Virus record (IMG/VR): IMGVR_UViG_3300009184_000029 | Location: 1 to 64,000 of that record | DNA: 64,000 bases | Strand: one strand, 5' to 3' | Shown here: in pieces, positions 1 to 64,000 of the stretch | Numbering within the stretch: position 1 is the stretch's first letter | Layout of the letters: the number at the start of each line of letters is the position of its first letter | Made by a program: the position numbers and the translations under genes | The notes under the pieces: generated by a model | What the model saw: the letters and a program-made list of their open reading frames with translations, nothing else | Database searches by the model: none | Told to the model about the DNA's origin: nothing

Positions 1-1
1 C

Positions 2-277
2 CTAATTAGAAATGGTTTAAAGTATAACGACTCTGAAACAAAGTTTGTTGAGATATATTCTGAAGATAATTTAATTTTCATACAAGATAATGGTAGAGGA
101 ATTACCCAAGATGACTTTAATTATTTATGTAAACCTTATACAAGAAAGGAAGGGCAGAAAGAAGCTGGCACTGGTTTGGGATTAAATATTTGTGTGGCAA
201 TTTTGGAAGAACACGGGTTTCAAATTACTTGTGAGAAAAATGAGATTGGTACTAAAATGAAAATAAAAATAAAATAA
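2..277 (+). CDS. Sensor histidine kinase, C-terminal HATPase_c domain (5' truncated by window edge)
   Basis: Manual frame +2 translation LIRNGLKYND...IQDNGRGI...GTGLGLNIC...KIKIK*; N, G1 and G2 boxes present; directly upstream of a REC protein. Confidence 0.9.
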   Translation, partial: LIRNGLKYNDSETKFVEIYSEDNLIFIQDNGRGITQDDFNYLCKPYTRKEGQKEAGTGLGLNICVAILEEHGFQITCEKNEIGTKMKIKIK

Positions 278-286
278 AGAAAAAAC

Positions 287-718
287 ATGATTGATTCAAT
301 TTTGTTAGTGGATGATGAGGATTTGTTCCACTTGGTTTTTGAGGACAGTTGTTCCTTGTTAGACATTACATTGTCATTAAAGAGTTTGAATAGCTCTGAT
401 GAGGCGGCTAAATTATTTGCTGACTGGCAAAAAAATTCAGATGGAAAACCTGAGTGTGTGTTTGTTGATTTAAATATTATAGGTTCATCATTTGATGGTA
501 TTGAACTTATCCGTAAGGTTAATTTTGAATATGGTAATCACGTAGTGATTGGTATTATATCTTCAAGTAACGAACCTGAAGAACAGGCTAAGGCAATTCA
601 AGCTGGTGCTCAGTTTTGGATTATTAAATCAGATGACATTGAACCAAGATTAGAAGAGTTTAGAAAAGATTACGAAGGATATAAAAACAGAACCGCACCA
701 TTCAAAGTTTATAAATGA
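287..718 (+). CDS. Single-domain response regulator (REC, CheY-like)
   Basis: ILLVDDED acidic pocket, VFVDLN phospho-acceptor Asp, ISSS, IIKS conserved Lys. Confidence 0.9.
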   Translation: MIDSILLVDDEDLFHLVFEDSCSLLDITLSLKSLNSSDEAAKLFADWQKNSDGKPECVFVDLNIIGSSFDGIELIRKVNFEYGNHVVIGIISSSNEPEEQAKAIQAGAQFWIIKSDDIEPRLEEFRKDYEGYKNRTAPFKVYK

Positions 719-1401
719 TTGTTTTAGATAAAGATACAAAGAAAATATTGATGGAAACCTTGAAGACCAAGAACATTGGTCTTGAAGGTAACATTACTAA
801 ATTAATAGATGCTCAAGACGACGAAGAGTTTAAAGAGTATCTTAAAACTTGTATTGAAAAAGATATATCGTCAAGACGGAAACGTTTAGAGATAACTAAA
901 CAAGTTCAGGTTCAGAACAAAGATTTAACCACACTCAACGAGGAGAACCAAAGAATGATGGAAGAACTCCAAGAAACATTAAAAAATGTTGAGGAGTCAA
1001 AACTAACAGTTGAAGTTCAAAACAGAGAACTAAATGAATGGAAACAGGAGAATTTAAGATTAACTGAAGAACTTCAACAAGAGATGGTTAAATCAGAACA
1101 AGCCAGAGTTGCTGCGGAAAACGCAAAGAATGAAGCTGAAAATAATTTAGATTTAATTCAAAAGAAAACTCAATTTGAGTTGATTAACAATATTGTTAGA
1201 GTTGCTCTTTATGTAATCATTGGTGTTGGAACTATAACTACTGGAATATATGTTTATTCTATGACAATAGGGATGGATACAGACATCATCGGCTCCACTT
1301 GGAGTAATATGTTTGGTATCCTGTTAACAAACAGTTTTAGTATCGTGGGAACAATACTTGGGGTGAAGTATGGTGCGAGTCCTAACAAAGATGATAAATA
1401 A
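715..1401 (+). CDS. Coiled-coil protein with two C-terminal transmembrane helices
   Basis: Long Q/E/N/L heptad-rich stretch then two hydrophobic segments; ATGA overlap with the REC gene. Confidence 0.75.
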   Translation: MIVLDKDTKKILMETLKTKNIGLEGNITKLIDAQDDEEFKEYLKTCIEKDISSRRKRLEITKQVQVQNKDLTTLNEENQRMMEELQETLKNVEESKLTVEVQNRELNEWKQENLRLTEELQQEMVKSEQARVAAENAKNEAENNLDLIQKKTQFELINNIVRVALYVIIGVGTITTGIYVYSMTIGMDTDIIGSTWSNMFGILLTNSFSIVGTILGVKYGASPNKDDK

Positions 1402-1419
1402 AAAATAAAAATTAAAAAA

Positions 1420-1944
1420 ATGAGTAGATTAAAAAGAATGTTATTCGGAGAAACCCCTTATGTGAAGGTGGAAGATAAAAATCGTTTCTATTACATGCTC
1501 CAACAGATGCAAACAAATAGATGGAAGATTACAGGAATTGTATTGTTCTTGTTCTTCTTTATCATATTTGGTATCAACATGGCGGTAATGTTTAATATTG
1601 ATATTGCGGAAAACTGGAAGGAGATGTTATTAATCCTTTTGGGAGCATTCGTTGGTAATTTGAACAAAGTAGTTGATTATTGGTTTAACTCTGAAGACAG
1701 AGATAAGATGTTAATTCAAAAAGTTGATGAAGAAGACGGAAGTAGTTTATCTAATGTAAGTGAGTTCCCAACAACTCCAAGACCACCACAACCACCAATC
1801 GTTGTAGTTACACAAGTTAAAGAAGAAACTCCTGAAGTTGTAGAAGAAACCACAACTTATACTGAACCTGAAGTATATGAGGAGCCAATCGTTGAGGAAT
1901 ACCCAACAGAGGAACCGACACAAGAAGGTGAAGAAAATATATAA
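1420..1944 (+). CDS. Two-TM membrane protein with acidic Pro/Glu-rich tail (holin-like topology)
   Basis: Two hydrophobic segments (ITGIVLFLFFFIIFG; MLLILLGAFVG) then PPQPP/EE-rich tail. Confidence 0.65.
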   Translation: MSRLKRMLFGETPYVKVEDKNRFYYMLQQMQTNRWKITGIVLFLFFFIIFGINMAVMFNIDIAENWKEMLLILLGAFVGNLNKVVDYWFNSEDRDKMLIQKVDEEDGSSLSNVSEFPTTPRPPQPPIVVVTQVKEETPEVVEETTTYTEPEVYEEPIVEEYPTEEPTQEGEENI

Positions 1945-1960
1945 CAAATAAGGATTGTTG

Positions 1961-1990
1961 AAAACCCCACTTGAAAAGGTGGGGTTTTTT
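1961..1990 (+). terminator. Rho-independent terminator
   Basis: AAAACCCCAC-TTGAAAAG-GTGGGGTTTTTT hairpin plus U-tract after the two-component operon. Confidence 0.85.
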
Positions 1991-2005
1991 ATTTATATTA
2001 GCGTT

Positions 2006-2407
2006 ATGGAAAATAATAAAGACAGAAAATATTTGGGATATTTGATATGGTTAGTATTCGTACTGCTTACGACTCATATAATTTTTAAGATAAGAAATGA
2101 TATCCAAGAAAGAAACCAACAACTTGAAAAACAAAAGAATGAATTAAAAATTCAAAAAAATGTAGATGATACAGTTGTTTGTGATACAATGATTAGTCAA
2201 CAAACTGAATCTAAACCTTGGCCAATTAGAGTCCAAAGTGTTGAAAAATCAGATGAAAAGAACACACCTAAATGGCAAGTCATTGCTGAGAATGGTATAA
2301 TGTATTATACCAATAAAAAACCAAAGGTTGGTGATATTGCTTTCTATCTAAACGATAATGATGAGATAACTGACAAGTATGGAAATGGAGTGGAAAGAAC
2401 AAGATAA
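2006..2407 (+). CDS. Hypothetical membrane-anchored protein
   Basis: Start moved to MENNK because the ORF-track extension crosses the terminator; N-terminal TM helix. Confidence 0.65.
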   Translation: MENNKDRKYLGYLIWLVFVLLTTHIIFKIRNDIQERNQQLEKQKNELKIQKNVDDTVVCDTMISQQTESKPWPIRVQSVEKSDEKNTPKWQVIAENGIMYYTNKKPKVGDIAFYLNDNDEITDKYGNGVERTR

Positions 2408-2594
2408 GAATGATTTCATTGCTTTATATAAGAATTACATTCTTCGTGTAGAACAAATGGGTCCGCAGAAATGGTGGTGGGCTGTTTATAAAGATAACGA
2501 AGATTTATGTTATGATAACCCATTTACAAGAAATGCTGAATATGGAAAAAAACTCGCTGAAGAGTGCGTCAGAGAAGACGAAACAAATGGTTAG
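2379..2594 (+). CDS. Hypothetical phage protein
   Basis: ORF in co-oriented overlapping gene run. Confidence 0.6.
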   Translation: MEMEWKEQDKNDFIALYKNYILRVEQMGPQKWWWAVYKDNEDLCYDNPFTRNAEYGKKLAEECVREDETNG

Positions 2595-2718
2595 ATTCCC
2601 AAATGAAAGTATTCCATTTGAAATTGAATTAGATATGAATGAGTTTCATCTTGAGAAAGATTTTGGAGATGAACTATTTGGGTATTGGAGAGGTGTATAC
2701 ATATCAATAAAAAAATGA
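2587..2718 (+). CDS. Small hypothetical protein (MVRFPNES...)
   Basis: Start overlaps previous stop; fills gap in operon. Confidence 0.5.
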   Translation: MVRFPNESIPFEIELDMNEFHLEKDFGDELFGYWRGVYISIKK

Positions 2719-2942
2719 AGAAATATATCCACGTAAACCAACACAAGATAAGGTCCAACAAGAAGAATAACGAGTTAGAACCTGTTATAACCATTAAAGA
2801 AGGTAGAAAGAATACTTACTGTTCTGAAGTGGAAATCTTGGGACCTAGTCGTGTTGTGTATGGTGGTAATGAAAAGACATTACTATCTTGTGGTGCTCGT
2901 GTGATAATTGAAACTGAATCTGAAATAAACATAATACGATGA
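2715..2942 (+). CDS. Hypothetical phage protein (MKKYIHVNQH...)
   Basis: ATGA overlap with previous gene; IHVNQHKI...LSCGARVIIET motifs typical of a widespread small phage protein (recall). Confidence 0.65.
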   Translation: MKKYIHVNQHKIRSNKKNNELEPVITIKEGRKNTYCSEVEILGPSRVVYGGNEKTLLSCGARVIIETESEINIIR

Positions 2943-3035
2943 ATAGAAAAACTAATGAAACTGATTTGACAGGTTTGGTAATAATGATTATTATTTTTAC
3001 AATTACACTTTTTGTAACTTTATTCTCAGTTTAAT

Positions 3036-3533
3036 ATGGCAACACTTGAATCACAATATTGGAACTTTTTAGAAAAGAATCCATCATCTACTCTTACATT
3101 TGAGGAGTGGAAACAAAAATGGGCTGATGATATGGGACCCATATTTGAGAAATTAAATAATCCACCAATTGAATGGAACCTATATCAGAGATATGCTGAT
3201 AGTTTCATAGGTCACGAAGACATCCCAAGTTTTGAATGGTTTAAACACGAACTGGAACACAACGAAGAGTTCAGGGGGAAGTATGGGGATGTTGATTCTG
3301 TATATTGTCCTGTATGTTCGGGATGTGGTGAAGATGGTTGTTGTAATGCAACAATGTGTAAAATGAGTCCTGATGGGAGTTATTGTGAATCTTACTTAAA
3401 AGATTTGAAGGTTTCCTACAAAATGGACGAGTGGTTTATGTTGAACTTGTACGAATCATTGACCGAAGAACAACGGAAACAATACGATGAAGCTTACGAA
3501 CAAATATTAGATGAGGTATATGGAAAAAATTGA
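3036..3533 (+). CDS. Hypothetical protein with Cys cluster (CPVCSGCGEDGCC)
   Basis: ORF; Cys-rich putative metal-binding motif. Confidence 0.65.
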   Translation: MATLESQYWNFLEKNPSSTLTFEEWKQKWADDMGPIFEKLNNPPIEWNLYQRYADSFIGHEDIPSFEWFKHELEHNEEFRGKYGDVDSVYCPVCSGCGEDGCCNATMCKMSPDGSYCESYLKDLKVSYKMDEWFMLNLYESLTEEQRKQYDEAYEQILDEVYGKN

Positions 3534-3762
3534 TAAACTACACGAAGAACTTGAGAACTTTGAAATGGTTCGTTATAGAATGGAGGCTGAAGGTTTCCAT
3601 TATTGTTTCAAAAACTATTCATCATTCAAAGAAGTTGAGGATGAAAAGTTCCACGAATTGAGAAGAAAGTATTTGGAGATATCTAACGAGCTTGAGGAGT
3701 ATGTCCATTCAAAGATTAACACATTACGAGATGAAATTGATGGATTGGAAGACATCATTTAA
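3511..3762 (+). CDS. Hypothetical phage protein
   Basis: ORF overlapping previous gene. Confidence 0.6.
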   Translation: MRYMEKIDKLHEELENFEMVRYRMEAEGFHYCFKNYSSFKEVEDEKFHELRRKYLEISNELEEYVHSKINTLRDEIDGLEDII

Positions 3763-3863
3763 AATAGCTATACTACACCCATTCCAAATTGTGTGGAGTT
3801 TCTTTGACAACGACGCTCACCGTATTGTAAGTAAAAGAGGACAAGAAATATTAAATAAGGAAA

Positions 3864-4970
3864 ATGAATAAATTAGACCAACAATACCAAACATTACTCC
3901 AAACCATTTTAGATTTTGGGGTGGAGAAGAAAGACCGAACTGGTACAGGAACCAAATCAATTTTTGGTTATACCATTCGTCATAATATGAAAGATGGTTT
4001 TCCACTCCTCACAACCAAGAAGATGGCTTGGAAAACTATGGTAACTGAATTACTATGGTTTTTAAGAGGTGACACCAACATCAAATACCTTGTTGATAAC
4101 AATTGTCATATTTGGGATGGTGACGCTTATAAGAGGTATTCGGTTATTGCTGGAGTATCAACCCAAGTTGAGACATTAACACAAGAAGAATTCATCAACA
4201 AAATCAAAACAGATGATGAGTTTGCTAAGAAGTGGGGTGAATTAGGTCCAATTTATGGTAAGCAATGGAGAAGGTGGCATACAGGTTGGGATGTAGTTGA
4301 AGATAAGAGTAAAGAGGCTGGCGTAAGAAGGATTGAGTATGGGATAGACCAAATCGCAAACCTAATCAACGACCTTAAAACAAATCCAGACTCAAGACGA
4401 TTAATGGTTAATGCTTGGAATGTAGGTGAGATAGACCAAATGGTTCTTCCACCTTGTCATTATGGATTTCAAGTTTATACAAGAGAGTTGAGTTTGGAGG
4501 AAAGATTATTATTGGCAGATAAAATTTGTAAAGAAATTAGACAAGATTTATATACATACTCTTTCAATAACCCAATATATACTGGCGGTATAGACCAAAG
4601 ACCAGATGATGTAGAAAGACATCATTTACTAAATGACTTAAACATTCCAACAAGAGCAATCTCTTTAATGTGGAATCAACGTTCAGTAGATACATTCTTG
4701 GGTTTACCATTCAACATTGCAAGTTATGGTTTGTTATTAACTATGATTGCAGATGAAATGAATATGGTACCTGATGAATTGATTGGTAACTTGGGTGACA
4801 CTCACATTTACCTAAATCATATTGAACAAGCAAAAGAACAGATTGGTAGAGAACCATTTCCACTTCCTAAAGTAATAGTTCAAGATGGAATATTCTGTAG
4901 TTCAGTCAGTGATGTTATTTTGGAAAACTACCAATCACAACCATCAATTAAGGCACCGTTAAGTAATTAA
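3864..4970 (+). CDS. thyA: Thymidylate synthase ThyA with two in-frame insertions
   Basis: DRTGTGT, FPLLTTKK, ELLWFLRG, LPPCH catalytic Cys, QRSVD-FLGLPFNIASY, GDTHIY-NH. Confidence 0.97.
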   Translation: MNKLDQQYQTLLQTILDFGVEKKDRTGTGTKSIFGYTIRHNMKDGFPLLTTKKMAWKTMVTELLWFLRGDTNIKYLVDNNCHIWDGDAYKRYSVIAGVSTQVETLTQEEFINKIKTDDEFAKKWGELGPIYGKQWRRWHTGWDVVEDKSKEAGVRRIEYGIDQIANLINDLKTNPDSRRLMVNAWNVGEIDQMVLPPCHYGFQVYTRELSLEERLLLADKICKEIRQDLYTYSFNNPIYTGGIDQRPDDVERHHLLNDLNIPTRAISLMWNQRSVDTFLGLPFNIASYGLLLTMIADEMNMVPDELIGNLGDTHIYLNHIEQAKEQIGREPFPLPKVIVQDGIFCSSVSDVILENYQSQPSIKAPLSN

Positions 4971-4972
4971 TT

Positions 4973-5167
4973 ATGGATAACTTTAAACACATATTAAATC
5001 GTATTAAAACCCAATTGGATGAAGTTAATTACGACAACGGAGATGTCTCAGATATTGGAAATGAAATAGGTATTGTCTTGGGTGAGTTTATAACAACTGA
5101 AAGTGAATTAAAAGATTTCATACACGGAATAAGACATGGAATGTCATTAACAAATGGAACACACTGA
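4973..5167 (+). CDS. Hypothetical protein
   Basis: ORF in operon after thyA. Confidence 0.55.
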   Translation: MDNFKHILNRIKTQLDEVNYDNGDVSDIGNEIGIVLGEFITTESELKDFIHGIRHGMSLTNGTH

Positions 5168-5624
5168 TGATTTATGGTGTCAGCATTCTGATTTACCAAG
5201 CGTAATGTCTTACGATATGCCAAAAGAAAAAAAATACCCCGATAACGTTGTATGGAGTGAAGAACGTGGATACTACGCTCACCTACTACCATACGCAACA
5301 AATGTCGGAGCTCCTGTGATTATTCCTGATAATATATCAACTTGGAAGAACGAGAAGATACTAAAGACAAACCATTACTTCAATAAAAAGTATGAGGAAA
5401 TAAAGGAACAGTATAACAAATTAGTTGAAGAGTTTGAATGGAACCAAATGGTTTATTCTGCAAATTATAACTTTCAACCCATCATTGGTGAAAAATATTA
5501 CTTGTATCGTAGAAACAATGGTGAAACTTTCTTATCATTAATAAAACCAACAGAATGGAAACAAGAGTTCATCGGAGAATTTGAGTTAGATTCTGATAAT
5601 AAGTGGAAAAAATGTCAAAATTAA
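5154..5624 (+). CDS. DUF2452-like protein
   Basis: LLPYATNVGAPVI and VYSANYNFQPIIGEKYYLY motifs recalled from the Bacteroidota DUF2452 family; needs HMM confirmation. Confidence 0.6.
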   Translation: MEHTDDLWCQHSDLPSVMSYDMPKEKKYPDNVVWSEERGYYAHLLPYATNVGAPVIIPDNISTWKNEKILKTNHYFNKKYEEIKEQYNKLVEEFEWNQMVYSANYNFQPIIGEKYYLYRRNNGETFLSLIKPTEWKQEFIGEFELDSDNKWKKCQN

Positions 5625-6244
5625 ACGAAAACATTGAATTATTTAAGTGTTATGTAAGAGCGTCACACTTTACAAAAAATGAAGAAGATAAGGACACTTA
5701 TCACAAAGCTTATGCATTTGCTCTTCAATCATTGGCTGGTAAGATATTAACATTTCACGTAATGACTGATTATGGAATGTTGAGGTCAAGAGTTCCTATA
5801 TCTGAAATTTTTATAGAAATACCTAAAAATGATATTCCATTTGATTTTAAACAATTATGGGATTGTTTTTCTGAAAATGTAAGTGTAATTACCTATGATT
5901 ATCTTTATGAAAAAAGATGCCAGGTTGTTTTAAAAGACGGGTCAAAAGTATGGGCGACTTATCTAATGACTGTTGATTGGTATAGAAATCCATATTCTGA
6001 TGAACCTTCTGATTATAAATGTGGGCACATACTAATTGCTGATGATGGTTATTTACTTTGTCAACCTAACAACAGAATATATTGGAAGGATTCTAACTGG
6101 GTAACTAAACCATTTCCAATGGAACCATCAACTTTAAAGGTTGATACACATATTGAATCAGTTGAAGCTCAATCTGATAAATGGGTGTCTGAAGATTCAA
6201 ATAACTATTATTACGAAATAAAAAACATAGAGAATGGAAAATAA
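5612..6244 (+). CDS. Conserved hypothetical phage protein
   Basis: LWDCFS, TVDW, YKCGH, QPNNRI motifs recalled from a widespread aquatic phage family. Confidence 0.65.
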   Translation: MSKLNENIELFKCYVRASHFTKNEEDKDTYHKAYAFALQSLAGKILTFHVMTDYGMLRSRVPISEIFIEIPKNDIPFDFKQLWDCFSENVSVITYDYLYEKRCQVVLKDGSKVWATYLMTVDWYRNPYSDEPSDYKCGHILIADDGYLLCQPNNRIYWKDSNWVTKPFPMEPSTLKVDTHIESVEAQSDKWVSEDSNNYYYEIKNIENGK

Positions 6245-6437
6245 TAATTGGGAAGTAAAATGGGTGACAAACGAAATTGCCCGAGGTCTTGATTACTGGT
6301 CAAGACAAGAGAACGAGAGTATGTCGTTGTATAAAGTTGAGGTTGGAGGTAAAACAATTTCAATGGACGAAACTATGACAATCACTCCAATCACTTTAAA
6401 TGATAAAAGAATAAAAATTACTGTTACAGAGGAATGA
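6234..6437 (+). CDS. Hypothetical protein
   Basis: Overlapping ORF in operon. Confidence 0.55.
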   Translation: MENNNWEVKWVTNEIARGLDYWSRQENESMSLYKVEVGGKTISMDETMTITPITLNDKRIKITVTEE

Positions 6438-7303
6438 AAGGGATTGTACTAGCAGGGGGTTCAGGAACGAGATTACATCCGCTTACATTATCGGTAACCA
6501 AACAATTGTTACCTGTGTATGATAAGCCGATGATTTACTATCCGTTGGCGACATTGATGTCTATGGGTATAAATGATATTCTTATCATATCTACACCACA
6601 AGATGAACCATTGTTCCAAAATCTATTGGGTGATGGAAGTCAGTGGGGAATTAATTTAAATTATGAAATTCAGGAGAAACCAAATGGACTTGCTGAGGCG
6701 TTTATTATCGGTGAGAAGTTCATTGGTAATGATTCTGTTTGTTTAGTTCTTGGAGATAATATCTTCTATGGTATTGATACTGATAAGGTTAAGGAACAGA
6801 TTGAGAATTTGAAAGGTGGATTGGTGTTCGGTTATCAGGTTAATGACCCTGAAAGATATGGTGTGTTGTCTTTTGATAAGAAAGGTAATGTCATAGGTAT
6901 TCAAGAGAAACCCAAGAAACCAAAGTCAAACTATGCGGTACCTGGTTTATATTTCTTTGATAATTCTGTAATTAAAGTTGCATATAATGTTAAACCATCT
7001 GATAGAGGGGAACTTGAAATCACTGATGTAATTCAATATTATATGGATAACAGTTCACTTAAAGTTCATAAGTTACCACGAGGTGTTGCTTGGCTTGATA
7101 CAGGGACATTCGAGTCATTAAATCAGGCGGGACAATATGTTGAGACCATTCAGGAGAGACAAGGTCTAATGGTAGGATGTATTGAAGAAATTGCTTATCA
7201 AAACGAGTGGATTAACTCTGAAAAATTGGAGTTGATTTCTGAAAAATATAAAAAGAATTCTTACGGAAAATATTTGAAAAAGATAATATCTAATATTGAA
7301 TAA
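6434..7303 (+). CDS. rmlA: Glucose-1-phosphate thymidylyltransferase
   Basis: GIVLAGGSGTRLHP, KQLLPVYDKPMIYYP, LGDNIF, EKP, SDRGELEITD, AWLDTGT. Confidence 0.97.
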   Translation: MKGIVLAGGSGTRLHPLTLSVTKQLLPVYDKPMIYYPLATLMSMGINDILIISTPQDEPLFQNLLGDGSQWGINLNYEIQEKPNGLAEAFIIGEKFIGNDSVCLVLGDNIFYGIDTDKVKEQIENLKGGLVFGYQVNDPERYGVLSFDKKGNVIGIQEKPKKPKSNYAVPGLYFFDNSVIKVAYNVKPSDRGELEITDVIQYYMDNSSLKVHKLPRGVAWLDTGTFESLNQAGQYVETIQERQGLMVGCIEEIAYQNEWINSEKLELISEKYKKNSYGKYLKKIISNIE

Positions 7304-7329
7304 ACTAAGGATGTTACTATATTTTATCT

Positions 7330-7644
7330 ATGAAAATTTTTGGTTTTGATATCGGTAATCACGAAGTAAATTCTTACTTAAAGTCAGTATGGACTGACGA
7401 GACAATGCAATCTAACAGCTACAGACACTTGGGGTTTTTTACCTCACGTCATTTGAGTAGTATCTTCCGTAGTAAAAAGGAAGATGGTAAAAAAATGAGG
7501 TCCACCACATATAGTTTTGGTGTTGATTTAATTTGGGTTAGATATTGGATTGCGTTTAACATTGCTTCGGAGTACGTATACCAATCCACACCAAAAAGAA
7601 AGAATAAAGGTAAAACAAAAGATTTTGATTTTTATAATGATTAA
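7330..7644 (+). CDS. Hypothetical protein
   Basis: ORF in co-oriented run. Confidence 0.5.
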   Translation: MKIFGFDIGNHEVNSYLKSVWTDETMQSNSYRHLGFFTSRHLSSIFRSKKEDGKKMRSTTYSFGVDLIWVRYWIAFNIASEYVYQSTPKRKNKGKTKDFDFYND

Positions 7645-7646
7645 TT

Positions 7647-7820
7647 ATGAATAATGAAGAATTGGTGGAAGAACTATTATGGGCTTCTCATAAAAAGGGT
7701 ATTGGTAATGAAGTTTTAGATAAGGCGAAAGAGATTCAAACCTCAATAAGAATACCTTGGGTTGATTGTGTACAAAGGGCATACATGGAATTGGATGTGG
7801 ATAACTATGAAATGGATTGA
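7647..7820 (+). CDS. Small hypothetical protein MNNEELVEELLWASHKKG... (57 aa, not in ORF track)
   Basis: Manual translation; fills the gap between 7644 and glnII on the same strand. Confidence 0.55.
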   Translation: MNNEELVEELLWASHKKGIGNEVLDKAKEIQTSIRIPWVDCVQRAYMELDVDNYEMD

Positions 7821-7828
7821 TTAAAAAT

Positions 7829-8848
7829 ATGATATACAAATTAGAATATATTTGGTTAGACGGATATACACCTGAACCAAACATCAGAAGTAAAACAAAG
7901 ATTTATAATTCAGAATCTGAACCAAACTTAGAAGACTTACCAATTTGGAGTTTTGACGGTTCGTCAACTAAACAAGCTGAGGGTAAATACTCTGACTGTA
8001 TGTTGAAACCTGTTAAGATGATTCAGGACCCACAAAGAAAAAATGGTTATTTAGTTCTTTGTGAAGTATTAAATCCCGATTTGACACCTCACTCATCAAA
8101 TCACAGAGCTCAATTAAAAGATGACTCAAATACTTGGATTGGATTTGAACAGGAATATTTCATTTATGATGGAGAGTTACCTGTTGGACATAAAAAGGAA
8201 CTTATGAAACCACAAGGTGAGTATTATTGTGGGATTGGTAATGGTAATGTTTCAGGAAGAAACATTGTTGAACATCATTTGGATGTTTGTCTATCTTCAG
8301 GTCTTAATTTAACAGGTATAAATGCTGAGGTTGCACTTGGACAGTGGGAATTCCAAGTTATGGGAAAAGGAATATTAGATTCTTGTGACCAACTTATTCT
8401 TTGTCGTTTCTTATTACAACGATTAGGTGAGACTTACGGTGTGAAAATCAATTACCACCCAAAACCACTTCACGGAGATTGGAATGGTTCAGGACTACAC
8501 ACAAACTTCTCAACCAAGTATATGAGAGAAGTTGGAGGTAAACCTTACTTTGATATGTTATTCTTTGCAATGGAACAAAACCACTCAAAACACATTGAGA
8601 ACTACGGTTCAGATAATCAAATGAGATTAACTGGTGAACACGAAACACAATCTATTGATAAATTCAGTTGGGGTGTGAGTGACAGAGGAGCATCAATTAG
8701 AGTACCACAAACTACTGAGAAAAGTAATTGGAAGGGTTATATTGAAGATAGAAGACCTGCATCAAACGCCAATCCATATTTAATTGTGAAATCGATTTCA
8801 GAAACTGTTAATATGGTTGAGATGAATTTTAAAATGGTTAATGTGTAA
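7829..8848 (+). CDS. glnII: Glutamine synthetase type II
   Basis: KLEYIWLDG, IWSFDGSST, GFEQEY, GINAEVALGQWEFQ, DWNGSGLHTNFST, RLTGEHET, DRGASIRVP, EDRRPASN. Confidence 0.95.
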   Translation: MIYKLEYIWLDGYTPEPNIRSKTKIYNSESEPNLEDLPIWSFDGSSTKQAEGKYSDCMLKPVKMIQDPQRKNGYLVLCEVLNPDLTPHSSNHRAQLKDDSNTWIGFEQEYFIYDGELPVGHKKELMKPQGEYYCGIGNGNVSGRNIVEHHLDVCLSSGLNLTGINAEVALGQWEFQVMGKGILDSCDQLILCRFLLQRLGETYGVKINYHPKPLHGDWNGSGLHTNFSTKYMREVGGKPYFDMLFFAMEQNHSKHIENYGSDNQMRLTGEHETQSIDKFSWGVSDRGASIRVPQTTEKSNWKGYIEDRRPASNANPYLIVKSISETVNMVEMNFKMVNV

Positions 8849-9288
8849 TGGAGTTAATAACGACAACAATAATGAAAAAATCTGACGAGGGTGTTCACGG
8901 TAACATTTTTGGAGGAACTTTGATGTCTCTAATTGATGACTCGGCTGCATCATATGCTGCACAGATATGTGACACTTCAAGAATAGTGACAATTAAGATT
9001 GACGAGTTATTATTTAAGAGTCCTGTTAAAGTTGGTAGTTTACTTAAAATTTATGGTAAAGTTGAAAAGTTCGGGACCACCTCAATCAAATTGTATATTG
9101 AGGTACGTAAACATAATGTTCATACTGGTAAACAAGATGCTGTAACACAAACATTTATCACATTTGTGAGGATTGATGGGGATGGTAAAGCGATACCAAT
9201 CCACGAGTACGTTAAAGTGAGGTATTATGACAGGATGGAAAAATTTGGTAGAGGTCTTTTATCTTTAGAAGAGAAAGAAAAAGTTTAA
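8848..9288 (+). CDS. Acyl-CoA thioesterase (hotdog fold, YciA-like)
   Basis: HGNIFGGTLMSLID, VTIKIDELLFKSPVKVG, FVRIDGDGK. Confidence 0.88.
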   Translation: MELITTTIMKKSDEGVHGNIFGGTLMSLIDDSAASYAAQICDTSRIVTIKIDELLFKSPVKVGSLLKIYGKVEKFGTTSIKLYIEVRKHNVHTGKQDAVTQTFITFVRIDGDGKAIPIHEYVKVRYYDRMEKFGRGLLSLEEKEKV

Positions 9289-9291
9289 AAT

Positions 9292-9594
9292 ATGACACTT
9301 GAAAAAAATGAATTATTTTTTTTGAAATGTGTTAAAGAAAAGGTTTTAGAAAAACACAATCTACCTTACCAATGTTTGTCAATTGAATTTCATGATGATA
9401 GTTTATATAAACTATATTTTATTATGAAAAACTTCCCAATGGAAGTATATCTATATCGATATGACATTATTGATGAAATTGAAAGCTTGATTAAATTTTA
9501 TTGTAAGGTGACAACTAATAAAAAAATAATGCATATGAAAGTTTACGTTGATTACAGAAGTCCTAAAGGTAATCTTTTAAATTTTGTAATATAG
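9292..9594 (+). CDS. Hypothetical protein
   Basis: ORF. Confidence 0.5.
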   Translation: MTLEKNELFFLKCVKEKVLEKHNLPYQCLSIEFHDDSLYKLYFIMKNFPMEVYLYRYDIIDEIESLIKFYCKVTTNKKIMHMKVYVDYRSPKGNLLNFVI

Positions 9595-9606
9595 TTTGAT
9601 ATAAAC

Positions 9607-9903
9607 TTAGACCGTAAAATCTAAATATATCTCATCAAATTGATATCCTAAAGAATTAATCATTGAAGAAATTAAATCCTTTAGAAATTTCTTTAACCTA
9701 CCAAGACGACCATCCTTAACTTCCAATTTAACATGGATATAAATGTTACCAAACACTATTTTGTTAGAATATGATTTAGGTAGACAATCGATTTTTACTA
9801 TTTCGTATTTTGGTAATGGAAATCCATGATTTAATTCATAAGACTTTAAGTATTTACCTTCAATCTTTTTAATACTATTAATAAAAAATTCACCGTATGT
9901 CAT
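9607..9903 (-). CDS. Hypothetical protein
   Basis: ORF; divergent from 9944 with TATTTATA box on minus strand. Confidence 0.55.
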   Translation of the reverse strand: MTYGEFFINSIKKIEGKYLKSYELNHGFPLPKYEIVKIDCLPKSYSNKIVFGNIYIHVKLEVKDGRLGRLKKFLKDLISSMINSLGYQFDEIYLDFTV

Positions 9904-9931
9904 ATATTTTAAATACTAATTGTTTTATAAA

Positions 9932-9939
9932 TATTTATA
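9932..9939 (+). promoter_or_regulatory. Putative phage late promoter box TATTTATA
   Basis: 4 nt before ATG 9944; motif recurs before dozens of genes. Confidence 0.6.
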
Positions 9940-9943
9940 ATCA

Positions 9944-10912
9944 ATGAGACACAACAAAGAAACTCAAATTATTAATCATTTATTAGAAACATTCTCACCG
10001 AAAGAATTTTCAAATTTTAATCTATACCAAGAGTTAGGTGTATATACGTTAACTTTTGAGACAATTGACGACTTTAAAAATTCAACTAAAAGAGTTAAAA
10101 ATCTTATTAATTTTATTAATGAAAATTGGTATAACATAGGTAATAAAGATTTTGAATTTATACCTGTGTTAATTGATAAGGATATTATAAACGAAAATCA
10201 TGATAAAGTAAGTGATGAAGAAATAAGTAATAAAATATCAATTATAAACCGCAAAATTGACAGTTACCTCAAGTCAAAGTATCCTTGGTGGGGAAACAGT
10301 TATATTACATCATTTGAAGAAGCGACTCATAATAATAAATTAACTTTAATTATTGAAATTGATTTAGAATTAGATAAAAAATGGGTTGATAGAAGAATAT
10401 TAAAGATTTATGGTAGTGAAAGTAATCCTGAAGGATTTTATGACGAATTAGTTTTAAGTGATTTATTTACAACTAAAGAATATAAAAAAATTGAAGAAAA
10501 TATTGAAAACCTATTCACTGCAGTTTTCGGTAAAAAATTAAACTATACTGAATTTATAATTAACTGTAACATTGATTATGAACCAATTCATGAACAATTG
10601 ACTAATGATTATAAAAATTTAGAAACTAATTTACGTAAATATAAAAACGTCCAAATAGACCCTAAATCAGTATCACCTAGCAAAAATTTCCCATTATCTA
10701 AGTTTCAAAATAATTTAACTCCTGTTGATGAATTTATAAAAGAATTACAGAATACGGGATTTAAGTTTAAAAATTATTATATTAAAGATATGGAAAGTGG
10801 TATGGGATTTAATATTTTCCCAATATCCTACACAAATGGTAAATTAAATATGTCTTTTGAACCACTCTCACCCAATAAAAATGTTATGGTAACGTTTAAA
10901 AGTAATTTTTAA
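9944..10912 (+). CDS. Hypothetical protein
   Basis: 322-aa ORF with TATTTATA box. Confidence 0.65.
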   Translation: MRHNKETQIINHLLETFSPKEFSNFNLYQELGVYTLTFETIDDFKNSTKRVKNLINFINENWYNIGNKDFEFIPVLIDKDIINENHDKVSDEEISNKISIINRKIDSYLKSKYPWWGNSYITSFEEATHNNKLTLIIEIDLELDKKWVDRRILKIYGSESNPEGFYDELVLSDLFTTKEYKKIEENIENLFTAVFGKKLNYTEFIINCNIDYEPIHEQLTNDYKNLETNLRKYKNVQIDPKSVSPSKNFPLSKFQNNLTPVDEFIKELQNTGFKFKNYYIKDMESGMGFNIFPISYTNGKLNMSFEPLSPNKNVMVTFKSNF

Positions 10913-10934
10913 TATTTATTATTTAAATAAAAGA

Positions 10935-12083
10935 ATGAGGCAAATTATAAAAAAGATACTAAAAGAAGAAGTTTTATTAAAGGAAGCAATTGAACATTTT
11001 GGTAGGTCATATTCTTATAAAGATATGAAATCAACAAGTTATAATGGTAATAATTATACTTGGTTTAATAAAATAAATGAGATTCCTTCTGAAGGTAAAT
11101 TATTTGATTTTAGTGATGATGCCTTTGAGCCAGAGATGGTAGTATTTACAAAGTTAGAAGGTAAGAATGGTAATTTTATTTTTAACAGCTCAGACTTAAA
11201 ACCAAATAAAAATGGGGATGGATTAAGTATACTGACTTCTAAATTAGTTAAAAAGTATCCTGATATATCTAAAAATTCTGAAAATATTGATTATGTTCAG
11301 GTTGCAATGAAGATTAAAAAGGACACTGCTAAAAGATACCAAAAGAAAATTAGACAAATATTTAGAGAAATATTCACACCATTAAATTTGTATGGTGTGT
11401 CAGATTCTTCACCTGACTGTGAAACAAATGAAGGAGTTATAAATTTCAAAGGAATTAATTATGGTAGAGATAATAAATTAGTTTCTAATTGGTCTGTATT
11501 AAACTATTTCGATACTAATTCAGGTGTTATAGAATACCTTCTTGAAAAATTTATGGAATCAGATGAAGGAAAACAAGTAGGTAAAGTAACAGATTTAAAT
11601 TTCGACACTACTGTTAATAAATTCGTTAAATGGTTGTATACTAATAAGGATAGTTTATTTAATCCTAAGTCAAAAGTTTTAGATGACCTTGAAGAAATAA
11701 ATTTAAGGACTATTAAAATAGGTGTACAAAATGAGCAAAGAGCAATCCCTGTTCTATTTAAATTACATAATATAGATGATAGTGGGATAACTCAGTATTG
11801 TCCTGGTTCAAAACAGGATACCTTATATGGAAGGGATTTTAAAATTAATACGGAAGAAAACTTACATTATCAAATAAAACCATTAAGAGGTTTGGTTAAA
11901 GTTGAGGGTGACAATTATATAATTAGAACATCTAATTTTAAGAAATACGGTAATACAGTCCAAAGGTTAATGTTCATCTCGGATAATAACTATTATGTCT
12001 TTAATAATGGAAACTACACTATAAATAACTATGGTGACGTTGTTACTTTTACTGAAAAGCCAATCGCTGAAGGTAAAATATAA
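10935..12083 (+). CDS. Leader-bearing protein (MRQIIKKILKEE) with possible C-terminal PD-(D/E)xK-like nuclease motif
   Basis: Leader motif; GVQNEQRA...QDTLYGRDF...YQIKP fits an E...D..G.D...QxK pattern. Confidence 0.5.
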   Translation: MRQIIKKILKEEVLLKEAIEHFGRSYSYKDMKSTSYNGNNYTWFNKINEIPSEGKLFDFSDDAFEPEMVVFTKLEGKNGNFIFNSSDLKPNKNGDGLSILTSKLVKKYPDISKNSENIDYVQVAMKIKKDTAKRYQKKIRQIFREIFTPLNLYGVSDSSPDCETNEGVINFKGINYGRDNKLVSNWSVLNYFDTNSGVIEYLLEKFMESDEGKQVGKVTDLNFDTTVNKFVKWLYTNKDSLFNPKSKVLDDLEEINLRTIKIGVQNEQRAIPVLFKLHNIDDSGITQYCPGSKQDTLYGRDFKINTEENLHYQIKPLRGLVKVEGDNYIIRTSNFKKYGNTVQRLMFISDNNYYVFNNGNYTINNYGDVVTFTEKPIAEGKI

Positions 12084-12103
12084 ATTCTCAAATATTTATT
12101 AGT

Positions 12104-12547
12104 ATGAGTCTGTTTAGCCAACTAAATAGAATTAAAGAGATAATGTTAGAATCTGAATCTAACGTTAAAATTTTTAAGTCTTTAAATTCTGACGGTGTTC
12201 ACTTCAAAGTTGGTGACAGTAATAAAACGTATGGAAGTTGTTCATTAAAGGATTTTGAAAATGCTTTAGAGTCTGAATTATTCCTTACATTTTTTAATAC
12301 TGACAAATTCAATAACAAAAATTCATACTATCTCGAAAATTTAGAGATAACCCCCAATTACAGGGGTAAGGGTTACTCCCATAAACTTTTAGATTCATGT
12401 AAACAGGAAAGCGTAAAAAACAAAAAAAAATTCATCATCATTATTGTTGATAATGATAATTTGGTGGCTAAGAACCTTTATGACAAACAAGGTTTTGTTA
12501 AGTCTGAAAGTAGTGGTAATAAATCATTATATTACTTAAAGACATAA
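12104..12547 (+). CDS. GNAT acetyltransferase with N-terminal leader (LNRIKEIMLES)
   Basis: YLENLEITPNYRGKGYSHKLL acetyl-CoA motif A; NLVAKNLYDKQGF motif B. Confidence 0.8.
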   Translation: MSLFSQLNRIKEIMLESESNVKIFKSLNSDGVHFKVGDSNKTYGSCSLKDFENALESELFLTFFNTDKFNNKNSYYLENLEITPNYRGKGYSHKLLDSCKQESVKNKKKFIIIIVDNDNLVAKNLYDKQGFVKSESSGNKSLYYLKT

Positions 12548-12567
12548 TCCTTTTTAAAAACAAAAAA

Positions 12568-12867
12568 ATGAAGACGGTAGGAAATGAAGTTGATAAGATA
12601 AGAAAAATAATGGGATTTATTTTAGAATCAAAAAAAATAGATAGACCTTATTCTGAAAAAAACAAAGTTAATTATAACAAAATGAAACATTCTGATGATT
12701 ATGTTGAACATCCTGATTTTAATCAAAAATTTGATTATATCGAGGAGATTGACCAAATTATAGAAAAATGGTCAGAGAAGTATAAAATGAGTATAGACTG
12801 TGATAACCCTAAAGGATTCTCCCAAAGAGCTCACTGTAAAGGTAAGAGTGGTAGAAGAAAAAAATAA
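12568..12867 (+). CDS. Leader-bearing small protein with CDNPKGFSQRAHC motif
   Basis: KIRKIMGFILES leader; C-terminal Cys/His motif recalled from phage head-associated proteins. Confidence 0.6.
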   Translation: MKTVGNEVDKIRKIMGFILESKKIDRPYSEKNKVNYNKMKHSDDYVEHPDFNQKFDYIEEIDQIIEKWSEKYKMSIDCDNPKGFSQRAHCKGKSGRRKK

Positions 12868-12872
12868 ATATT

Positions 12873-12900
12873 AAATCCCCCATTAATGGGGGATTTTTTT
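12873..12900. terminator. Bidirectional terminator
   Basis: AAATCCCCCA-TTAA-TGGGGGATTTTTTT between convergent genes. Confidence 0.85.
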
Positions 12901-12901
12901 A

Positions 12902-13150
12902 TTATAAACTATATACCTGTTTGTATTTGTTACCTAACAATTGTAAAGCTTTCTCGATTGCTGAGGACTTACTCTTCAACCCATTACCAACTATTTTCTT
13001 TGAATGGTAGATTATGAACTCACTAGAAACTACTTCACCTATTAACCATTTACTTTTACTTTCTTTTGCTGGTTTAAGAGTGTCTTTAATGTAGATGTCA
13101 TAAAATCCAACTTTACAAACATAACGACCTTTTGATGTTTTTTTTCCCAT
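12902..13150 (-). CDS. Hypothetical protein
   Basis: ORF with TATATTTG box upstream. Confidence 0.6.
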   Translation of the reverse strand: MGKKTSKGRYVCKVGFYDIYIKDTLKPAKESKSKWLIGEVVSSEFIIYHSKKIVGNGLKSKSSAIEKALQLLGNKYKQVYSL

Positions 13151-13179
13151 TTTTAAATGTTTTAAATATTAATAATGTT

Positions 13180-13187
13180 CAAATATA
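13180..13187 (-). promoter_or_regulatory. Bacteroidota sigma-A type -7 box (TATATTTG)
   Basis: Matches TAnnTTTG consensus upstream of 13150. Confidence 0.6.
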
Positions 13188-13226
13188 AATGTAAAAAATT
13201 AATATGTCTAATACTATTTATTAATA

Positions 13227-13592
13227 ATGAAAATTTTAATTGAATCATCGCAGATTGAGAGGTTAAAGAATTATATTACATCATATTTAGATATGATTTT
13301 TATTGCGGATGAACTATATTGGACTTATGACCACGATGAGGATGGTAATCCTGATGAAAATAAGTACATTTTCTATAGAGGAGATTTTTCAAATCAAGAC
13401 ATAGTTTTTGAGTGGATTGGTAAAGATTATTTTGGTTCAGAAGAAATTAAAAAAAATGCCCCAATAGTGTTAATAAACACTGAACAAGTGATTGATTTAG
13501 AATCTATGTTTGGAGATTTTTGGAAACCTGTATTTAAAGAATGGTTTAAGGAGAATTTTAATTTAGATGTTAAAACTGTAAATAAAGAATGA
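13227..13592 (+). CDS. Paralogue-family protein with MKILIESSQ leader
   Basis: Leader class A; ends ...FKEWFKENFNLDVKTV, similar to family C-terminal motif. Confidence 0.65.
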   Translation: MKILIESSQIERLKNYITSYLDMIFIADELYWTYDHDEDGNPDENKYIFYRGDFSNQDIVFEWIGKDYFGSEEIKKNAPIVLINTEQVIDLESMFGDFWKPVFKEWFKENFNLDVKTVNKE

Positions 13593-13631
13593 AATTGTAT
13601 TAAATTTACATGAACCCAACATTTACTAAAA

Positions 13632-13955
13632 ATGATTTTAACTACTGAAATATTAAATAAAATACTCAATTCGGATTTCATCAAAAATATCTATCCGATG
13701 ATTGACCATATTAAATCTCATATTATGTGGGATGGTGATGAAACATATCCGATGTATGATATTACTTTGAAAATATATGTGAATGACCCTGATATGACGG
13801 CTTCCAACATGTATGACAAAGGATTGGACCCACATTATTTAATTGATAAGTATATGATTTTATTGATTAAATTTTTAGGTTCGGCAAGAAATGAAATTTC
13901 TCAAATATATGTTAGTGTTATAGGTCCTGATGGTGAAATAATTTATGGTATATGA
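13632..13955 (+). CDS. Hypothetical protein
   Basis: ORF; IYPMIDHI and DPHYLID motifs. Confidence 0.6.
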   Translation: MILTTEILNKILNSDFIKNIYPMIDHIKSHIMWDGDETYPMYDITLKIYVNDPDMTASNMYDKGLDPHYLIDKYMILLIKFLGSARNEISQIYVSVIGPDGEIIYGI

Positions 13956-13959
13956 TAAT

Positions 13960-14523
13960 ATGAAAGATTTAATAAAAAAAATATTAAAAGAAGAGACGGA
14001 TATTATGGACTCTTTTACTTATTTTGAAACGTCAAAGGGTTCAAAGTATATTATAAATGACAAAGGACAATTAAGAAGATGGAAGTCTTATCACGAAAAC
14101 ACATCAGGTGAAGATATGGGATTACACTCTTGGAGTGATTTATCATTCTTTGTTGACCCATCTTATTATAGTAGTGTAAGTTCTTTTGAACAATTAAATA
14201 CTAACAAAGGATACAAAGTTGCTATAAGTAAAGATGCTGAAGGTAAAATGTTTTACATGATTTTTGATAACAATCAATGGAGACCTGCGAAATGGGAAGA
14301 TGCGTTCCCTACATATGTGAAAAACAATCCTGAATTAAAAAATAAGGTATTAAGTTGGAGATACGTAAGAGAACCTAAAATTGGGTATAATGTTGTTGAT
14401 GTCTCGTTCAAAAAACAAGGTTCAACACAACTATCAAGTTTTCACATAGGTAATACCGTATCAAGAATTGAGGATAGAATACCTGATGATGAAAGAAATT
14501 TATTTACTGGTAAACGTTCTTAA
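13960..14523 (+). CDS. Leader-bearing protein (MKDLIKKILKEE)
   Basis: Leader class B; start reassigned to the leader Met. Confidence 0.65.
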   Translation: MKDLIKKILKEETDIMDSFTYFETSKGSKYIINDKGQLRRWKSYHENTSGEDMGLHSWSDLSFFVDPSYYSSVSSFEQLNTNKGYKVAISKDAEGKMFYMIFDNNQWRPAKWEDAFPTYVKNNPELKNKVLSWRYVREPKIGYNVVDVSFKKQGSTQLSSFHIGNTVSRIEDRIPDDERNLFTGKRS

Positions 14524-14842
14524 CTTTAATGTCACTACGTAAATAATCAGGTGCCGCCCAAATATCAGATACTAAAATTTCTTTACTATTTAATAACCAT
14601 TTCATTATTAAATCTAAACAGTAAGTTTTTTTGATTGAGAAAAACTTACAGATTTCATTAACTAACATATAGTTAACTTCACAAAAACCATCTTCTTTAT
14701 CTATACATATTTGTGAAAATTCATCACCAACTGAATTTACAAAATATATTTTATTTGGACTATCTAAAGTAATTAAATCTTGGTTATTTAAGTATTTTAA
14801 AATAAACGATTCTATTTGTGATTCTTTAATTATTATTCTCAT
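14504..14842 (-). CDS. Paralogue-family protein (MRIIIKESQ)
   Basis: Aligns by eye with 21969, 24100, 24409 (YLNNQD...YFVNS.GDEF.QI...FFS). Confidence 0.75.
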   Translation of the reverse strand: MRIIIKESQIESFILKYLNNQDLITLDSPNKIYFVNSVGDEFSQICIDKEDGFCEVNYMLVNEICKFFSIKKTYCLDLIMKWLLNSKEILVSDIWAAPDYLRSDIKVKNVYQ

Positions 14843-14843
14843 A

Positions 14844-15245
14844 TTATACAAAGACTACACTTTTTATACCCATAACATTATTTTCGGGGAAATATTGACT
14901 ATAAATATCCTGTATTATGTACTTACCATGTATTGACCATAATGGGTGAGGGAGAAATGACTCAAATAATTTATCTAATTCACGACTATAATAAATTTCA
15001 CCATTACGACTTATCTTATCTAAATATCTGTATGGTACGAACAATATTAATATTTTACCATCTGAACCAAGTAGAGCAATTTTATTGTTATCATCTTCAT
15101 TATATGATTTAATCATATTTGAGATTAAAGGAATCAGTTTATTACTTAGTTTAGAGTACTGATGCTCATATTCCTTATCACGCCAATCCCTCTCAATTTT
15201 TTCAGAAATTAATTTATATTGTGATTCGGTGATGATGTATTTCAT
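14844..15245 (-). CDS. Leader-bearing protein (MKYIITESQ)
   Basis: Leader class A; TATTTATA 5 nt upstream on minus strand. Confidence 0.7.
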   Translation of the reverse strand: MKYIITESQYKLISEKIERDWRDKEYEHQYSKLSNKLIPLISNMIKSYNEDDNNKIALLGSDGKILILFVPYRYLDKISRNGEIYYSRELDKLFESFLPHPLWSIHGKYIIQDIYSQYFPENNVMGIKSVVFV

Positions 15246-15264
15246 ATGATTATAAATACAAGTA

Positions 15265-15272
15265 TATTTATA
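15265..15272 (+). promoter_or_regulatory. Putative late promoter box TATTTATA (divergent partner at 15251-15258 on minus strand)
   Basis: Each box lies 5 nt from the ATG of its gene (15278 plus, 15245 minus). Confidence 0.6.
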
Positions 15273-15277
15273 ATAGT

Positions 15278-15892
15278 ATGAACCTAAAGGAATCCATAAG
15301 AAGAATATTAAAAGAAGAAAGGAATGTTAAAAACACATTAGTGAAACTTATTGATGAGTTTGGTATTGAACAAGCCTCCAAAATTACCGCGATTTCTATC
15401 ACAAAATTAGTTCAACTATCTGATGTAAAAATTAATAATGTAATTGCTAATAAACTATTAGTTGAAAATTTAAACAAGGGTAAATTAAAAGATACCTATA
15501 AACAATTCAAGATAGAATCAAGTATAAATGATGTTTTTTATTGGCAAGGTGAATTACAAACAGGACACTATACTGATAAATACACTGAATCAATTACAGC
15601 AATGGCGACACCATTTTGGGATGGTGAAGATTATACTCCTGTTGAGATTGAGTGGTTTACTCTATTGGACAGAAGTAAACCAAATGAAGTGAAGATGGTT
15701 GTTGAGACAGAGGGTTATGGAAGTTTTTACCAAACATTTAAAGATAAAACAAGTTTTGATAGTGTAGAAGAGTTATTTAATTGGTATGAAAAAGTTTATT
15801 TACCTGGTGTATATAACATAATAATGCACTTATTACCTGAAGTGCATATTTTTATTGATGAAAAATTAGATGAGGATAGAAGAGACAATTAA
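15278..15892 (+). CDS. Leader-bearing protein (MNLKESIRRILKEE)
   Basis: Leader class B; body resembles 24774. Confidence 0.7.
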   Translation: MNLKESIRRILKEERNVKNTLVKLIDEFGIEQASKITAISITKLVQLSDVKINNVIANKLLVENLNKGKLKDTYKQFKIESSINDVFYWQGELQTGHYTDKYTESITAMATPFWDGEDYTPVEIEWFTLLDRSKPNEVKMVVETEGYGSFYQTFKDKTSFDSVEELFNWYEKVYLPGVYNIIMHLLPEVHIFIDEKLDEDRRDN

Positions 15893-16316
15893 AAGAATAT
15901 TAAGAGAGGAAACTCAGATACCTTCACCGATTAGAAGAAGGGTGTCAAATTCGGATATCGAAGAAGCGTTCCTTATTTCATTAGATAGAATAGACGATGG
16001 ACGAAAATATAGTAAAATGTCAGTAATGAAAAATGTATCATTACAGACATTTGCCAAAATGGTAATTGATGATATGATTTCGGATTTAGAACAAGAATAT
16101 TTTAATGATGAGAACAGGATTTATTTTGATAATGACGAAACATATCACGAAGAAATTAGAGTACCACTTATGAACTATTTTAGTGATAGAATTAAGAAAA
16201 GATATGGCTCAAAAGACGAAAAAATTGTGTGTCAGGAATGCGGATGGTCGTGGAATTTATCTGATGGAGGAGATGACCCATATACTTGTCATCAGTGTTA
16301 CCCCGAAAACATGTAA
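15870..16316 (+). CDS. Leader-bearing protein with C-terminal zinc ribbon (CQECG...CHQC)
   Basis: IKRILREE leader; IRRRVS motif shared with 19597; CxxC-x14-CxxC. Confidence 0.7.
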   Translation: MRIEETIKRILREETQIPSPIRRRVSNSDIEEAFLISLDRIDDGRKYSKMSVMKNVSLQTFAKMVIDDMISDLEQEYFNDENRIYFDNDETYHEEIRVPLMNYFSDRIKKRYGSKDEKIVCQECGWSWNLSDGGDDPYTCHQCYPENM

Positions 16317-16400
16317 ATTAATATGAAACTACAAGATAGGATTATACAAATTTACAATAAAAGAGAGTGGACTTAGGACCGCTGTAGTTTAGGCTACATT

Positions 16401-16433
16401 AACCCCATTGAATTCGCTACTCAGTGGGGTTTT
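16401..16433 (+). terminator. Terminator-like hairpin, part of a larger structured intergenic element
   Basis: ACCCCATTGA / TCAGTGGGGT stem, 9-nt loop, followed by TTT. Confidence 0.65.
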
Positions 16434-16445
16434 CATTTGAACAAG

Positions 16446-16453
16446 TATTTATA
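16446..16453 (+). promoter_or_regulatory. Putative late promoter box TATTTATA heading the cassette operon
   Basis: 5 nt before ATG 16459. Confidence 0.6.
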
Positions 16454-16458
16454 ATAAA

Positions 16459-17349
16459 ATGAATCTACAAGAGAATATACAAAGAATTAAAGAAATGATG
16501 GGACTCATTACCGAAGAAAAAAAAGATAAAACCATTGTTCTTTTGGATGGTACCTCGTCTGCTGGTAAATCACATACACTTAAACATTTAAAGGCCGTTC
16601 CGTATTACGAAGCGAATGACCCAAACCAATTGGTTGTTATTGCAACTGATGATTTTAGTGGAACAGGTGAAGGTGAAGGTAAAGAAGGTGAAGAAAGAAG
16701 ATTAAAATTGGACCACCCCAATATAAGACAATGGGCGAAGGAAAATGAAGATGCTGGAGTTGTATCAGGAAAATATCGTAAAGATGGTAAAGATGTACCT
16801 AAAAATCCATACGAGAAAGAATATATTGAAGGGACTGACCCAAGATTATGGTATGTGGCTCAAGAAATTAAAACAGGTCCTTGGAAAAAAATTGTAATAG
16901 ACGATATTGGTAAAGGAGTATTACAATACTTACCTGGTGTTAAATTAAAATATATTCTGTTACACACTCCATTACATGTTCTTTTAAAGAATGTCTACGA
17001 AAGAAATGAAAGGGCGAAAAATGATAAGAACTTCAAAAATGATGATAGGGATATTAAAATGGTGTTAGACCAATACTCGGAGAAATATGAGGCAACAAAG
17101 TCCAAACCTGATATTACTAAAGGGGACCCAAAAACAATATTAACTAAGAGAGGTATTACAGATTTACTTGAGACAAATGGTGTGAAGAATAAACACATAG
17201 ATGAGTTTTTAAATAGTATAAATTTAACTAAAGATGGAGATTACTACATCAAAGTTAGGGATTCATATTTGACACCTGAAACACAATTAATTAATGTTGA
17301 TAGTAAAAGAACTGTCTATTTAAAAGATATTGATAAAGAATTAAAATGA
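16459..17349 (+). CDS. Leader-bearing P-loop kinase (chloramphenicol phosphotransferase-like)
   Basis: MNLQENIQRIKEMMGLITEE leader; LLDGTSSAGKS Walker A of CPT-like type; IVIDD; lid RNER. Confidence 0.7.
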   Translation: MNLQENIQRIKEMMGLITEEKKDKTIVLLDGTSSAGKSHTLKHLKAVPYYEANDPNQLVVIATDDFSGTGEGEGKEGEERRLKLDHPNIRQWAKENEDAGVVSGKYRKDGKDVPKNPYEKEYIEGTDPRLWYVAQEIKTGPWKKIVIDDIGKGVLQYLPGVKLKYILLHTPLHVLLKNVYERNERAKNDKNFKNDDRDIKMVLDQYSEKYEATKSKPDITKGDPKTILTKRGITDLLETNGVKNKHIDEFLNSINLTKDGDYYIKVRDSYLTPETQLINVDSKRTVYLKDIDKELK

Positions 17350-17981
17350 GTTTAATACAAACCATAAAAAAAATATTAAGGGAAGAGGTCAATGAGGCCT
17401 ATTTAAAACCAAGTGAAAAATCCGAGAAATTTATTTTGGATAGATTGAATGCTATGGCTTTAGGTGCTGAAATATACCACCTTGAAAGTTATAAAACAAG
17501 ACATGATTTTGAGTTTTGTAAAAATGGAAAACAAATAATGAATCTTGCATTGTTCTTTGAAGAAACTGACGATAACACCCCAACGTCTGAAAGAAAATTT
17601 GAATCTTCAACATTATCAATACAAGAAGATTTTGTTGGTGGGATATTAAAGACTTTTCCTGTTAGAAGAAATTATCTTTATTACATGATTGAAGAATGGT
17701 TTGAGGATACTTTTTTAAGTGAAATCTCAAATATGATAGGTAGAAATGATATATCTGTTGAAGAATTATCATTTAATGATAGGACATATGCGTGTGTCCC
17801 ACCAATTAAAGAAGTACCTGAAGGAGTTACTCAAGACGAGATGATTAAGGTTATTATGAACAATACACTATGGCGTAAAAAAGATTTATTAGCGTTAGAA
17901 GAAAGAGAACCTGGGTCTATAGAATTTTTTTATTTACAAAAACTTCGTAATAATGAGGTTAATAGATTAGATAATAGATAA
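17346..17981 (+). CDS. Leader-bearing hypothetical protein (IKKILREEVNE)
   Basis: Leader class B; overlap with previous gene. Confidence 0.65.
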   Translation: MSLIQTIKKILREEVNEAYLKPSEKSEKFILDRLNAMALGAEIYHLESYKTRHDFEFCKNGKQIMNLALFFEETDDNTPTSERKFESSTLSIQEDFVGGILKTFPVRRNYLYYMIEEWFEDTFLSEISNMIGRNDISVEELSFNDRTYACVPPIKEVPEGVTQDEMIKVIMNNTLWRKKDLLALEEREPGSIEFFYLQKLRNNEVNRLDNR

Positions 17982-17982
17982 T

Positions 17983-18396
17983 ATGAACCTACAGGAACAC
18001 ATAAGAAGAGTATTAAGGGAAGAACTATATTCTCCATCAGGAGATGAATATACACCTGGCAAATTTGTTGTTCATAAATCAAATCCTATATGGAGAGAGA
18101 ACATAGAACTTACAGGTTTACAAACGTATGTGGGTGATTGTTACCAACAACATGTGGGAGGAGATGTGGAATGTAAACCATCAATATTTGCAACAGACTC
18201 ATTAAATAAAAAACAAATGTTTGATTCAACCTATGATGATGATATATGGGTTATTGATACAGAATGTGCGGGAGTTACTTGGTATAAAGATAAACATTTT
18301 GAGGGTGGAGATTACAAACACCATATAGTTACATTTGATGACATATCGACTGATTGTTTAAGATTAATACATAAGGGAACAGGGAAAAGTAATTAA
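17983..18396 (+). CDS. Leader-bearing protein, possible ADP-ribosyltransferase fold
   Basis: MNLQEHIRRVLREE leader; VVHKS...IELTGL...SIFAT...WVIDT pattern. Confidence 0.5.
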   Translation: MNLQEHIRRVLREELYSPSGDEYTPGKFVVHKSNPIWRENIELTGLQTYVGDCYQQHVGGDVECKPSIFATDSLNKKQMFDSTYDDDIWVIDTECAGVTWYKDKHFEGGDYKHHIVTFDDISTDCLRLIHKGTGKSN

Positions 18397-18397
18397 T

Positions 18398-18841
18398 ATG
18401 AATCTACAAGAACAAATATCAAGAATACAATCAATGATGGGGGTTATTAATGAAGGATTACACGACACATCATGGGAAAATGATGAGGGCGATAAAGTTA
18501 CTTTAATAGACTTACTAAATGCAACCAAAGACATACCCGTTAAGAAAATTTCTGTGAACAAGATTAAGTCCAAGTTATTAACGTGGGGTGATGATGAAAA
18601 AGAAATTGCCAAAATAGAAAAGTCTAACTTAAAATATCCGATATTAATATTTGTTGATGACAATAATAAATTCATTTCAATTATAGATGGTCATCATAGA
18701 GGGCAAAAAGCCGTAAAACACAAATTAAAAAAAATCAAAGCAAAGTTAATACCAATTAACTCTTTGCCCAAAGATATAAAAAAAGTATTTAATCGCATGA
18801 ATCAAAATGAACCTACAAGAAGAAATATCAAGAATACATGA
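18398..18841 (+). CDS. Leader-bearing ParB/Srx-like domain protein
   Basis: MNLQEQISRIQSMMGVINE leader; KYPILI...IIDGHHR motif. Confidence 0.7.
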   Translation: MNLQEQISRIQSMMGVINEGLHDTSWENDEGDKVTLIDLLNATKDIPVKKISVNKIKSKLLTWGDDEKEIAKIEKSNLKYPILIFVDDNNKFISIIDGHHRGQKAVKHKLKKIKAKLIPINSLPKDIKKVFNRMNQNEPTRRNIKNT

Positions 18842-19328
18842 GATGATGGGAGTTATATCTGAAAAGTTAGAAGATATACAAGGAACACCATTATACCATA
18901 AGACCTCAACAAGTAGAGGTATTGATATTATTAATACGGATTCATTAAGGGGGGTTTTACCATCAGGTGATTATTTAGGTAACGACAAGAGATTAGCAAA
19001 CACCAAAACACAAACAGCAATATCATTCACAAGAGATAAAAACTGGCAACCAAATAATACAATTGGTGTGGGACTTGATTCATCATTGGAAGATACGGGA
19101 ATAACATTTGTGGTGGATAGAGATAAGTTAAAGACAAAGTATAAGATAGAACCATTCAATTATCACGGAATTGACCCTGATTCAGAATATAAAGAAAAGT
19201 TTAATGAATTAGAAGACCGTGTAATGACAAATGAAATATATCCACTACACAAATATGTTATAGATATAATTTACACAGGGGATAATCCTGAAGTACAAGA
19301 AATAATAGATAGTTATTTAAATAGATGA
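18807..19328 (+). CDS. Leader-bearing protein, possible ADP-ribosyltransferase fold
   Basis: MNLQEEISRIHEMMGVISE leader; PLYHKTS...AISFTRD...ELEDRV pattern. Confidence 0.55.
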   Translation: MNLQEEISRIHEMMGVISEKLEDIQGTPLYHKTSTSRGIDIINTDSLRGVLPSGDYLGNDKRLANTKTQTAISFTRDKNWQPNNTIGVGLDSSLEDTGITFVVDRDKLKTKYKIEPFNYHGIDPDSEYKEKFNELEDRVMTNEIYPLHKYVIDIIYTGDNPEVQEIIDSYLNR

Positions 19329-19600
19329 ACTTACAAGAACAAATATCAAGAATACAATCAATGATGAGGGTTATTAATGAAAACTCGGTAGAAGATAAAA
19401 TTAATGACTTATCAGAAAAGGAAAGAACATTCCTTAAAGATTTCGGAACTGACCCCACATTAAGAAAACTAATGACATCTCAAGAGATTAAGACGGCAAA
19501 CAAATTAGTTAAGAAAGGTATGATGGAAAAAGGGACATCTGATGATAATAAATCAAATGTAATTTATTATGTTGACTCATTTGTATATAAAAGACTATGA
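19325..19600 (+). CDS. Leader-bearing small protein (possible winged helix)
   Basis: Leader nearly identical to 18398; LSEKERTFL...ANKLVKKGMM...YYV. Confidence 0.6.
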   Translation: MNLQEQISRIQSMMRVINENSVEDKINDLSEKERTFLKDFGTDPTLRKLMTSQEIKTANKLVKKGMMEKGTSDDNKSNVIYYVDSFVYKRL

Positions 19601-20598
19601 ACCTACAGGAGCACATAAGAAGAGTATTAAGAGAGGAATTATCCCCAAGGATAAGAAGAAGACTTTCTAATGATGAAATGGAAAATGAATTTCTTGAATC
19701 TTTTGAAGGTGCTTATCGTCTTACAAAAAACAGAAAGGTTTTAAGTTCACATTTTTTAGATGAGTTAGTCTACACAACAATAACCTTTATGATGGATGGG
19801 GTGCATTGGAGATTTGTTAGCACATTACCTGAAGATGAATTTTGGTATGATGATATACATCAAGAATTAGAAAATCATTATAAAGACAGAATTATACAGA
19901 TGTATAATGAAAAACAAGGAATTAATGAATCAATATTAAGGGAAGAAACTAAGTTACCTGTTTATATTAGAAGAAGGGTAAGCCCTGGTGACCTTGAGTG
20001 GTTGATTAGGGATGTTAAAATTTCTTTAAGCAGGGGAAAGAATAAAAGTGATGCCTTATATGATGCAATTCAAAATCTTATTTCATCAAACAGAGAACTA
20101 TTAAAAGATTATGATATGTTCCAAGATGTGTACGCATTTGACGAACCACTAATTAGATATATCAATTCAAAATTGGACGAGGAACCGTTAAATGAATCAA
20201 TATTAAGGGAAGAAACCTCACGTCAAAATAACTTAAAAGATATACTCTCAGATGTTGGTGTTTATAATACTTCAAAAATGGTAGGAGGTATTAAAAATCT
20301 GTATAAATTACTTGGTTTTGTTGGGACTCAAGAGGAAATGATTTTAATTGTTAACACATTAATTAAACATGATATTCCGATTATAGAAAATATATGTGAT
20401 TTTAAAATTGTACCAACTCAAAACTCATTAAAACTATATGTGGAAATACCAAAATATTATCCTATTCATCCTGATGATTATTACCCGAACAGACAAAAAG
20501 TATTACAAGCGAGAGATAACATAAGTACCATGATAAATAAAATGGGAAATGGGTTAGTAAAAGGACATGTTGTAGAAGTTAGTATAGGTAAATGTTAA
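19597..20598 (+). CDS. Leader-bearing tripartite protein with two internal NESILREET motifs
   Basis: 26-bp exact DNA repeat AATGAATCAATATTAAGGGAAGAAAC at 19924 and 20191. Confidence 0.7.
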   Translation: MNLQEHIRRVLREELSPRIRRRLSNDEMENEFLESFEGAYRLTKNRKVLSSHFLDELVYTTITFMMDGVHWRFVSTLPEDEFWYDDIHQELENHYKDRIIQMYNEKQGINESILREETKLPVYIRRRVSPGDLEWLIRDVKISLSRGKNKSDALYDAIQNLISSNRELLKDYDMFQDVYAFDEPLIRYINSKLDEEPLNESILREETSRQNNLKDILSDVGVYNTSKMVGGIKNLYKLLGFVGTQEEMILIVNTLIKHDIPIIENICDFKIVPTQNSLKLYVEIPKYYPIHPDDYYPNRQKVLQARDNISTMINKMGNGLVKGHVVEVSIGKC

Positions 20599-21296
20599 AA
20601 CAAAGAATATTAATGGAAGGGATTGAGGAAATTGGTAATTTTACCAAATTAGAAAAAGTAATAATGGAATTTATCAATCGACAAATTCCTAAAGAAAAGT
20701 TACCTGAAAACTTTCATGGTATTGCTGTTGATGTATATAACACTCAGTACGGAAAGAGTTGTAAAATAACTTTTTTAATGAAAAAACCTTTTTCAGAAAA
20801 AGACTCTGATGATTTACATGATATGAGTCTAAATGCCAAAAATTTAGTTAAGAGTTTTTTTAACAAAAAGTTTCCATATGGTGTAACTACAGGGACATCG
20901 ACTATTAAACACTACAAAGAAACAAAAGATTGGTACGATAGTCAAAAGGACATTAAAGAAATGAATCTACGACAAACTGTAAAAAGAGTATTAAGTGAAA
21001 CGACCAAAGAAGTATTGTGGTTAAGAAGGAGACTACATTCACATGAGGTAATGAGAGATTTGAAAGAAACGGTTATTGGTAACATAGAATTCTTGGATGG
21101 TCCTTGTGGATATGATACAAGTAAGGAATGGTTTGATTCCATAATGAAAACGTCTGTGGAAAACTTTATCAGTCACTGGGAAGAATTGTATGATGCTGAT
21201 GATATGGTCACCTTAGATGATTTTGTATATGAGATTATTAATGATGAATACGGGGATATGATTAGAAAGGCATATAAAAATAGAATATGTGATTAA
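20592..21296 (+). CDS. Fusion ORF with an internal in-frame leader MNLRQTVKRVLSET at 20961
   Basis: Leader class B Met in frame mid-ORF. Confidence 0.6.
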   Translation: MLKQRILMEGIEEIGNFTKLEKVIMEFINRQIPKEKLPENFHGIAVDVYNTQYGKSCKITFLMKKPFSEKDSDDLHDMSLNAKNLVKSFFNKKFPYGVTTGTSTIKHYKETKDWYDSQKDIKEMNLRQTVKRVLSETTKEVLWLRRRLHSHEVMRDLKETVIGNIEFLDGPCGYDTSKEWFDSIMKTSVENFISHWEELYDADDMVTLDDFVYEIINDEYGDMIRKAYKNRICD

Positions 21297-21302
21297 TTAA
21301 TA

Positions 21303-21602
21303 TTAATCAATAATCAATAAATTCTTAAATTCAAAACCTGTCTTACTCTCAACCCAATCTCCGATAATATTCATCGTTTCACCTCTATCTAAACTAAAAA
21401 AGGAGGATATCGTTTTTACAAAATCTTTTTTTATAAAACAATATGTTTGTTTGAAGGTGGATATTATGATTTCACGGTTTTCAATATTATAATTGTTCCA
21501 AAAGTGATAATCACCATCATTGTTTGTAACATAAAAGTTTTGTATATTAAGATAACGAAAGATTACTTTCTCTAACTGTGATTCTGTTATCAAGTATTTC
21601 AT
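21303..21602 (-). CDS. Paralogue-family protein (MKYLITESQ)
   Basis: Leader A; IFRYL...ISSFFSL...IIGDWVE. Confidence 0.75.
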   Translation of the reverse strand: MKYLITESQLEKVIFRYLNIQNFYVTNNDGDYHFWNNYNIENREIIISTFKQTYCFIKKDFVKTISSFFSLDRGETMNIIGDWVESKTGFEFKNLLIID

Positions 21603-21955
21603 ATATATAAATCAAGAAATTGTTCTAAGGTAATACCAAGAGGTCGAATACCTAAAAAGTTCATAAATTCAGATTCATCATAACTATCACCTCTATCATC
21701 AAGAATCAATGGGTGGTTTGAACTATAATTCATTTGATATAACACCTTATGATTATCATCCAATTCTATAAGATACATCGGACCATAGTTATCCATCAAA
21801 CTTCTCCTTAATAGACCATCGTAAGTAAAATGGAAATCAAAATCATTCAGTATTCCACGTATACTTGGGTCAAGCTCCACACGACCTGTGAGGTCAATAT
21901 TAAACTTATCCTTAATAAATGTTTTTAATTTAGATTCGGTGATTAATAGTTTCAT
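21599..21955 (-). CDS. Leader-bearing protein (MKLLITESK)
   Basis: Start reassigned; AATATTTATAA box upstream. Confidence 0.65.
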   Translation of the reverse strand: MKLLITESKLKTFIKDKFNIDLTGRVELDPSIRGILNDFDFHFTYDGLLRRSLMDNYGPMYLIELDDNHKVLYQMNYSSNHPLILDDRGDSYDESEFMNFLGIRPLGITLEQFLDLYI

Positions 21956-21968
21956 GTTATTATAAATA

Positions 21969-22301
21969 TTAATTAGACGGAATCTGCATCCACTCAGATT
22001 TAATATTATTGGCCCACAAACAAAAATCAATATCTACCTTTAAGGTCTCCCCAACCCATCTACCGATAGTTTCCCTAGCATCATAACCTTGCATAGAAAA
22101 AAAAGAAGCAACCTCACCAATTAATCCTGTATATATGACACATTTACTATCCTTTTTAAAATATCTAATCTGAGCATATTCATCACCTTCTGAATTTACA
22201 AAGTATACACCATCACCCTTCTCAATCTGAATGAAGTCCTGATTATCCAAGTACTTAAAGATTATTCTATCTAATTGTGATTCTGTAATTAAGTATTTCA
22301 T
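21969..22301 (-). CDS. Paralogue-family protein (MKYLITESQ)
   Basis: Close paralogue of 24409; ends WV+12aa+10aa+MQIPSN. Confidence 0.8.
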   Translation of the reverse strand: MKYLITESQLDRIIFKYLDNQDFIQIEKGDGVYFVNSEGDEYAQIRYFKKDSKCVIYTGLIGEVASFFSMQGYDARETIGRWVGETLKVDIDFCLWANNIKSEWMQIPSN

Positions 22302-22308
22302 AATTTAA

Positions 22309-22587
22309 TTAATCCGAGTGTAAGAATTTAAGTAATGCTCTAATATATTGGGAACGTTTCTCATAGAATTCAGTTTCATTACCATATTGTAAAAACTCCT
22401 CACGTCTATGTCTATCAATGAAATCTTCAATTAATCCATAAATGTGGTCATCCCTGTCAGCAGAATCTTCAAAATCTTCATCATCCATAGCGTAGTTATA
22501 ATCATCCTTAAGCGCTTTCAATTCATCTATAGAAAACCTTCTAAGTAAAAATATGTCTAACTGTGATTCGGTGATAAGGTATTTCAT
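22309..22587 (-). CDS. Leader-bearing acidic protein (MKYLITESQ)
   Basis: Start reassigned; overlapping TATCTTTG and TATTTATA boxes upstream. Confidence 0.65.
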   Translation of the reverse strand: MKYLITESQLDIFLLRRFSIDELKALKDDYNYAMDDEDFEDSADRDDHIYGLIEDFIDRHRREEFLQYGNETEFYEKRSQYIRALLKFLHSD

Positions 22588-22689
22588 TATATATAAATAC
22601 AAAGATAGGGACAAAGTTGAACTATATATATTGGGTTAATAATTTCATAAGAATATGATAATATGGTTTGTTCTTTACTTTCTATACTT

Positions 22690-23400
22690 ATGGAAATGGA
22701 ACTATCAAAGTTATTAACCATTGTTATACCTTGTAAGAACGAGGGGATAACTATCAATCAAACTTTATCGATATTAAATTTCCAAAATGGTATTGATGGT
22801 GTTAAGGTTATTGTTTCCGATTCTTCGGATGATGGAACAACATATCATTTGGAGAACAGAAACAGGGACTATTTCAATCTTGACATCATTCAGGGTGGGT
22901 TACCTAGCAAAGCAAGAAATAATGGAGCAGAACGAGCTGAAACTCCGTTTGTATTGTTTATGGACGCCGACATGATGATACTTGATACAAACTTACTTCA
23001 GGAGTGTATGGAGATGATGAGAAGAGAAAGGTTAGATTTGTTGACAACAAAGGTAAGAACAACAAACGGAAAATACAATTATGTGTTCAGAACATTTGAT
23101 TTGATTCAGGGGATAACAAGATATATCACACCATTTTGTTTAGGTGGGTTTATGTTAATGAGAAAGTCAACATTCATAACACTAAACGGATTTGATGAAG
23201 AGGCACAGGTTGCTGAGGATTACTTACTATCAAAACAGATAAAGACAAATAGATTTAAGGTATATAGAAAAACCATATTCACATTACCAAGAAGGTTTGA
23301 GAGTAAGGGATTATGGTATATGACAAAGTTAATGATAATGTCATTCCTTAACAGAAATAACAAGGAGTTTTTCTCCGACCACAATTCATATTGGAAATGA
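22690..23400 (+). CDS. Family 2 glycosyltransferase
   Basis: TIVIPCKNE, VIVSDSSDD, KARNNGA, VLFMDAD, GGFML, AED. Confidence 0.9.
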   Translation: MEMELSKLLTIVIPCKNEGITINQTLSILNFQNGIDGVKVIVSDSSDDGTTYHLENRNRDYFNLDIIQGGLPSKARNNGAERAETPFVLFMDADMMILDTNLLQECMEMMRRERLDLLTTKVRTTNGKYNYVFRTFDLIQGITRYITPFCLGGFMLMRKSTFITLNGFDEEAQVAEDYLLSKQIKTNRFKVYRKTIFTLPRRFESKGLWYMTKLMIMSFLNRNNKEFFSDHNSYWK

Positions 23401-24107
23401 GATACAGAACAATTATAATGAGTGATTTACATCTTGGCGCAAAACAATCACAGACGGACAAGATAATAAAGTTCTTGGAAGAAAACCAAACGGACAAGTT
23501 AATACTAAACGGAGATATCATAGATGGTTGGGCACTCAAAGGTAGTGGTAAGTGGACAAAGGATTGCACCAAGATATTCAGGAAGTTTATGAAGATGTCG
23601 GAGAAGGATACAAAGGTAATTTATATAAGGGGAAACCACGATGACTTCCTAAAAGATTTCATTCCGTTTAAGTTAAACAATATAAGGATTGTAAGGAAGT
23701 ATGTACATGAAGGAATGGACGGAAGAACATACTTTTGTTTTCACGGGGATGTATTGGATTTCGTTATAATGGAAGCAAGATGGTTGGCAGTAATCGGTGG
23801 ATGGTCATATGATATTGTCATTAAGTTTAATACTCTATACAACAAAATAAGAAAGTGGTTTAACTTACCATATCATTCACTGGCAAATACAATAAAACAA
23901 TCTGTTAAAGGGGCGATTAACTTTGTATCTGATTTCGAAGAAAACGCGAAAGGTTTAACAAAACAGAAGGGATATGATGTTGCGGTGTGTGGACATATTC
24001 ATCACCCGAAGTTAGAGAATGACTATATGAATTCAGGAGACTTTTGTGAGAACTCTACATGTCTTGTAGAAGATTATAATGGGGAGTGGAAAATAATTAC
24101 TATATAA
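23391..24107 (+). CDS. UDP-2,3-diacylglucosamine hydrolase-like metallophosphoesterase (LpxH-like)
   Basis: SDLHLG, LNGDIIDGW, RGNHDD, FHGD, CGHIHHP, YMNSGD. Confidence 0.85.
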   Translation: MEMRYRTIIMSDLHLGAKQSQTDKIIKFLEENQTDKLILNGDIIDGWALKGSGKWTKDCTKIFRKFMKMSEKDTKVIYIRGNHDDFLKDFIPFKLNNIRIVRKYVHEGMDGRTYFCFHGDVLDFVIMEARWLAVIGGWSYDIVIKFNTLYNKIRKWFNLPYHSLANTIKQSVKGAINFVSDFEENAKGLTKQKGYDVAVCGHIHHPKLENDYMNSGDFCENSTCLVEDYNGEWKIITI

Positions 24108-24396
24108 TTATAACTTCTTTAACTCTTCTATCCAAAGTATTCTCAACCCATCTAGCGATAACATATTTAGCATTATCAAATTCTATAGAGAAGAAATTTT
24201 TAATCTCATCAATTAACTCAAAACTTATTACACAGTCACCACTTCTAAAGTATTGGATTAATGAGTCCTTATATTCATCACCCTCTGAATTAACGAAGTA
24301 TATTGTATTTCCTTTTTTAATCTGAATAAAGTCCTGATTGTTCAAGTATATGAAGATTACTCTATCTAATTGTGATTCTGTGATTAAGTATTTCAT
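24100..24396 (-). CDS. Paralogue-family protein (MKYLITESQ)
   Basis: Close paralogue of 24409; ends RWVENTLDRRVKEVIII. Confidence 0.8.
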   Translation of the reverse strand: MKYLITESQLDRVIFIYLNNQDFIQIKKGNTIYFVNSEGDEYKDSLIQYFRSGDCVISFELIDEIKNFFSIEFDNAKYVIARWVENTLDRRVKEVIII

Positions 24397-24408
24397 TATT
24401 GATAAATA

Positions 24409-24741
24409 TTAGTTAGATGGTATTCTCAACATATATCCACGGTGGAAAGATACAAAAGGGGTGTCAGTGACCCTCATTTGGAGGGTATTCTCAACCCACC
24501 TACCAATAACTTGTTCAGAATCAGATTCATCCAAAGAAAAGAAGGAAGAAATTTCATCCATTAATTTGTAATATATCCCACACCAACCATCATCTTTATC
24601 ATATCTGATTTGAGCATATTCATCACCTTCTGAATTGGCGAAGTATATATTATCACCCTTTTCTATCGGAATAAAATCTTGGTTGTCAAGATACCTAAAG
24701 ACTATTTTATCTAATTGTGATTCGGTGATAAGATATTTCAT
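24409..24741 (-). CDS. Paralogue-family protein (MKYLITESQ) whose 3' end overlaps a CRISPR-like repeat-spacer unit
   Basis: Ends RWVENTLQMRVTDT-PFVSFHRGYM-LRIPSN. Confidence 0.8.
   Translation of the reverse strand: MKYLITESQLDKIVFRYLDNQDFIPIEKGDNIYFANSEGDEYAQIRYDKDDGWCGIYYKLMDEISSFFSLDESDSEQVIGRWVENTLQMRVTDTPFVSFHRGYMLRIPSN
24413..24495 (+). CRISPR. Minimal repeat-spacer-repeat unit with a type VI-B-like direct repeat (degenerate partial repeat, ~30-nt spacer, full repeat)
   Basis: Full repeat 24460-24495 GGTGTCAGTGACCCTCATTTGGAGGGTATTCTCAAC with ACCCTC/GAGGGT stem; partial repeat ending GGTATTCTCAAC at 24430; intervening spacer 24431-24459/60. Confidence 0.6.
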
Positions 24742-24760
24742 ATGATAATAAATACAATTA

Positions 24761-24768
24761 TATTTATA
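24761..24768 (+). promoter_or_regulatory. Putative late promoter box TATTTATA
   Basis: 5 nt before ATG 24774. Confidence 0.6.
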
Positions 24769-24773
24769 ATATT

Positions 24774-25229
24774 ATGAATCTACAAGAAAACGTAAGAAGA
24801 ATATTAAGGGAAGAATACACCGCAAAACAAATGAAGTTATTAACTCTGGCAAGTAAGGTGGGGTTACTAAAGGTAGGGAAAATGCTCGGAGGTGTAGAAG
24901 ACCTTATAAATGTGTTAGGTGATGAGTTCCTTACAACAAACAATAAGATTAAGATTATTAAGGAAATAGTAGAAACAACCGATGATGAATATATTACACT
25001 AATGGACATGAATGAAAATCCAATAGTTCTCAAGGATGAAGACGGTAAACTTTCACAAATAGAAATGATATATAGAGAAGATGTTGCAGTGTTCCATTAT
25101 GGTGGATATAAATACTCACAAGATTTAGGTGAAAGTTATATGTCTTATGAAGAACTACCAAAATATGTATTAGATGATATTTTTGATATGGTATTAGATT
25201 TCTATACAGGTACTTTAGAGAATAACTAA
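24774..25229 (+). CDS. Leader-bearing protein (MNLQENVRRILREE)
   Basis: Leader B; GLLKVGKMLGG segment resembles those in 15278 and 19597. Confidence 0.7.
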   Translation: MNLQENVRRILREEYTAKQMKLLTLASKVGLLKVGKMLGGVEDLINVLGDEFLTTNNKIKIIKEIVETTDDEYITLMDMNENPIVLKDEDGKLSQIEMIYREDVAVFHYGGYKYSQDLGESYMSYEELPKYVLDDIFDMVLDFYTGTLENN

Positions 25230-25688
25230 TTATTGATTTAATACCTCTTCCACCCCTCTTGTGAAGGGTCCAAAATATGATTCCGTTGTAGATACCTTAT
25301 GATTTAATACCTCTTCCACCTTCCAAGGAACACGAACTTTAACATCGCACGTTGTGGATACCTTATGATTTAAGACCTCTTCCACCAAATGGGCATCATT
25401 GAAAAACGCATCACCAGTTGTGGATACCTTATGATTTAATACCTCTTCCACCCAAGAAGATAGAACAGGACTAAAATCACCTGAACTCATAGAGAATATT
25501 TTAAAAAACGAATTAAAAAAATCATATCTCCACCATAAAGTACCTGACTTATCAAGTTCGAAGTACCAATGTTTATTATCCCTATTAATGAACCATATTG
25601 ACCCATTATAAGGAATAATCTCACAATCACCCAACTCTTTATATAGGTGTTTAAAAATAACTTGTTTAAATCTATCTGTAATAACCAT
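25230..25688 (-). CDS. Paralogue-family protein with in-frame CRISPR-like repeat tail (VEEVLNHKVSTT x3 + VEEVLNQ)
   Basis: N-terminal ~80 aa align by eye to the family; host-type promoter upstream. Confidence 0.75.
   Translation of the reverse strand: MVITDRFKQVIFKHLYKELGDCEIIPYNGSIWFINRDNKHWYFELDKSGTLWWRYDFFNSFFKIFSMSSGDFSPVLSSWVEEVLNHKVSTTGDAFFNDAHLVEEVLNHKVSTTCDVKVRVPWKVEEVLNHKVSTTESYFGPFTRGVEEVLNQ
25234..25452. CRISPR. CRISPR-like mini-array: 3 full 36-bp repeats + 1 truncated repeat, three unrelated 30-bp spacers
   Basis: Repeat GTTGT(G/A)GATACCTTATGATTTAA(T/G)ACCTCTTCCACC at 25285, 25351, 25417; partial at 25234-25254; spacers 25255-25284, 25321-25350, 25387-25416. Confidence 0.7.
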
Positions 25689-25692
25689 AGTA

Positions 25693-25700
25693 CAAATATA
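25693..25700 (-). promoter_or_regulatory. Bacteroidota -7 box TATATTTG
   Basis: 4 nt upstream of ATG 25688. Confidence 0.65.
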
Positions 25701-25925
25701 GTAAGAAATTAAGAAATAAACAAACTCATTCCCCCATCCCCACTTTCAGTGGTCGTTCCATTCCCCTTCGGGTCATTACACTAATGGGTACATTCATTTG
25801 TTTACTTCTTAATTTCCCCCATTGTATGAATCTATAATAAACGTACAACACTAATCTATAATAATCCCCCATAATGAAAGACACATACTATGAAGGGACA
25901 TATAGTTATACTGTTAATGGTATTG

Positions 25926-26059
25926 TACCCCATCGGGATAATGAAATACCCTAAAGGGTATGTTACACGATAAGAATATACCGTTAGGGTATAATACCGA
26001 TAGGTATAAAATGAAGGGGACAATACGAAACATATCTGTTATGTCAGGTTTAACCTGAC
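25926..26059. repeat. Cluster of short inverted repeats in a long non-coding region
   Basis: ATACCCTAAAGGGTAT (25946), TATACCGTTAGGGTATA (25977), ATACCGATAGGTAT (25994), GTCAGGTTTAACCTGAC (26043). Confidence 0.7.
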
Positions 26060-26520
26060 TATAGTGATATGAAACATATGTCCCACAATTTACCACCATA
26101 ATAATTGTCCATATCATGTGTCTATATATGAAAGGGAAATCTTAGAAACCCCGTTGAAGGACACTATAATACACTATTTTCGTTGAAGATTGTAACGACT
26201 AAAGTCTGTCCACGCCACTTTGTTAGTGTAATCTATTTTTCTCTGGAAAATGTATATAGTAAAAAAAACCCTTCTCACACTATCATGAGGACCATTTTTT
26301 TCACTTTTCATATAATCAAAAACACCCCTCACATATATGTCAGTGGGAAAAAGTGGGAACATTTACCTATGGATAATATACACATATTAACCTATATTTA
26401 TTATAGTTGTAGTGTCTAAAAGTGGTCAAGGGGATTAACCCTTAACGCGAGCTCGACTGACATTTTGACAAAATCAAATTTTTTAACAAATAAAGTTATT
26501 AACAATTTCCCCCTGACAGT

Positions 26521-26784
26521 ATGACAAACAACAATTCCATACATGACACGTTAAGAAACACGAGGGTTTTAACTGACACTTTAAGGGACCATAAGGTGGT
26601 TTACTTATATTATAATGATGAGAAGGTGGGAAGGATGGAGTTTGGGATTGTCCATTCCCCTCTCCAAGGGAATCAGTATGTGTTAAGAAGTTATAAGATA
26701 GAGAGTGACTACTCAGAGTTATTCAAGGGTGAGGAGAGTCCCATTATAACTCTGACCACCTATGTTAGGACACTAATGGTTTAA
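26521..26784 (+). CDS. Hypothetical protein
   Basis: ORF converging on 26765. Confidence 0.45.
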   Translation: MTNNNSIHDTLRNTRVLTDTLRDHKVVYLYYNDEKVGRMEFGIVHSPLQGNQYVLRSYKIESDYSELFKGEESPIITLTTYVRTLMV

Positions 26785-27157
26785 CTTGTTTCCACACCAC
26801 ACTTTTGTATTTTACTTCATTACCTCTTGCTTCCACTTCGAAGGGTGAGTTGTGGTATCCATTTTTATTAACAGATGATGCGTAGTTTTTCTTCAATCCC
26901 TTTTGTATGTGATGGGTGTATTCATGGATGACGGTACGAATAAACTTATCAACATTAACACAGGTCGATGGGTTGATGATGATGGTGTAATCATAGTCGT
27001 ACTGACCATAACAATTTGTTAACCCATTTCTAATTTTTAACTTAGGGGTTGGTTTGTTCCCGTGACCTAATATTTCACGAGTCACCTTAATGGTTTCCAT
27101 CCCCAAGGTTCTTAGTTGTTTAACACTATATGTATTTAAGTTATCTTTGAGTTTCAT
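26765..27157 (-). CDS. SprT-like zinc metallopeptidase
   Basis: CYGQY...IIINP...TVIHEYTHHIQ HExxH; SPFEVEAR. Confidence 0.75.
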   Translation of the reverse strand: MKLKDNLNTYSVKQLRTLGMETIKVTREILGHGNKPTPKLKIRNGLTNCYGQYDYDYTIIINPSTCVNVDKFIRTVIHEYTHHIQKGLKKNYASSVNKNGYHNSPFEVEARGNEVKYKSVVWKQVKPLVS

Positions 27158-27158
27158 A

Positions 27159-27578
27159 TTAGTCGATATAATTAAAAGTTAATTTACCCATGAAGTCAGA
27201 GTTATGTCTTGGACATGCGATGCCGGCCATCTTGAAGAACAAGGGGATTTGAGTTTGGTTAATCATTCTGTCGAAGTAAACTGATGCTGCACGTTTTCTT
27301 CTTTTGTAGAAATCCATTTGGGTGCCTCTCCAAGAATATTTGCTTGGGATTTTATCTTCACTGAAGTGGAACCCTGTCTTCTTCATGGTCACCTCGATGT
27401 TTAACACACGGCTATACTTCTGCTCGTTCCAATTGTATTTGTCAGTCTCCCCAACTGATACAATACGAATTGACACCTCACCGAAGCCATGCCATTCTTC
27501 TTTCATGATTAGGGTACCTTTCTTCTTTAAGAACTTCTTAACTAAGTTGGTCGATAATTTATCTTGGGTGATTGTCAT
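27159..27578 (-). CDS. Hypothetical protein (MTITQDK...)
   Basis: Start reassigned downstream of TATATTTG box at 27604-27611. Confidence 0.6.
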   Translation of the reverse strand: MTITQDKLSTNLVKKFLKKKGTLIMKEEWHGFGEVSIRIVSVGETDKYNWNEQKYSRVLNIEVTMKKTGFHFSEDKIPSKYSWRGTQMDFYKRRKRAASVYFDRMINQTQIPLFFKMAGIACPRHNSDFMGKLTFNYID

Positions 27579-27603
27579 AGTGGTGTGGTGTTTAATTGTT
27601 TTA

Positions 27604-27611
27604 CAAATATA
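27604..27611 (-). promoter_or_regulatory. Bacteroidota -7 box TATATTTG
   Basis: Consensus match upstream of 27578. Confidence 0.6.
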
Positions 27612-27948
27612 CAACAATTTTCTTCCCCCACAAAGAAAACTTCCTTTTTTTTTAAAGGCAGGTTGGAGTACACACTCCAAGCATTGTTGGTGCCAGCCCT
27701 TTATCCCCTCATCGTTATAAGGTACGTTAGGGCTAAGTTAAAACAAAAATAATTAATAAAAAATTAGGATACTAACTTTCTTCGCCGTAACTTTGTGTTG
27801 ACGCTCTTCTTATAAAAAAAAATATATAAGGCACCATGCTAAGTTACGGCGGAAATATCAAACCCCCAAATAAAGTTATGAACAACAATCAAATTGTTTC
27901 CCTCATTAATAAGGGAAACATTTATTTGGTGGGGGAATAATGTTGCCG

Positions 27949-27956
27949 TATATTTG
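27949..27956 (+). promoter_or_regulatory. Bacteroidota -7 box TATATTTG
   Basis: 4 nt before ATG 27961. Confidence 0.65.
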
Positions 27957-27960
27957 TGGT

Positions 27961-28239
27961 ATGAATAAAACATTCGACGACTTAGTATTTGTCCCCCATT
28001 TTAATAATATGGGTGGAGTACAATGTAAGATTGATACTGACAACGGTTACACCATTAGTATCGTTGGTGGTCCCTCACTATATGGTGATGGTGTTAATAC
28101 ATTCGAGGTGGCAGTTTGGAAGAGTGATGGTGACATGGGTTGGGTTAGACTATCCCCTAACGATGATGTATTAGGATACAGAAGTAAAGATGAGGTCCTA
28201 CAGATTATATCTGACATAGAGTCGGGGGTATATACATAA
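27961..28239 (+). CDS. Conserved hypothetical phage protein
   Basis: NGYTISIV...LYGDG..TFEVAV...DDVLGY motifs; start after promoter. Confidence 0.7.
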   Translation: MNKTFDDLVFVPHFNNMGGVQCKIDTDNGYTISIVGGPSLYGDGVNTFEVAVWKSDGDMGWVRLSPNDDVLGYRSKDEVLQIISDIESGVYT

Positions 28240-28255
28240 ACTTATTAACACGTAG

Positions 28256-28420
28256 GGTGGGGGGACTGTGGATATCTTTATCCCCATACGGTAGGTAGTG
28301 GCACACCCCCATATAATACCGTAGACCCCCCACCCCTGACATATGGTCATACCATACCCCCTCCCCCTGGGGTATCCCCCCCTTATATGACATATTTTCC
28401 GATTTTAGGGGGGTTAATCC
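28256..28420. other. Non-coding C-tract/G-tract cluster
   Basis: Numerous runs of 4-7 C on the plus strand with flanking G runs, unlike the rest of the window. Confidence 0.7.
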
Positions 28421-28536
28421 CGTGAATAAAATTTTATGGAATTTTTTTCTATAATGGGACCCCCTCTTTTAAAAAGGTGGGTAAAGTAAAAAATAAATTT
28501 TTGGAAAATTTTTGTATTTATTATTAAATTAGTAAT

Positions 28537-28863
28537 ATGAAAAAAGTTGTAAGATTAACTGAAAGAGATTTAATAAGACTTGTGGAAAATGTGGGTTCAG
28601 TCTATCTTAATAGGAGAACCAAATATATAGATGAAATTCTTGATGAGGTAATATCTGAAATAACTAATGGTGAATTTCATTTTGAGGATTATGATGATTA
28701 TAAGTCGGAGGTTATTTGGACAACTTTGTCTACGATGGAGTATGACGAGGGACGTGATTTACCAAAAGAATATATTGAGGATTATTTTTCATTTATGGAG
28801 AGACCTGAGTTTATTGATAAAATTAAGAGGGGATATTCTATGTTTAAGAAGAGTAGAAAATAA
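28537..28863 (+). CDS. Leader-bearing protein (MKKVVRLTERDL)
   Basis: Leader class C; GTATTTATT upstream. Confidence 0.7.
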   Translation: MKKVVRLTERDLIRLVENVGSVYLNRRTKYIDEILDEVISEITNGEFHFEDYDDYKSEVIWTTLSTMEYDEGRDLPKEYIEDYFSFMERPEFIDKIKRGYSMFKKSRK

Positions 28864-28883
28864 AATTGTATATATTTTTTATT

Positions 28884-28912
28884 AACCCTTTGGATTTTTC
28901 CAAGGGGTTTTT
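28884..28912 (+). terminator. Rho-independent terminator
   Basis: AACCCTTTGGA-TTTT-TCCAAGGGGTTTTTT. Confidence 0.75.
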
Positions 28913-28924
28913 TATTTTTGTATT

Positions 28925-29185
28925 ATGGAAGATAAGGAAAGAATACAGGAATTGGAGGGTACCATCTTTAACTTGGAGTCTGAGTTAAGGGAGAGTATTG
29001 ATAGGGAAAGAATATATAGGGATATATTATCTGAGATTAATGATTCTATTGATAATCTATTCCAACGGGAGCAGGAGAATGAGAGGTTTAGGTTTGACGA
29101 GAAGATTGATTTTAGACAGTATGTTATCAATGTGAAAAAGGATTTGAATGAGTATAGGAGATTATATAGGAATATTAATTTTTGA
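28925..29185 (+). CDS. Hypothetical coiled-coil protein
   Basis: ORF; TATTTTTG box upstream. Confidence 0.6.
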   Translation: MEDKERIQELEGTIFNLESELRESIDRERIYRDILSEINDSIDNLFQREQENERFRFDEKIDFRQYVINVKKDLNEYRRLYRNINF

Positions 29186-29187
29186 GA

Positions 29188-29316
29188 ACATGGCCCTCAT
29201 TATAAAATGTTCCCTATATGAGACGTGGGTAATTATTACCCTTATTAATTAAACGTGGGTGTTTATTACCTTCGTTCCTGAAACATGACCCCTCATTATA
29301 AAATGTTCTCTATATG
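29188..29316. repeat. Nested direct repeats (A-B-B-A)
   Basis: A: ACATG..CCCTCATTATAAAATGTTC(C/T)CTATATG at 29188 and 29283; B: ACGTGGGT..TTATTACC at 29223 and 29253. Confidence 0.75.
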
Positions 29317-29384
29317 TAAAAAAAAATTTTTGGAAATTTTTTGATAATATCCAACTATATGGTTATCTTTTTAAAAAAATATAT

Positions 29385-29891
29385 ATGGAACCTGAAGAAG
29401 ACATAATGAATATTTTAGGAGATAATGTTTTGTTAATATCGGATAATACTGCTATAACCAACTCCACCTATCGTTTAGAAAGAGGAGGACTTACAGTTAA
29501 TCCGTATATTAATAATGATTATCATATTCACCGTACTCATTCGGACATCCCCAATAAGGATGGTGAAATGGTTTTTCCTGAGTTATTGTTGAATTTAGTT
29601 AAGAAGAACAACTCAGGTATTCGTTCAATCTTGGTTGATAGTTATAGGAACGTTGCAAGATTTAGTCTTACGGATTTTGATACTGTTCCTGATTATCTTG
29701 TTTTTTTGGAGGTTAAGTATAATTGGGATTCTAATAATGTACTATCCCCCGAGAAGTTAACAGAATATATTAATACATCATTCTCTATGATGTATACTGA
29801 TATTAATTTCGTTAAGTTTCAGGTTAAAAAAATCAATATTGAAAAACGTAATTATGAGAAGGAGTTCTTTAATATGTTTATGAAAAAATAA
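29385..29891 (+). CDS. Hypothetical protein
   Basis: 168-aa ORF. Confidence 0.6.
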   Translation: MEPEEDIMNILGDNVLLISDNTAITNSTYRLERGGLTVNPYINNDYHIHRTHSDIPNKDGEMVFPELLLNLVKKNNSGIRSILVDSYRNVARFSLTDFDTVPDYLVFLEVKYNWDSNNVLSPEKLTEYINTSFSMMYTDINFVKFQVKKINIEKRNYEKEFFNMFMKK

Positions 29892-29934
29892 TTTTTTTTC
29901 CGTTGTTCCAATCCCCCCTACCCCCTTTTTTTTT
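29892..29934 (+). repeat. Intergenic motif copy 1 (T-run CGTTGTTCCAATCCCCCCTACCCCC T-run)
   Basis: Near-identical copy at 31026-31067. Confidence 0.7.
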
Positions 29935-29957
29935 CTGATGTATTTAAAGATAAAATC

Positions 29958-30662
29958 TTGATTCCAAAAAAAATATATCAAACCAATAAATTACCTCAAC
30001 CTGATTTTGCGGTTGAGAATATTAAAAATTTAAACTTGGAATATGAATATCAATTTTTCAATGACGATGATTGTGTTCAATTTATACAAAATTTTTTTGG
30101 TAATGATGTTTTAAATGTTTATCATAATATTAGGACATTGCAACACCGGGCAGATTTATTCAGGTATTGTCTTCTTTATGAATATGGTGGAGTTTATGTG
30201 GACATTGACATACAGTTATTATTTCCAATAGATGATATAATAGAGTTGTCCGAAAACTCCAAATTAATTTCCGTTAAATCGATGATTAAAGAAAATGGTA
30301 TCTACCAAGGATTTTTAATTTCCGAACCAAAAAATAAAATATTTTTAACATTGATTGAAGATATGTTAAAAACCCCGAACCCACAAGATTATCTATATCA
30401 TATAAAATTCTTTGCTGAACAACTTTTAAAAAAATCAAAACTTAATGAACTTATATTAAATGAAAAAGTGCAAATGGATGATGGAGACAATTATTTTTTA
30501 TTTAAAGAGATTACCAATGCGCAATCAAAATATGAAATTGTGGATAAAAACAACCAATTGATTTTTTGTGGGAACTCTCACGGGTATCCATATGAAGGTT
30601 ATACAAAATGTTGCCAATCCAATTTCGTTTCTAAGAAATTTTCAAAAAATTATTTTAAATAA
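29958..30662 (+). CDS. Glycosyltransferase family 32 (DxD sugar-binding, OCH1-like)
   Basis: IPKKIYQT, RADLFRYCLLYEYGGVYVDID. Confidence 0.88.
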   Translation: MIPKKIYQTNKLPQPDFAVENIKNLNLEYEYQFFNDDDCVQFIQNFFGNDVLNVYHNIRTLQHRADLFRYCLLYEYGGVYVDIDIQLLFPIDDIIELSENSKLISVKSMIKENGIYQGFLISEPKNKIFLTLIEDMLKTPNPQDYLYHIKFFAEQLLKKSKLNELILNEKVQMDDGDNYFLFKEITNAQSKYEIVDKNNQLIFCGNSHGYPYEGYTKCCQSNFVSKKFSKNYFK

Positions 30663-30702
30663 CATTTAACCCCCTTTTTATTTTTAACGTATTTATTGTA
30701 GT

Positions 30703-31014
30703 ATGAAATATATTATCACCGAGTCTCAGAATTTACAAATGAGGAAAGTTAATTTCTTGAAGAACTATATTCAGAACTTATTATCTAAGTACAAATGGTT
30801 TAAAGGTGATGTTAAGATAGATGTAACGACTTGGGATGCATCAAATAAGACATATCCTTTATATAATATTATACTAAATACAGGTGGTCGTAGTTATCAT
30901 GCTTATGATGAGGGTTTAGATATTGAGAATAATATTAATACCATGTTTGGTTTATTATTTCCTAAAGATGAAAACGGAGATTCTAGTGCGGTATGGGATG
31001 TTCTTTTTGTATAA
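30703..31014 (+). CDS. Leader-bearing protein (MKYIITESQ)
   Basis: Leader A; GTATTTATT upstream. Confidence 0.7.
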   Translation: MKYIITESQNLQMRKVNFLKNYIQNLLSKYKWFKGDVKIDVTTWDASNKTYPLYNIILNTGGRSYHAYDEGLDIENNINTMFGLLFPKDENGDSSAVWDVLFV

Positions 31015-31025
31015 AATAAAAAATA

Positions 31026-31067
31026 TTTTTTTTCGTCGTCCAATTCCCCCCTACCCCCTTTTTTTTT
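31026..31067 (+). repeat. Intergenic motif copy 2
   Basis: T-run CGTCGTCCAATTCCCCCCTACCCC T-run. Confidence 0.7.
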
Positions 31068-31089
31068 ATTTTATGATATATTTATTATT

Positions 31090-31449
31090 ATGAGAAAAGT
31101 TGTAAGATTAACGGAATCAGATTTGATTAGACTTATTAAAAAAGTTGTTAACGAATCTAAGTATGCCTCTTTTGGTAACTTTAAAAGAAAGGACCGTATG
31201 GGTGACCAATGGTTGGACGATAGAGACAGAATCGTTAGAAAGAGTGAAGAACTTTATGGAATTGGTGACGATGACGAGTTTGACACAGAAGAATTTGATG
31301 ATTTTGAATCGTATATAGAAAAATATCCTGAGGAAGATGAAAATTCTCCAAAATGGTTTAAAGGAAAAACAGGTAAAAAAATGTTTGACACTTATAGAGA
31401 AAGAACAGGAAGACCTTTTAAAATTAAAACAAGAAAAGAAAGAGATTAA
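31090..31449 (+). CDS. Leader-bearing protein (MRKVVRLTESDL)
   Basis: Leader C followed by VVNES. Confidence 0.7.
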   Translation: MRKVVRLTESDLIRLIKKVVNESKYASFGNFKRKDRMGDQWLDDRDRIVRKSEELYGIGDDDEFDTEEFDDFESYIEKYPEEDENSPKWFKGKTGKKMFDTYRERTGRPFKIKTRKERD

Positions 31450-31450
31450 T

Positions 31451-31957
31451 ATGAAAAAAGTTGTAAGATTAACTGAAAGAGATTTAATGAAAATTGTTAA
31501 AAGGGTCATTAACGAAAACGACGATATGATGGATAGTGATGACTACCAACCTCAATATGACAGAGATATGGAATCAGGTAAAGATACGATTCGTATTCCA
31601 ATGGAATATAGTGGAGTTAGAATGGAACTTGGAAGTCGTCCAACACCTGAAGATATTATATCTGCTTATAATGATACAGTTGAGGAAGGGATACCTCTTG
31701 TTAGTTATTCTGATGGTGTATTTTATAATGAGGATGATAATGAGCTTCCTGTTGATTCAGTACTTGATGAATTGAATTATGCGATTGTTGGTGAAGAGGA
31801 AATTGATTATGACGATGAGGAATATGAAGATGACATGCCGTCATACAAAACTAAATGGAGAATGCCATCTGATGATGATAATAATAATCGTCAAAGCTTT
31901 AAGGAAACCGGCAGACACCTTGGTTGGTTTAATCCCAAACGTTGGAATGATATGTAA
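31451..31957 (+). CDS. Leader-bearing acidic protein (MKKVVRLTERDL)
   Basis: Start reassigned; leader C followed by VINE. Confidence 0.7.
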   Translation: MKKVVRLTERDLMKIVKRVINENDDMMDSDDYQPQYDRDMESGKDTIRIPMEYSGVRMELGSRPTPEDIISAYNDTVEEGIPLVSYSDGVFYNEDDNELPVDSVLDELNYAIVGEEEIDYDDEEYEDDMPSYKTKWRMPSDDDNNNRQSFKETGRHLGWFNPKRWNDM

Positions 31958-32004
31958 AACATATTAAATTATACAACCCCTCCAATAACAGTATTATTGG
32001 ACTG

Positions 32005-32030
32005 ACCCCTTGGATTTCCCAAGGGGTTTC
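32005..32030 (+). terminator. Rho-independent terminator
   Basis: ACCCCTTGG-ATTTC-CCAAGGGGTTTC; same family as 28884. Confidence 0.7.
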
Positions 32031-32053
32031 TTGTTTTTATGGACAACTTTATA

Positions 32054-32061
32054 TATCTTTG
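32054..32061 (+). promoter_or_regulatory. Bacteroidota -7 box TATCTTTG
   Basis: Upstream of ATG 32088; a second TATCTTTG at 32297-32304 precedes 32309. Confidence 0.6.
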
Positions 32062-32087
32062 TAAGGTTATATAAAAAAACACACATT

Positions 32088-32291
32088 ATGAAAAAAGTAT
32101 TATTTTATTTCTTCATTTTTATTCTCTTCATTTTATCAGGTGTTTACTTGTCATCATGTAATACACAGAAGGGGTATAATTATTCTCAACACCAAAAGAA
32201 GTCTCAACAGATGCATAGACAGACACAGAGGGTTAACAAACATAGTCACGACCAACTTAATCATAAGTGTTCACCAAAGAAACGTAGATAA
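32088..32291 (+). CDS. Small predicted lipoprotein
   Basis: MKK + hydrophobic stretch + LSSC lipobox; basic His/Gln-rich body. Confidence 0.65.
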   Translation: MKKVLFYFFIFILFILSGVYLSSCNTQKGYNYSQHQKKSQQMHRQTQRVNKHSHDQLNHKCSPKKRR

Positions 32292-32308
32292 GATAGTATC
32301 TTTGTTAA

Positions 32309-32641
32309 ATGGTTAATAAGGTTATTGATTTATATGTAAAAAATTTCTTGGTCTATCATTATGATGGATGGTATTGGATTATTAATCCAAATACTAAAGA
32401 ATGGGTTGTTAACGTTGCTGATAGTGGTTATACTTTTTTTAGTAGGGATTTTTGGACAACGTTTTCTAAGTTCTACCCATCAAAGGATTTAACTAAAGAT
32501 ATTCATAATTGGGTTAGTTATAAATTGGGAGTCCCTATTGGAAAACATTGTCATCCTGATTATGTTCCTCATGAATATAATTGGAAGGATGAGTTTGACG
32601 AAAGTGTGATTGATGAAGTGATTAATAATGGGGTTAAATAA
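32309..32641 (+). CDS. Distant paralogue-family protein
   Basis: YWIINP...SGYTFFSRDFW..FSKF...IHNWV resembles the N-domain of 25230. Confidence 0.55.
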   Translation: MVNKVIDLYVKNFLVYHYDGWYWIINPNTKEWVVNVADSGYTFFSRDFWTTFSKFYPSKDLTKDIHNWVSYKLGVPIGKHCHPDYVPHEYNWKDEFDESVIDEVINNGVK

Positions 32642-32686
32642 AAATTTTTTTATTTTATAATATATTTATATATAAATTAAAATATT

Positions 32687-33112
32687 ATGAAAAAAGTTGT
32701 TAGACTAACAGAATCGGATTTAATTAAATTGGTTAAAAGAGTTATTAGAGAAGAAGAGGGTGCAAATGACCCAGGTGACCCATCCTACAGCCGTTTGGCT
32801 GAAGAACTTTCAAATAAGGTAAGAAATTTATTTTTACCAACCTCTAAATTTTGGGCAGATTATCAAGGAACTATCAATGATGATGAGGAAGGGGCTGTAG
32901 CAGCTTTTGAGTCTTGGTGGAATACAAATGTAGCACCTCATATGAGTAAATTTAGTGGAGATAATGCTAAAAGTTTGGATACGGCATTTAAACAAATTAA
33001 AGAGGCTCTTTTAGGTGATACGTCAAATGATACAGTTAGTTGGGTTATTTATGTCAAAACTATGGATGGTAGGATAGACCAACGTCATTTTGAGGTTGAT
33101 ACCGACTTCTAA
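32687..33112 (+). CDS. Leader-bearing protein (MKKVVRLTESDL...VIREEE)
   Basis: Leader C. Confidence 0.7.
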   Translation: MKKVVRLTESDLIKLVKRVIREEEGANDPGDPSYSRLAEELSNKVRNLFLPTSKFWADYQGTINDDEEGAVAAFESWWNTNVAPHMSKFSGDNAKSLDTAFKQIKEALLGDTSNDTVSWVIYVKTMDGRIDQRHFEVDTDF

Positions 33113-33128
33113 TTAAAGAAATAATATT

Positions 33129-33157
33129 AAACCCCATTCTTATGAATGGGGTTTTTT
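33129..33157 (+). terminator. Rho-independent terminator
   Basis: AAACCCCATTC-TTAT-GAATGGGGTTTTTT. Confidence 0.85.
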
Positions 33158-33181
33158 ATTTGGTAAGGTATTTATTATAAT

Positions 33182-33580
33182 ATGAAGTATAAAGTAACAA
33201 AAGAACAATATACTAGTTTTGTTAATAGTTTGATTAAGGTTTTTTTCGGTAATGTTAGAACTGCTAAAAGCCGTACATTTGATAGAATGGAATTGCTCAT
33301 TGATGATGAAGAAATTGGGTGGGTTGCTTCTGGTATAAATCCTGATTTATCCGATAATTGTAAATTTGAACTTATTATTTATACTGACACTCTTAACAAA
33401 ATTAAAAATTTTGCTCCTTTATTTAGAAAAAAGTTATTTGCGAAATTGATGATTGCCCATTTCTCAAAATTATTGAATATGAATATCGATTGTTTTTGGA
33501 TTGATGAAGGTCCGGGATACGGTGAAGAGGAAATATTTACTCACAGAATTAAAAATAAGAAAAAGAAAAAAAAGAAATAA
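33182..33580 (+). CDS. Leader-variant protein (MKYKVTKEQ) with poly-Lys tail
   Basis: GGTATTTATT box; leader A variant. Confidence 0.6.
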   Translation: MKYKVTKEQYTSFVNSLIKVFFGNVRTAKSRTFDRMELLIDDEEIGWVASGINPDLSDNCKFELIIYTDTLNKIKNFAPLFRKKLFAKLMIAHFSKLLNMNIDCFWIDEGPGYGEEEIFTHRIKNKKKKKKK

Positions 33581-33604
33581 TTTTATTGATTGGGATTTTT
33601 GTTA

Positions 33605-33612
33605 TATATTTG
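33605..33612 (+). promoter_or_regulatory. Bacteroidota -7 box TATATTTG
   Basis: 4 nt before ATG 33617. Confidence 0.65.
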
Positions 33613-33616
33613 TCCT

Positions 33617-34114
33617 ATGAATTTATCTGACTACACTTTTGACCAACTCATTGAATTAAAAAATGAAGTTAATTCCCTAATCAATTCTTTTGAGGATGGA
33701 TATTTTTATATCTGTGATGTTCGCTCTTATGGTAGACAATGGAAAGAGAATCATGTAAACCCACATACACTTCAGGAACTATGTTATCAATATTATGGTG
33801 ATGAGGGTATTGTGGATGTATATACAAACAATCCTAATTTGAATATTGATAACTATGGTGGGGTAAATTACTTTAAATCGGAAGAAGATTACAACGCATG
33901 GAAAGAATGGAATTATTTGACAAAAAGAATTCCTATTATGGAACAGGAGCTTGATGAGTGGGATAACCGAGACAATGTTTCATTCAACCGACGACCAATT
34001 TTTACACCTTATTTTACTCGTGAAACAGTTGATGAGTATAAAAAACAACTCGCGGAGTATAATATGAATTTTGACAAACCTGTCCCTCTTGATTATAAGT
34101 ACAATGAGGAGTAA
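33617..34114 (+). CDS. Hypothetical protein
   Basis: Start reassigned after promoter. Confidence 0.65.
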   Translation: MNLSDYTFDQLIELKNEVNSLINSFEDGYFYICDVRSYGRQWKENHVNPHTLQELCYQYYGDEGIVDVYTNNPNLNIDNYGGVNYFKSEEDYNAWKEWNYLTKRIPIMEQELDEWDNRDNVSFNRRPIFTPYFTRETVDEYKKQLAEYNMNFDKPVPLDYKYNEE

Positions 34115-34122
34115 TCTATCTT

Positions 34123-34147
34123 AAACCACTGTTAATAGGTGGTTTTT
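34123..34147 (+). terminator. Rho-independent terminator
   Basis: AAACCAC...GTGGTTTTT. Confidence 0.65.
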
Positions 34148-34169
34148 GTTTTTAGAGGTATTTATTTAT

Positions 34170-34457
34170 ATGAAAGTCATAATTACAGAATCTCAGGTTG
34201 AAAAAGTAATCAATGTTTTTTCTAAGTTTTTGAATAAAGATTCACGTAAAGGTGTATGTAATGTCACGATTGATTATGACGATATGATGGATAGGTTTGT
34301 TTTAAATATTTTTTTTGATAGAATGTATTTGGTCAATTTAGATAGTGGTGGTAAACAAACAAATTTTATAGTTAAAGTTGTGAATGAGTATGGTAACTTG
34401 TTTAGAAGTTTATCAAGTAGAAATCCATTAATTTATCAACACTACGATGATTGTTAA
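34170..34457 (+). CDS. Leader-bearing protein (MKVIITESQ)
   Basis: Start reassigned; GGTATTTATT upstream. Confidence 0.7.
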   Translation: MKVIITESQVEKVINVFSKFLNKDSRKGVCNVTIDYDDMMDRFVLNIFFDRMYLVNLDSGGKQTNFIVKVVNEYGNLFRSLSSRNPLIYQHYDDC

Positions 34458-34462
34458 TTTAT

Positions 34463-35176
34463 ATGGATAAAAGAGCTGAACTATTATTTAAATTATTTGA
34501 AAAATCTTTAAGTGGTGGAATCGATGTTTACGGTATCACAGTATTACCGTCAGGTAAGTATACTGATGAATCTATATTAGATGGTATGTACAAAGTACCA
34601 TTACTTAAAATTAAAAATCCAGATAATTTACCATTTTCATATTATTCATTACATGATTTAATATATACCATGTTTAGTGAGTCTTCTTTAATTAAAGCTG
34701 TCGGTTTACCTAATGGTTATATATTACATAAAGCGATTAATAAATTTATAAAATTTGATAATTTTAATTTTCGTGATTTCCACATCCCCGATGAAATATA
34801 TAAAAAGTTATTAAACTGTTTAAATACTGACTCGGTTGAGATAAAATTTAGGGACGGGTCCAATACCATATTTACAATAAAGTGTAAATATTTTATTGAT
34901 AATGATTTTGATATGTACTGGGATTCTGATGAAGAATTTAAAATTGATATATCAATTAAAGTTGAAAGTCTATGGGTTGAGAAACTTGAAGAAAATGAAT
35001 ATTATTTTGAAACTGATGAGGAAGAGATTATGGCTACAGTTTACGAAATATATGGTGACGAACCTTATCTTTTTGAACAACCTATATGGGGTTGTATTAG
35101 TCAACGTTTAACTGATTATATCACGTTTTTAAATACTGAATGGCAATCTGTTTCAGTTAATATATATGTTAAGTAA
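34463..35176 (+). CDS. Hypothetical protein
   Basis: ORF; NPDNLPFSY motif. Confidence 0.6.
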   Translation: MDKRAELLFKLFEKSLSGGIDVYGITVLPSGKYTDESILDGMYKVPLLKIKNPDNLPFSYYSLHDLIYTMFSESSLIKAVGLPNGYILHKAINKFIKFDNFNFRDFHIPDEIYKKLLNCLNTDSVEIKFRDGSNTIFTIKCKYFIDNDFDMYWDSDEEFKIDISIKVESLWVEKLEENEYYFETDEEEIMATVYEIYGDEPYLFEQPIWGCISQRLTDYITFLNTEWQSVSVNIYVK

Positions 35177-35188
35177 GTATTTATATAT

Positions 35189-35668
35189 ATGGAAAAATCT
35201 GTATTAGAAAATTTAAACGATAAAATTATTTTTTTCTTTATAAAGAAAATTGAAGAAAAGTGTGATATCTCTTTGGACGATTCTGATTTTATTGAATCAT
35301 GTGATGATGTTAATAATGCAATGCGTTTAACTAAATCTTTAGATTATATTGATTACGATTTTATTGCTGAAATTTATAATTTAAATAAGGAAAAGTTTTC
35401 TGAGAAAAATCTTACACCTCCTTTGAATAGACCAACATGTCACGAATATTCATTTGGAATGTATGAAACAAGAATTGAAACAGTTAATAGTGAATATACT
35501 GGAACTATGAGCTCATATTCAGAAAAAAATCTGAGAGAAATTATAGATATCTCCAACAGTAACGGAGATTTGTATTATTGGGATTATCCCGAAACTCATA
35601 GAGAATACTTAGATGGTGAAACCACTGACAGTGGTTTTATTGCCAAATCAATAACAAAAATTAAATAA
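35189..35668 (+). CDS. Hypothetical protein
   Basis: TATTTATA at 35178-35185. Confidence 0.6.
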   Translation: MEKSVLENLNDKIIFFFIKKIEEKCDISLDDSDFIESCDDVNNAMRLTKSLDYIDYDFIAEIYNLNKEKFSEKNLTPPLNRPTCHEYSFGMYETRIETVNSEYTGTMSSYSEKNLREIIDISNSNGDLYYWDYPETHREYLDGETTDSGFIAKSITKIK

Positions 35669-35675
35669 TATAGAT

Positions 35676-36821
35676 ATGAGTGATTTAAAATTTATTATTA
35701 CTAAAGTTCTTAAAGAGGCTGTTGGAGTTCCTGATAATATTGATTTTGTTTCTGAACAAGTATTTAATAAATTTATTAAATCTATTGATAAAAATTCCGA
35801 TTTTTCAGACTTAGATGAGTCAATACATATAATTAAAGTAAATAAAGATATTGGTGATTTAAAAATCAAAAATGTAATTATAACTTTAAAATTAATGGAG
35901 GGTAAAAAAATTGAACCCGTAGCATATCAAAACGCGAGTCAGGCGAGACTAACTTTTGATTTAAGAGTTGAATATAGAAAATTTTCAGGAAATGTTGATA
36001 TTGAAATAATAATGGTATCACCTAAAAAAGTAACTGGGAAGGACATCATTAGTTTTTTTAAAAATGACAAGGCGGAAACTGTTGCAACACTGTCCCATGA
36101 ATTAAAACATACTTATGATAAACATAAGAAAAGTACTGAGGGAATGAAACAAAGAATAGACTATGACATATATTCTGAGAGAAACTTCCCAATATCTACT
36201 ATAAATAAATTTTTGATTTCGTTGTACTACACTACCGTTATTGAGAATTTAGTTAGAGCCCCTGAAGTTTACACAAATTTAAAATTGAAAGGTACTGAAC
36301 AAACTAATTTTTATGAAAATTTCATGGATAATCAAACGATAAAAAGATTGTTATTCATTAGAGATTATAGTTATGAAAATTTTATTCAAGATTTACGTGA
36401 AAATATTGAAGAGTGTAAACTTTTTCTAAAAATTATTAATAAGTTTGACAGTTCAAAAAGTGATGATGAAATCATACAGGATTGTTTAAAATATATTCAC
36501 TTAAACATTACTAATTGGAGAGTGGATAAAATTAATTTTTATTTTTCTCAGTACATTTTTTTAAATCCATTTAAACAAATGGATTTCTCTCAGAAATTTG
36601 AAAATGAAATTAAAAAATATCAAAATAATCCATCTGATTTTTTTAAAGATGAAATTGTTAGAATGAAAAATGTTGCGGGGAAAATGATTAAAAAAATATC
36701 AAAAGTTTATTCTTTGTTCAAAACAAACACCAACGAGTCAATACAAAACTTTGATTTGTACCATAAATACAAAAAAAATGAACAATCATATAGTAATAAA
36801 CTGAATAAAATAAAAAAATAA
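35676..36821 (+). CDS. Leader-bearing protein with HExxH motif (putative zinc metalloprotease)
   Basis: IITKVLKEAVG leader; TLSHELKHTYD; C-terminal TNES. Confidence 0.55.
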   Translation: MSDLKFIITKVLKEAVGVPDNIDFVSEQVFNKFIKSIDKNSDFSDLDESIHIIKVNKDIGDLKIKNVIITLKLMEGKKIEPVAYQNASQARLTFDLRVEYRKFSGNVDIEIIMVSPKKVTGKDIISFFKNDKAETVATLSHELKHTYDKHKKSTEGMKQRIDYDIYSERNFPISTINKFLISLYYTTVIENLVRAPEVYTNLKLKGTEQTNFYENFMDNQTIKRLLFIRDYSYENFIQDLRENIEECKLFLKIINKFDSSKSDDEIIQDCLKYIHLNITNWRVDKINFYFSQYIFLNPFKQMDFSQKFENEIKKYQNNPSDFFKDEIVRMKNVAGKMIKKISKVYSLFKTNTNESIQNFDLYHKYKKNEQSYSNKLNKIKK

Positions 36822-36834
36822 TATATTTATTATT

Positions 36835-37161
36835 ATGAGAAAAAGTTACAGTAAAATAAGACACATTCAAGAATCTAATACATTATTAGAAAATAGAAGA
36901 AGAACAATAATGGAACAAGTTCCTCCGGCTCCAGCACCTGCTGCAACACCCCCGACACCTGCTCCCGCACCTGTACCTGCGACACCACCTGCGACAGCAC
37001 CTGTACCAGGACCTAATCCACCCGCACCCGTATCTCAAGAGGTTGCCGATTGTACTCCAGGTGTTACAGGTTCTTTAGATGCTAACGGTATGTTAACAAA
37101 ACCTGATGGAACTAAATGTAAAGTTGTTTGTTTATCAGGAACACCTCCAACTGCAGGATAA
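36835..37161 (+). CDS. Pro/Ala-rich protein with leader (RHIQESNTLLE)
   Basis: PAPAPAATPP low-complexity linker after IME. Confidence 0.6.
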   Translation: MRKSYSKIRHIQESNTLLENRRRTIMEQVPPAPAPAATPPTPAPAPVPATPPATAPVPGPNPPAPVSQEVADCTPGVTGSLDANGMLTKPDGTKCKVVCLSGTPPTAG

Positions 37162-37183
37162 TTTTAAAAATATAGTATTTCTG

Positions 37184-37207
37184 AAAAACCCCTTTTGGGG
37201 TTTTTTT
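37184..37207 (+). terminator. Rho-independent terminator
   Basis: AAAAACCCC-TTTT-GGGGTTTTTTT. Confidence 0.85.
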
Positions 37208-37241
37208 ATTATATAAGATATTTATATTATATCAAAAAAAC

Positions 37242-37616
37242 ATGAAAAAAATTGTAAGACTTTCTGAGAACGATTTATTTAGAATAGTAAAAAAAGTTCT
37301 ATTAGAAGAAGAATTCGGTTATGTAACATCTGACCTAAAAGATTGTAAAATAGAGACTAATTCATTTAAATCAAAAAAAGAAGAAGACGTTATTAAAATT
37401 TTAAAAGGAGGGTCAACTAAGTTTAAGGTAACCGGAATTAACGGGGATGTTTATTTTAATGGTAAACAACATAAGTTAGGTGGAGCAATTTTAACTCCTA
37501 ATACTACAATAAAAATGGGACCAAACTCAAGTGTAAGAATGAGTGGTATGGGTATGCCAGAATGTTCTTTGAGATATACCCCTAACGGAATAGAATTTTC
37601 ACCACAATACGCATAA
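37242..37616 (+). CDS. Leader-bearing beta-rich protein (MKKIVRLSENDL)
   Basis: Leader C; body FecR-like by eye (KVTGINGDVYF...TIKMGPNSSVR). Confidence 0.6.
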   Translation: MKKIVRLSENDLFRIVKKVLLEEEFGYVTSDLKDCKIETNSFKSKKEEDVIKILKGGSTKFKVTGINGDVYFNGKQHKLGGAILTPNTTIKMGPNSSVRMSGMGMPECSLRYTPNGIEFSPQYA

Positions 37617-37617
37617 T

Positions 37618-38811
37618 ATGAAATTAATAATTACAGAAACTCAATTAAAATACTTAATAACTGAGGGTAAAGAGGTTATTGGGGGAACTTTTAGTACAGA
37701 CTTGGAGAACTCTCCAAAACATCATAGTAAAAGGGCTTTTGGTAATTGGCAATCTGATAATGCTTGGGATATTTTTTCACCTCCTGGTACTGTAGTTAAT
37801 TCCTACACTGAAGGAACTGTAAAACGTGTTAGAGTAACTAATAAAACGACAGGAAAAGTTTTTGGTACACAAATCACAGTTGAGGGTGAAAATGGTTATC
37901 CTGATATATTTTACACACATTTAAAAAATGTAAAATTAGAAAAAGGGGATAAGGTTAAAGTTGGTGATTATATTGGTGAAATATCTGAATGGGATACTGC
38001 ACCTAAGATAACTCACGTTCATATAGGACTTCCGGTTGGTCAACATTTAAGGGATTTATTAAATAAAAAAGATTCTAGTAAAATATTTTCAGGTGATAAA
38101 ACAGTTTCAAACACTGATGATGAAAAACCTGAAAATAAAGAATTTGAAAAATCATCTGAAGTAAAAAAAGATGAAAGAATTGAAAACGGTAAAGTTAAAA
38201 TCACTGGCAATTTTGATAGTGAACAACTTACTAACATTAATTTTTTAATTGATGAAATGAACAAAGAAGGTATAACTGACCCTTATGCTCAAGTTGGAAT
38301 ATTATCGGTTATTAAAAAAGAGTCAGGATTTAAACCAAAAAGTGAAGTGTCTTACCATAAAACAAGTAACGAAAGAATAAGAAAGTTATTTGGTAAAAGA
38401 GTTGCAAACTATAGTGATTCTGAATTAGACGAATTAAAGAAAGATGTTAAGAAATTCTTTAATGTGATTTACGCAAAGACAGTTGGTAATCAAGGTGGTA
38501 GTGATGGGTATAACTACAGAGGTAGAGGATTTAATCAGTTGACCGGAATTAAAAATTATGAAAAATACAGTAATATGATTGGTATGGGTAGTCAATTAGT
38601 CCAAGACCCTGATTTGGTTAATGACCCTAAAATTGCTGCGAAAATTGCTCTTAAATTTTTTACAAAAGGTAAACCAGCATCCGAATTTCCTAAATTTACT
38701 TCAAAAGAAGAAGCTGCGATTAAGTTTGCAGATATTAATGCAGGTGGTGGACGTAGTTCTCATAGAAATAGTGCATTAAAGGCTTCTGAAAATTTTGAAG
38801 TTGTTGCTTAA
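37618..38811 (+). CDS. Peptidoglycan hydrolase: M23 peptidase + GH19 lysozyme-like domain, with leader
   Basis: AWDIFSPPGT, YTHL, HVHIG (M23); KESGF, YNYRGRGFNQLTG..NY (GH19); MKLIITETQLKYLITE leader. Confidence 0.8.
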   Translation: MKLIITETQLKYLITEGKEVIGGTFSTDLENSPKHHSKRAFGNWQSDNAWDIFSPPGTVVNSYTEGTVKRVRVTNKTTGKVFGTQITVEGENGYPDIFYTHLKNVKLEKGDKVKVGDYIGEISEWDTAPKITHVHIGLPVGQHLRDLLNKKDSSKIFSGDKTVSNTDDEKPENKEFEKSSEVKKDERIENGKVKITGNFDSEQLTNINFLIDEMNKEGITDPYAQVGILSVIKKESGFKPKSEVSYHKTSNERIRKLFGKRVANYSDSELDELKKDVKKFFNVIYAKTVGNQGGSDGYNYRGRGFNQLTGIKNYEKYSNMIGMGSQLVQDPDLVNDPKIAAKIALKFFTKGKPASEFPKFTSKEEAAIKFADINAGGGRSSHRNSALKASENFEVVA

Positions 38812-38835
38812 AAATAAATCCTGAATAATTTAATA

Positions 38836-39441
38836 TTACTTAGAAAGGTGATTCATTAAAACCCCACCCAAAGCGGTAGCGTGTACCTGTAAGTGATTAA
38901 TAGATTCAATTTCCAATTTTGTTTTTCTTTTGGTATAATCAATCCCTAAAGTTCCTATGAACTTACCATCAATTGTTTTAATTGCGAATAAATAACCTGA
39001 TTTACAACCATTTTCTTCTGCGATATATTTTAAACCAAAAGTTGAGATTGATTCGTCTTTAAAATCAGGTATTTCTATAACATCATTCATTAATAATTCA
39101 TTTATTGATTTACTAAATAAATTAACTGGAATATTGTGAAAGTTTGATTGGATTGAATTCACACCAACATGAACAGTTTCGTAAATTACACTGAATTTCG
39201 CCATAGATTTACCTGTAGGATAAAAATTACCTCCGTTATGGAATTGAGTTATCCATACTCTATCGGCTTTAAATTCTTCTTTAATATGTTCTATTCTTGA
39301 TGTTACTAATTCTGAAACTTTAAGAGTCTCATGTACTAAATCAGGCTTAACTTTTCTCTTATTTAAATAATCTTTTGCTATAATTATTAATAGAGGACCT
39401 AATACTCCTGTTATAAAAGCTACAACTATTTCTATCGACAT
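38836..39441 (-). CDS. Single-TM protein with possible GAF-like soluble domain
   Basis: N-terminal TM; KADRVWITQFHNGG...GCKSGYLFAIKTIDGKFIGTLGIDY GAF-like strands. Confidence 0.6.
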   Translation of the reverse strand: MSIEIVVAFITGVLGPLLIIIAKDYLNKRKVKPDLVHETLKVSELVTSRIEHIKEEFKADRVWITQFHNGGNFYPTGKSMAKFSVIYETVHVGVNSIQSNFHNIPVNLFSKSINELLMNDVIEIPDFKDESISTFGLKYIAEENGCKSGYLFAIKTIDGKFIGTLGIDYTKRKTKLEIESINHLQVHATALGGVLMNHLSK

Positions 39442-39501
39442 AAACTAAATAATATATTTATAAATAATAAATATATTTTTTTTCAAAAAAAACAATAATA
39501 A

Positions 39502-39882
39502 ATGTCAGAATCTGCAGGAATAATAGTTAAAGTTAATGATGAAATTTTACTTTGTAAAAGAAGCGAAAGTGTAAATCATGGTGGATATTGGTCTCCACCT
39601 ATGGGTGGGGTTGAAAAAGGGGAATCCCCTGCCGAGGCGGCTGTCAGAGAATTTAAAGAAGAAACTAATATTAGTATAAAGGGTACTCTTAAAAAAATAA
39701 TAAAATTAGATAACAAAATCACAATTTTTTTAAGTGTGAAAAATACTAAAATAAAACCTGATTTAGATAAGGCTAAAGATGGGTTTGAACACAGTGAATG
39801 TGGTTATTTTAAAGATAAAGATTTAGACGATTTAAAAATAAGTCAAAAATTTTTAAAGGTATATAGAGAAATTTTAAATTAA
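39502..39882 (+). CDS. NUDIX hydrolase
   Basis: GGVEKGESPAEAAVREFKEETN Nudix box. Confidence 0.92.
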   Translation: MSESAGIIVKVNDEILLCKRSESVNHGGYWSPPMGGVEKGESPAEAAVREFKEETNISIKGTLKKIIKLDNKITIFLSVKNTKIKPDLDKAKDGFEHSECGYFKDKDLDDLKISQKFLKVYREILN

Positions 39883-39910
39883 CAATGTATTTATAATAAA
39901 ACGTATAACT

Positions 39911-40270
39911 ATGTCAAAAATTAACGAGTATCAATTAAATAAATTGGCCATTAGAATAAGTGAGTCAATGAAGAAAGAAAATAAAAAAGAGGTTAAAGAG
40001 TATGTAAATCCAAGTCCTATGGGTACTCCTGACGCTATTTTAACAATCATATTAACTGCAATTGGCATGTTGTCAGTTGCTGGTTCTCATATCATTGTAC
40101 CTTTTGTTAAAGGTATGATATCTAAACTAAAAGAGATGGGAGCGGATGAGGAAGCTGAAGAAGCTGAAACAAAACTGAAGATGAAGATGAAAAAAGGTAA
40201 AGGAATGGATGATGAAGAACGTTCAAAAATTAAAGAAAATTACCTAAGAAGAAAAAGAAGATTAAGATAA
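39911..40270 (+). CDS. Membrane-segment protein with (I/L)xE motifs
   Basis: KINE, RISES, C-terminal IKEN; central hydrophobic helix. Confidence 0.55.
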   Translation: MSKINEYQLNKLAIRISESMKKENKKEVKEYVNPSPMGTPDAILTIILTAIGMLSVAGSHIIVPFVKGMISKLKEMGADEEAEEAETKLKMKMKKGKGMDDEERSKIKENYLRRKRRLR

Positions 40271-40284
40271 TCATTTAATAAATG

Positions 40285-40317
40285 AAAAAACCTCACAAAT
40301 TTGTGAGGTTTTTTTTT
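40285..40317 (+). terminator. Rho-independent terminator
   Basis: AAAAAACCTCACAA-A-TTTGTGAGGTTTTTTTT. Confidence 0.85.
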
Positions 40318-40335
40318 GACTATCAAAATTTTTAT

Positions 40336-40343
40336 TATATTTG
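40336..40343 (+). promoter_or_regulatory. Bacteroidota -7 box TATATTTG
   Basis: Upstream of ATG 40360. Confidence 0.6.
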
Positions 40344-40359
40344 TGTAAATACTAATAAA

Positions 40360-40518
40360 ATGAAAATCAAATTAACCGCCTGCATGTGGGCATTAGCATT
40401 AAGTTTATTATTAATCTTCAACAGTCAAGATGATTTCTCATTTTACACTGGAATTGTATTAATAATCATCCAATCTCTTTTATGGGGAAATCTAATGGGT
40501 AAACTAAAAAATGATTAA
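40360..40518 (+). CDS. Small two-TM membrane protein
   Basis: Start reassigned; two hydrophobic segments. Confidence 0.55.
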   Translation: MKIKLTACMWALALSLLLIFNSQDDFSFYTGIVLIIIQSLLWGNLMGKLKND

Positions 40519-40940
40519 TTAACTGATAGTACTTCTAAATCAAAAATTAGAGTTTTACCTGCTAATGGGTGGTTAGCGTCTAATGATGCTACTCCGTCAC
40601 CAATCTCCATTACTTTAACTCTGATTGGACCCATATCGCTTTCTCCAATTAATTCATCCCCAACTTTAACATCTGTTGGTAACATGTCTAATTTAATGTC
40701 GCTGATTAATTCTCCGCGATATTCACCGTAGGCATTTTCTGACGTGATTGTTACAGTCTTCTTATCACCCTCTGACATATCGATTAGGCCGTCCTCAAAA
40801 CCTTTAATTAGTTCTCCGTTACCTACTGTAATGTTCAAAGGCTCTCTACCTTCGTTTAATGAGGAATCGAAAACCGTTCCGTCCTCAAGTCGTCCAGTAT
40901 AATTAACTGAAACTTTACTTCCTGTTTTAATTTTATTCAT
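40515..40940 (-). CDS. FKBP-type peptidyl-prolyl isomerase (SlyD/FkpB-like)
   Basis: VSVNYTGRLEDGTVFDSS, LIKGFEDGL, AYGE, DANHPLAGKTLIFDLEV. Confidence 0.93.
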   Translation of the reverse strand: MNKIKTGSKVSVNYTGRLEDGTVFDSSLNEGREPLNITVGNGELIKGFEDGLIDMSEGDKKTVTITSENAYGEYRGELISDIKLDMLPTDVKVGDELIGESDMGPIRVKVMEIGDGVASLDANHPLAGKTLIFDLEVLSVN

Positions 40941-41086
40941 AACCAATTATAATATTTTTTTAGTATTAGTTAAAGTAATTTACAAAATTAATTTTGGAAA
41001 TTAACACTAAAACTATAATATTTTTATTTCTATCCTTGTTAATAATGATAGTCCAAGTTTTTTGGAAATAATAATATTTATTAATT

Positions 41087-42493
41087 ATGAGAAAAATTAT
41101 TTCAGAAAGTGGTATAAGAAACATTAAAGAATTATCTGACAGATATAAAAAGGCAAAAATATATTTTCATATGGATTTAGACGGTGTAACTACCGCAATT
41201 GCCATGAAAAAATATTTGGAGGATAACGGAATTAGAGTTGTTGATTCTGAATTAATACAATATGGTGACAAAGAATGGTCGATAAAAAAACCTGATGCAT
41301 CAGGAGAAATAATGCCTGTTTTAGTAGACTTTGCCCACGGAAAACCGATGTTTGTAATTCATACTGACCACCATGACAGACAAGCTGGTGTAGAAAAGGA
41401 GACTTCTACAAATTTTAGACCATCAAGGTCAAATGTTGAAACGATATCACAAGTTGTATCACCTAAAGAATTATTTCCTAATAATGACATATCATTAATA
41501 TCTACAGTTGATTCAGCAAATTTTGCAAGTAATGACATATCGGTAGAAGAAGTAATGACATACGCATTCAAATTAGATAAAGATGAAGCGTTAAGAAAAA
41601 ATAAGTTTTTGTTAGGATTAGTTACTAATAAATTACTATTAGCATTTAAAAACAAACCCGGATTTTTAGAAACACTTGTTATGGAATGTTCTCCGTCATT
41701 GTTGAATATATATTTAACAATTAGAAAGATAATGAGGGAGAAAGGTTTTAGTGGGATTAAAGACTTAGAAAAAAATAGAGACAAGTATATTAAGGACATG
41801 TCTAAAAACCAAAAGGTTGAAATAATTGGTAATATAATTAGTCAGTATGGTGGGGGTTATATGGTACCTCAGGGGTCTTTTGATAGATATACCCCATTTA
41901 GAAATAATCCTGAAGCAGATTTTTTAGTGATGGCATGGCCTAACGGATTATTACAGGCATCCTGTAATCCATTTAAAAAAGAAAGAGAATTGAAAGGGGT
42001 TAATTTAGGTGAAATTGCCGAAGAAGTATTATCTAATTATGAGTCAGAACTAAAAAGTAAAAAAATACCTTTATCGACTATTAAATGGATTTCAGAATTA
42101 AAGGCAAATGATAATTCTGTAGGTTTTACATTTAAGGATTTTGCTGCAATTTATGGTGAAAAAATATTAGATTTAGATAACGGTTTCAAATATATTGTTG
42201 AAATTAAAAAAATGATGTCAAAATTATTTTCTGAGTTAACAGAAAATGAACTTAGATTTTTAGATAAAATAGGTATAAGTGCTTGGGATTTTATAAGTGC
42301 CAATTCTGGTGGACATAAATGTATTACGAATATTTCAGGATTAAATTATATTAATAGAAGTAATAGACCACCATCAGATAAACGAACCGGTTCAAAATCT
42401 GAAGGGGATATTTATTTTATATCTTTACTAAAAAATATGCAAAAAGATTTTGTGGATATTTTACAGGAAAAAATAAATGAGTCTAAATATTAA
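41087..42493 (+). CDS. DHH-family phosphoesterase with leader (MRKIISES)
   Basis: FHMDLDG, LVDF, TDHHD, RPSRSN, SGGH. Confidence 0.7.
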   Translation: MRKIISESGIRNIKELSDRYKKAKIYFHMDLDGVTTAIAMKKYLEDNGIRVVDSELIQYGDKEWSIKKPDASGEIMPVLVDFAHGKPMFVIHTDHHDRQAGVEKETSTNFRPSRSNVETISQVVSPKELFPNNDISLISTVDSANFASNDISVEEVMTYAFKLDKDEALRKNKFLLGLVTNKLLLAFKNKPGFLETLVMECSPSLLNIYLTIRKIMREKGFSGIKDLEKNRDKYIKDMSKNQKVEIIGNIISQYGGGYMVPQGSFDRYTPFRNNPEADFLVMAWPNGLLQASCNPFKKERELKGVNLGEIAEEVLSNYESELKSKKIPLSTIKWISELKANDNSVGFTFKDFAAIYGEKILDLDNGFKYIVEIKKMMSKLFSELTENELRFLDKIGISAWDFISANSGGHKCITNISGLNYINRSNRPPSDKRTGSKSEGDIYFISLLKNMQKDFVDILQEKINESKY

Positions 42494-43202
42494 TATCAAA
42501 CTCATATATTACACTATTGATAAAATCTTCAATATTTAAACCAAATCTAAAATCAATATTATAATTTTTTAAATCGAACATAAATGTTCCTTGAGACCCT
42601 TCATTAATTTCCCATCCTGAACCAACATAATTACTTATTAACTCGTATAGGTAATCTTCTAAATCGGCAGGTATTGCAAAAATTGAATCATTTGAATCTC
42701 GCCCTGACTCAATATATCCACTATCTCCCGAACCTTCAAATTGAACGTCAAATGTTTCAATTTTTCTTTCTTTTTTTACTTCATTTAATGTGTCTATAAT
42801 ATTTTCCGGTAGGTTATCCTTATCAATTTTTACATACTGACTATCAGTATCATAAAATTGTAATGACTGACTTATCTTTACTTTATTATTTTTAAAATCA
42901 AATAAAAATGATAATTGACAATATCCTGTAATGTCATAACCGCTGGACTCATCCCAATCAATAATATCAAAATTATCTTCCGCAAATTCGCTAAATACGA
43001 AATCTAAATATTTTCTAACATCTTCAGGAAATTTAATACCATAGACATAGAAATTATAATCAAGGTGATTGTCTCCGTCATACACTGAAAAATTTTGTTC
43101 AAATTTATCATGTCCATAAGACATACAGATGTATTTAATTTTTTTTAACATCTTTTTTGAATCGTCACCTTTCAAATAGTTTTCCAATAATTTAATTTCC
43201 AT
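42483..43202 (-). CDS. Hypothetical protein, DUF6878-like C-terminal domain
   Basis: FEGSGDSGYIE...GWEINEGSQGTF motif (recall, unverified). Confidence 0.55.
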   Translation of the reverse strand: MEIKLLENYLKGDDSKKMLKKIKYICMSYGHDKFEQNFSVYDGDNHLDYNFYVYGIKFPEDVRKYLDFVFSEFAEDNFDIIDWDESSGYDITGYCQLSFLFDFKNNKVKISQSLQFYDTDSQYVKIDKDNLPENIIDTLNEVKKERKIETFDVQFEGSGDSGYIESGRDSNDSIFAIPADLEDYLYELISNYVGSGWEINEGSQGTFMFDLKNYNIDFRFGLNIEDFINSVIYEFDINI

Positions 43203-43214
43203 ATGTATAAATAT

Positions 43215-43568
43215 TTAATCTTCAAATTCTAATTTAATCGTTTTCAACATCCAAATAGGCTTTTCATTTTTTTCAATTGCCATTAACCATTCTTTTGCCG
43301 AAGGAATGTAGTTATTACAATCTTCCTTCACATGTTGTTCACCTACGTATCTTGTATAAACTACTTTGTCGTCACTATTTGTAAAAGAGGTACCAAATTT
43401 TTTTTCCATTTCAAAAATACCCTCACTATGATGTCTAAACATCCTGTGTATTGAATGTCCGTACCAAGATTTAGTTTCATCTAACCATTCATGTAGATGG
43501 ATATAGTCTTCCCATTTTCCACCAAATTTTTTTGCTGAACTTTTAGAATGTAAAATAGGATGGGCCAT
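43215..43568 (-). CDS. DUF6915-like His-rich protein
   Basis: MAHPILHSKSSAKKFGG...HEWLD...HRMFRHHSEGIFE...EQHVKED (recall, unverified). Confidence 0.65.
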   Translation of the reverse strand: MAHPILHSKSSAKKFGGKWEDYIHLHEWLDETKSWYGHSIHRMFRHHSEGIFEMEKKFGTSFTNSDDKVVYTRYVGEQHVKEDCNNYIPSAKEWLMAIEKNEKPIWMLKTIKLEFED

Positions 43569-43839
43569 TAGAGTGGTCTATTGAAGTTGTTATTATTATA
43601 TCTTTATCTTTACCTGTAAATTTCCAAGCATCTGTTATTAAAATTTCTAATCCATATGGATAAATGTCTATTGCTTGATAATGATTGGTTGGGACTAATT
43701 TTGCGGAAACCGACCATTTTTTAGTATTGGTTGAAAGAAAACAAGATTCAATTATTATTTTAGAATCTTTACCAAAATACTCATCTATCTCTGTTTTATA
43801 GAGTTTATTTATCGTCCTTTCAAGATATTTTTTGGTCAT
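43543..43839 (-). CDS. Hypothetical protein
   Basis: ORF in minus-strand run. Confidence 0.55.
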   Translation of the reverse strand: MTKKYLERTINKLYKTEIDEYFGKDSKIIIESCFLSTNTKKWSVSAKLVPTNHYQAIDIYPYGLEILITDAWKFTGKDKDIIITTSIDHSNGPSYFTF

Positions 43840-44273
43840 TAATTAATCCAAGAGTTAATGTTTAAAAATCCATATTTATTTAAATGATATAAATTTACAA
43901 TAAGTAAAAATATTGGAATCCAAAGAGTTGTACTGTCAAGACAAACATGGTACATAACAATACCAAAATTTATAGGTAGAAGTAAAAATGGTGAAACCCT
44001 TAGACCGAATCCTCTTATAAATGATATCCCACAATAAATTTGAATAATTGCAATTGAAGGTAATATGAACCCTGAATGTTCCACACCCTCCCAAAATAAC
44101 CGAGTGTGTTCAGGATGTGCGATTTTAAATAGACCAATTAATTGATTTAATCCTGCAATAAAATAAATTATTCCATAAATAAATCTAAAAATTTTGCCGA
44201 AAGGAATTTCAGAGATAAACGACTCTCTTATCCTATCAAAGGATTCTTCTAATGATGATAAATTTTTTTCCAT
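43839..44273 (-). CDS. DoxX-like membrane protein
   Basis: IFRFIYGIIYFIAGLNQL, LLLPINFGIVMYH; about four hydrophobic segments. Confidence 0.65.
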   Translation of the reverse strand: MEKNLSSLEESFDRIRESFISEIPFGKIFRFIYGIIYFIAGLNQLIGLFKIAHPEHTRLFWEGVEHSGFILPSIAIIQIYCGISFIRGFGLRVSPFLLLPINFGIVMYHVCLDSTTLWIPIFLLIVNLYHLNKYGFLNINSWIN

Positions 44274-44324
44274 AATAATATATAACAAAAATAACAATTT
44301 GTCACATTAATTCAAGTCAAAAAA

Positions 44325-44465
44325 TTATCTTCCCTGTCCTCTATATTGTTTTTTATAATTTTTAGACTTTTTATTTGAAGTTTGTTTTTTAGAGAACTTA
44401 CCAACTCTCTTAGTTCCAAAATTTATTTTACTACTACTTGCGGATTTTGTTATTTTTTGAGCCAT
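44325..44465 (-). CDS. Small basic protein MAQKITK...KKQYRGQGR (46 aa, not in ORF track)
   Basis: Manual translation; C-terminal K..YRGQG motif recalled from small conserved phage proteins. Confidence 0.7.
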   Translation of the reverse strand: MAQKITKSASSSKINFGTKRVGKFSKKQTSNKKSKNYKKQYRGQGR

Positions 44466-44555
44466 AATTTTGTTTTACTATAATTATTACCTACAATATA
44501 ATATTTATCATAAAAGAACTTAGGTTCATAAATTTTAAATCCACATAAATGGATA

Positions 44556-44759
44556 GTGATGACTTGGAGACAAATATTCCACAAGAACGTGGCAACATAC
44601 TGTCTAATGGTTGGGATGTTTTTCAACCCCTTAGGCTTCGACATCATTTTCAAAATGATTCTAGACTCGACAAATTCCTATTGGATTACCACAGGGATTT
44701 TTTATGGTATATCTCTATCATTTTTTGGGTTATATTTCTTTTTTCGTAAAAAACAATGA
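44556..44759 (+). CDS. Small two-TM membrane protein
   Basis: FFNPLGFD motif between hydrophobic segments; ATGA overlap with next gene. Confidence 0.55.
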   Translation: MMTWRQIFHKNVATYCLMVGMFFNPLGFDIIFKMILDSTNSYWITTGIFYGISLSFFGLYFFFRKKQ

Positions 44760-45346
44760 AACTTAATAAAATTATATTAGAGTCTGTAAATGATAAAATT
44801 AATATGTCTGAAGGATTAATATTTCATATTAAAAATGAGATACCAATTACCGAAAACATATATAGACCAAACTCTAAATTTTTTTTAGAATTGTTTAATG
44901 AAGTTAGAAAATTAAATAAATTAGGTGTAATTTACCTTAATGAAAATGAAGAAGAGGTAATCAATACTGAAATTGGTAAGAGAGTTAAATTATCAAATGG
45001 TAAAGTAGTTAATTTAGATTTACCATATGTAATCCAAGATTTGAATGAGGCCGATTATAATGGTAAAAATGTACAACTAAATAGACCAATGAGAAATTCA
45101 GGTGGTAATAAAAAATATGTTGTATATGTGAAAAACCCATCCTCAGGTAAAGTAAAAAAAATATCTTTTGGTGATGTACACGGAGGATTGACTGCAAAAG
45201 TTTCTAACGCACAAGCCAGAAAATCATTCGCCGCAAGACACCAATGTCATAATAAGAAAGATAAGACAAAGGCAGGATATTGGGCGTGTAGAATAAATAG
45301 ATACGGTCATTTATGGGGTGGAAAGACCTATCCAGGGTATTGGTAA
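44756..45346 (+). CDS. Conserved phage protein with basic C-terminal domain
   Basis: KIILES and LNEA motifs; KKYVVYVKNP..GKVKKISFGD...ARKSFAARHQC..KTKAGYWAC. Confidence 0.7.
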   Translation: MKLNKIILESVNDKINMSEGLIFHIKNEIPITENIYRPNSKFFLELFNEVRKLNKLGVIYLNENEEEVINTEIGKRVKLSNGKVVNLDLPYVIQDLNEADYNGKNVQLNRPMRNSGGNKKYVVYVKNPSSGKVKKISFGDVHGGLTAKVSNAQARKSFAARHQCHNKKDKTKAGYWACRINRYGHLWGGKTYPGYW

Positions 45347-45347
45347 T

Positions 45348-45614
45348 ATGAAACCATATCAAGACTCAAAAATTAATAATAACGAAAAAATTCGTACCTT
45401 TACTCAAGAAATTGATTCAGGTGAATTGATGTGGCATAGAGATAGAAAAGACAGGATTGTTGAAATAATTGAGAGTGATGGGTGGAAATTACAATTAGAT
45501 AACGAACTTCCTATTGATATGACAGTAGGTAAAAAATACTTTATACCCGAAGGGATTTATCATAGAACAATTAAAGGTAACGGTAATTTGGTGATTAAGA
45601 TAATTGAGAATTAA
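45348..45614 (+). CDS. Cupin-like small protein
   Basis: ELMWHRD...WKLQLD...YFIPEGIYHRTIKG. Confidence 0.65.
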   Translation: MKPYQDSKINNNEKIRTFTQEIDSGELMWHRDRKDRIVEIIESDGWKLQLDNELPIDMTVGKKYFIPEGIYHRTIKGNGNLVIKIIEN

Positions 45615-46240
45615 TTATTCTTTTTCATTTTTGATACAATCTTAGTCAAGAATTTTTTAACCGTGACCCCCACGGTAACACTCGTTAAGTACATTAAGAT
45701 TCTTTTAACTATCTCTTCAACACTTAACGAAAGGATATCCCCCTGACTTACTAAACCGTATATTATTGGTAATATTGGTATAACAAAAGTAAAACCAATT
45801 ATTTTTGAAATATTATCAATGTATATTCCCACACTAGATAAAAAAGACAAAAAATTGTCTTTTATTCTTTCAGCTTTAGGTAATAAATCTAAGAAAAATT
45901 GATACAATCCCTTTTCAATTAATTTATCCTTAACTGTATTAAAAAATTTTTTATTTTGGTAAAGTACTGAGAATAATAAACCCGACAATACTAAAAATCT
46001 ATCTGAATCTGAAAATTCAGGAAATTTCCCTTGGATAATATCATTCAATGGTGACATAAACCCACCAATGGAAGCACTCCAAGATAAAAGAATCCCAAGG
46101 TCTAAATTAGTTTGTTTTTTAACCTCATCTAAAATTGATTCTCCTAATTTTTTAGATTCATTGGAAATATTTTCAATATCATTAGATGCTGATTCTAAAA
46201 TCAATTTTTTTCTCTGTAAATCTGTAATATAAACTTTCAT
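45611..46240 (-). CDS. Leader-bearing membrane protein (MKVYITDLQRKKLILES)
   Basis: Start reassigned; TATTTATA upstream; hydrophobic segments. Confidence 0.6.
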   Translation of the reverse strand: MKVYITDLQRKKLILESASNDIENISNESKKLGESILDEVKKQTNLDLGILLSWSASIGGFMSPLNDIIQGKFPEFSDSDRFLVLSGLLFSVLYQNKKFFNTVKDKLIEKGLYQFFLDLLPKAERIKDNFLSFLSSVGIYIDNISKIIGFTFVIPILPIIYGLVSQGDILSLSVEEIVKRILMYLTSVTVGVTVKKFLTKIVSKMKKNN

Positions 46241-46280
46241 TGTATTTATATAAATATAAATAATTTTTAAATATTTTTTT

Positions 46281-46859
46281 ATGAGTAAATTAAATCCTGA
46301 AGTCGAGATAGGAGATAGAATAATTTGTTTGTCGATGAAAGGTGAGAACGATTTTATGGGTGAAAAAGGAGTAGTCACTGGACAAAATGAAATGCAAATT
46401 TTTGTGAAATGGGATAATAAGGGGTCATCAATTTCAATGTTAAAAGATGAGGATAAATGGTTAAAAGAGGAAGATTACCATAAGAAAAGAAAACTAAAAG
46501 AGTCTTCTTATCTTAATGTTAATGAATTAGCCGAACACACAAAAGTTTTGAAATATTTTAAAATGCCAGAAATAAAAAAATATTTAGATTTATTACGAGA
46601 AACAAGTATAGTTAATATGTTATCATCGTCCCCATACCTTTACATGGGTAAGAATACTTTGAAAAAAGAACATTACAATGTAGATAGTGAAAGTTTTGAT
46701 GATTTAGTTGACATGGCTGATAAGGTAAAAGAAATTATGATTAGAGGAGCCATGAAAGTAATTGAAGATGAAGGAAAAGAAATAACTATTGAAAATGTTA
46801 ATAGAACTGTACAAAGATACGCTCCAAAAATATTAATGTTTTGGGTGAAACATTATTAA
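46281..46859 (+). CDS. Hypothetical protein (SH3-like N-terminus; YLDLLRETSIVNM motif)
   Basis: ORF. Confidence 0.6.
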   Translation: MSKLNPEVEIGDRIICLSMKGENDFMGEKGVVTGQNEMQIFVKWDNKGSSISMLKDEDKWLKEEDYHKKRKLKESSYLNVNELAEHTKVLKYFKMPEIKKYLDLLRETSIVNMLSSSPYLYMGKNTLKKEHYNVDSESFDDLVDMADKVKEIMIRGAMKVIEDEGKEITIENVNRTVQRYAPKILMFWVKHY

Positions 46860-47089
46860 ATTAAGAAAACTGGGTTCTGTTCTCCAAAATGTCCACCGAT
46901 AATGTTGTAGTCAAAATATTCATGGGCATCTTCTTCATTCATGTCTTCCATAAGTTTTTGAATTATTTTTTCTTTCGAGTATAAAACTCTGTTTCCATTA
47001 CCAAATTCTTCAACAACGCCTATAATACAGTCATCAAATCCTGTTAATAGAACCGCTCCTTCAGCATTTTCGTTTATGTATTCAATCAT
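46856..47089 (-). CDS. Conserved small phage protein
   Basis: LTGFDDCIIG...VLYSKEKII..LM...EEDAHEYFDYNI.G..FGEQNP. Confidence 0.7.
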   Translation of the reverse strand: MIEYINENAEGAVLLTGFDDCIIGVVEEFGNGNRVLYSKEKIIQKLMEDMNEEDAHEYFDYNIIGGHFGEQNPVFLI

Positions 47090-47586
47090 AGTAATTCTGA
47101 TAAATTAATCCCATCAATATCTTTATCACTCATTTTTAGTTTGAATGTAAACCCTGCAGTCATTTTAGTAATAGTCTCCTTAACTTCTTCAACACTGTCC
47201 CATTTAATTGAAACCTCGTGTTCAGGAGAGTATACCTCATCAACCAAATAATTAACAATTGTTCCACTTTGTAGAGTTAAGAATCCGTGAGCATATCCGA
47301 TAGGGACATATAAACTATCACCTTCATTCATCATGAATTCAAAAGTTTTACCGAAATTTGGGTTTAGTTTATCTACACAAACACAAAAATCCAAAATTCT
47401 ACCTTTAATTACCATTACTTCTTTTGCTTGAGACTTTGGGAATTTTTGTAGATGTAGTCCTCTAAATACAAACATATCGTCATTAATACTAATATTTGAT
47501 TGAACCCATTTATCGGATAATTTAATTGGGACGAAAAAACCTCTATGGTCTTTAAAAATTGGTTGTTTACTTAATTCAGGTATCAT
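47086..47586 (-). CDS. rmlC: dTDP-4-dehydrorhamnose 3,5-epimerase
   Basis: FKDHRGFF, QSNIS, FRGLHLQ, GRILD, YVPIGYAHGFLTL, YSPEHE..IKWD. Confidence 0.92.
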   Translation of the reverse strand: MIPELSKQPIFKDHRGFFVPIKLSDKWVQSNISINDDMFVFRGLHLQKFPKSQAKEVMVIKGRILDFCVCVDKLNPNFGKTFEFMMNEGDSLYVPIGYAHGFLTLQSGTIVNYLVDEVYSPEHEVSIKWDSVEEVKETITKMTAGFTFKLKMSDKDIDGINLSELL

Positions 47587-47654
47587 ACACTAAATTTAAT
47601 AATAATACTTTTTTTTGTCAAATAGATATGTCAATATATTTATAAATAAAAAAT

Positions 47655-48137
47655 ATGAACTCGTATTTCCTAAACATTAGCAACGAAGAAAAAAATTCAA
47701 TTGCTGAAAAACATAGAACTTTATATAATGGATTCCAAACTATGAAAATCCATAAGACAAATGAAACCCCATTAAATGTTGAGGATTTGGCATTAGATAA
47801 AGGTGGAGTTACTCTAACCTCTAAAAATGAAATATCAACTTATACTAACACTATGTATATGACAGAATCTAAATCTGAAGAAGTATGTGAGGAGTGTGGT
47901 AAAATGTATGAGGGTGAAGGAGAAACTTGTGAATGTTGGAAAAATGAGATGTATGAAGGGGAAGTATGTGAGGAGTGCGGTGAGATGTATGAAGGAGAAG
48001 TATGTGAAGAGTGCTCAGGGATGAAATACGAGTATGAGAACATCGAAGAGTCAATACAGTTAAAATCTAAGTCTAAACAAGTACATGAAAGTATTGAAAA
48101 GACTTTAGATATGTTTAGAAGATTCGGAAACAAGTGA
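47655..48137 (+). CDS. Leader-bearing protein with EVCEECG/MYEG repeats
   Basis: ISNEEKNSIAEKH leader; three EVCEEC units. Confidence 0.65.
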   Translation: MNSYFLNISNEEKNSIAEKHRTLYNGFQTMKIHKTNETPLNVEDLALDKGGVTLTSKNEISTYTNTMYMTESKSEEVCEECGKMYEGEGETCECWKNEMYEGEVCEECGEMYEGEVCEECSGMKYEYENIEESIQLKSKSKQVHESIEKTLDMFRRFGNK

Positions 48138-48138
48138 T

Positions 48139-48468
48139 ATGAAAATACAAGAAATAGTTGATTATTACTATAATTCAGATATCAACTGTTTAAAAGTTTC
48201 ATTTAGGTTAAAAACTGACCAAATGAACCAAATAAGGGAAACCGAATTTGATATAGACGACATAAAACAATGGGGATATGATATTGTTTTTAATGAGAGT
48301 TTAATATCAGAGTCTACACAATTTTATTTTGAAGATGAAAACGAAGATTATTTTTTTGAAGAAGTTAATGAGGAAGTTTTGGAGGTTGATGAGGATTCTC
48401 TATTAGAATTCTTAAATGAGTATTACAACGAAAACCCTAAAAAATTACCTAAGACTTCACTTTTTTAA
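48139..48468 (+). CDS. Acidic hypothetical protein
   Basis: ORF; LNEYYNENPKKLPK C-terminus. Confidence 0.6.
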   Translation: MKIQEIVDYYYNSDINCLKVSFRLKTDQMNQIRETEFDIDDIKQWGYDIVFNESLISESTQFYFEDENEDYFFEEVNEEVLEVDEDSLLEFLNEYYNENPKKLPKTSLF

Positions 48469-48542
48469 AACCAATTACGGTTATTTTTTTTCATTTTACA
48501 AATATATGTAATAATTCTTTTAAAAATACTATTTATTAGAAA

Positions 48543-48812
48543 ATGAAAAAAATCATCAATTCATACGACGTTATACTTTCAGTTATGAACGTAGTTAATG
48601 AACAAGAAGGTGGAGATACTGGAGGTGGGGCAAGCACATCAACTGCAACTGCAACAAAGTGGGAATCCGGTGTTAAAAGAGGAAAGGCTAATCCGATTGA
48701 TTCAAAAATTAAATGGGAATCAGGGTTAACAAGAGGAAAGGCTAATCCGATTGATTCAAAAACTAAATGGCAATCAGGGTTAACAAGAGGAAAAGCTAAC
48801 CCATTGAGTTGA
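48543..48812 (+). CDS. Protein with three 18-aa KW(E/Q)SG..RGKANP repeats
   Basis: VVNEQE motif then 54-bp tandem repeat. Confidence 0.7.
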   Translation: MKKIINSYDVILSVMNVVNEQEGGDTGGGASTSTATATKWESGVKRGKANPIDSKIKWESGLTRGKANPIDSKTKWQSGLTRGKANPLS

Positions 48813-48853
48813 TTTTTTTACTTTTTATAATATTTATAGTATAAACAAACATT

Positions 48854-49606
48854 ATGGGTAAAAATGAATTAATCGAGAGGTTCAAATTACTAAGTAAATA
48901 CGATACTTCAACAACCTTAACTGAAAATTTCAAAAAGTCTGATTTAATAAAAGAGGATAACTCTGACATCGCATTAGCTGCCGGAGCGGGAGCTGCCGCA
49001 GGTTCTTTTATACCTGGAATTGGGACTGCAATAGGAGCGGGAATTGGAGCCTTAGGGGCTTGGTACGCAACTAAAGATTCAGGACCTCAAGAGAGAGTTA
49101 GAATGGCATTTGATTTATGTAATAGAGTACCTGCCGACAAACAAGGTGAAAAACTTGTTGACGGTAATGCAATAGCGGATTCTATATATGACGCAATTGA
49201 CGGTTTGGGAACTGACGAGGAGGCTTTAGGGACTGCGTTCTCTCAGATTCAGTCTATTGCTGATATGTGTGCAGTTAAAAAAGCTTACGAAGGGACTTAT
49301 GGTAAAGATATATACAATGAACTTGATGGTGACATTGATTCTGATGAAGATTGGATGGTTATTTTAAGACCTTTAAGAAATATTCTTGACGCTCAAGCTC
49401 AACAAGCTCAACAATCGACTACAACAACTCAACCAACTCCAAACCCAACAGGCCAAGGATGGGAGAAATACCCATGTGTTGTTACAAACGCTAAAAGTTA
49501 TGATGCGGCAACAAACACGTATAAAGATGAAACATGGACATTTACTAACGATGGAAAAATGAGTAATGGTAAGGTCAGTATTTGTTATACATGTTCACCA
49601 AGTTAA
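48854..49606 (+). CDS. Glycine-zipper helix + annexin-like repeat protein
   Basis: ALAAGAGAAAGSFIPGIGTAIGAGIGALGA; IYDAIDGLGTDEEAL...VKKAYEGTYGKDIYNELDGD. Confidence 0.65.
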   Translation: MGKNELIERFKLLSKYDTSTTLTENFKKSDLIKEDNSDIALAAGAGAAAGSFIPGIGTAIGAGIGALGAWYATKDSGPQERVRMAFDLCNRVPADKQGEKLVDGNAIADSIYDAIDGLGTDEEALGTAFSQIQSIADMCAVKKAYEGTYGKDIYNELDGDIDSDEDWMVILRPLRNILDAQAQQAQQSTTTTQPTPNPTGQGWEKYPCVVTNAKSYDAATNTYKDETWTFTNDGKMSNGKVSICYTCSPS

Positions 49607-49621
49607 TCAATAGGAATAATA

Positions 49622-50869
49622 ATGAGTTATAAAAATTTAAAAATATCTGACACTGAAAAGAAGTTAATTCTTGAATCTCATAATGGGGGACAAAATTCTC
49701 ATGTTATGGCGATGAATATCTCAGTTGATGGTAAATATATGGTTGTTTTTGATAACCTAATGGACCTTAAAACCAATAAAAATTTAGGTAACATATGGGA
49801 AAACAAAGATGCCTTCAATACTATAGTTGAACATCTATTTAGTTTAAATCCGGATTCTGAACATAGAGAATATATTAATGAATCTGAAGTGATTCAAGAT
49901 ATATGGTATAAAGTTGATGAGATTAAATTATTTGTTAAGGAGAATATTAATTCTGCAGAAAATTTAATTACTGAAGGTTTTTGGGGTTGGGTTAAAGAAA
50001 AGGCTGGTCAAGCTTGGGAAGGAGTAAAGAGTGTTGGGTCTATGGTTGGTAAAGGTATTATTTGGTTATTAAGAAAACTAAGGTCATTTTTATATCATCC
50101 TGTTGGTATTGCGTTAGACATAGTATTAACTGCGACAGGTATCGGAAAACTAGCCCCCATGATTATGTGGGGAGCAGTTGTTTGTTTAGATATATATGAA
50201 TTATTAACAGGAGATTATGCTGAGGAAGATAAAAACTTACCGATGTGGGCAAGACTATTATTTTTAGCGGTTGATTGTTTAGCATTGGTTTTTACAGGTG
50301 CCGTATCTAAAACAGTTAGAGTTGGAGTTGAGTCAGTGTTAACAGGTGCTAAAGGAATGACAGGAATATTAACTAAATTTCCAAAACTAGCGTCTTTCTT
50401 AAAAGGATTCACAGGATTTCTTCCAAAGATAATTGCACCTATAAAAAGTTTTTTACAATGGGTTGGAAAGAGTATTCCAGCAACAAGTAAATTTGTTGCT
50501 AAAATAAGTTCAGGTATGGACAGAATTTTTGCCGAAGTTGGTCAACTTTCTATGAAACATCAACAAACTGCATACCAACAAGCTGCACAATCGGCTTCTA
50601 AACAGTTAGGAAAAAATATTACTCAAAAAGAATTAAGTGCTGCCGCAACACAACAAGCGAAAAAAGGATTTAAACAGGCAGCAATTGCGACAGGAGTGAT
50701 AGGGGCCGCTCACGTAGGATTATCCGCATTATCAGGAGATGAAAATAAATCAGAAGAAGAAATTTCAAATACTACACCTGAAGAAAATAAAATGTTGGCT
50801 CAACAATTTTCGAGCACAATTGAACAGGACCCTGAGTTCGAAAAATTAAAACAAGAATTATCCCAATAA
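49622..50869 (+). CDS. Large leader-bearing protein with multiple amphipathic/hydrophobic helices
   Basis: ISDTEKKLILESH leader; internal INES and LITE; Gly/Ala-rich TM-like segments. Confidence 0.65.
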   Translation: MSYKNLKISDTEKKLILESHNGGQNSHVMAMNISVDGKYMVVFDNLMDLKTNKNLGNIWENKDAFNTIVEHLFSLNPDSEHREYINESEVIQDIWYKVDEIKLFVKENINSAENLITEGFWGWVKEKAGQAWEGVKSVGSMVGKGIIWLLRKLRSFLYHPVGIALDIVLTATGIGKLAPMIMWGAVVCLDIYELLTGDYAEEDKNLPMWARLLFLAVDCLALVFTGAVSKTVRVGVESVLTGAKGMTGILTKFPKLASFLKGFTGFLPKIIAPIKSFLQWVGKSIPATSKFVAKISSGMDRIFAEVGQLSMKHQQTAYQQAAQSASKQLGKNITQKELSAAATQQAKKGFKQAAIATGVIGAAHVGLSALSGDENKSEEEISNTTPEENKMLAQQFSSTIEQDPEFEKLKQELSQ

Positions 50870-50876
50870 TAAAATT

Positions 50877-52193
50877 ATGAAAGCAAATTTTTTAATATCA
50901 GAAGATGAAAAAAGAAGAATATTAGGTCTTCACTTGACAGAAAACTTGGTACATGGTACATCGAAAGATAAAGAGTTGATAAAAGAAATTCAAAGTATTG
51001 TTAAAGGTACTGCGGAGACTTTAGTTGATGTTGGAAAAAATAATAAAGTTTTTTTCCAAGATTTAAAGGCCGCGATGGAGGGTATCGGAATAACTGGTGT
51101 TAAAAGTGTTGAGGAATTTAGTGCCGCGATTAAAGATGGTAAAATTACCGCAACTGACGCAGTTAAAGTTTATTCTAAACTTTTTGAGATGAACAAAAGT
51201 TTGGCCCAAGAAGTTTTAGCAACTGTTAAAGAATCCCCATCATTTAAAGATTTAGTTAATTTATCATTCCCACAAGGAAAAGCGTTCTTAAACGCTGAAG
51301 GAAAACTTACCGCAGATGCGGCTAAGAAAATGGAATTGATTAAAAATTATTACGCTAAGGTTGGTTTAAAACCTGAGGCCATCGAGGGAGCAATTAAAGA
51401 ATTAAAGGCGGGTGGATTATCAAGTGAGATTAAATTTGCCGGTAGTAGAACTGCGGATGTTGCTAAAAATATTGCGAAGGTTGAGGGGTCGGCTTTAGGT
51501 AAAGAACTAGCACAAGGTGGTTTAGTAAAAGATGCTGCACAGGCAGGAATTAAACAAGGTACTAATGTTAAAATGGTAACTGTTGTTGATGGTAAAGCGG
51601 TAATCAAAGACGGACCTGTAGAATTATTTAAGACAGGTAAAGAATATTTCATTAAAATGCCATTATGGAAAAAAGTAGCATCAATTGGAGCGTTGGCAGG
51701 TTTAATTTACTTATTAACAGGTGATAGTGATGCATCAATCATAGTACCGCCACAAGCATCACCAATACTTGATAATGAGCTTTATTTCCCACCATATGTT
51801 ATACAAAATGATTGTAAAGTGTTAACTACACCAAAACGTACAGTACGAAATGAACCCGTTAAACCTGAACCCGTTAAACCAGTTGATTCTGAACCTGTTA
51901 TTAGTCCTATTGTTGGACCAACACCTTCACCAAGTCCAGAACCTTCGCCAAGTCCAGAGCCAGTTAATGTTGAAGGATTTGCCGGTAGAACTGATTTAAC
52001 AAAAGGTGAATGTAAAGGATTCTTCCAAATCATTGATAGTAGAGACGAACAAAGTGGTGGTAAAACTGCAAATGATAAAGAATTAACAACAATTAAAGCG
52101 TGTCTTCAACAATATAACTTTGTTGGAGATAAACACGGTAAATTGAAGAGAAGATACGGATTAAGTGGAAGTGGAGGAGATAAAGCAATCTAA
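50877..52193 (+). CDS. Large leader-bearing Ala/Lys-rich protein with TM segment and Pro-rich linker
   Basis: ISEDEKRRILGLHLTE leader; VASIGALAGLIYLL; PVKPE/PSPSPE repeats. Confidence 0.65.
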   Translation: MKANFLISEDEKRRILGLHLTENLVHGTSKDKELIKEIQSIVKGTAETLVDVGKNNKVFFQDLKAAMEGIGITGVKSVEEFSAAIKDGKITATDAVKVYSKLFEMNKSLAQEVLATVKESPSFKDLVNLSFPQGKAFLNAEGKLTADAAKKMELIKNYYAKVGLKPEAIEGAIKELKAGGLSSEIKFAGSRTADVAKNIAKVEGSALGKELAQGGLVKDAAQAGIKQGTNVKMVTVVDGKAVIKDGPVELFKTGKEYFIKMPLWKKVASIGALAGLIYLLTGDSDASIIVPPQASPILDNELYFPPYVIQNDCKVLTTPKRTVRNEPVKPEPVKPVDSEPVISPIVGPTPSPSPEPSPSPEPVNVEGFAGRTDLTKGECKGFFQIIDSRDEQSGGKTANDKELTTIKACLQQYNFVGDKHGKLKRRYGLSGSGGDKAI

Positions 52194-52207
52194 TATTTAT
52201 TAAAGAT

Positions 52208-52966
52208 ATGAAAAAAGAAAAACAAAATTTAAATGAATCATTAAGTAGAATTAAAAACCTCTTTCAACACGAAAGAGGTGTTGTTATATCTGAACAAAGT
52301 TATCGAACTTTATTAAATGAAGAAGCCGCTAAGGGAGATTATTCGAATCCCTATGTTGATTCTGAAATGACAGGAGACGTTGATACTGTTCAACGTATTT
52401 TGGATTTACCAGTTTATCAAACAGGGTTGGAAAGTATAAAAAGTGTATTAGATAAATATGTCAATAAATGGGCGAAAAACGAAGAAAACCCTGCTAATCC
52501 AATCATTGTACCAGCACTTAACAGATTAGGGGAATTGTATACTATAGATGAAAGTGGAGATTCTTTGTATAATGACATTTCATCAATAGGTGAAAGAACC
52601 ATGGGAACCACTGCGATAAATCTTAAAAGACAATGTTTAAATATTTTAATTAATGCTCAAAGCCAACAAGCTCCGGCACCTCAGGCACCAGAAATAGTTT
52701 TAAAATGGGGAGATGGAAGTGAAGCTTCTAAATGTTTTACTCAGATAAAAAAAGACGGACATAGTGTTACGTTAGAAAAATCAGATGATGGGGTAGAATA
52801 TTTTTTGATTGCTTATACTGACCCTTCACTTAAACCCGGATATTTCTATAGAGACGGTGAATTGGCATATGAAGATGTAAATAAACCTGGTGAATTTATT
52901 AGTAAAAAATGGGCTTGTAGTGAACAACCTGATGGAAATGGTAGATACAACATACAATATATTTAA
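52208..52966 (+). CDS. Leader-bearing protein (LNESLSRIKNLF)
   Basis: LNES, ISEQ, LLNEE motifs; possible degenerate annexin-like helix bundle. Confidence 0.6.
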   Translation: MKKEKQNLNESLSRIKNLFQHERGVVISEQSYRTLLNEEAAKGDYSNPYVDSEMTGDVDTVQRILDLPVYQTGLESIKSVLDKYVNKWAKNEENPANPIIVPALNRLGELYTIDESGDSLYNDISSIGERTMGTTAINLKRQCLNILINAQSQQAPAPQAPEIVLKWGDGSEASKCFTQIKKDGHSVTLEKSDDGVEYFLIAYTDPSLKPGYFYRDGELAYEDVNKPGEFISKKWACSEQPDGNGRYNIQYI

Positions 52967-52970
52967 TAAT

Positions 52971-54872
52971 ATGAAAAAAAATATAATTTTAGAAACAGGT
53001 TCGGACCCAAGAAGTAAAAGAATGGCCGCTGCCAATAATACAAATAAAGGCGCTGCGAATAAAGGTACGGCAAATAAAGGTGGTACATTATGGACTCAGT
53101 CGCCATTTAAAGATAATGTATCAGCTAACAAGTTTAGAGCTTGGGTTAATAGTACTTACCCTACGGTTGCAACATCTGTTAATTTATCTCCAGAAGGCTC
53201 ACAAACCAATTCATATAGAAATTCTTACATTAAAAAGGCTTGGGAATACCCAACAACCACTGGAGGTAAATTAGGTGATGAATATTTAAAAACTGCTGAT
53301 GGACAGGCTTTAGGTGGAGGAGGTCAACCAGCTCCAGAAGCTGAAGACCTATCTATGTGGAATGATAAGGCTTATTGGACATCTCAAGCGAATACAAAAT
53401 GTTTACTTTCATTGGGTAGTAACTCAGTATTCTCAATTTCAAAGAAAGGAGTTTCAACCCCTATGTTAGGTGTTAACACAACACAAGGTCAAACTTATTA
53501 TTTTGACATGAAAGGTGGGGTTTTCAATAATAAGGGACAATCACTTGGTTTATCTTATTCTTGTGATGGTGACAAGGTAAATTTCTTTCAAGCTGGAACA
53601 AACGAATCAGGACTTAGTTTTAATACAACAAGTTTTCCTAAATTATTTGGTCAACAAGGAACTGTTCAAGGACAACCAAGTCCAACAGGGACAACTGAAA
53701 CAAAAGTTGATATTGGAATTGACGGATTAACCGCTGCGGGTATTACAACCGCTGAGGCGATTAAAGAAATGAATCAATTTAACCCTGCTAAATGTGGTCC
53801 AATCATTCAAAAGTATTACGAATTTGCGGTTAATAATGACCCTATCGAAGTTATTTTAAAACAAGTACCAGGTGGTAATGCAGGAGAAAGATTAGCGAAT
53901 CTTGCGAGAATGCAGATTAATGTTGAGGCTTGTAAAAGAATTATCGTTAATGATGCAGGTGGATTATTTAAAGGAAGAGGTGAGACCGAAAGTGCATTGG
54001 CAAGTTTCTTTAAAGGAAATAGACAAATTAGAAAACAACTTGAATATTTGGCAAACCCATCAAATCCTGTATTAAGATTACCTGACCAAGGGGTTTCTGC
54101 TAATAACCACTTCAAAACATTACAACAATCCTACGGTACTGCAACACAAAACAAAACGTTTAGTGATGAAGCAAAAAAAGAAATTTCATCTTATGTATTT
54201 AAAGAATCTATCAATAAGAGTGACAAATTAATTAATGAAATTGTTTCAGGTAAAATATCTAAATTAATTTCTGAAAATAATAAGAAATTATTAAATGAAA
54301 CAAAATTAATTTCTGAAAGATTTAATGTTATTAAAAATTCTTACGGTAGAATATCTAATGATAAATTTTATCATATGTTAATTAGAGAAACAATTAATAT
54401 GCAAAATAAGGGTTATAATGAAAACTTAATTTGTGAAGGATTATTTGATGATATATTCAGAGGTCTATTTGGTGGTGTTGAAGATACTGCAAAAGAAGAG
54501 TTGTTAGCATATCTATTAAAATTAATGGGTATTGAGAATAATAGTTATCTGTATAACTTATTAATTGTTGCCTTTGGTAACGTTCCAATCGCTGATATTC
54601 CTAAATTGTTTACTGATTGTAGATTTGTTACAAAAATATTCGCGGAATCTATACCTGAAGCAATGATTAGAAAAACTCAAGAAGGTAAAGGTTATGGTTC
54701 AGGGGTTTATGATGTTATTCGTAACACACTGGTAGACGCGATTGAATCTACAGAATTCGTATCAGGTTTAGAATCTAAATTAGGAAACATGATTTGTCCT
54801 TTAGTTGATAAAGTTAAAGGTAATATGGAAAGAGAATCATCTAAAATTAAAGAAATGTATTCAACAAAGTAA
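52971..54872 (+). CDS. Large putative virion protein (MKKNIILETG)
   Basis: Start reassigned; IILE at N-terminus; cluster of INE/ISE/LNE/ICE motifs near C-terminus. Confidence 0.65.
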   Translation: MKKNIILETGSDPRSKRMAAANNTNKGAANKGTANKGGTLWTQSPFKDNVSANKFRAWVNSTYPTVATSVNLSPEGSQTNSYRNSYIKKAWEYPTTTGGKLGDEYLKTADGQALGGGGQPAPEAEDLSMWNDKAYWTSQANTKCLLSLGSNSVFSISKKGVSTPMLGVNTTQGQTYYFDMKGGVFNNKGQSLGLSYSCDGDKVNFFQAGTNESGLSFNTTSFPKLFGQQGTVQGQPSPTGTTETKVDIGIDGLTAAGITTAEAIKEMNQFNPAKCGPIIQKYYEFAVNNDPIEVILKQVPGGNAGERLANLARMQINVEACKRIIVNDAGGLFKGRGETESALASFFKGNRQIRKQLEYLANPSNPVLRLPDQGVSANNHFKTLQQSYGTATQNKTFSDEAKKEISSYVFKESINKSDKLINEIVSGKISKLISENNKKLLNETKLISERFNVIKNSYGRISNDKFYHMLIRETINMQNKGYNENLICEGLFDDIFRGLFGGVEDTAKEELLAYLLKLMGIENNSYLYNLLIVAFGNVPIADIPKLFTDCRFVTKIFAESIPEAMIRKTQEGKGYGSGVYDVIRNTLVDAIESTEFVSGLESKLGNMICPLVDKVKGNMERESSKIKEMYSTK

Positions 54873-54890
54873 TTTTAATTTTATAGTATA

Positions 54891-54921
54891 AAAAAAAGGG
54901 ACAGTTTAACTGTCCTTTTTT
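54891..54921. terminator. Bidirectional terminator
   Basis: AAAAAAAGGGACAG-TTTAA-CTGTCCTTTTTT between convergent genes. Confidence 0.85.
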
Positions 54922-55411
54922 ATTTAAAATCATTTTGATAATCAATCCAAATATCATGTAGGTATTTACCAATTGAATCTGAAAATATTGTAGGTTCTGT
55001 TGGTTTTTTTTGTAATTTCATACCTGTTTCATTTAGTAATTTATCTCCCTTTTTAATGTTACAAGGGCTACAACAAGTTACCAAATTATCCCAAGAGTTA
55101 CCACCTCCTTTTGATTTAGGTATTAAATGGTCAATCGTAAGATTTTTTTTACTACCACAATAAACACAAGAATAATTATCTCTTCTCATTATTCTATTAC
55201 GATTTACTCTAGTTCTACGTCTTTTAAATGACACGTAACTTAATAGTCTTATGATTATTGGTCTTAAAAATTCTTTAACTCCGCAAACCAACGGTTCCTC
55301 CGAAGATTTAACAATCTCAGCCCTACCTTTATAAACTAAATTAAATCCTCTATTAAATGTTGTTACATTTAATGGACTATAATCATAATTAAGTACTAAA
55401 ATACCATTCAT
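54920..55411 (-). CDS. HNH endonuclease (McrA-like)
   Basis: LVLNYDYSPL; RRDNYSCVYCG, TIDHLIPKSKGG, WDNLVTCC..CN..KG. Confidence 0.92.
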   Translation of the reverse strand: MNGILVLNYDYSPLNVTTFNRGFNLVYKGRAEIVKSSEEPLVCGVKEFLRPIIIRLLSYVSFKRRRTRVNRNRIMRRDNYSCVYCGSKKNLTIDHLIPKSKGGGNSWDNLVTCCSPCNIKKGDKLLNETGMKLQKKPTEPTIFSDSIGKYLHDIWIDYQNDFK

Positions 55412-55476
55412 AATACACAATTATAACAAAAAAAATTGAATTTACAAATAAGTATTAGTATAATTAATAATATACA

Positions 55477-55611
55477 ATGGACCCAAAAGTAAAAAAAATT
55501 GAAGTAGAAGAAATAAAGCCAAAAACTGAAAATTTATCAGAAACTGAATCAAATAGTAAGGATACTTTTTCTGATTTATGGGATAATTTTAGTGGAACAC
55601 ATTTTATTTAA
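55477..55611 (+). CDS. Small acidic protein (44 aa, not in ORF track)
   Basis: Manual translation MDPKVKKIEVEE...WDNFSGTHFI*. Confidence 0.45.
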   Translation: MDPKVKKIEVEEIKPKTENLSETESNSKDTFSDLWDNFSGTHFI

Positions 55612-55614
55612 TAT

Positions 55615-55791
55615 ATGTACGTAATTTTAAAACACATTAAGAACAAAACTAACAAGGTTTTACCTGTTATTTTGGTCGACAACCAAAGTGAGATATTGGA
55701 ATTCAACTCATTAGACGAAGCTGAAAAAATGAGGGACATATTCCAAAAAAACTCAGATAGTGGTTATAAATATGAAGTGAAAAAAATATAA
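55615..55791 (+). CDS. Small hypothetical protein (58 aa, not in ORF track)
   Basis: Manual translation MYVILKHIK...LPVILVD..SEILEF...NSDSGYKYEVKKI*. Confidence 0.65.
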   Translation: MYVILKHIKNKTNKVLPVILVDNQSEILEFNSLDEAEKMRDIFQKNSDSGYKYEVKKI

Positions 55792-55819
55792 TTTCTTTTG
55801 TGAAATAGGAATTTATTTA

Positions 55820-55827
55820 TATATTTG
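55820..55827 (+). promoter_or_regulatory. Bacteroidota -7 box TATATTTG
   Basis: Upstream of ATG 55845. Confidence 0.6.
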
Positions 55828-55844
55828 TAGAAATAATTACCACT

Positions 55845-56741
55845 ATGAAAAACATACTATTCTACGCAACAATCATCACAATCTCATACTTAGTATTTGA
55901 TAAGTATACTACTGAAAACAATCCTTTGTTGAAAGCAAAGATTGAGCAGGTTGTAGAATCTAAAGTTCAAAAATTATACTCACCTGAAATTGACAATACT
56001 GAAGTATTATCAGATGTTGACAATGTAGTAGTTGTAGATAATGATGAGACATCTTATGTACAAAACAAAAATGGTGGTAGTGCTTACAAACTTGAGGGTA
56101 ACGTTGCAGTAGTTACAGTTTTCTTGACTGATGTTAATATGGGTTATGGAAACGAAAGTAAAGTGATGTCAAGTGTGAATAACGCTGAGCGTTGGTTGAA
56201 AACCAAAGCCGCTGAGTACGGGAAAGAAGTTAATTTCATCAACTACGAATATGGTAAGAGTAAGTTAGTTTCATTCAACACACCTCAAGGATGGTCAAGT
56301 GCGGGTAATTCATTCAGTTCTTACACCACATTACAAAAATTTGAAGATACTCCATCAGGAATTATTGATTTCGCAAAATCTCAGAACTGTGACCAAGTTG
56401 TTGTTTTGTTTGTATCTAACGGAAACGGACGTTCATACGCTATGGATAATTACTTAGCATCAAATGTGGTTTTAGACTACGATGTGATTTTCGCACCTAA
56501 CAATGTGGCAAATGAAACTCAAATTGCTCACGAAATGTTACACTTATTCGGAGCTGTTGATTTATATTCATTGAATGGTCAATCACAGGATAAGACCTCA
56601 ATGTTACCACAATTCAAAAGAGATATCATGGCTAATGTTTCTAACAACCTTTCAGTTACTGAATTCAGTCCATTCACCGCTTGGACAGTTGGTTTGACTT
56701 CTGAGAAAAATTCTAACTACGATATCTTGGCATCAAGATGA
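55845..56741 (+). CDS. Membrane-anchored/exported zinc metallopeptidase
   Basis: N-terminal signal anchor; IAHEMLHLFGAVDLY; DIM Met-turn. Confidence 0.75.
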   Translation: MKNILFYATIITISYLVFDKYTTENNPLLKAKIEQVVESKVQKLYSPEIDNTEVLSDVDNVVVVDNDETSYVQNKNGGSAYKLEGNVAVVTVFLTDVNMGYGNESKVMSSVNNAERWLKTKAAEYGKEVNFINYEYGKSKLVSFNTPQGWSSAGNSFSSYTTLQKFEDTPSGIIDFAKSQNCDQVVVLFVSNGNGRSYAMDNYLASNVVLDYDVIFAPNNVANETQIAHEMLHLFGAVDLYSLNGQSQDKTSMLPQFKRDIMANVSNNLSVTEFSPFTAWTVGLTSEKNSNYDILASR

Positions 56742-56829
56742 TTAAAAAGTGGATTATAAAAAATACAGTTTTCTTATTAACTTTAACCCTTATATTAGGT
56801 TATATCGTTAGAAAGTTAATTTAAGAAAT

Positions 56830-56906
56830 GCCCCCATAGCTCAGCTGGATAGAGCAACAACCTTCTAAGTTGTGGGTCACACGTTCGAATCGTGTTGGGG
56901 GTACCA
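56830..56906 (+). tRNA. tRNA-Arg(UCU)
   Basis: Acceptor GCCCCCA/TGGGGGT, D-arm AGCTCAGCTGGATAGAGC, anticodon arm ACAAC-CTTCTAA-GTTGT, TTCGAAT loop, encoded CCA. Confidence 0.97.
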
Positions 56907-56912
56907 TTTTTA

Positions 56913-57632
56913 TTAATGAGGAGCACTCACCAAGTAGTAATCACCTGTTTCTAATTCAGGTAGATAAGATTTTTTCACTTGGTTACCATAATTACTAACC
57001 ATAATAGATTTGTTCTTTTCCTTATCATGTATGATGTCAGAATCAATTCTTTCGTCTTCATCATATAATAATAATTTATCCATTAAATTTTTATCGTAAG
57101 ATATATAATACATTCCTCGTGTTTCATATTCATCGTAGTCATCAGTATATCCGTTTCCATCACATTCATAACACGTTTCATTACCTTGTCCTCCACAATT
57201 ATCACAAGTTACTTCACCATCCCCATCACAGTATCCACAATTATCCCCCTCATCGTCAGTACCATCTCCATTACATTCTGAACATTCAATTTCACCACTT
57301 GAGTCACAATCATTACAGTTTACGGTTCCATCACCACCACAATATTCACAACTTATTTGAGTGTAATTTGACTCTATTTCAGCAATATCAAATCTAAAAA
57401 TATTACTAACTATCGTTTCATAATATTTTTCATAATTTAAATCATCAAATGATATTGATAAAAGAAAACAAATAACAGATAACTCTTTATCATTAAAATT
57501 TCTAAAAAAATTTTGTAATAGATTATCTTTTCTAAAAAAATGAAATATATCATCTGCGGTTTTAATCTTATTTTTCAATAAGATTAATTTAACTCTATTA
57601 TTTACGTATTTTAATAGTTTATCCTTTTCCAT
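56913..57632 (-). CDS. Protein with DnaJ-type CxxCxGxG zinc-finger repeats, no J domain
   Basis: CEYCGGDG, CNDCDSSG, CSECNGDG, CGYCDGDG, CDNCGGQG, CYECDGNG. Confidence 0.75.
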   Translation of the reverse strand: MEKDKLLKYVNNRVKLILLKNKIKTADDIFHFFRKDNLLQNFFRNFNDKELSVICFLLSISFDDLNYEKYYETIVSNIFRFDIAEIESNYTQISCEYCGGDGTVNCNDCDSSGEIECSECNGDGTDDEGDNCGYCDGDGEVTCDNCGGQGNETCYECDGNGYTDDYDEYETRGMYYISYDKNLMDKLLLYDEDERIDSDIIHDKEKNKSIMVSNYGNQVKKSYLPELETGDYYLVSAPH

Positions 57633-57649
57633 ATATTTATAAATATATG
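57630..57649. promoter_or_regulatory. Perfect 20-bp palindrome holding two divergent TATTTATA boxes and both start codons
   Basis: CATATATTTATAAATATATG equals its own reverse complement. Confidence 0.75.
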
Positions 57650-58414
57650 AAAGAGTTGTTATCTGAGGAAATTCAAAAATTTAACAAATTATCTAAATTC
57701 AGTTTTGTTAATGAAGGCGCAAATGCATCTTCATTACGTTCACATGTCGAATCTTTAGGATATAGTAGTAAATCGACTATGGATGAGTCAGGTGACTTAA
57801 ATGGTGACTTAGTTGAGGTTTTGAAAAAATTGGCAACAATGGTTAAAAAGTATAAACCTGATGTTAAATTAAAATTTGGTTCAGGTAACGATAAATTTCA
57901 TAGAAGATTACGTTATGTTAGTAGACATACTAAAGGAGAGGCGGTTGATGTTACAATAGATTCACAAAATTCAAAACTTATTGATGAATTAAATAAATTA
58001 TTTTGTTATATCAGAAAAGAAAACGATGGTTTTAGTTTTATAGATGAGTATAACCATCCATCTAAAGCTTCAACAGGTGGACACTATCATTTTTCATTTA
58101 GAGCTGGAAAACCTGAAGACACAAGAAGTACAAAGTCAATTTGTTCAGGAGTTGATTTATCAGAATTTGATGATTTTAAAGATATATCAAACATTGACGA
58201 TGGTGAATATAAGGATAAGAAAATGAAAGATTTAATTTCTAAAATTTCAGATGAATATGAAAAACCTGAATCTGAGGTTGAATCAAAAATAAAGGAAAAA
58301 CAAAAAACTGAAGGTAATGATTTTATAGAATCATTATTTAAGATGTTTATGGATGAGATTCCTCTTGAAGAAAAAATTAATGAGAGTCTTAAAAGAATGA
58401 AAAAATTAATGTAA
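57647..58414 (+). CDS. M15/Hedgehog-fold peptidase with leader
   Basis: SRHTKGEAVDV and GGHYHFSF zinc motifs; LLSEEIQKF leader; C-terminal KINESLKRMKKL. Confidence 0.7.
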   Translation: MKELLSEEIQKFNKLSKFSFVNEGANASSLRSHVESLGYSSKSTMDESGDLNGDLVEVLKKLATMVKKYKPDVKLKFGSGNDKFHRRLRYVSRHTKGEAVDVTIDSQNSKLIDELNKLFCYIRKENDGFSFIDEYNHPSKASTGGHYHFSFRAGKPEDTRSTKSICSGVDLSEFDDFKDISNIDDGEYKDKKMKDLISKISDEYEKPESEVESKIKEKQKTEGNDFIESLFKMFMDEIPLEEKINESLKRMKKLM

Positions 58415-58974
58415 TGAAAAAACCATTTAACTTTTTTAAATCATATGATGAAATGGAATCAACAACTTTCATCCCATATAGTAAAACAAAAACTAAAGTT
58501 GTTAGTATGTTTGATGGTGTTGTTTCTAGTATTGATTTAGATAAAAAAGTAAAATTAACAACTGAACATGATATTAACGGGTTTGAATTTGATATTGAGT
58601 ATGTTAACGACACTGAAGACGAATATTCTACACCTGATATTAAGGTAAATAAAAAAAGTAAAGTTAGTGAAGGAGAGACTTTATTTTTTATGTCACCTGA
58701 TGTTAATTTAACTGTAACATTTATTGTTGGATTCTCAAAGTACAATTTTGAAAATTTTGTATCAAAATATAAAAATAAAATTGATGTTAAGGATGATAAA
58801 AAGGAGGATAAAGAAGATAAAGGAAAAGAAAACAATTTAACTGCACCTGGTAGTTTAAATTCTTTTTTTGATGAGTTACTTTTAAAACCGATTTTAAATC
58901 CATTGTCAGGTAAGAAACCTATTGAAGAGAATATAAAAGAGGATTTAGAAAGATTTAAAAAACTAATAAAATAA
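58414..58974 (+). CDS. Degenerate M23-like domain protein
   Basis: VVSMFDGVV...TTEH...KVSEGETL; C-terminal IEENIKEDLERFKKL. Confidence 0.5.
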   Translation: MKKPFNFFKSYDEMESTTFIPYSKTKTKVVSMFDGVVSSIDLDKKVKLTTEHDINGFEFDIEYVNDTEDEYSTPDIKVNKKSKVSEGETLFFMSPDVNLTVTFIVGFSKYNFENFVSKYKNKIDVKDDKKEDKEDKGKENNLTAPGSLNSFFDELLLKPILNPLSGKKPIEENIKEDLERFKKLIK

Positions 58975-58997
58975 AAAAGGGACGTAAGTCCCTTTTT
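58973..58997. terminator. Bidirectional terminator
   Basis: AAAAAAGGGAC-GTAA-GTCCCTTTTT between 58974 and the tmRNA 3' end. Confidence 0.85.
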
Positions 58998-59000
58998 ATA

Positions 59001-59394
59001 TGGTGGAGATGCCGGGGGTCGAACCCGGGTCCAAAAAAGTTTACCATAAAACACTACACGCTTAGGTTATTGTTTTTCTAAACAATCCAAAACTTCACAA
59101 TTCCCTTATTTTATAGTGGTTCGGTTTACTGAGAACTAATCCTCCACTTTGTTTCTTTTTGGGTAGAAACCACACCACAACTACGACTTCTGTTGCAAGG
59201 TTGTATGTCTGCCGACCCCTAGTAGGTTAATCCTAGATTAAGCTACAGATACTTCTTCAGTACGGATTAAACCGATTGTAGAAAGTTTGTTGATAACGTT
59301 GCCGTTTGTAATTTGAACCAGTTTAACGGAGTTAATTCAGCTCCGGCGTGCGTTTTATGACTAATCCATTCCTGTCAAAGCCAAAAACATCCCC
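59001..59394 (-). ncRNA. ssrA: tmRNA; predicted tag reading frame 59303-59238 GNVINKLSTIGLIRTEEVSVA*
   Basis: 5' GGGGATGTTTTTGGCTTTGACAGG; 3' CCCGGGTTCGACCCCCGGCATCTCCACCA; acceptor GGGGATG/CATCTCC with G-U; 394 nt. Confidence 0.93.
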
Positions 59395-59415
59395 ATAAAT
59401 CAAAGAACTATTGTA

Positions 59416-59423
59416 CAAATATA
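59416..59423 (-). promoter_or_regulatory. Bacteroidota -7 box TATATTTG for the tmRNA
   Basis: About 21 nt upstream of the mature tmRNA 5' end. Confidence 0.6.
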
Positions 59424-59467
59424 TAAATATATTCTTAAATACACAACTATTTATTTTAAAATATTAC

Positions 59468-60541
59468 ATGTCATTATATTATAAATTAATTGATTTTAGG
59501 GATGGTAAAATTGATAGTACTGACCTTAGACGTTCGGACGATAGTGGAGTATTAAGAGTTGGTTCAGTTACTAATAATCGAAGTAGAAGTTTAATAACTT
59601 TAAATTTTGATAATTTAGACTACTTTAAAATAATATTTCCTAATGACGATAATAATAATTCGTATATAATAAATTTTTTGTTTAGTTATTATGGAGGTGG
59701 TGGTAGTTTATTTTTAGATGATTACTATTTTAATGATGAAGAGTGGGATGAGGGTTATATTTATGATTATTTTTCAGAAGAAAATAAAAAATTATTCAAA
59801 GACATTTTATTAAAAATTTCGCCAAAAAACGCAATATTACTTAGTGATAGTGAAAATCGTAGAGAACCTTTTATTTTTATTAAAAATAATTTTGAACGTT
59901 ATGTCGACGACATTGTTTCGGAATATGCTCATTATTATGATGAATGTTTACAGGAAGGTGCAAAAAAATATATCTTAAATAAGTCATGTAATGTATTAAC
60001 TAATTTTGGAATATTCACAAAATCATGTGCATCAAAATATTTCACAACGGTAGGTAATTTAATAAAATTATGGGATAATTCTTCAGTTAATAAGGATATT
60101 GATTCATTTATAGATTTTTTGGGAGAATTTGTTGAAGAAAATAATTTACATATTGATGAGGATTTATGGGAGGACTATTACTCTTATTATGATTCTATGA
60201 ACTTTGACAGTGAAGGGTTTAATAGTAGGGTAAATAGGTATTTAGAACAAATATCTGACAAGGTTGATGAAGATTTAGATTCGGAGGTTTTCCAAAAAAA
60301 CATTGAGCTAAGTGAACTAATGAGTAAACTAGATTATAAATTTGGAGCTTGGTACAATTTTCCAAAAAGTAAAAATTTTGGTGAAAAATATGATTATATA
60401 TTTAGAATTGATGTGATTGATAACGGTAAAATAGAATGTGTGTTTAAAAGAAGAGGTGATACTTATGAATCTATTGAAAGATTTAAAATGACCAAAGAAG
60501 AATTTACTAATTTTTTAAACCATCCTGAGCTTTTTAGTTAA
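59468..60541 (+). CDS. Conserved hypothetical acidic protein
   Basis: Start reassigned; ends FTNFLNHPELF. Confidence 0.65.
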   Translation: MSLYYKLIDFRDGKIDSTDLRRSDDSGVLRVGSVTNNRSRSLITLNFDNLDYFKIIFPNDDNNNSYIINFLFSYYGGGGSLFLDDYYFNDEEWDEGYIYDYFSEENKKLFKDILLKISPKNAILLSDSENRREPFIFIKNNFERYVDDIVSEYAHYYDECLQEGAKKYILNKSCNVLTNFGIFTKSCASKYFTTVGNLIKLWDNSSVNKDIDSFIDFLGEFVEENNLHIDEDLWEDYYSYYDSMNFDSEGFNSRVNRYLEQISDKVDEDLDSEVFQKNIELSELMSKLDYKFGAWYNFPKSKNFGEKYDYIFRIDVIDNGKIECVFKRRGDTYESIERFKMTKEEFTNFLNHPELFS

Positions 60542-60549
60542 TTTTTCAC

Positions 60550-60557
60550 TATCTTTG
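60550..60557 (+). promoter_or_regulatory. Bacteroidota -7 box TATCTTTG
   Basis: 4 nt before ATG 60562. Confidence 0.65.
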
Positions 60558-60561
60558 TATT

Positions 60562-61374
60562 ATGATTGAAAACTTAGATTTCCTTAAACAGGTACTTTCC
60601 GTGCCAACCCATTCATTTCAAGAAGACGAAATGATTGAATTTTTAATTCAACACCTAACATCTAAAAAAATAAAATTTAAAGTAGATGAAATGGGTAACA
60701 TTTATGTGACAAAGGGAGAAATTTCTGATGGGGAATATTATCCATGTGTTGTTGCTCACACCGACACAGTACACCCAATAGATACTATCAATATTAATGA
60801 AGAATATTTGTTAGATTCTAAAGGAAATAAAAGTTTAAGTCTGAAAGCTTATAATGACAGTGGAAATCCTACAGGTATTGGAGGTGATGATAAATGTGGA
60901 GTATTTGCGTGTTTACAATTATTAGATGAATTGGACGTAATAAAAGTTGCGTTTTTTGTATCTGAAGAAGTTGGTTGTATTGGGTCAAAAAATGCTGATG
61001 AAAATTTCTTTAAAGACGTGGGATATGCAATTCAATTTGATGCTCCAAATGACTATATGGTTACTGAATATTGTTTTGGGGTTAAACTTTTTGAAACTGA
61101 CTCTATATTCCATAATTCGGCAAAAAAAGTTTTAAATGAAAACATGTTGTCAACTCCGAAGTTTGAAAAACATCCGTATACTGATGTTTGGCAATTAAAG
61201 AAAAAGTTTGATTTTTCATGTATCAATCTTTCAGTTGGTTACCACAGTTACCACACAAAAAATGAATATGTTGTTGTTGAAGAAGTATTAGCTGGACTTA
61301 AATCAGGATTACTCTTGATACAGGAGTTAGGTAATAAAAAGTACAAATACGTTAACGAAAAATTTGTTCTATAA
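60562..61374 (+). CDS. M20/M28/M42-clan metallopeptidase
   Basis: CVVAHTDTV, GGDDKCG, SEEVG, QFD, GYHSYH. Confidence 0.85.
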   Translation: MIENLDFLKQVLSVPTHSFQEDEMIEFLIQHLTSKKIKFKVDEMGNIYVTKGEISDGEYYPCVVAHTDTVHPIDTININEEYLLDSKGNKSLSLKAYNDSGNPTGIGGDDKCGVFACLQLLDELDVIKVAFFVSEEVGCIGSKNADENFFKDVGYAIQFDAPNDYMVTEYCFGVKLFETDSIFHNSAKKVLNENMLSTPKFEKHPYTDVWQLKKKFDFSCINLSVGYHSYHTKNEYVVVEEVLAGLKSGLLLIQELGNKKYKYVNEKFVL

Positions 61375-61401
61375 AAAAAGGGGAAGTTATTCCCCTTTTT
61401 T
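61373..61401. terminator. Bidirectional terminator
   Basis: AAAAAAAGGGGAA-GTTA-TTCCCCTTTTTT. Confidence 0.8.
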
Positions 61402-63432
61402 CTTTCTTGTTTTCTTTTGTTTTTCAGAGTCTTTTATTAATACCTCTTCTGATTCATTAATAGAAATTTCATATTCTTTATCTATTACGATATTATTTTT
61501 CAAAACTTCATCTGAAATAAAATCTTCGATTTTTTCTTGTATTGCTCTTTTTAGAGGTCTTGCTCCATACACTTCATCAAATCCAATTTTTGAAATAAAG
61601 TCGATTACAGTTTGGTCAAATTTAATTTTATACCCAAGACTTTCCAATCTATTCTTTAATATAGAAACTTCAGAATAAACAATTTTTTGAACGTCACTAT
61701 CTTGTAAGGTATTAAATATAATTGTTTCATCTAATCTGTTAATGAACTCAGGTGCAAAATAATTTTTAAGTTCTTTTGTTAAAACACTCTTTTTTGCCTC
61801 TTCATTTTTATATACGTTATTACTTGTACCGAATCCAATACCTGAACCAAACTCCTGCATTTTTTTAACTCCAATATTTGAGGTCATGATAATTAAACAG
61901 TTTTTAAAATTAATCTTTCTACCAAAACTATCTGTCATATACCCCTCATCTAAAAGTTGTAATAACGCTGAGAATATATCTTTATGTGCTTTCTCAACCT
62001 CATCGAATAATACAACTGAATATGGTTTTGTTTTAACTTGTTCAGTTAATTGACCACCTTCTTCATACCCAATATAACCAGGAGGTGAACCTATTAATCT
62101 TGAAACACTGTGTTTTTCTTGGAATTCACTCATGTCAACCCTGATTAAATTATTATCACTTCCAAAAATTTGTTTTGCAAGTTCTTTGGCGAGTAATGTT
62201 TTACCAACACCTGTCGAACCTAAAAATATGAATGAACCAATTGGTTTGTTAGGGTCTTTAATACCTAAACGATTTCTTCTTATCGATTTTGAAATTTTTT
62301 GAATCGCTTCTTTTTGACCAATGACAGATTTATTTAATTCTTCTTCCAAATTAATTAAAGCATTTTTATCATCCAAAGTTAATTTTGTCAAAGGTATTTT
62401 TGTCATCATTGATACTACCTCATAAACTAATTCATCTGAAATATCTTTTCTATTATTCAATAAATCCTGTTCAAATTTCTTTTTTTCAGTTTCTAATTGT
62501 CCAATAATCTTTTTTTCTTTGTCCCTAAGACTTGCGGCCTCTTCATAATTTTGTTTCTTAACAACTGTTATTTTGAGTTGTCTAATTTCCTGAGCTTTCT
62601 TTTTTAATTCCTCAATAATTTCAGGATTCTTAACATCAACCTGTGCTCTTGCTCCAACTTCGTCTAATATATCAAACGCTTTATCAGGAAATTCTCTATC
62701 TGTAATATATCTTTCCGCTAAATCGACACAAATTTGTAAAATTTCATCAGAATATTTTACTTTATGGTAATTTTCATATTTGTCCCTAACATTTTTTAAT
62801 ATTTGTAAAGTTTCATCTTTTGTGGATGAATTAACAATTACTTTTTGAAATCTTCTATCTAAAGCACCATCCTTTTCAATTTGTTTTTTGTATTCATCTA
62901 AAGTTGTTGCACCAATACATTGAATTTCTCCTCTTGATAATGCAGGTTTTAAAATATTAGATGCGTCTAAGGTACCTGAAGCGTTACCCGCTCCAACTAT
63001 AGTATGAATCTCATCAATGAATAATATTACGTTTGGATTTGCTTGAATTTCCTCCAATATCACCTTCAATCTTTCTTCAAATTGTCCTCTATATTTAGTA
63101 CCGGCAACAACTGAATTTAATTCTAACGATAAAATTCTTTTATCTAATAGATTTCGTGGGCAATCTCCTTCAAATATTTTCATTGCCAATCCCTCAACAA
63201 TTGCGGTTTTACCACACCCTGGTTCTCCAATAATAATTGGGTTATTCTTTTTACGTCTAGATAAAATTTGCGCAATTCTAACTATTTCAGTCTCCCTACC
63301 AATTACAGGGTCCAATTTACCTTCTTCCGCAAGTTTGATTAAATCCTTACTGAAGTTATCTAAAACTGGTGTTTGTGAACCACTATCATTATTTTTTGAA
63401 GGTTTAGAACCTTCCCCGATTGAATCTGTCAT
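61387..63432 (-). CDS. clpC: ClpC-like Hsp100 AAA+ ATPase lacking the N-terminal repeat domain
   Basis: LDPVIGR, GEPGCGKT, KYRGQFEER, FIDEIH; UVR-like NYEEAASLRDKE; GSTGVGKT, DEVEKAH, IGF loop, YGARPLKRAI. Confidence 0.9.
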   Translation of the reverse strand: MTDSIGEGSKPSKNNDSGSQTPVLDNFSKDLIKLAEEGKLDPVIGRETEIVRIAQILSRRKKNNPIIIGEPGCGKTAIVEGLAMKIFEGDCPRNLLDKRILSLELNSVVAGTKYRGQFEERLKVILEEIQANPNVILFIDEIHTIVGAGNASGTLDASNILKPALSRGEIQCIGATTLDEYKKQIEKDGALDRRFQKVIVNSSTKDETLQILKNVRDKYENYHKVKYSDEILQICVDLAERYITDREFPDKAFDILDEVGARAQVDVKNPEIIEELKKKAQEIRQLKITVVKKQNYEEAASLRDKEKKIIGQLETEKKKFEQDLLNNRKDISDELVYEVVSMMTKIPLTKLTLDDKNALINLEEELNKSVIGQKEAIQKISKSIRRNRLGIKDPNKPIGSFIFLGSTGVGKTLLAKELAKQIFGSDNNLIRVDMSEFQEKHSVSRLIGSPPGYIGYEEGGQLTEQVKTKPYSVVLFDEVEKAHKDIFSALLQLLDEGYMTDSFGRKINFKNCLIIMTSNIGVKKMQEFGSGIGFGTSNNVYKNEEAKKSVLTKELKNYFAPEFINRLDETIIFNTLQDSDVQKIVYSEVSILKNRLESLGYKIKFDQTVIDFISKIGFDEVYGARPLKRAIQEKIEDFISDEVLKNNIVIDKEYEISINESEEVLIKDSEKQKKTRKKKGE

Positions 63433-63521
63433 AAATATTTTTTTAAAATTTTAGTAATAAAATTCATAAAATTCAATGATTAACTTTCTTAAAAAAATTA
63501 TTATATTTAAAATAAAAAAGT

Positions 63522-63764
63522 ATGGCAATCAAAAGAGAAATAATCGAAGGGACAAAAATAATTTGTGAAATCGAATCATCGAACATTGAAAAGACTACCT
63601 ATGATACCCAATCTAAGAAATTAGTAGTCGAGTTTAAAAATAATGTTGAGTACGAATATGAGGACGTACCACATCAATTGTATACACAGTTTAGAATATC
63701 TGAATCTCAAGGGGCTTTTTTCAATAAAAACATTTCAAAAAATTTTAAATATAAAAGATTGTAA
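63522..63764 (+). CDS. KTSC domain protein
   Basis: ESSNIEKTTYD...LVVEFKNN.EYEYEDVP...ESQGAFFNKNI. Confidence 0.88.
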   Translation: MAIKREIIEGTKIICEIESSNIEKTTYDTQSKKLVVEFKNNVEYEYEDVPHQLYTQFRISESQGAFFNKNISKNFKYKRL

Positions 63765-63785
63765 TAAATCGTATATTTATAATTT

Positions 63786-64000
63786 GTGAGTGATAACATT
63801 TTAAAAAGCTTCGAAGTTAAAGAAACACTTAATCCCAAAGTTTGGGATGACTATAAATCTTTGGATAATGCCAAATTAAAATCTGACATTAGAAAAAGTC
63901 TTCTTCAGGTTGCTGAAGAATTTATTTATTTTGTAGATGTTGATTTGGAAATTAGTGATATCGTACTAATGGGTTCATTAGTTAACTTTAATTGGTCCAA
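63786..64000 (+). CDS. Pol-beta-like nucleotidyltransferase, N-terminal part (3' truncated, GTG start)
   Basis: Manual translation ...TLNPKVWD...IRKSLLQVAEEF...ISDIVLMGSLVNFNWS; TATTTATA at 63774-63781. Confidence 0.65.
   Translation, partial: MSDNILKSFEVKETLNPKVWDDYKSLDNAKLKSDIRKSLLQVAEEFIYFVDVDLEISDIVLMGSLVNFNWS

What the first reader, a model, noticed from the sequence alone, without database searches (positions are those of the whole stretch)
2..1990. Phage-encoded two-component operon coupled to two membrane proteins
Seen: histidine kinase ATPase domain, stand-alone REC protein with intact phospho-acceptor residues, a coiled-coil two-TM protein and a second two-TM protein, tightly linked and closed by one terminator. 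Known: complete kinase-plus-receiver pairs are uncommon in phages, and a REC protein without output domain acts through protein contacts. Inference: a phage sensory circuit whose output is a membrane complex with holin-like topology, possibly controlling lysis timing or superinfection exclusion.
Basis: partly seen in the sequence, partly recalled or inferred. Interest (0 to 1): 0.68.

Follow-up and report, generated by a model that had tools for sequence, protein, structure and literature searches.

The report
Phage sensor kinase wired to lysis membrane protein
An uncultured freshwater T4-like jumbo phage carries its own sensor kinase and receiver protein, always followed by a phage-only membrane protein that in relatives lies inside the cell-lysis gene cluster, so the phage probably uses a sensed signal to time host lysis.

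Summary
Window 2-1990 encodes the ATPase end of a histidine kinase (cut by the contig end), a stand-alone receiver with intact phospho-acceptor residues, a coiled-coil protein with a C-terminal two-helix membrane hairpin (CCTM), a second small membrane protein (TM2) and a strong terminator. The genome is a T4-like jumbo phage.

Kinase-receiver-CCTM is an invariant, translationally coupled trio in hundreds of uncultured viral contigs. TM2 occurs only in close relatives. No GenBank phage record and no named family matches CCTM. The only genome hits are eight MAG contigs from scattered phyla.

Two results tie the trio to lysis:
- In 49 of 86 distinct relatives an endolysin gene lies within four genes of the trio. 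It belongs to one of three sequence clusters and its side and strand vary.
- A sister lineage (281 viral contigs) fuses PAS domains like the kinase's directly to the CCTM hairpin, with no kinase core or receiver. Two such loci read gene by gene sit in endolysin plus Phage_holin_4_1 cassettes.

Best reading: a phage two-component circuit whose receiver acts on CCTM to tune lysis timing. This rests on gene context, one fusion event and a weak co-fold. In this window the endolysin block is absent: a 4.1-kb indel at 2716.

The parts
2..277 (+). C-terminal 91 aa of a sensor histidine kinase (ATP-binding domain), cut by the contig end. In the closest relative (L004, 98% identical over these 91 aa) the full protein is 423 aa: two N-terminal TM helices, a PAS domain, a DHp region with the H-box RHDMHSG, and HATPase_c.
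   Evidence: HATPase_c E 1.8e-13. tblastn of the L004 kinase against the genome finds only 2-274. L004 ORF and Pfam domains. H-box in 91 of 91 kinases.
287..718 (+). Single-domain response regulator (REC, 143 aa) with a conserved C-terminal tail of about 25 aa.
   Evidence: Response_reg 33.8 bits, cut-off 30.2. D9 D10 D61 S92-94 K114 invariant; 76-97% identity across relatives in which CCTM is only 49-87% identical.
715..1401 (+). CCTM, 228 aa: conserved N-domain (1-70; LEGN and RRKRL motifs), a central coiled coil of variable length, a conserved juxtamembrane helix, and a near-invariant C-terminal TM hairpin. Predicted topology N-in/C-in. Proposed output of the circuit.
   Evidence: Alignment A1. 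AF2 model with a continuous helix 37-185 into TM1. Hydropathy and charge. 5539 relatives with no Pfam domain. Atlas clusters 96-100% viral. ATGA overlap with REC.
1420..1944 (+). TM2, 174 aa: basic N-terminus, one strong and one weaker hydrophobic helix, acidic proline-rich C-tail. Last gene of the operon. Holin-like topology, but found only in the closer relatives.
   Evidence: alignment A3; Atlas clusters 100% viral. In the relatives L076, L108 and L110 it lies directly upstream of the endolysin. hhalign against the small 2-TM family c5 was inconclusive (prob 19%).
1960..1999 (+). Intrinsic terminator (13-bp GC-rich stem, 4-nt loop, T run) that closes the operon.
   Evidence: sequence. A hairpin plus T run at the same place in 18 of 20 distinct relatives, with different stems.
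2006..2407 (+). TM3, 133 aa from ATG 2006: N-terminal signal-anchor helix plus a probable periplasmic domain. First gene after the terminator; a neighbour, not part of the conserved core.
   Evidence: Present only in the closest relatives.
2716..2717 (.). Indel junction. Relatives of the L004/L082 type carry here a 4.1-kb block with the endolysin (PG_binding_1 + GH19), a 100-aa TM protein and further genes. The window lacks that block.
   Evidence: blastn of L082 against the genome: L082 7482-7977 matches window 2218-2716, and L082 12115-12684 matches window 2716-3285. Gene content of the block.

Best explanation
The region is the 3' part of a phage two-component operon: kinase, receiver, CCTM, TM2, terminator.

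Inferred mechanism:
1. The membrane-anchored kinase senses a cytoplasmic cue through its PAS domains. Some relatives add a GAF domain, and some add a second kinase with a periplasmic domain.
2. The kinase phosphorylates the stand-alone receiver on D61.
3. The receiver binds the cytoplasmic part of CCTM.
4. CCTM's long continuous helix passes the change to its near-invariant membrane hairpin.
5. The hairpin acts within the inner membrane on the lysis machinery, like an antiholin or holin regulator. It delays or triggers hole formation and so sets the time of lysis.

Shown: the domains, the intact catalytic and phospho-acceptor residues, the invariant gene trio and its translational coupling, restriction to uncultured phage sequence, the association with endolysin and holin genes in relatives, and the PAS-hairpin fusion.

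Inferred: phosphotransfer, the receiver-CCTM contact, the membrane target, the direction of the effect on lysis, and the signal sensed.
For: (a) Intact parts. HATPase_c and Response_reg both score above their Pfam cut-offs. The H-box is present in 91 of 91 relatives' kinases. The receiver's D9/D10/D61/S/K residues are invariant, and the receiver is far more conserved than its neighbours.

(b) Conserved trio. Kinase-receiver-CCTM is found in essentially all of 158 related viral loci. The receiver stop overlaps or abuts the CCTM start in 78 of 83 distinct pairs.

(c) Fusion. In L162-L165 one ORF of 371-385 aa joins two PAS domains (40-55% identical to the kinase's PAS) to the CCTM juxtamembrane helix and hairpin (52-57% identical), with no DHp/CA and no receiver.
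- In the model, the helix leaving PAS2 runs unbroken into TM1. The hairpin thus sits where an output domain sits.
- 281 viral contigs carry the fusion.
- On the hairpin tree the fusions form one clade (1 change, SH-aLRT 100).

(d) Lysis context.
- An endolysin-type gene lies within four genes of the trio in 49 of 86 distinct loci, and in 35 of 51 loci with at least three genes on both sides. In 37 it is the adjacent gene.
- These genes fall into three separate sequence clusters (PG_binding_1+GH19; a cluster matching PHROG endolysin 33083; a cluster matching PHROG endolysin 894) and occur on either side and strand.
- 70 of 80 fusion loci have an endolysin gene in the locus.
- L165 and L163 hold endolysin plus Phage_holin_4_1 (28.3 and 45.2 bits, cut-off 22.2) next to the fusion.
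- In a 100%-complete genome (G007, 304 kb) and a 91%-complete one (G006, 294 kb), the only homologue of the endolysin lies beside the trio.

(e) Co-fold. CCTM(1-160) with the receiver gave 'weak support': ipSAE 0.44 (median of 3 runs), best of 3 controls 0.00. The runs agree in at least 97% of contacts, and the partner's pLDDT is at least 87. The mark was reached by 58 of 80 solved complexes and 2 of 110 mismatched pairs. At 0.60 or under, only 7 of those 80 solved complexes reached it, as did both passing mismatches.

(f) Expression. Contigs from three RNA-seq libraries of lake or freshwater samples match the receiver (309-578), CCTM (823-1083) and TM2 (1422-1669, 1788-1938) with 0-3 differences.
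Against: - In the window's own genome no endolysin or holin lies beside the operon. The endolysin block is absent at 2716. The only GH19-like gene is a 397-aa M23+GH19 protein 36 kb away. No Phage_holin_4_1 match was found in the 76%-complete record.
- About a third of well-flanked relatives (16 of 51) show no recognisable endolysin within four genes.
- CCTM and TM2 match no holin, antiholin or spanin family, and Foldseek found no structural match.
- The fusion is a single evolutionary event, so it counts once.
- A full-length CCTM occurs without an adjacent kinase or receiver in L146 and L157, and no receiver was found in the 74% of that genome held.
- The co-fold pass is of the weak class.
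- RNA-library contigs do not prove transcription.
- A terminator separates TM2 from the downstream endolysin in relatives, so the two are not one transcript.
Confidence: 0.5

Rival explanations
1. CCTM is itself the hole-forming protein: an unusually large holin or pinholin with a cytoplasmic regulatory coiled coil. The phosphorylated receiver triggers or blocks its oligomerisation. TM2, c5 and Phage_holin_4_1 would then be accessory proteins or antiholins.
For: In 13 distinct loci CCTM is the gene directly upstream of the endolysin, which is the usual holin position. Its second TM helix is almost invariant and carries a ladder of small or polar residues (G201, T205, S209, G212, G216). Such ladders are known from pinholin helices; that comparison is from my own knowledge and was not tested. 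The periplasmic loop is also conserved.
Against: The two fusion loci read in detail, L165 and L163, already hold a canonical Phage_holin_4_1 gene and a small class-II-like 2-TM protein (c5). At 228 aa with a 150-residue helix, CCTM is atypical for holins. It matches no holin family.
Confidence: 0.15
2. The circuit controls a membrane process other than lysis, such as superinfection exclusion, membrane energisation or another host-takeover function. Its nearness to endolysins would then reflect inherited synteny, or a general clustering of envelope-directed genes in these phages.
For: In the window, and in the complete genome G003 (L040), the module's immediate neighbours are not lysis genes. 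The neighbours vary widely: DnaK, an aaRS-like gene, phosphoesterases. No functional data exist.
Against: Endolysins of three different clusters, on either side and strand, stay next to the module in both the two-component and the fusion lineage. That pattern is hard to explain by inheritance alone. Even in G003 the only GH19-like gene lies 6.4 kb from CCTM in a 322-kb genome. There is no match to defence-system models.
Confidence: 0.25
3. The receiver's true target is something else, such as a host protein or a role as a phosphate sink for host kinases. CCTM would then be only a co-translated membrane protein with no role in the signalling.
For: Single-domain receivers can act as phosphate sinks or bind diverse partners (established knowledge). 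The co-fold support is weak. CCTM occurs without a receiver in L146 and L157.
Against: The PAS-hairpin fusion places the hairpin directly downstream of the same type of sensor domain. Translational coupling is conserved in 78 of 83 pairs. The co-fold scored 0.44 against 0.00 for the controls.
Confidence: 0.1

Closest known systems
T4 lysis inhibition (holin T with antiholins RI and RIII)
   Same: A T4-like phage uses dedicated proteins to make lysis timing depend on a sensed condition, by acting post-translationally on the membrane lysis machinery (established knowledge of T4).
   Different: No homology was found: the PHROG scans gave no rI, rIII or t family hit. Sensing here is by a PAS histidine kinase plus receiver, or by fused PAS domains, and is cytoplasmic in the window's type. 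The effector is a 2-TM hairpin on a long cytoplasmic helix, not a periplasmic domain.
Bacterial LytSR / CidR control of the holin-like CidAB and LrgAB proteins
   Same: A two-component system linked to holin-like membrane proteins and cell lysis.
   Different: LytR is a DNA-binding (LytTR) regulator that acts on transcription, and the system is cellular. Here the receiver has no DNA-binding domain (143 aa), the kinase lacks the LytS membrane domain, and the system is phage-encoded.
CheA/CheY-type signalling: a single-domain receiver that binds a membrane-associated machine
   Same: A stand-alone receiver with an intact acidic pocket, whose output must be a protein contact.
   Different: The kinase is a classical membrane HisKA-type dimerisation/ATPase kinase with PAS domains, not CheA. 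The proposed target is a phage-specific membrane protein. No chemotaxis genes are present.
Phage-encoded sensory switches (VP882 VqmA-Phage quorum receptor; arbitrium AimR)
   Same: Phages that carry their own sensor to decide when to kill the host (PMC7790227 reviews the quorum-sensing case; found).
   Different: Those are one-component transcription factors that control the lysis-lysogeny decision. This is a kinase/receiver phosphorelay, or a PAS-membrane fusion, placed inside the lysis cassette of what look like large virulent myophages.
PHROG families phrog_857 and phrog_10912 (phage HATPase-containing proteins) and phrog_731 (phage receiver proteins)
   Same: The window's kinase fragment and receiver hit these phage families (E 1e-14, 1e-7 and 1e-6), so kinase-like and receiver-like proteins do occur in sequenced phages.
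   Different: These families are annotated 'unknown function' or 'kinase'. Among 50,697 GenBank phage records, none matches CCTM or this receiver, and only 3 short records match the PAS region of the kinase.

Membership tests
Two-component system: sensor histidine kinase | HATPase_c catalytic domain with N, G1, F and G2 boxes | tested here: met
   Pfam HATPase_c 51.3 bits, cut-off 26.4. The motifs NGLKYN, DNGRG, F..L.KPY and GTGLGL are visible in the 91-aa fragment.
Two-component system: sensor histidine kinase | Dimerisation/phospho-acceptor (DHp) helix with a conserved histidine | tested here: inconclusive
   Not present in the window, because the gene is cut by the contig end. In relatives the motif RHDMHSG is present in 91 of 91 kinases, but Pfam HisKA was not reported at E <= 0.01 for the L004 kinase.
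Two-component system: response regulator receiver | REC fold with acidic pocket (DD), phospho-acceptor Asp, Ser/Thr and Lys | tested here: met
   Response_reg 33.8 bits, cut-off 30.2. D9, D10, D61, S92-94 and K114 invariant in 31 sequences.
Two-component system | Phosphotransfer from kinase to receiver | not testable with these tools
   Needs a biochemical assay.
Holin / antiholin (phage lysis membrane proteins) | Sequence membership in a described holin or antiholin family | tested here: not met
   CCTM and TM2 have no significant Pfam or PHROG lysis family hit and no Foldseek match.
Holin / antiholin (phage lysis membrane proteins) | Gene located in a lysis cassette next to an endolysin | tested here: inconclusive
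   Not met in the window. Met in 49 of 86 distinct relatives, in 70 of 80 fusion loci, and in the 91-100% complete genomes G006 and G007.
Holin / antiholin (phage lysis membrane proteins) | Small membrane protein with one or more TM helices and a charged cytoplasmic C-terminus | tested here: inconclusive
   TM2 has one strong and one weak helix, a basic N-terminus and an acidic (not basic) tail. CCTM has 2 TM helices but a 158-aa cytoplasmic N-part.
Holin / antiholin (phage lysis membrane proteins) | Changes membrane permeability or lysis timing | not testable with these tools
   Needs expression experiments.
LytSR-type lysis regulators | LytS 5TM-Lyt sensor domain and LytTR DNA-binding output | tested here: not met
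   The kinase in relatives has 2 TM helices + PAS (+GAF) + HATPase_c. The receiver has no output domain.
Anti-phage defence or superinfection-exclusion systems in PADLOC | Match to a PADLOC model | tested here: not met
   No hit at E <= 0.01 for the kinase, receiver, CCTM, TM2, fusion or c5.

The most novel reading that the evidence does not exclude
A widespread group of freshwater T4-like jumbo phages uses inside-out signalling to time lysis. A phage-encoded PAS sensor reads the state of the infected cell. It drives a dedicated membrane hairpin that gates the holin, either through a kinase and receiver relay or by direct fusion. That would be the first two-component system known to act post-translationally on a phage lysis machine, and a new class of antiholin or holin regulator.
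Probability: 0.4. Interest if true: 0.85.

Novelty: new variant of a known kind. Interest (0 to 1): 0.72.

Why it matters
Lysis timing sets burst size and phage fitness. The known ways phages adjust it are few: T4 lysis inhibition and the dual-start antiholins. A phage-encoded sensor circuit feeding into the lysis cassette would show that large environmental phages measure the state of the infected cell and adjust the time of killing.

The family is very abundant. There are 5539 clusters of CCTM relatives in public metagenomes, and several hundred viral contigs. It is absent from GenBank phage records and I found no paper describing it. It also offers a compact, testable pair of architectures, relay versus direct fusion, for studying how a cytoplasmic signal is passed into a membrane hairpin.

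Tried and rejected
- Upstream kinase. I looked for the sensor part in the same genome. The contig starts inside the gene, and the other end holds a 1250-aa minus-strand ORF and no kinase. A DNA run holds a contig reaching 152 nt beyond position 1, but its letters are not available.
- Recent bacterial transfer: rejected. No NCBIfam equivalog is approached. Only 8 hits occur in 185,579 species genomes, all on MAG contigs from scattered phyla. One of them (L165) is the same sequence as an IMG/VR viral contig.
- Known family for CCTM or TM2. Pfam, PHROGs, NCBIfam and PADLOC gave only sub-threshold coiled-coil noise. Atlas clusters are unnamed viral ones. Foldseek against PDB gave nothing at E <= 0.001; a 2-helix likeness to the HtrII hairpin at E 4 is not evidence.
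- TM2 as a homologue of the small 2-TM family c5 that accompanies the module elsewhere. hhalign gave probability 19%, E 1e-3, aligning only the hairpins. Inconclusive.
- Isolated phages carrying the module: none in 50,697 GenBank records. The nearest cultured phage by DNA is Flavobacterium phage immuto, through thyA only.
- Literature: four searches and two papers read. The jumbo-phage survey PMC7824862 describes a different, kinase-independent REC-like domain. A 2026 preprint on huge-phage envelope proteins does not mention it.
- Canonical holin in the own genome: no Phage_holin_4_1 match.
- The large HMMER search was not run. The word search and family scans already showed thousands of uncharacterised relatives.
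Full report
**1. What is in the window**

The window is bases 1-64000 of a 222,829-bp linear IMG/VR virus record, estimated 76% complete. The same contig encodes a T4-type major capsid protein (Pfam Gp23, E 8.8e-64) and a large terminase (E 1.4e-14). It is therefore a T4-like jumbo myophage. G+C is about 30%. Runs holding the stretch are mostly freshwater metagenomes.

Region 2-1990 holds four same-strand genes:
- 2-277: the last 91 aa of a histidine kinase (HATPase_c, E 1.8e-13).
- 287-718: a 143-aa receiver (Response_reg, 33.8 bits against a cut-off of 30.2).
- 715-1401: a 228-aa protein, here called CCTM. Its ATG overlaps the receiver's stop (ATGA).
- 1420-1944: a 174-aa protein, here called TM2.
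- 1960-1989: a 13-bp GC-rich hairpin followed by a T run.

The kinase is cut by the contig end. The other end of the contig holds no kinase N-terminus.

**2. Anatomy**

*Receiver.* It keeps D9, D10, D61, S92-94 and K114. All are invariant in 31 diverse relatives. The receiver is 76-97% identical across lineages in which CCTM is only 49-87% identical. It is the most constrained protein of the set. It has no output domain, only a conserved tail of about 25 residues.

*CCTM.* It has four parts:
- a conserved N-terminal 70 residues;
- a central coiled coil whose length varies (185-229 aa forms exist);
- a conserved juxtamembrane helix;
- a nearly invariant two-helix hairpin with a conserved short loop.

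AlphaFold2 (pLDDT 83) models a small N-domain and a single helix from residue 37 to 185 that runs straight into the first membrane helix. The charge distribution, the lack of a signal peptide, and the PAS-fused relatives all put the N-terminal part in the cytoplasm.

*TM2.* It has a basic N-terminus, a strong hydrophobic helix (40-58), a weaker one (69-87) and an acidic proline-rich tail.

*Terminator.* A hairpin plus T run follows the TM2 stop in 18 of 20 distinct relatives, with different stem sequences. The operon end is therefore conserved. The next ORF most likely starts at ATG 2006.

**3. Relatives and the missing sensor**

The receiver has relatives in 413 viral contigs and CCTM in 253. 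Contigs reach 322 kb, and some are rated 100% complete.

The closest relative, L004, gives the full kinase of 423 aa. It has two N-terminal TM helices with a very short loop, a PAS domain, a DHp region with the H-box RHDMHSG, and HATPase_c. Other relatives have two PAS domains, or GAF plus PAS. Many carry a second kinase with a signal peptide, a periplasmic domain of about 190 residues and one TM helix, preceded by a secreted 205-aa protein. The H-box is present in 91 of 91 kinases.

Across 158 loci (86 distinct CCTM sequences), kinase-receiver-CCTM is the invariant core. The receiver-to-CCTM spacing is -4 or -1 nt in 78 of 83 distinct pairs. TM2 is found only in the closer relatives (20 distinct sequences). 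TM3 and the small ORFs after it are rarer still.

**4. Not bacterial, not described**

- No NCBIfam equivalog comes near its cut-off for the kinase or the receiver.
- CCTM has 5539 relatives at E <= 0.001 in the metagenome protein collection. None has a Pfam domain, and the names sources give them are scattered and inconsistent.
- The Atlas clusters nearest to CCTM and TM2 are 96-100% viral.
- A scan of one genome for each of 185,579 species found 8 hits. All lie on MAG contigs from unrelated phyla, and one (L165) is the same sequence as an IMG/VR viral contig.
- No GenBank phage record matches CCTM or this receiver. Only three short records match the kinase's PAS region.
- Four literature searches found no description.

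**5. The link to lysis**

*(a) Endolysin adjacency.* Among the 86 distinct loci, 49 have an endolysin-type gene within four genes of the trio. Among loci with at least three genes on each side the figure is 35 of 51. In 37 loci the endolysin is the adjacent gene. The genes belong to three separate clusters:
- PG_binding_1 + GH19;
- a cluster matching PHROG endolysin 33083/3000;
- a cluster matching PHROG endolysin 894.

They lie downstream of CCTM, or upstream of the kinase on either strand.

*(b) Near-complete genomes.* In G007 (304 kb, 100% complete) the only homologue of the endolysin starts 14 nt after CCTM. In G006 (294 kb, 91% complete) the only one lies just upstream of the kinase. In G003 (322 kb, 100% complete) the only GH19-like gene is 6.4 kb from CCTM.

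*(c) Fusion lineage.* L162-L165 carry a single ORF of 371-385 aa. It joins two PAS domains, homologous to those of the kinase, to the CCTM juxtamembrane helix and hairpin. It has no DHp/CA, and no receiver gene is present.
- In its model, the helix leaving PAS2 runs unbroken into the first membrane helix.
- 281 viral contigs carry this fusion.
- 70 of the 80 loci fetched have an endolysin gene in the locus, again of the three types. In most, a small 2-TM protein (family c5) lies beside the fusion. None has the receiver or the kinase core.
- In L165 the order is c5, fusion, GH19 endolysin, Phage_holin_4_1 (28.3 bits, cut-off 22.2), a TM-plus-coil protein, and a signal-peptide protein.
- In L163 the order is fusion, c5, PG_binding-containing lysin, Phage_holin_4_1 (45.2 bits).
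- On a tree of the hairpin module the fusions form one clade (one change, SH-aLRT 100). The fusion is thus a single event, but both lineages keep the lysis context.

**6. Mechanism proposed**

The fusion shows that the hairpin is what the PAS signal ultimately addresses. In the window's lineage the same connection is made by kinase, receiver and CCTM's N-terminal part.

A co-fold of CCTM 1-160 with the receiver gave weak support:
- ipSAE 0.44 (median of three runs), best of three controls 0.00.
- The runs agree in at least 97% of contacts, and the partner's pLDDT is at least 87.
- The mark was reached by 58 of 80 solved complexes and 2 of 110 mismatched pairs.
- At 0.60 or under, only 7 of those 80 solved complexes reached it, as did both passing mismatches.

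The two fusion cassettes read in detail (L165, L163) already contain a canonical holin, so I rate an antiholin or holin-regulator role as most likely. A holin role for CCTM itself comes second. The signal sensed is unknown. The PAS domains lack the LOV cysteine motif (motif knowledge is mine). The window-type kinase has almost no periplasmic loop, so an intracellular cue is expected. The second kinase type in relatives could add a periplasmic input.

**7. What weakens the case for this window**

- The window lacks the 4.1-kb block that follows the small ORFs in L004-type relatives. That block holds the endolysin, a 100-aa TM protein and further genes. The junction is at 2716.
- The only GH19-like gene of the contig is a 397-aa M23+GH19 protein at 37618-38811.
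- No Phage_holin_4_1 match exists in the 76% of the genome held.
- A third of well-flanked relatives (16 of 51) show no recognised endolysin nearby.
- L146 and L157 have CCTM without an adjacent kinase or receiver.
- All functional statements are inferences from context.

**8. Expression**

Contigs from three RNA-seq libraries of lake or freshwater samples match the receiver (309-578, 0 differences), CCTM (823-1083, 2 differences) and TM2 (1422-1669 and 1788-1938, 1 and 3 differences). The tool warns that DNA can be present in such libraries, so this is only a hint of expression.

**9. Verdict**

The conserved unit is kinase-receiver-CCTM, it is specific to uncultured phages, and its comparative context points to control of lysis. 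It is best filed as a new variant that combines two known kinds, a two-component system and a lysis-timing regulator. It remains unproven until phosphotransfer, binding and lysis-timing tests are done.

Noticed in passing
window 22672-24104: A GT2 glycosyltransferase and a calcineurin-like phosphoesterase lie here. They are 73.6% identical in DNA to the two genes that sit directly upstream of the kinase in L004-type relatives. The region around the module has therefore been rearranged between close relatives.
   Followed up: partly
window 37618-38811 (+): A 397-aa protein with an N-terminal metallo-endopeptidase (M23-like) part and a C-terminal GH19-like part (phrog_181 endolysin, E 6e-26). 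It is the only recognisable peptidoglycan hydrolase on the contig. It could be a virion-associated lysin or the endolysin.
   Followed up: partly
L002 2450-5984 and many other loci (e.g. L005, L031): Many relatives have two kinases in a row, separated by a secreted 205-aa protein (cluster c7). One has 2 TM + PAS-PAS. The other has a signal peptide, a periplasmic coiled domain and 1 TM. Both are followed by a single receiver, which suggests two inputs converging on one receiver.
   Followed up: partly
L026, L030, L044, L045 (e.g. L045 3324-4046): A GIY-YIG/NUMOD3 homing-endonuclease gene (240 aa) is inserted between the kinase and the receiver in some relatives.
   Followed up: partly
window 61387-63432 (-): A 681-aa ATP-dependent protease (phrog_4871, E 3e-232), unusual cargo for a phage.
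   Followed up: no
window 3864-4970 (+): Thymidylate synthase of 368 aa, longer than usual. It is the only stretch of the first 6 kb with nucleotide similarity to a cultured phage (Flavobacterium phage immuto, 82%).
   Followed up: no
window 56830-56906 (+): The single tRNA gene in the window: tRNA-Arg(TCT).
   Followed up: no
relatives, e.g. L117 9694-11559 and L092 3043-3894: A DnaK-like gene (about 620 aa, by its N-terminal motif) and a class II aminoacyl-tRNA-synthetase-like gene (tRNA-synt_2, E 1e-13) recur a few genes from the module in many relatives.
   Followed up: no
window 36835-37161 (+), 39502-39882 (+) and 40515-40946 (-): A 108-aa Pro/Ala-rich ORF, an ORF with a Nudix-box-like motif, and an ORF that looks like an FKBP-type prolyl isomerase. 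All three were judged by eye from the translations only.
   Followed up: no
L146 and L157 (e.g. L157 3232-6215): A full-length CCTM follows two unrelated genes (297 and 427 aa) with no kinase or receiver beside it. No receiver was found in the 74% of that genome held.
   Followed up: partly

What the first reader, a model, noticed from the sequence alone, without database searches (positions are those of the whole stretch)
9932..63781. Phage-specific TATTTAT(A) box just before start codons: likely late promoter producing near-leaderless mRNAs
Seen: TATTTATA or TATTTATT precedes the first gene of most leader-bearing units on both strands. Spacing to the ATG is often 3-5 nt (9932, 15265, 15251 minus, 16446, 24761, 35178, 57634, 63774) and longer in some. 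It is absent before most internal genes of operons. It is the exact reverse complement of the T4 late promoter TATAAATA, yet it lies in sense orientation here. Inference: a single-box promoter for a phage sigma factor, with transcription starting at or near the ATG.
Basis: partly seen in the sequence, partly recalled or inferred. Interest (0 to 1): 0.6.

Follow-up and report, generated by a model that had tools for sequence, protein, structure and literature searches.

The report
Phage late promoter box beside start codons

Summary
TATTTAT occurs 170 times in the 222.8-kb phage genome. Thirty-one copies start 11-14 nt before a called start codon (0.36 expected), and about 20 more lie 13-18 nt upstream. 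The reverse complement almost never occupies that place. The box precedes 1 of 119 tightly coupled internal genes but about half of unit-first genes.

It is the top upstream 7-mer and several copies follow terminator hairpins. It is kept upstream of the terminase gene in relatives and at a syntenic site in two ~51-52% GC relatives. One copy precedes a tmRNA gene.

The phage has a T4-type capsid gene. It also encodes a conserved 243-aa sigma-like protein with a sigma-2 fold and weak gp55-family similarity. Two cultured relatives, Flavobacterium phage immuto and Microcystis phage Mel-JY01, carry this protein and the box before terminase and tail tube (immuto also portal and sheath). Neither has a detectable RpoD-like sigma, gp33 or gp45.

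In Mel-JY01 the box lies 25-40 nt upstream, mostly ahead of GGAG ribosome sites, so it acts in transcription, not translation.

No start site was mapped, so "leaderless" rests on geometry alone. This is a new variant of T4-type late promoters.

The parts
1990..1997 (+). box TATTTATA, 8 nt before ATG 2006, directly after a terminator-like hairpin
9932..9939 (+). box TATTTATA, 4 nt before ATG 9944 (322 codons)
10913..10920 (+). box TATTTATT, 14 nt before ATG 10935
12093..12100 (+). box TATTTATT, 3 nt before ATG 12104 (acetyltransferase-like)
13215..13222 (+). box TATTTATT, 4 nt before ATG 13227
15251..15258 (-). box TATTTATA, 5 nt before ATG 15245 (minus strand); divergent pair with 15265
15265..15272 (+). 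box TATTTATA, 5 nt before ATG 15278
16446..16453 (+). box TATTTATA, 5 nt before ATG 16459; a terminator hairpin ends 16 nt upstream
21961..21968 (-). box TATTTATA, 5 nt before ATG 21955 (small paralogue, N-terminus MKLLITES)
22592..22599 (-). box TATTTATA, 4 nt before ATG 22587 (small paralogue, N-terminus MKYLITES)
24401..24408 (-). box TATTTATC, 4 nt before ATG 24396
24747..24754 (-). box TATTTATT, 5 nt before ATG 24741; this cassette is a copy of 15245/15278
24761..24768 (+). box TATTTATA, 5 nt before ATG 24774
28515..28522 (+). box TATTTATT, 14 nt before ATG 28537
30690..30697 (+). box TATTTATT, 5 nt before ATG 30703
31079..31086 (+). box TATTTATT, 3 nt before ATG 31090
32663..32670 (+). 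box TATTTATA, 16 nt before ATG 32687
33169..33176 (+). box TATTTATT, 5 nt before ATG 33182; terminator hairpin 33129-33154 lies upstream
34159..34170 (+). two overlapping boxes (TATTTATT and TATTTATA) at ATG 34170, after hairpin 34123-34145
35178..35185 (+). box TATTTATA, 3 nt before ATG 35189; it fills the 12-nt gap after the upstream stop codon
36824..36831 (+). box TATTTATT, 3 nt before ATG 36835
37219..37226 (+). box TATTTATA, 15 nt before ATG 37242; terminator 37183-37206 lies upstream
39459..39466 (-). box TATTTATA, 17 nt before ATG 39441 (minus strand)
39888..39895 (+). box TATTTATA, 15 nt before ATG 39911
41075..41082 (+). box TATTTATT, 4 nt before ATG 41087 (468 codons)
43206..43213 (-). 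box TATTTATA, 3 nt before ATG 43202 (minus strand)
46249..46262 (-). two boxes, 8 and 14 nt before ATG 46240 (minus strand)
47637..47644 (+). box TATTTATA, 10 nt before ATG 47655
48530..48537 (+). box TATTTATT, 5 nt before ATG 48543
48831..48838 (+). box TATTTATA, 15 nt before ATG 48854
52194..52201 (+). box TATTTATT, 6 nt before ATG 52208; it fills a 14-nt gap
57634..57645 (.). two overlapping boxes on opposite strands (57634-57641 plus, 57638-57645 minus) inside a 14-bp palindromic spacer between divergent start codons 57632 and 57647
59422..59429 (-). box TATTTATA, 27 nt upstream of the 5' end of a tmRNA gene (59394..59001, minus strand); it overlaps a host-type TATATTTG at 59416-59423
59448..59455 (+). 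box TATTTATT, 12 nt before ATG 59468
63774..63781 (+). box TATTTATA, 4 nt before GTG 63786; no in-frame ATG in the 31 codons read downstream (to 63880)

Best explanation
R-TATTTAT-W is the -10-type, single-element promoter of a phage-specific (middle/late) transcription class.

Proposed mechanism:
- Host RNA polymerase core is redirected to the box by a phage-encoded, highly divergent sigma factor. This is a 243-aa protein at genome 86823-87554 (minus strand, outside the window), called sigma243 here. No -35 element is needed.
- Transcription would start about 4-6 nt downstream of the 8-mer.
- In this phage, whose genes lack Shine-Dalgarno sites (probably a Bacteroidota host), about 35 boxes lie 3-6 nt before the start codon. 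Those messages would begin at or within 1-2 nt of the AUG, that is, leaderless. About 25 more boxes would give an A-rich leader of roughly 8-13 nt.

What is shown and what is inferred:
- Shown: the box, its position and orientation, its conservation, the sigma-like fold, and the co-occurrence of box and sigma243.
- Inferred: that sigma243 reads the box, the exact start site, leaderless translation, and the time class.

Rough odds for the separate steps: phage-specific promoter about 0.85; sigma243 as its reader about 0.6; start at or next to the AUG for the short-gap class about 0.55.
For: Position and orientation:
- 31 observed against 0.36 expected at -14..-11. The reverse complement has 2 there. 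The box is the top upstream k-mer.
- It precedes 1 of 119 tightly coupled genes but about half of unit-first genes.
- A terminator hairpin lies within 55 nt upstream of 7 of 53 boxes, against 2 of 184 other gene starts.
- No -35-like conservation is seen.

Late genes:
- The box precedes the terminase gene and a tail-spike-like gene.
- It also precedes the gene directly upstream of the gp23-type capsid gene.

Conservation:
- The 7-mer is invariant in 23 distinct box-bearing terminase upstream regions (selected for holding the box) at 70-80% protein identity. The flanks, the hairpins and the distance to the ATG (5, 7 or 14 nt) all vary.
- Positional enrichment recurs across 78 related loci.
- A syntenic box directly downstream of the sigma243 gene is kept in all 7 relative lineages examined, with sigma at 30-41% identity to the window's, as it is here. 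This includes contigs of 52.5% and 50.9% GC, where it is the only TATTTA on either strand.

Not tied to translation:
- A box precedes a tmRNA gene.
- In Microcystis phage Mel-JY01 the box lies 25-40 nt upstream of late genes, mostly with a GGAG ribosome site in between.

Sigma243:
- Weak hit to phrog_234, the T4 gp55 family.
- hhalign against gp55 gives E 1e-4 over 103 columns.
- The family profile hits SigA region 2 among solved structures.
- The AF2 model has pLDDT 91. All of the top 50 structural matches are sigma factors, and the sigma-2 domain aligns at rmsd 2.5-3 A.
- It is a conserved core gene with more than 1000 representative clusters.

Co-occurrence:
- The complete genomes of Flavobacterium phage immuto and Mel-JY01 both carry sigma243 and the box before terminase, tail tube and other structural genes (immuto also portal and sheath; Mel-JY01's portal-position gene is unannotated). 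Neither has a gene with sigma-70 region 4.

Geometry:
- In Flavobacterium johnsoniae the -7 element spans -12..-5 with 4-5 nt to the start site (PMC6847099).
- This phage also has six host-type TAHHTTTG-N4-ATG sites.
Against: - No 5' ends were mapped. The single RNA library available gave only short contigs at depth 2-5. One of them (16366-16516) runs across the box at 16446, which could be read-through or DNA carry-over.
- Sites with only 3 nt between the 8-mer and the ATG (8 sites) need a start closer than either T4 geometry (5 nt) or the host's (4-5 nt) would predict.
- The sigma243 gene itself lies inside a long operon whose only recognised promoter is a box. How it is first expressed is therefore unexplained.
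- Similarity of sigma243 to gp55 is weak: probability 55%, and PDB E 0.29.
- Part of the enrichment comes from duplicated cassettes.
- The host is inferred, not known.
Confidence: 0.68

Rival explanations
1. The box is a variant of the host's own -7 promoter element. Host primary sigma reads it and no phage factor is needed.
For: The box matches TAHHTTTG at 6 of 8 positions (T-12, A-11, H-10, H-9, T-8, T-6) and lies in the same register relative to the ATG as the six host-type TAHHTTTG-N4-ATG sites. The -33 element is weak in flavobacteria anyway.
Against: - It lacks the nearly invariant T-7 and G-5. Position 8 is G in only 1 of 61 sites.
- The same box precedes late genes in a cyanophage whose host belongs to a different phylum, Cyanobacteria.
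- It co-occurs with sigma243 across hosts.
- It is kept in roughly 51-52% GC relatives.
Confidence: 0.1
2. The phage's RpoD-like sigma reads the box, not sigma243. This is the 266-aa protein at genome 207897-208697, with regions 1.2, 2 and 4.
For: It is a strong, conserved sigma-70-family gene. It lies downstream of a host-type promoter, which fits early expression.
Against: Flavobacterium phage immuto and Microcystis phage Mel-JY01 have the box before late genes but no gene with sigma-70 region 4. A region-4 sigma would be expected to need a -35 element, and none is conserved.
Confidence: 0.1
3. The box acts at the RNA or translation level, either as a Kozak-like or unstructured AU-rich initiation signal or as the operator of a translational regulator.
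For: It lies very close to start codons in a genome without Shine-Dalgarno sites: 16 of 237 genes have an SD-like 4-mer. Bacteroidota tune initiation by upstream A/U content.
Against: - The spacing is bimodal and varies between orthologues (5, 7 or 14 nt).
- In Mel-JY01 it lies 25-40 nt upstream, mostly ahead of GGAG ribosome sites.
- It precedes a tmRNA gene.
- It follows terminators.
- It is absent before 118 of 119 internal genes, which also need translation.
Confidence: 0.04
4. The box is the binding site of a phage transcription factor (activator or repressor) that overlaps promoters of another kind.
For: The outer triplets TAT/ATA form an inverted repeat. Overlapping boxes occur in divergent spacers (57634-57645).
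Against: - Orientation bias is strong, 31 against 2.
- Position 8 is A or T, so the palindrome is not kept.
- No other promoter motif is enriched upstream of these genes.
- Many spacers of 12-15 nt have room for nothing else.
Confidence: 0.06
5. It is chance: an AT-rich word made common by low G+C content and by duplicated cassettes.
For: The genome is 30.7% G+C. The overall count in the window is only 56 against 41.5 +/- 7. Some sites are paralogous copies.
Against: - Most control words of the same composition show about 2% at this position against 21% for the box; only words overlapping the box reach 6-7%.
- The box is conserved in 51-52% GC relatives, where it is the only copy in the contig.
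- The enrichment recurs in 78 related loci and in two cultured phages.
Confidence: 0.01

Closest known systems
T4-type late promoter (TATAAATA at -13..-6, read by gp55 with gp33 and the gp45 clamp)
   Same: - A single 8-bp AT-rich element with no -35 partner.
- It lies before late structural genes of a phage with a gp23-type capsid protein.
- 6 of 8 bases are identical in the same orientation.
- A phage-encoded sigma-2-domain protein has its best PHROG match in the gp55 family.
   Different: - The central AA is replaced by TT. All T4-like variants described in PMC1524935 keep TAAATA.
- No gp33 or gp45 was detected here or in two complete relatives, with T4 as positive control.
- In phage immuto the replication genes are annotated as family A polymerase, DnaB and DnaG, not the T4 type.
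- Sigma243 is longer, at 243 aa, and its C-terminal half aligns with sigma-4 of two-domain sigmas.
- Many boxes abut the start codon.
Bacteroidota primary-sigma promoter (-33 TTTG / -7 TAnnTTTG)
   Same: Same register, -12..-5, with about 4-5 nt to the start. T-12, A-11, T-8 and T-6 are shared. The phage also carries genuine TAHHTTTG sites, six of them exactly 4 nt before an ATG.
   Different: A replaces T at -7 and A/T replaces the nearly invariant G at -5. The box also occurs in a cyanophage.
Leaderless mRNAs of Actinobacteria, Deinococcus and archaea (a -10-type box about 6-7 nt before the AUG)
   Same: The promoter element lies immediately upstream of the start codon, and there is no Shine-Dalgarno site.
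   Different: - Here it is driven by a phage-specific box.
- The setting is a host lineage where leaderless mRNAs are a small minority: 5.5% in F. psychrophilum, and 13% with leaders of 10 nt or less in F. johnsoniae.
- Start sites are not mapped.

Membership tests
T4-type late transcription system | A single -10-region element without a -35 element | tested here: met
   The logo of 61 sites shows no conserved upstream element, only R at -1 and W at position 8.
T4-type late transcription system | Consensus TATAAATA, or at least the TAAATA core | tested here: not met
   The consensus is TATTTAT(A/T). ATAAATA in sense orientation occupies the position only twice. Described T4-like variants keep TAAATA.
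T4-type late transcription system | A gp55 homologue | tested here: inconclusive
   Sigma243 against phrog_234 gives E 8.5e-4 and 5e-5. hhalign against gp55 gives probability 55%, E 1e-4. The PDB profile search gives gp55 at E 0.29 but SigA at 0.0016. The fold is clearly that of a sigma factor.
T4-type late transcription system | The gp33 co-activator | tested here: not met
   phrog_254 finds nothing in this record, which is 76% complete. It also finds nothing in the complete genomes of immuto and Mel-JY01, while T4 scores 1.6e-33. A fast-evolving small protein could still be missed.
T4-type late transcription system | The gp45 sliding clamp | tested here: not met
   PF02916 and phrog_223 find nothing here. 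phrog_223 finds nothing in the two complete relatives.
T4-type late transcription system | The element lies before late (virion and packaging) genes | tested here: met
   - Here: the terminase gene, a tail-spike-like gene, and the gene directly upstream of the gp23-type capsid gene.
- In immuto: terminase, portal, sheath, tube and tail fibre genes.
- In Mel-JY01: terminase, the unannotated gene just downstream of it and tube genes.
- Timing itself was not measured.
Sigma-70 family (for sigma243) | A sigma-2 domain fold | tested here: met
   Model residues 20-125 align to sigma-E and RpoS/SigA domain 2 at rmsd 2.5-3 A over 91-101 residues, Z about 9.4. All top 50 matches are sigma factors.
Sigma-70 family (for sigma243) | Binds RNA polymerase core and directs initiation | not testable with these tools
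It needs biochemistry.
Bacteroidota sigma-A promoter | Nearly invariant T-12, A-11, T-8, T-7, T-6 and G-5 | tested here: not met
   The box has A at -7 and A/T at -5. The other four positions match.
Leaderless mRNA | The transcript's 5' end lies at, or within a few nt of, the start codon | not testable with these tools
   Only assembled contigs of one metatranscriptome were available. The geometry is compatible, with 24 of 35 short-class sites having a 4-5 nt gap.

The most novel reading that the evidence does not exclude
A broad clade of phages with T4-type capsids uses a stand-alone two-domain sigma that needs neither gp33 nor a sliding clamp and reads TATTTAT. The clade includes freshwater jumbo phages, Flavobacterium phage immuto and Microcystis phage Mel-JY01. 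In the Shine-Dalgarno-less, Bacteroidota-type lineage the leaders have collapsed. About a third of transcription units would then be truly leaderless. One example is a 14-bp bidirectional promoter in which two boxes overlap on opposite strands.
Probability: 0.35. Interest if true: 0.7.

Novelty: new variant of a known kind. Interest (0 to 1): 0.55.

Why it matters
- It gives a ready promoter model for a large and abundant group of uncultured freshwater and marine phages: about 450 terminase relatives in IMG/VR and more than 1000 clusters of the sigma.
- It assigns a function to a ubiquitous 'hypothetical protein'.
- It suggests that late transcription in phages with T4-type capsids can be uncoupled from the replication clamp.
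- If the short-gap sites are truly leaderless, the phage would be a natural test case for leaderless translation in Bacteroidota, whose ribosomes do not use Shine-Dalgarno pairing. It would also supply compact promoter parts for flavobacterial genetics.
- Two cultured relatives make all of this directly testable.

Tried and rejected
- A megablast of 5 kb and a tblastn of a large protein against the phage collection found nothing. The capsid protein was needed to reach cultured relatives.
No start sites could be read, and one contig crosses the box at 16446. This is not decisive either way.
- The search for related loci with two distant sigma homologues found no IMG/VR loci. The look-up of encoding contigs was used instead.
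- Host inference from the ClpC-like ATPase failed. The best cellular matches, at 45-50% identity, are spread over Actinomycetota, Bacteroidota, Verrucomicrobiota and others.
- No phage RNA polymerase was detected with Rpb2_6 or the T7-type family. The latter search had no positive control.
- A sigma-70-type promoter scan of 25-38 kb was no better than shuffles, 76 against 73.8.
No verdict.
- Function searches of about 30 box-preceded small genes in PHROGs and Pfam mostly returned nothing.


Full report
**What the window is.** The window is the first 64 kb of a single 222,829-bp contig with 30.7% G+C. It is an IMG/VR viral genome from a freshwater metagenome, estimated 76% complete. Nearly identical sigma genes lie on contigs of about 294 kb. 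It encodes a T4 gp23-type major capsid protein at 76576-78378 (PF07068, E 9e-64) and a large terminase at 68853-70601. It has about 450 terminase relatives in IMG/VR. Only 16 of 237 called genes have a Shine-Dalgarno-like 4-mer upstream. My gene list is a simple codon-usage caller, so start codons are 'first start in the open frame'.

**The observation.** All cited sites exist, and the 8-mer lies 3-5 nt from the start codon. The site at 63774 precedes a GTG.

- The total count is only mildly raised: 56 against 41.5 +/- 7. The placement is what stands out.
- Of 170 TATTTAT in the genome, 75 lie in the 5.5% of DNA that is intergenic.
- 31 start at -14..-11 from a called start (0.36 expected), and about 20 more lie at -18..-25.
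- The reverse complement occupies the short position twice.
- Most control words of the same composition reach about 2% at this position, against 21% for the box; words that overlap the box reach 6-7%.
- De novo, TATTTAT is the most enriched upstream 7-mer: 58 of 114 regions against 1.8 expected. No independent second motif appears.
- The logo is R-TATTTAT-W with nothing conserved further upstream.
- By context, the box precedes 1 of 119 genes that lie 10 nt or less from the previous gene. It precedes 16/30, 15/31 and 4/19 genes with longer gaps, and 17/36 divergent genes. 'Most' unit-first genes is therefore really about half.
- Some sites are copies. Small paralogous genes (N-termini MKYLITESQ..., MNLQENI...) carry the box with them, and the divergent cassette 15245/15278 is duplicated at 24741/24774.

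**Is it a promoter?** Several independent lines say so.

1. Terminator-like hairpins end within 55 nt upstream of 7 of 53 boxes, against 2 of 184 other starts. Before the terminase gene there is room for nothing except the box between hairpin and ATG.
2. Conservation. In 23 distinct box-bearing terminase upstream regions (70-80% protein identity) the 7-mer is invariant; they were selected for holding the box, but the flanks, the hairpin sequence and the distance to the ATG (5, 7 or 14 nt) all vary. Relatives without the box have the gene fused into the upstream operon. Across 78 related loci the same positional enrichment recurs, there with the 12-16-nt gap predominating.
3. A box lies directly downstream of the sigma243 gene, before a conserved gene of about 120 aa. 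It is kept there in all 7 relative lineages examined, whose sigma is 30-41% identical to the window's. In contigs of 52.5% and 50.9% G+C it is the only TATTTA on either strand. The deep core is TATTTA(T/A/C).
4. A box lies 27 nt upstream of a tmRNA gene (59394..59001, minus strand; Rfam 133 bits). There it overlaps a host-type TATATTTG.
5. In Microcystis phage Mel-JY01 the box lies 25-40 nt before the terminase, tail-tube and other late genes, mostly with GGAG ribosome sites in between. The box therefore acts independently of the start codon. Only the lineages without Shine-Dalgarno sites have pulled it against the ATG.
6. In Flavobacterium phage immuto (cultured, annotated) TATTTAT is again among the top upstream words. 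It precedes terminase, portal, sheath, tube, tail fibre and tail spike genes and a gene just upstream of the baseplate cluster, mostly 10-27 nt before the ATG and sometimes 2-5 nt.

**Which factor reads it?** No phage RNA polymerase was detected. Two sigma-like genes exist, both outside the window.

- One is RpoD-like: 207897-208697, regions 1.2, 2 and 4. It lies downstream of a host-type promoter.
- The other, sigma243 (86823-87554, minus strand), is annotated only as hypothetical in public data.
  - Its best PHROG is the T4 gp55 family (E 8.5e-4 and 5e-5).
  - hhalign of a 69-member family profile against gp55 gives E 1e-4, probability 55%.
  - The same profile hits SigA region 2 (E 0.0016) and gp55 (E 0.29) among solved structures.
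  - Its AF2 model (pLDDT 91) matches sigma factors exclusively in the top 50 rows. The sigma-2 domain aligns at rmsd 2.5-3 A, and the full length aligns to two-domain sigmas such as sigma-E.
- The two complete cultured relatives both carry sigma243 (E 2e-35 and 4e-29) but no gene with sigma-70 region 4.
- gp33 and gp45 were not found here or in the two relatives, with T4 as positive control for gp33. Immuto's replication genes are annotated as family A polymerase, DnaB and DnaG. The clamp-coupled T4 mechanism is therefore not supported.

**Leaderless?** This is geometry only.

- In F. johnsoniae the -7 element TAHHTTTG spans -12..-5, with 4-5 nt to the start site (PMC6847099).
- This phage has six TAHHTTTG-N4-ATG sites, so even its host-type promoters appear set for leaderless messages.
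- The box matches TAHHTTTG at 6 of 8 positions in the same register, and T4's TATAAATA (-13..-6; PMC1524935) at 6 of 8.
- Gaps after the 8-mer are 3 nt (8 sites), 4 nt (12), 5 nt (12) and 6 nt (3). Twenty-four of 35 would start exactly at, or 1 nt before, the A of the ATG. The 3-nt sites are a tight fit.
- The second class would give A-rich leaders of roughly 8-13 nt.
- Leaderless mRNAs are rare in flavobacteria: 5.5% in F. psychrophilum (PMC9723704). If real, the phage is unusual in this respect.
- The only RNA data were assembled contigs of one lake metatranscriptome at depth 2-5. They show that the phage is present in the library but give no ends, and one contig crosses the box at 16446.

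**Comparison and novelty.**

It follows from the palindromic frame TATnnATA; in sense the box is TATAAATA with the two central bases changed.
- I found no paper describing this motif.
- A jumbo-phage survey notes that 'group 2' phages, including Bacteroidota phages, encode minimal and RpoD-like sigmas (PMC7824862).
- I rate this as a new variant of a known kind, a T4-like single-box late promoter. It has a plausibly different activation mechanism and an unusual leaderless layout.

**Open points.** The start sites, the timing, how sigma243 is first expressed, and the host are all unresolved. A Bacteroidota host is inferred from three things: the absence of Shine-Dalgarno sites, the TAHHTTTG sites, and the Flavobacterium phage relative.

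Noticed in passing
window 59001-59394 (minus strand): A full-length phage-encoded tmRNA (Rfam RF00023, 133 bits, ends in CCA) that ARAGORN does not report. Its likely tag reading frame ends ...EEVSVA, which is unusual. It is preceded by overlapping phage-type and host-type promoter boxes.
   Followed up: partly
window 25686-25693(-), 27949-27956(+), 28913-28920(+), 32297-32304(+), 33605-33612(+), 60550-60557(+): Host-type Bacteroidota -7 elements (TAHHTTTG) lie exactly 4 nt before an ATG, several with a TTG or TTTG about 20 nt upstream. This suggests that early genes are also made as leaderless mRNAs. The same layout occurs in a 52.5% GC relative (L093, 9161, minus strand).
   Followed up: partly
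window 57632-57647: A 14-bp perfectly palindromic spacer (ATATTTATAAATAT) lies between two divergent start codons. It holds two boxes overlapping on opposite strands, a minimal bidirectional promoter if both work.
   Followed up: no
window 14844-15892, 21599-22587, 24100-25229, 30703-31014, 34170-34457: Families of small paralogous genes with conserved N-termini (MKYLITESQ..., MNLQENI...), each with its own box. DNA contig depth in metagenomes spikes at these cassettes (15080-15480, 16280-16680), so they are repeated in many related phages. PHROGs and Pfam give no function.
   Followed up: partly
genome 86823-87554 (minus strand) and 207897-208697 (plus strand), outside the window: Two phage sigma genes. 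One is a divergent 243-aa sigma that public data call hypothetical, with more than 1000 representative clusters. The other is a 266-aa RpoD-like sigma. The first lies next to glycosyltransferase genes in a conserved order.
   Followed up: yes
Flavobacterium phage immuto, L185 16800-26300 (record 66.8-76.3 kb): A second, long conserved motif lies before many small genes: GTTGC, about 17 nt, TATATTTAGGTATCAATAATTAAAACA. It looks like that phage's early promoter plus a shared leader. A similar TATATTAGGTTATA lies upstream of the tRNA-Arg in the window (56790-56805).
   Followed up: no
window 56830-56906 (+), 61387-63432 (-), 3864-4970 (+), 37618-38811 (+): tRNA-Arg(TCT); a ClpC/ClpB-like double AAA+ ATPase (45-50% identity to cellular Clp ATPases of many phyla); a thymidylate synthase matched in two stretches (possible insertion); and an M23 peptidase fused to a chitinase-class-I/lysozyme-like domain.
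   Followed up: no
window 25700-29400: A stretch of low coding density with several strong terminator hairpins on both strands and host-type promoters. No Rfam family matches it.
   Followed up: partly

What the first reader, a model, noticed from the sequence alone, without database searches (positions are those of the whole stretch)
9944..58974. About 40 unrelated ORFs share short N-terminal leaders ending in (I/L)-x-E: candidate capsid-targeting and prohead-protease system
Seen: recurring leader classes on otherwise dissimilar proteins. Class A MK(Y/I/L/V)(L/I)ITESQ (about 13 genes). Class B MNLQExIxR(I/V)L(R/K)EE or RIxxMMGxI(N/T/S)E (about 16). Class C M(K/R)K(V/I)VRL(T/S)ExDL (5). Class D IS(E/N/D)xEKxxI (3). 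There are also C-terminal INES-type motifs (57647, 58414, 41087, 47655). Almost all contain ITE/LTE/INE/LNE/ILE/LRE. Known: T4 internal proteins carry a ~10-aa capsid-targeting sequence removed by prohead protease gp21, which cuts after (I/L)-x-E. Inference: this phage packages a very large, modular set of internal head proteins for injection at infection, with leaders acting as portable address tags.
Basis: partly seen in the sequence, partly recalled or inferred. Interest (0 to 1): 0.8.

Follow-up and report, generated by a model that had tools for sequence, protein, structure and literature searches.

The report
Portable capsid-address tags, T4-like phage
A large uncultivated T4-type phage puts the same few 7-20-residue N-terminal tags, each ending in a prohead-protease-type cut site, on about 40 otherwise unrelated proteins; the tags are most likely signals that load these proteins into the capsid, an unusually large version of a trick known from phage T4.

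Summary
About 40 ORFs between 10.9 and 54.9 kb start with one of three strong leader types: MK(Y/L/I)(L/I)ITESQ, MNLQExIxR(I/V)L(R/K)EE or ...RIxxMMG, and MKKVVRLTExDL. A fourth type is weak. The motifs occur only directly at a start codon, are conserved as amino acids despite many synonymous changes, and sit on proteins with no other detectable similarity.

The genome is a T4-type phage of about 230 kb. Five to twelve kb past the window end lie terminase, T4-type portal, two core proteins, a gp21-family (S77) prohead protease, a scaffold and a gp23-type capsid protein.

Homologous cargos carry different leaders in related phages. In a DHH-phosphoesterase family, 47 of 57 members have (I/L/V/M)-x-E directly before the conserved start and 7 begin exactly there with no leader. 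Both main leaders are absent from 185,579 cellular genomes but occur on 73 and 76 viral contig stretches. Half the tagged genes share the upstream motif TATTTAT with the head genes.

Best reading: capsid-targeting propeptides removed by the gp21-like protease. This is a greatly expanded, multi-tag variant of T4's internal-protein system. Packaging and cleavage remain unproven. The C-terminal motifs are not supported.

The parts
10935..12083 (+). class B-like leader gene (MRQIIKKILKEE), 382 aa
   Evidence: A homolog in L045 carries a class A leader (E=2e-26).
12104..12547 (+). class B-like leader gene (..LNRIKEIMLESE), 147 aa
   Evidence: leader HMM E=0.008
12568..12867 (+). class B-like leader gene (..DKIRKIMGFILE), 99 aa
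13227..13592 (+). class A-like leader gene (MKILIESSQ), 121 aa
13960..14523 (+). class B-like leader gene (MKDLIKKILKEE), 187 aa
14504..14842 (-). class A-like leader gene (MRIIIKESQ), 112 aa; member of the 110-aa paralog family
14844..15245 (-). class A leader gene (MKYIITESQ), 133 aa
15249..15274 (.). two divergent TATTTATAAT motifs in the 32-nt spacer between 15245(-) and 15278(+); probable late promoters
15278..15892 (+). class B leader gene (MNLKESIRRILKEE), 204 aa
15870..16316 (+). class B-like leader gene (MRIEETIKRILREE), 148 aa
16459..17349 (+). class B leader gene (MNLQENIQRIKEMMGLITEE), 296 aa, P-loop (GKS) protein
17346..17981 (+). class B-like leader gene (MSLIQTIKKILREE), 211 aa
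17983..18396 (+). class B leader gene (MNLQEHIRRVLREE), 137 aa
18398..18841 (+). class B leader gene (MNLQEQISRIQSMMGVINE), 147 aa
18807..19328 (+). class B leader gene (MNLQEEISRIHEMMGVISE), 173 aa
19325..19600 (+). class B leader gene (MNLQEQISRIQSMMRVINE), 91 aa
19597..20598 (+). class B leader gene (MNLQEHIRRVLREE), 333 aa
20592..21296 (+). doubtful class B-like gene (MLKQRILMEGIEE), 234 aa
   Evidence: weak
21303..21602 (-). class A leader gene (MKYLITESQ), 99 aa, 110-aa family
21599..21955 (-). class A leader gene (MKLLITESK), 118 aa
21969..22301 (-). class A leader gene (MKYLITESQ), 110 aa, 110-aa family
22309..22587 (-). class A leader gene (MKYLITESQ), 92 aa
24100..24396 (-). class A leader gene (MKYLITESQ), 98 aa, 110-aa family
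24409..24741 (-). class A leader gene (MKYLITESQ), 110 aa; more than 1,900 metagenomic homologs. The AF2 model puts residues 1-6 outside the fold.
24745..24770 (.). divergent pair of TATTTAT(T/A)AT motifs between 24741(-) and 24774(+)
24774..25229 (+). class B leader gene (MNLQENVRRILREE), 151 aa. E13 is invariant in homologs; a homolog in L017 has a class A-like leader.
28537..28863 (+). class C leader gene (MKKVVRLTERDL), 108 aa
30703..31014 (+). class A leader gene (MKYIITESQ), 103 aa
31090..31449 (+). class C leader gene (MRKVVRLTESDL), 119 aa
31451..31957 (+). class C leader gene (MKKVVRLTERDL), 168 aa; true start lies inside ORF call 31337-31957
32687..33112 (+). class C leader gene (MKKVVRLTESDL..RVIREEE), 141 aa
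34170..34457 (+). class A leader gene (MKVIITESQ), 95 aa; homologs in L013/L064/L072/L082 carry class B leaders
35676..36821 (+). doubtful class B-like gene (MSDLKFIITKVLKE), 381 aa
   Evidence: weak
37242..37616 (+). class C leader gene (MKKIVRLSENDL), 124 aa
37618..38811 (+). tandem class A leader (MKLIITETQLKYLITEG) on a Peptidase_M23 + GH19 peptidoglycan hydrolase, 397 aa
41087..42493 (+). short class A-like leader (MRKIISE) on a DHH-family phosphoesterase-like protein, 468 aa; the key comparative case
44756..45346 (+). doubtful class A-like gene (MKLNKIILES), 196 aa
   Evidence: weak
47655..48137 (+). class D gene (..LNISNEEKNSI), 160 aa; weak class
49622..50869 (+). class D gene (..LKISDTEKKLI), 415 aa; weak class
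50877..52193 (+). class D gene (..FLISEDEKRRI), 438 aa; weak class
52208..52966 (+). class B-like gene (..LNESLSRIKNLF), 252 aa
   Evidence: E=0.14, weak
52971..54872 (+). class A-like gene (MKKNIILETG), 633 aa; corrected start
57634..57645 (.). palindromic TATTTATAAATA between divergent genes 57632(-) and 57647(+)

Best explanation
The window is part of a T4-type phage genome of about 230 kb. The leaders are capsid-targeting propeptides, functional analogues of the 10-residue CTS (MKTYQEFIAE) of T4 internal proteins IPII and IPIII.

Proposed mechanism:
1. The tagged genes are expressed together with the head genes.
2. The short N-terminal tag docks each protein onto the scaffolding core while the prohead assembles. 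Tags are class A MK(Y)LITE, class B MNLQExIxRILRE or ..RIxxMMG.., and class C MKKVVRLTE.
3. The gp21-family serine protease then cuts after the Glu of the (I/L)-x-E at the end of the tag and frees the mature protein inside the head.
4. The mature proteins are delivered with the DNA at the next infection.

The tags are modular and interchangeable, so almost any gene can be turned into cargo. Cargos seen here include peptidoglycan hydrolases and binders, P-loop kinases, a phosphatase and a DHH phosphoesterase.

Shown: the leaders, their modularity, the cut-site-like junction, the protease gene, the T4-type head module, and the restriction to viruses. Inferred: docking to the core, cleavage, packaging and injection.
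For: 1. T4-type head module. The same genome carries Terminase_6N, Portal_T4, 237-aa and 149-aa proteins, Peptidase_S77, a 501-aa acidic scaffold-like protein and Gp23, in T4 gene order 20-67-68-21-22-23.

2. Protease. It matches T4 gp21 structure 5JBL at E=1.9e-15 and wild-type T4 gp21 at 35% identity. It keeps ELNHP and G(I/V)SSRG.

3. The specificity looks T4-like.
- The 237-aa core protein has 14 [IL]xE sites, 5.9 per 100 aa, against a background of 1.4. T4 gp22 also has 5.9.
- The capsid-protein propeptide ends in a conserved LINE followed by a variable stretch. In T4 the matching point reads FLTE then AEIGG.

4. Leader swapping. Thirteen cargo clusters carry more than one leader class. 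In each aligned case the terminal Glu of the leader sits at the start of cargo homology.

5. DHH family. Of 57 representatives with intact N-termini, 47 have [ILVM]xE directly before the conserved SG(I/L)R, whatever the leader type or length (6-100 aa). Seven start M-SG.. with in-frame stops upstream.

6. Distribution. Class A and class B DNA patterns give 0 hits in 185,579 cellular genomes, but 73 and 76 stretches on IMG/VR contigs up to 322 kb. At least 6 contigs hold both a leader and the gp21 homolog.

7. Shared upstream motif. TATTTAT lies within 30 nt upstream of 20/40 leader genes against 12/69 other ORFs. It also precedes terminase, the 237-aa protein, gp21 and the scaffold, and is absent from the first 9.9 kb of metabolic genes.

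8. Structure models. AF2 places MKYLIT outside the fold of the 110-aa family. The class B leader is a lower-confidence N-terminal helix extension.

9. Cargo domains. They include GH19 x3, M23, phage lysozyme, LysM and PG_binding_1. Such wall-degrading and wall-binding domains are, from general knowledge, typical of virion-borne proteins.

10. T4 precedent. The CTS and L/I-X-E cleavage are described in PMC9026906 and PMC3012670. T4 IPII and IPIII start MKTYQEFIAE. T4 Alt starts MELITE.
Against: - There is no proteomic, structural or expression evidence.
- Many cargos are acidic (median pI 5.7), unlike the basic T4 IPII and IPIII (T4 values are my own knowledge).
- The Glu is no more conserved than neighbouring leader residues.
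- Some members of the 110-aa family have ITD, which in T4 would block cutting but not targeting (PMC9026906).
- E5 of class B is often Q.
- [IL]xE is common in this AT-rich proteome, at about 13% chance per 10 residues.
- In the DHH family the conserved hydrophobic-x-E could belong to the first helix of the domain rather than being a cut site.
- About 40 cargo species is far beyond any characterised T4-type phage.
Confidence: 0.65

Rival explanations
1. The leaders are portable targeting or assembly tags, but for another destination or partner than the capsid interior. Possible partners are the tail or baseplate, a host factor, or the phage's ClpB/C-like AAA+ ATPase encoded at 61387-63432. In this reading they need not be cleaved.
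For: Modularity and leader swapping fit any address-tag function. Peptidoglycan hydrolases are often tail-borne (my own knowledge; one search shows GH19 hits annotated as baseplate hub or tape measure). A ClpB/C-like ATPase and an M42-like peptidase lie next to the head module. ITD variants and the acidic cargos fit a non-cleaved tag.
Against: The junction [ILVM]xE is kept across leader types and is absent only in leaderless homologs. That matches the gp21 specificity and is not needed for a plain docking tag. No precedent is known to me for 7-14-residue N-terminal tags that direct tail assembly. There is no evidence linking the AAA+ protein to the tags.
Confidence: 0.2
2. The shared N-termini are the only surviving trace of one large, fast-diverging paralog superfamily. 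In this reading the N-terminal strand and helix form a structural or oligomerisation element and carry no address function.
For: Tandem paralogs exist: five 110-aa genes. The biggest single-linkage cluster chains many class A and class B proteins together. AF2 joins the residues after the tag into the first helix of the domain.
Against: Cargos include unrelated Pfam domains (M23+GH19, DHH, P-loop kinase, DSPc, LysM, lysozyme) and range from 91 to 664 aa. The same cargo occurs with class A, class B, other, or no leader. Leaderless homologs start exactly at the junction.
Confidence: 0.1
3. The conservation serves the mRNA rather than the protein. The first codons would act as a translation-initiation element for leaderless or near-leaderless late transcripts, or as a recombination cassette that moves promoters between genes.
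For: TATTTAT ends only 4-7 nt before the ATG of 15 of the 20 leader genes that carry the motif (11-17 nt in the other 5), so those mRNAs may have almost no 5' UTR.
Against: Leader codons vary freely at synonymous sites while the amino acids stay fixed. Half of the leader genes lie inside operons without the motif, for example 17346-21296. Leader classes differ completely in nucleotide sequence.
Confidence: 0.03

Closest known systems
Phage T4 internal proteins IPI, IPII, IPIII (and Alt) with the capsid-targeting sequence, processed by prohead protease gp21
   Same: Short N-terminal tag on otherwise unrelated proteins. The tag ends in (I/L)-x-E: T4 has MKTYQEFIAE then A, and T4 Alt starts MELITE. 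A gp21-family protease and a T4-type head module are present in the same gene order. The T4 literature already sees the CTS as a way to load diverse defence-countering proteins (PMC3012670, PMC9026906).
   Different: About 40 tagged genes in one 45-kb island, against a handful in T4. At least three distinct, interchangeable tag classes instead of one. The tags are not demonstrably homologous to the T4 CTS. Tags occur in tandem in 37618 and in L167. Many cargos are acidic. Cargos include enzymes of 300-660 aa. Nothing has been verified experimentally.
Inner-body and ejection proteins of phiKZ-like giant phages (phiKZ, 201phi2-1, SPN3US) cleaved by a diverged gp21-like protease
   Same: Dozens of head-internal proteins, including paralog families, are processed after Glu by a gp21-related protease. 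Propeptides can hold several redundant sites (PMC9026906, PMC5694885).
   Different: Those phages cut at S/A-x-E, have no short shared address tag reported, and have a non-T4 head gene set. Here the head module is clearly T4-type and the motif is (I/L)-x-E.
Cargo-loading peptides of encapsulins, and N-terminal packing signals of extracellular contractile injection systems
   Same: Short portable peptides direct unrelated cargo proteins into a protein shell or tube (my own knowledge).
   Different: These are different machines. Encapsulin tags are mostly C-terminal and are not removed. No homology was tested or expected.

Membership tests
T4-type CTS-tagged internal head proteins processed by gp21 | Genome encodes a gp21-family (Peptidase_S77) prohead protease with the catalytic His and Ser | tested here: met
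   PF03420 is on record for the 239-aa gene. The protein matches 5JBL at E=1.9e-15 and T4 gp21 at 35% identity, with ELNHP and GISSRG aligned to T4 ELNHP and GVSSRG. That these motifs hold the catalytic residues is my own knowledge.
T4-type CTS-tagged internal head proteins processed by gp21 | T4-type head morphogenesis module (portal gp20, core proteins, scaffold, gp23 capsid protein) | tested here: met
   Portal_T4 and Gp23 Pfam hits, with the same gene order as T4 20-67-68-21-22-23.
T4-type CTS-tagged internal head proteins processed by gp21 | A short N-terminal leader shared by proteins that are otherwise unrelated | tested here: met
   Across 2.1 Mb of related loci there are 552 distinct proteins in 134 cargo clusters.
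T4-type CTS-tagged internal head proteins processed by gp21 | Leader ends in an L/I-x-E site, at the boundary with the mature protein | tested here: met
   ITE then S (class A), LRE then E (class B, E13 invariant), LTE then S (class C). DHH family: 47/57 have [ILVM]xE at the junction and 7/57 are leaderless starting at that point.
T4-type CTS-tagged internal head proteins processed by gp21 | Leader is homologous in sequence to the T4 CTS MKTYQEFIAE | tested here: not met
   T4 IPII and IPIII N-termini were read from NC_000866. Only the format is shared (M-K, hydrophobic residues, I-x-E). There is no alignable similarity beyond that. T4 Alt shares LITE with class A.
T4-type CTS-tagged internal head proteins processed by gp21 | Proteins are present in the mature head, are N-terminally processed, and are injected | not testable with these tools
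   This needs virion proteomics.
Sec/Tat signal peptides | Hydrophobic core of about 10 or more residues after a basic N-terminus, plus a signal-peptidase site | tested here: not met
   Read directly from the sequences. The leaders have at most 4 consecutive hydrophobic residues, followed by T-E-S-Q or charged residues.

The most novel reading that the evidence does not exclude
A widespread clade of uncultivated T4-type phages (130-320 kb contigs) loads dozens of different effector proteins into the capsid. It would do so with at least three interchangeable N-terminal address tags that evolve by tag swapping, giving a modular protein-injection arsenal comparable in logic to secretion-system effector repertoires. 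Most cargos have folds with no known relatives.
Probability: 0.5. Interest if true: 0.8.

Novelty: new variant of a known kind. Interest (0 to 1): 0.7.

Why it matters
If true, three things follow.

1. It would be by far the largest set of capsid-packaged, co-injected proteins inferred for a T4-type phage. That gives a ready catalogue of candidate first-minute takeover and anti-defence proteins. There are 134 cargo clusters in the loci sampled here, and two high-confidence AF2 models had no structural match in the PDB.

2. It would show that capsid-targeting tags are evolvable, exchangeable modules. Three classes occur on the same cargos, sometimes in tandem. This bears on how phages recruit new genes into the virion.

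3. It would offer new short tags for packaging foreign proteins into phage heads, as is done with the T4 CTS.

It also gives a simple sequence rule for predicting virion-internal proteins in metagenomic phage genomes: a shared N-terminal tag ending in (I/L)-x-E, together with an S77 protease.

Tried and rejected
- Megablast of 20 kb against GenBank phages found no match. tblastn of the 110-aa protein found no match.
- A full-text search for the leader string found nothing relevant.
- Pfam and PHROGs scans of the large tagged proteins gave almost nothing beyond M23/GH19, a weak DHH hit and a weak ATPase hit.
- Foldseek searches of both AF2 models against the PDB gave no hit below E=0.1, so cargo functions stay unknown.
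- I tested whether class B leaders mimic the conserved C-terminal helix of the scaffold (..FLRMKD(I/L)M..) or the C-terminus of gp21. A leader HMM scores the scaffold tail at E=7.7, so this is rejected as unsupported. The same test gives E=0.43 for the C-terminus of 57647.
- Basic charge is not a signature of these proteins: median pI is 5.7, the same as other ORFs.
- The contexts of leaderless DHH homologs lie on short contigs and were uninformative.
- I considered a giant virus of eukaryotes at first, because of the AT-rich sequence and the promoter-like motif abutting the ATG. I rejected this after finding the tmRNA, the T4 portal, gp21 and gp23.

Full report
**What the window is**

The window is the reverse complement of bases 161,928-225,927 of JGI contig Ga0209087_1000003 (229,298 bp). 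Near-identical contigs of 222,829 bp and 202,231 bp occur in other samples. GC content is about 30%. No GenBank phage is close at the DNA level.

The window holds a tmRNA gene (59001-59394, minus strand, 133 bits) and a tRNA-Arg. It also holds auxiliary genes:
- response-regulator receiver domain
- ThyA
- GlnA-like protein
- thioesterase
- NUDIX hydrolase
- RmlC
- two glycosyltransferases
- metallophosphatase
- HNH endonuclease
- M42-like peptidase
- ClpB/C-like AAA+ ATPase

Walking past the window end showed the head module. Coordinates are in locus L008; window-equivalent coordinate = L008 + 56,407.

| Gene | L008 coordinates |
|---|---|
| large terminase | 12446-14194 |
| Portal_T4 | 14369-16198 |
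| 237-aa protein | 16222-16935 |
| 149-aa protein | 17047-17496 |
| Peptidase_S77 | 17533-18252 |
| DUF4494 | 18301-18516 |
| 501-aa very acidic scaffold-like protein | 18634-20139 |
| Gp23-family capsid protein (600 aa) | from about 20169 |

This is the T4 gene order 20-67-68-21-22-23. The phage therefore belongs to the T4 superfamily but is distant: its protease is about 41% identical to those of T4-like cyanophages.

**The observation**

The leaders are real.
- A six-frame scan finds the class A, B, C and D motifs only directly at ATG codons. The single exception is the second copy of a tandem leader in 37618.
- A degenerate class A DNA pattern matches 10 times against 0.00 expected.
- The leader codons differ at many synonymous positions, so selection acts on the peptide and not on the DNA.
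- After removal of 30 N-terminal residues, only five small class A proteins remain similar to one another.
- Class D (3 genes) and several 'B-like' or 'A-like' assignments are weak.
- The conserved part is 7-9 residues in class A, about 14-15 in class B and about 12-22 in class C. After that the sequences diverge.

**Is the protease there, and does it look Glu-specific?**

The 239-aa S77 protein matches the T4 gp21 structure 5JBL (E=1.9e-15). It aligns with wild-type T4 gp21 at 35% identity and keeps ELNHP and G(I/V)SSRG. That these motifs hold the catalytic His and Ser is my own knowledge.

Two features of its presumed natural substrates point to the T4 specificity, L/I-X-E (PMC9026906).
- The 237-aa core protein has 14 [IL]xE sites in 237 residues, 5.9 per 100. 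The background is 1.4 per 100. T4 scaffold gp22 has the same density.
- Across 19 variants of the capsid protein, the N-terminal 60 residues are conserved up to LINE. A variable stretch follows, then the conserved SGSFETVVFPIIRRVF. This is the pattern expected around a maturation cut. T4 gp23 reads FLTE then AEIGG at the corresponding point.

**Are the leaders portable?**

Exact degenerate patterns for class A and class B found 73 and 76 stretches on IMG/VR contigs of up to 322 kb. They found none in one genome each of 185,579 bacterial and archaeal species.

In the 2.1 Mb of loci fetched there are 747 tagged ORFs, 552 distinct proteins and 134 BLAST-level cargo clusters. Thirteen clusters carry more than one leader class. 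Alignments show one tag replaced by another at the same place on homologous cargos:
- Window gene 34170 (class A) against homologs in four loci that have class B leaders.
- Window gene 10935 (B-like) against a class A homolog in L045 (E=2e-26).
- Window gene 24774 (class B) against a class A-like homolog in L017.

**The DHH family, the clearest case**

This is the family of window gene 41087. A full search of 1.84 billion representatives gave 364 relatives. Among the best 150 listed, 57 have an intact N-terminus.
- Forty-seven have [ILVM]-x-E immediately before the conserved SG(I/L)R. This holds whether the extension is a 7-residue MKK(L/I)(L/I)KE type, a class A tag plus spacer, a class B tag plus spacer, or something else of up to 100 residues.
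- Seven have no extension and start M-SG(I/L)...
- For two of these proteins (three loci checked), in-frame stop codons lie directly upstream, so the short start is real.

The add-on therefore ends exactly at a gp21-type site, and the cargo domain does not need it.

**Co-regulation**

The 10-mer TATTTATWAW occurs 26 times against 9.2 expected. None lies in the first 9.9 kb. With a looser tail there are 57 copies, and 35 of them lie 40 nt or less upstream of a start on the same strand.

TATTTAT lies within 30 nt upstream of 20 of 40 tagged genes and 12 of 69 others. The untagged-motif leader genes lie downstream in operons.

The same motif precedes the terminase, the 237-aa protein, the protease and the scaffold, both here and in a relative with a 76%-identical protease (L009). 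TATTTATA is the reverse complement of the T4 late promoter TATAAATA (my own knowledge). I read the motif as this phage's late promoter, but that is an inference.

**Structure**

- AF2 on the 110-aa class A family gives pLDDT 82.6. It leaves residues 1-6 as coil and starts the first helix at E7.
- AF2 on the 151-aa class B protein gives pLDDT 91.7. The leader forms the less confident N-terminal end of a long helix.
- Neither model has a PDB match.
- Within the class B family, E13 (L-R-E) is invariant, whereas E5 is often Q. The likely cut is therefore at the end of the tag.

**Cargo**

Pfam hits among 54 larger cargo representatives are: GH19 (3), PG_binding_1 (2), LysM, M23, phage lysozyme, P-loop kinases, a dual-specificity phosphatase and DHH. 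Wall-degrading and wall-binding domains fit proteins that leave the virion at infection. This point is circumstantial.

**Weighing**

The capsid-targeting reading explains, with one known mechanism, the position, size, modularity, junction motif, virus restriction, shared upstream motif and genomic neighbourhood.

Points against it:
- There is no direct evidence of packaging or cleavage.
- Many cargos are acidic.
- Some family members have Asp in place of the Glu.
- The Glu is not more conserved than its neighbours.
- (I/L)-x-E is a cheap motif in this proteome.

I put the capsid-targeting and cleavage model at about 0.65. A tag for some other destination or partner is at about 0.2. A purely structural shared N-terminus is at about 0.1. 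An mRNA-level role is at about 0.03.

**Comparison and novelty**

The mechanism class is known: the T4 CTS and gp21 (PMC9026906, PMC3012670; T4 IPII and IPIII leaders read). Three things are new:
- the scale, about 40 tagged genes in one 45-kb island next to the head module;
- at least three interchangeable tag classes, sometimes in tandem;
- the breadth, with hundreds of tagged proteins across many large uncultivated phage contigs.

The tags are not demonstrably homologous to the T4 CTS, so I file this as a new variant of a known kind.

Noticed in passing
window 59001-59394 (-): A full-length tmRNA gene (Rfam RF00023, 133 bits, model 1-374). ARAGORN did not report it. The ORF call 58389-59054(-) overlapping it is probably spurious. 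A phage-borne tmRNA sits between the tagged-gene island and the head module.
   Followed up: no
window 15249-15274, 24745-24770, 57634-57645, 9924-9941, 39455-39473, 47637-47648: TATTTAT(A/T)A(T/A) motifs in divergent pairs inside intergenic spacers of only about 30 nt. The heptamer ends 4-7 nt before the ATG in 15 of the 20 leader genes that carry the motif and 11-17 nt before it in the other 5. TATTTATA is the reverse complement of the T4 late promoter TATAAATA. With T4-like geometry the transcripts would start at or next to the AUG, giving leaderless late mRNAs. There is no Shine-Dalgarno sequence upstream of these genes.
   Followed up: partly
window 25700-28500: A stretch of atypical composition (GC 0.36 against about 0.30, negative GC skew, C- and G-runs). 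It has poor ORFs on both strands, one with a weak SprT-like metallopeptidase hit (26765-27157, minus strand, E=8e-4). It has no Rfam family at threshold. It may be a foreign insert or a non-coding region.
   Followed up: partly
window 24409-24741 (-) and alignment A1: The 110-aa class A family ends in a conserved LRIP(S/N/K) tail. Before the tail lies a hypervariable stretch of about 10 residues with low pLDDT. This may be a second, C-terminal interaction motif. The family has more than 1,900 homologs in metagenomes and 4-6 tandem copies per genome.
   Followed up: partly
window 37618-37668; L167:3608-3700: Leaders occur in tandem on one protein: MKLIITETQLKYLITEG (two class A copies) and MNLQQTIRKILREEFKSHNNLQETVRKVLR (two class B copies). 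This recalls the redundant propeptide sites described for phiKZ.
   Followed up: no
L008:16222-16935 (window-equivalent about 72.6-73.3 kb): The 237-aa protein between portal and protease has 14 [IL]xE sites (5.9 per 100 aa), the same density as T4 scaffold gp22. It is probably a core protein that is cut into small peptides. The 501-aa scaffold-like protein has a strongly conserved C-terminal 21 residues after an NLIE site.
   Followed up: partly
window 60562-63764: An M42-like aminopeptidase, a ClpB/ClpC-like double AAA+ ATPase (681 aa, minus strand) and a KTSC-domain protein lie just upstream of the head module. The arrangement is conserved in relatives L009 and L012.
   Followed up: no
window 287-9288: A block without the TATTTAT motif that encodes a response-regulator receiver domain, ThyA (368 aa), a sugar-nucleotidyltransferase-like protein (6434-7303), a GlnA-like protein and a 4HBT thioesterase. 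These are probably earlier-expressed auxiliary metabolic genes.
   Followed up: partly
window 48543-54872: A run of larger genes (89, 250, 415, 438, 252 and 633 aa) with Gly/Ala/Thr-rich low-complexity parts and no family hits, apart from a weak tape-measure-like match for 48854-49606. It holds the weak class D motifs. It is interrupted downstream by an HNH endonuclease (54920-55420, minus strand). It may be structural.
   Followed up: partly
window 52890-52970: The mechanical ORF start (GTG at 52890) overlaps the previous gene by 77 nt. The real start is almost certainly the ATG at 52971 (MKKNIILETG), 5 nt after the stop of 52208-52966.
   Followed up: yes
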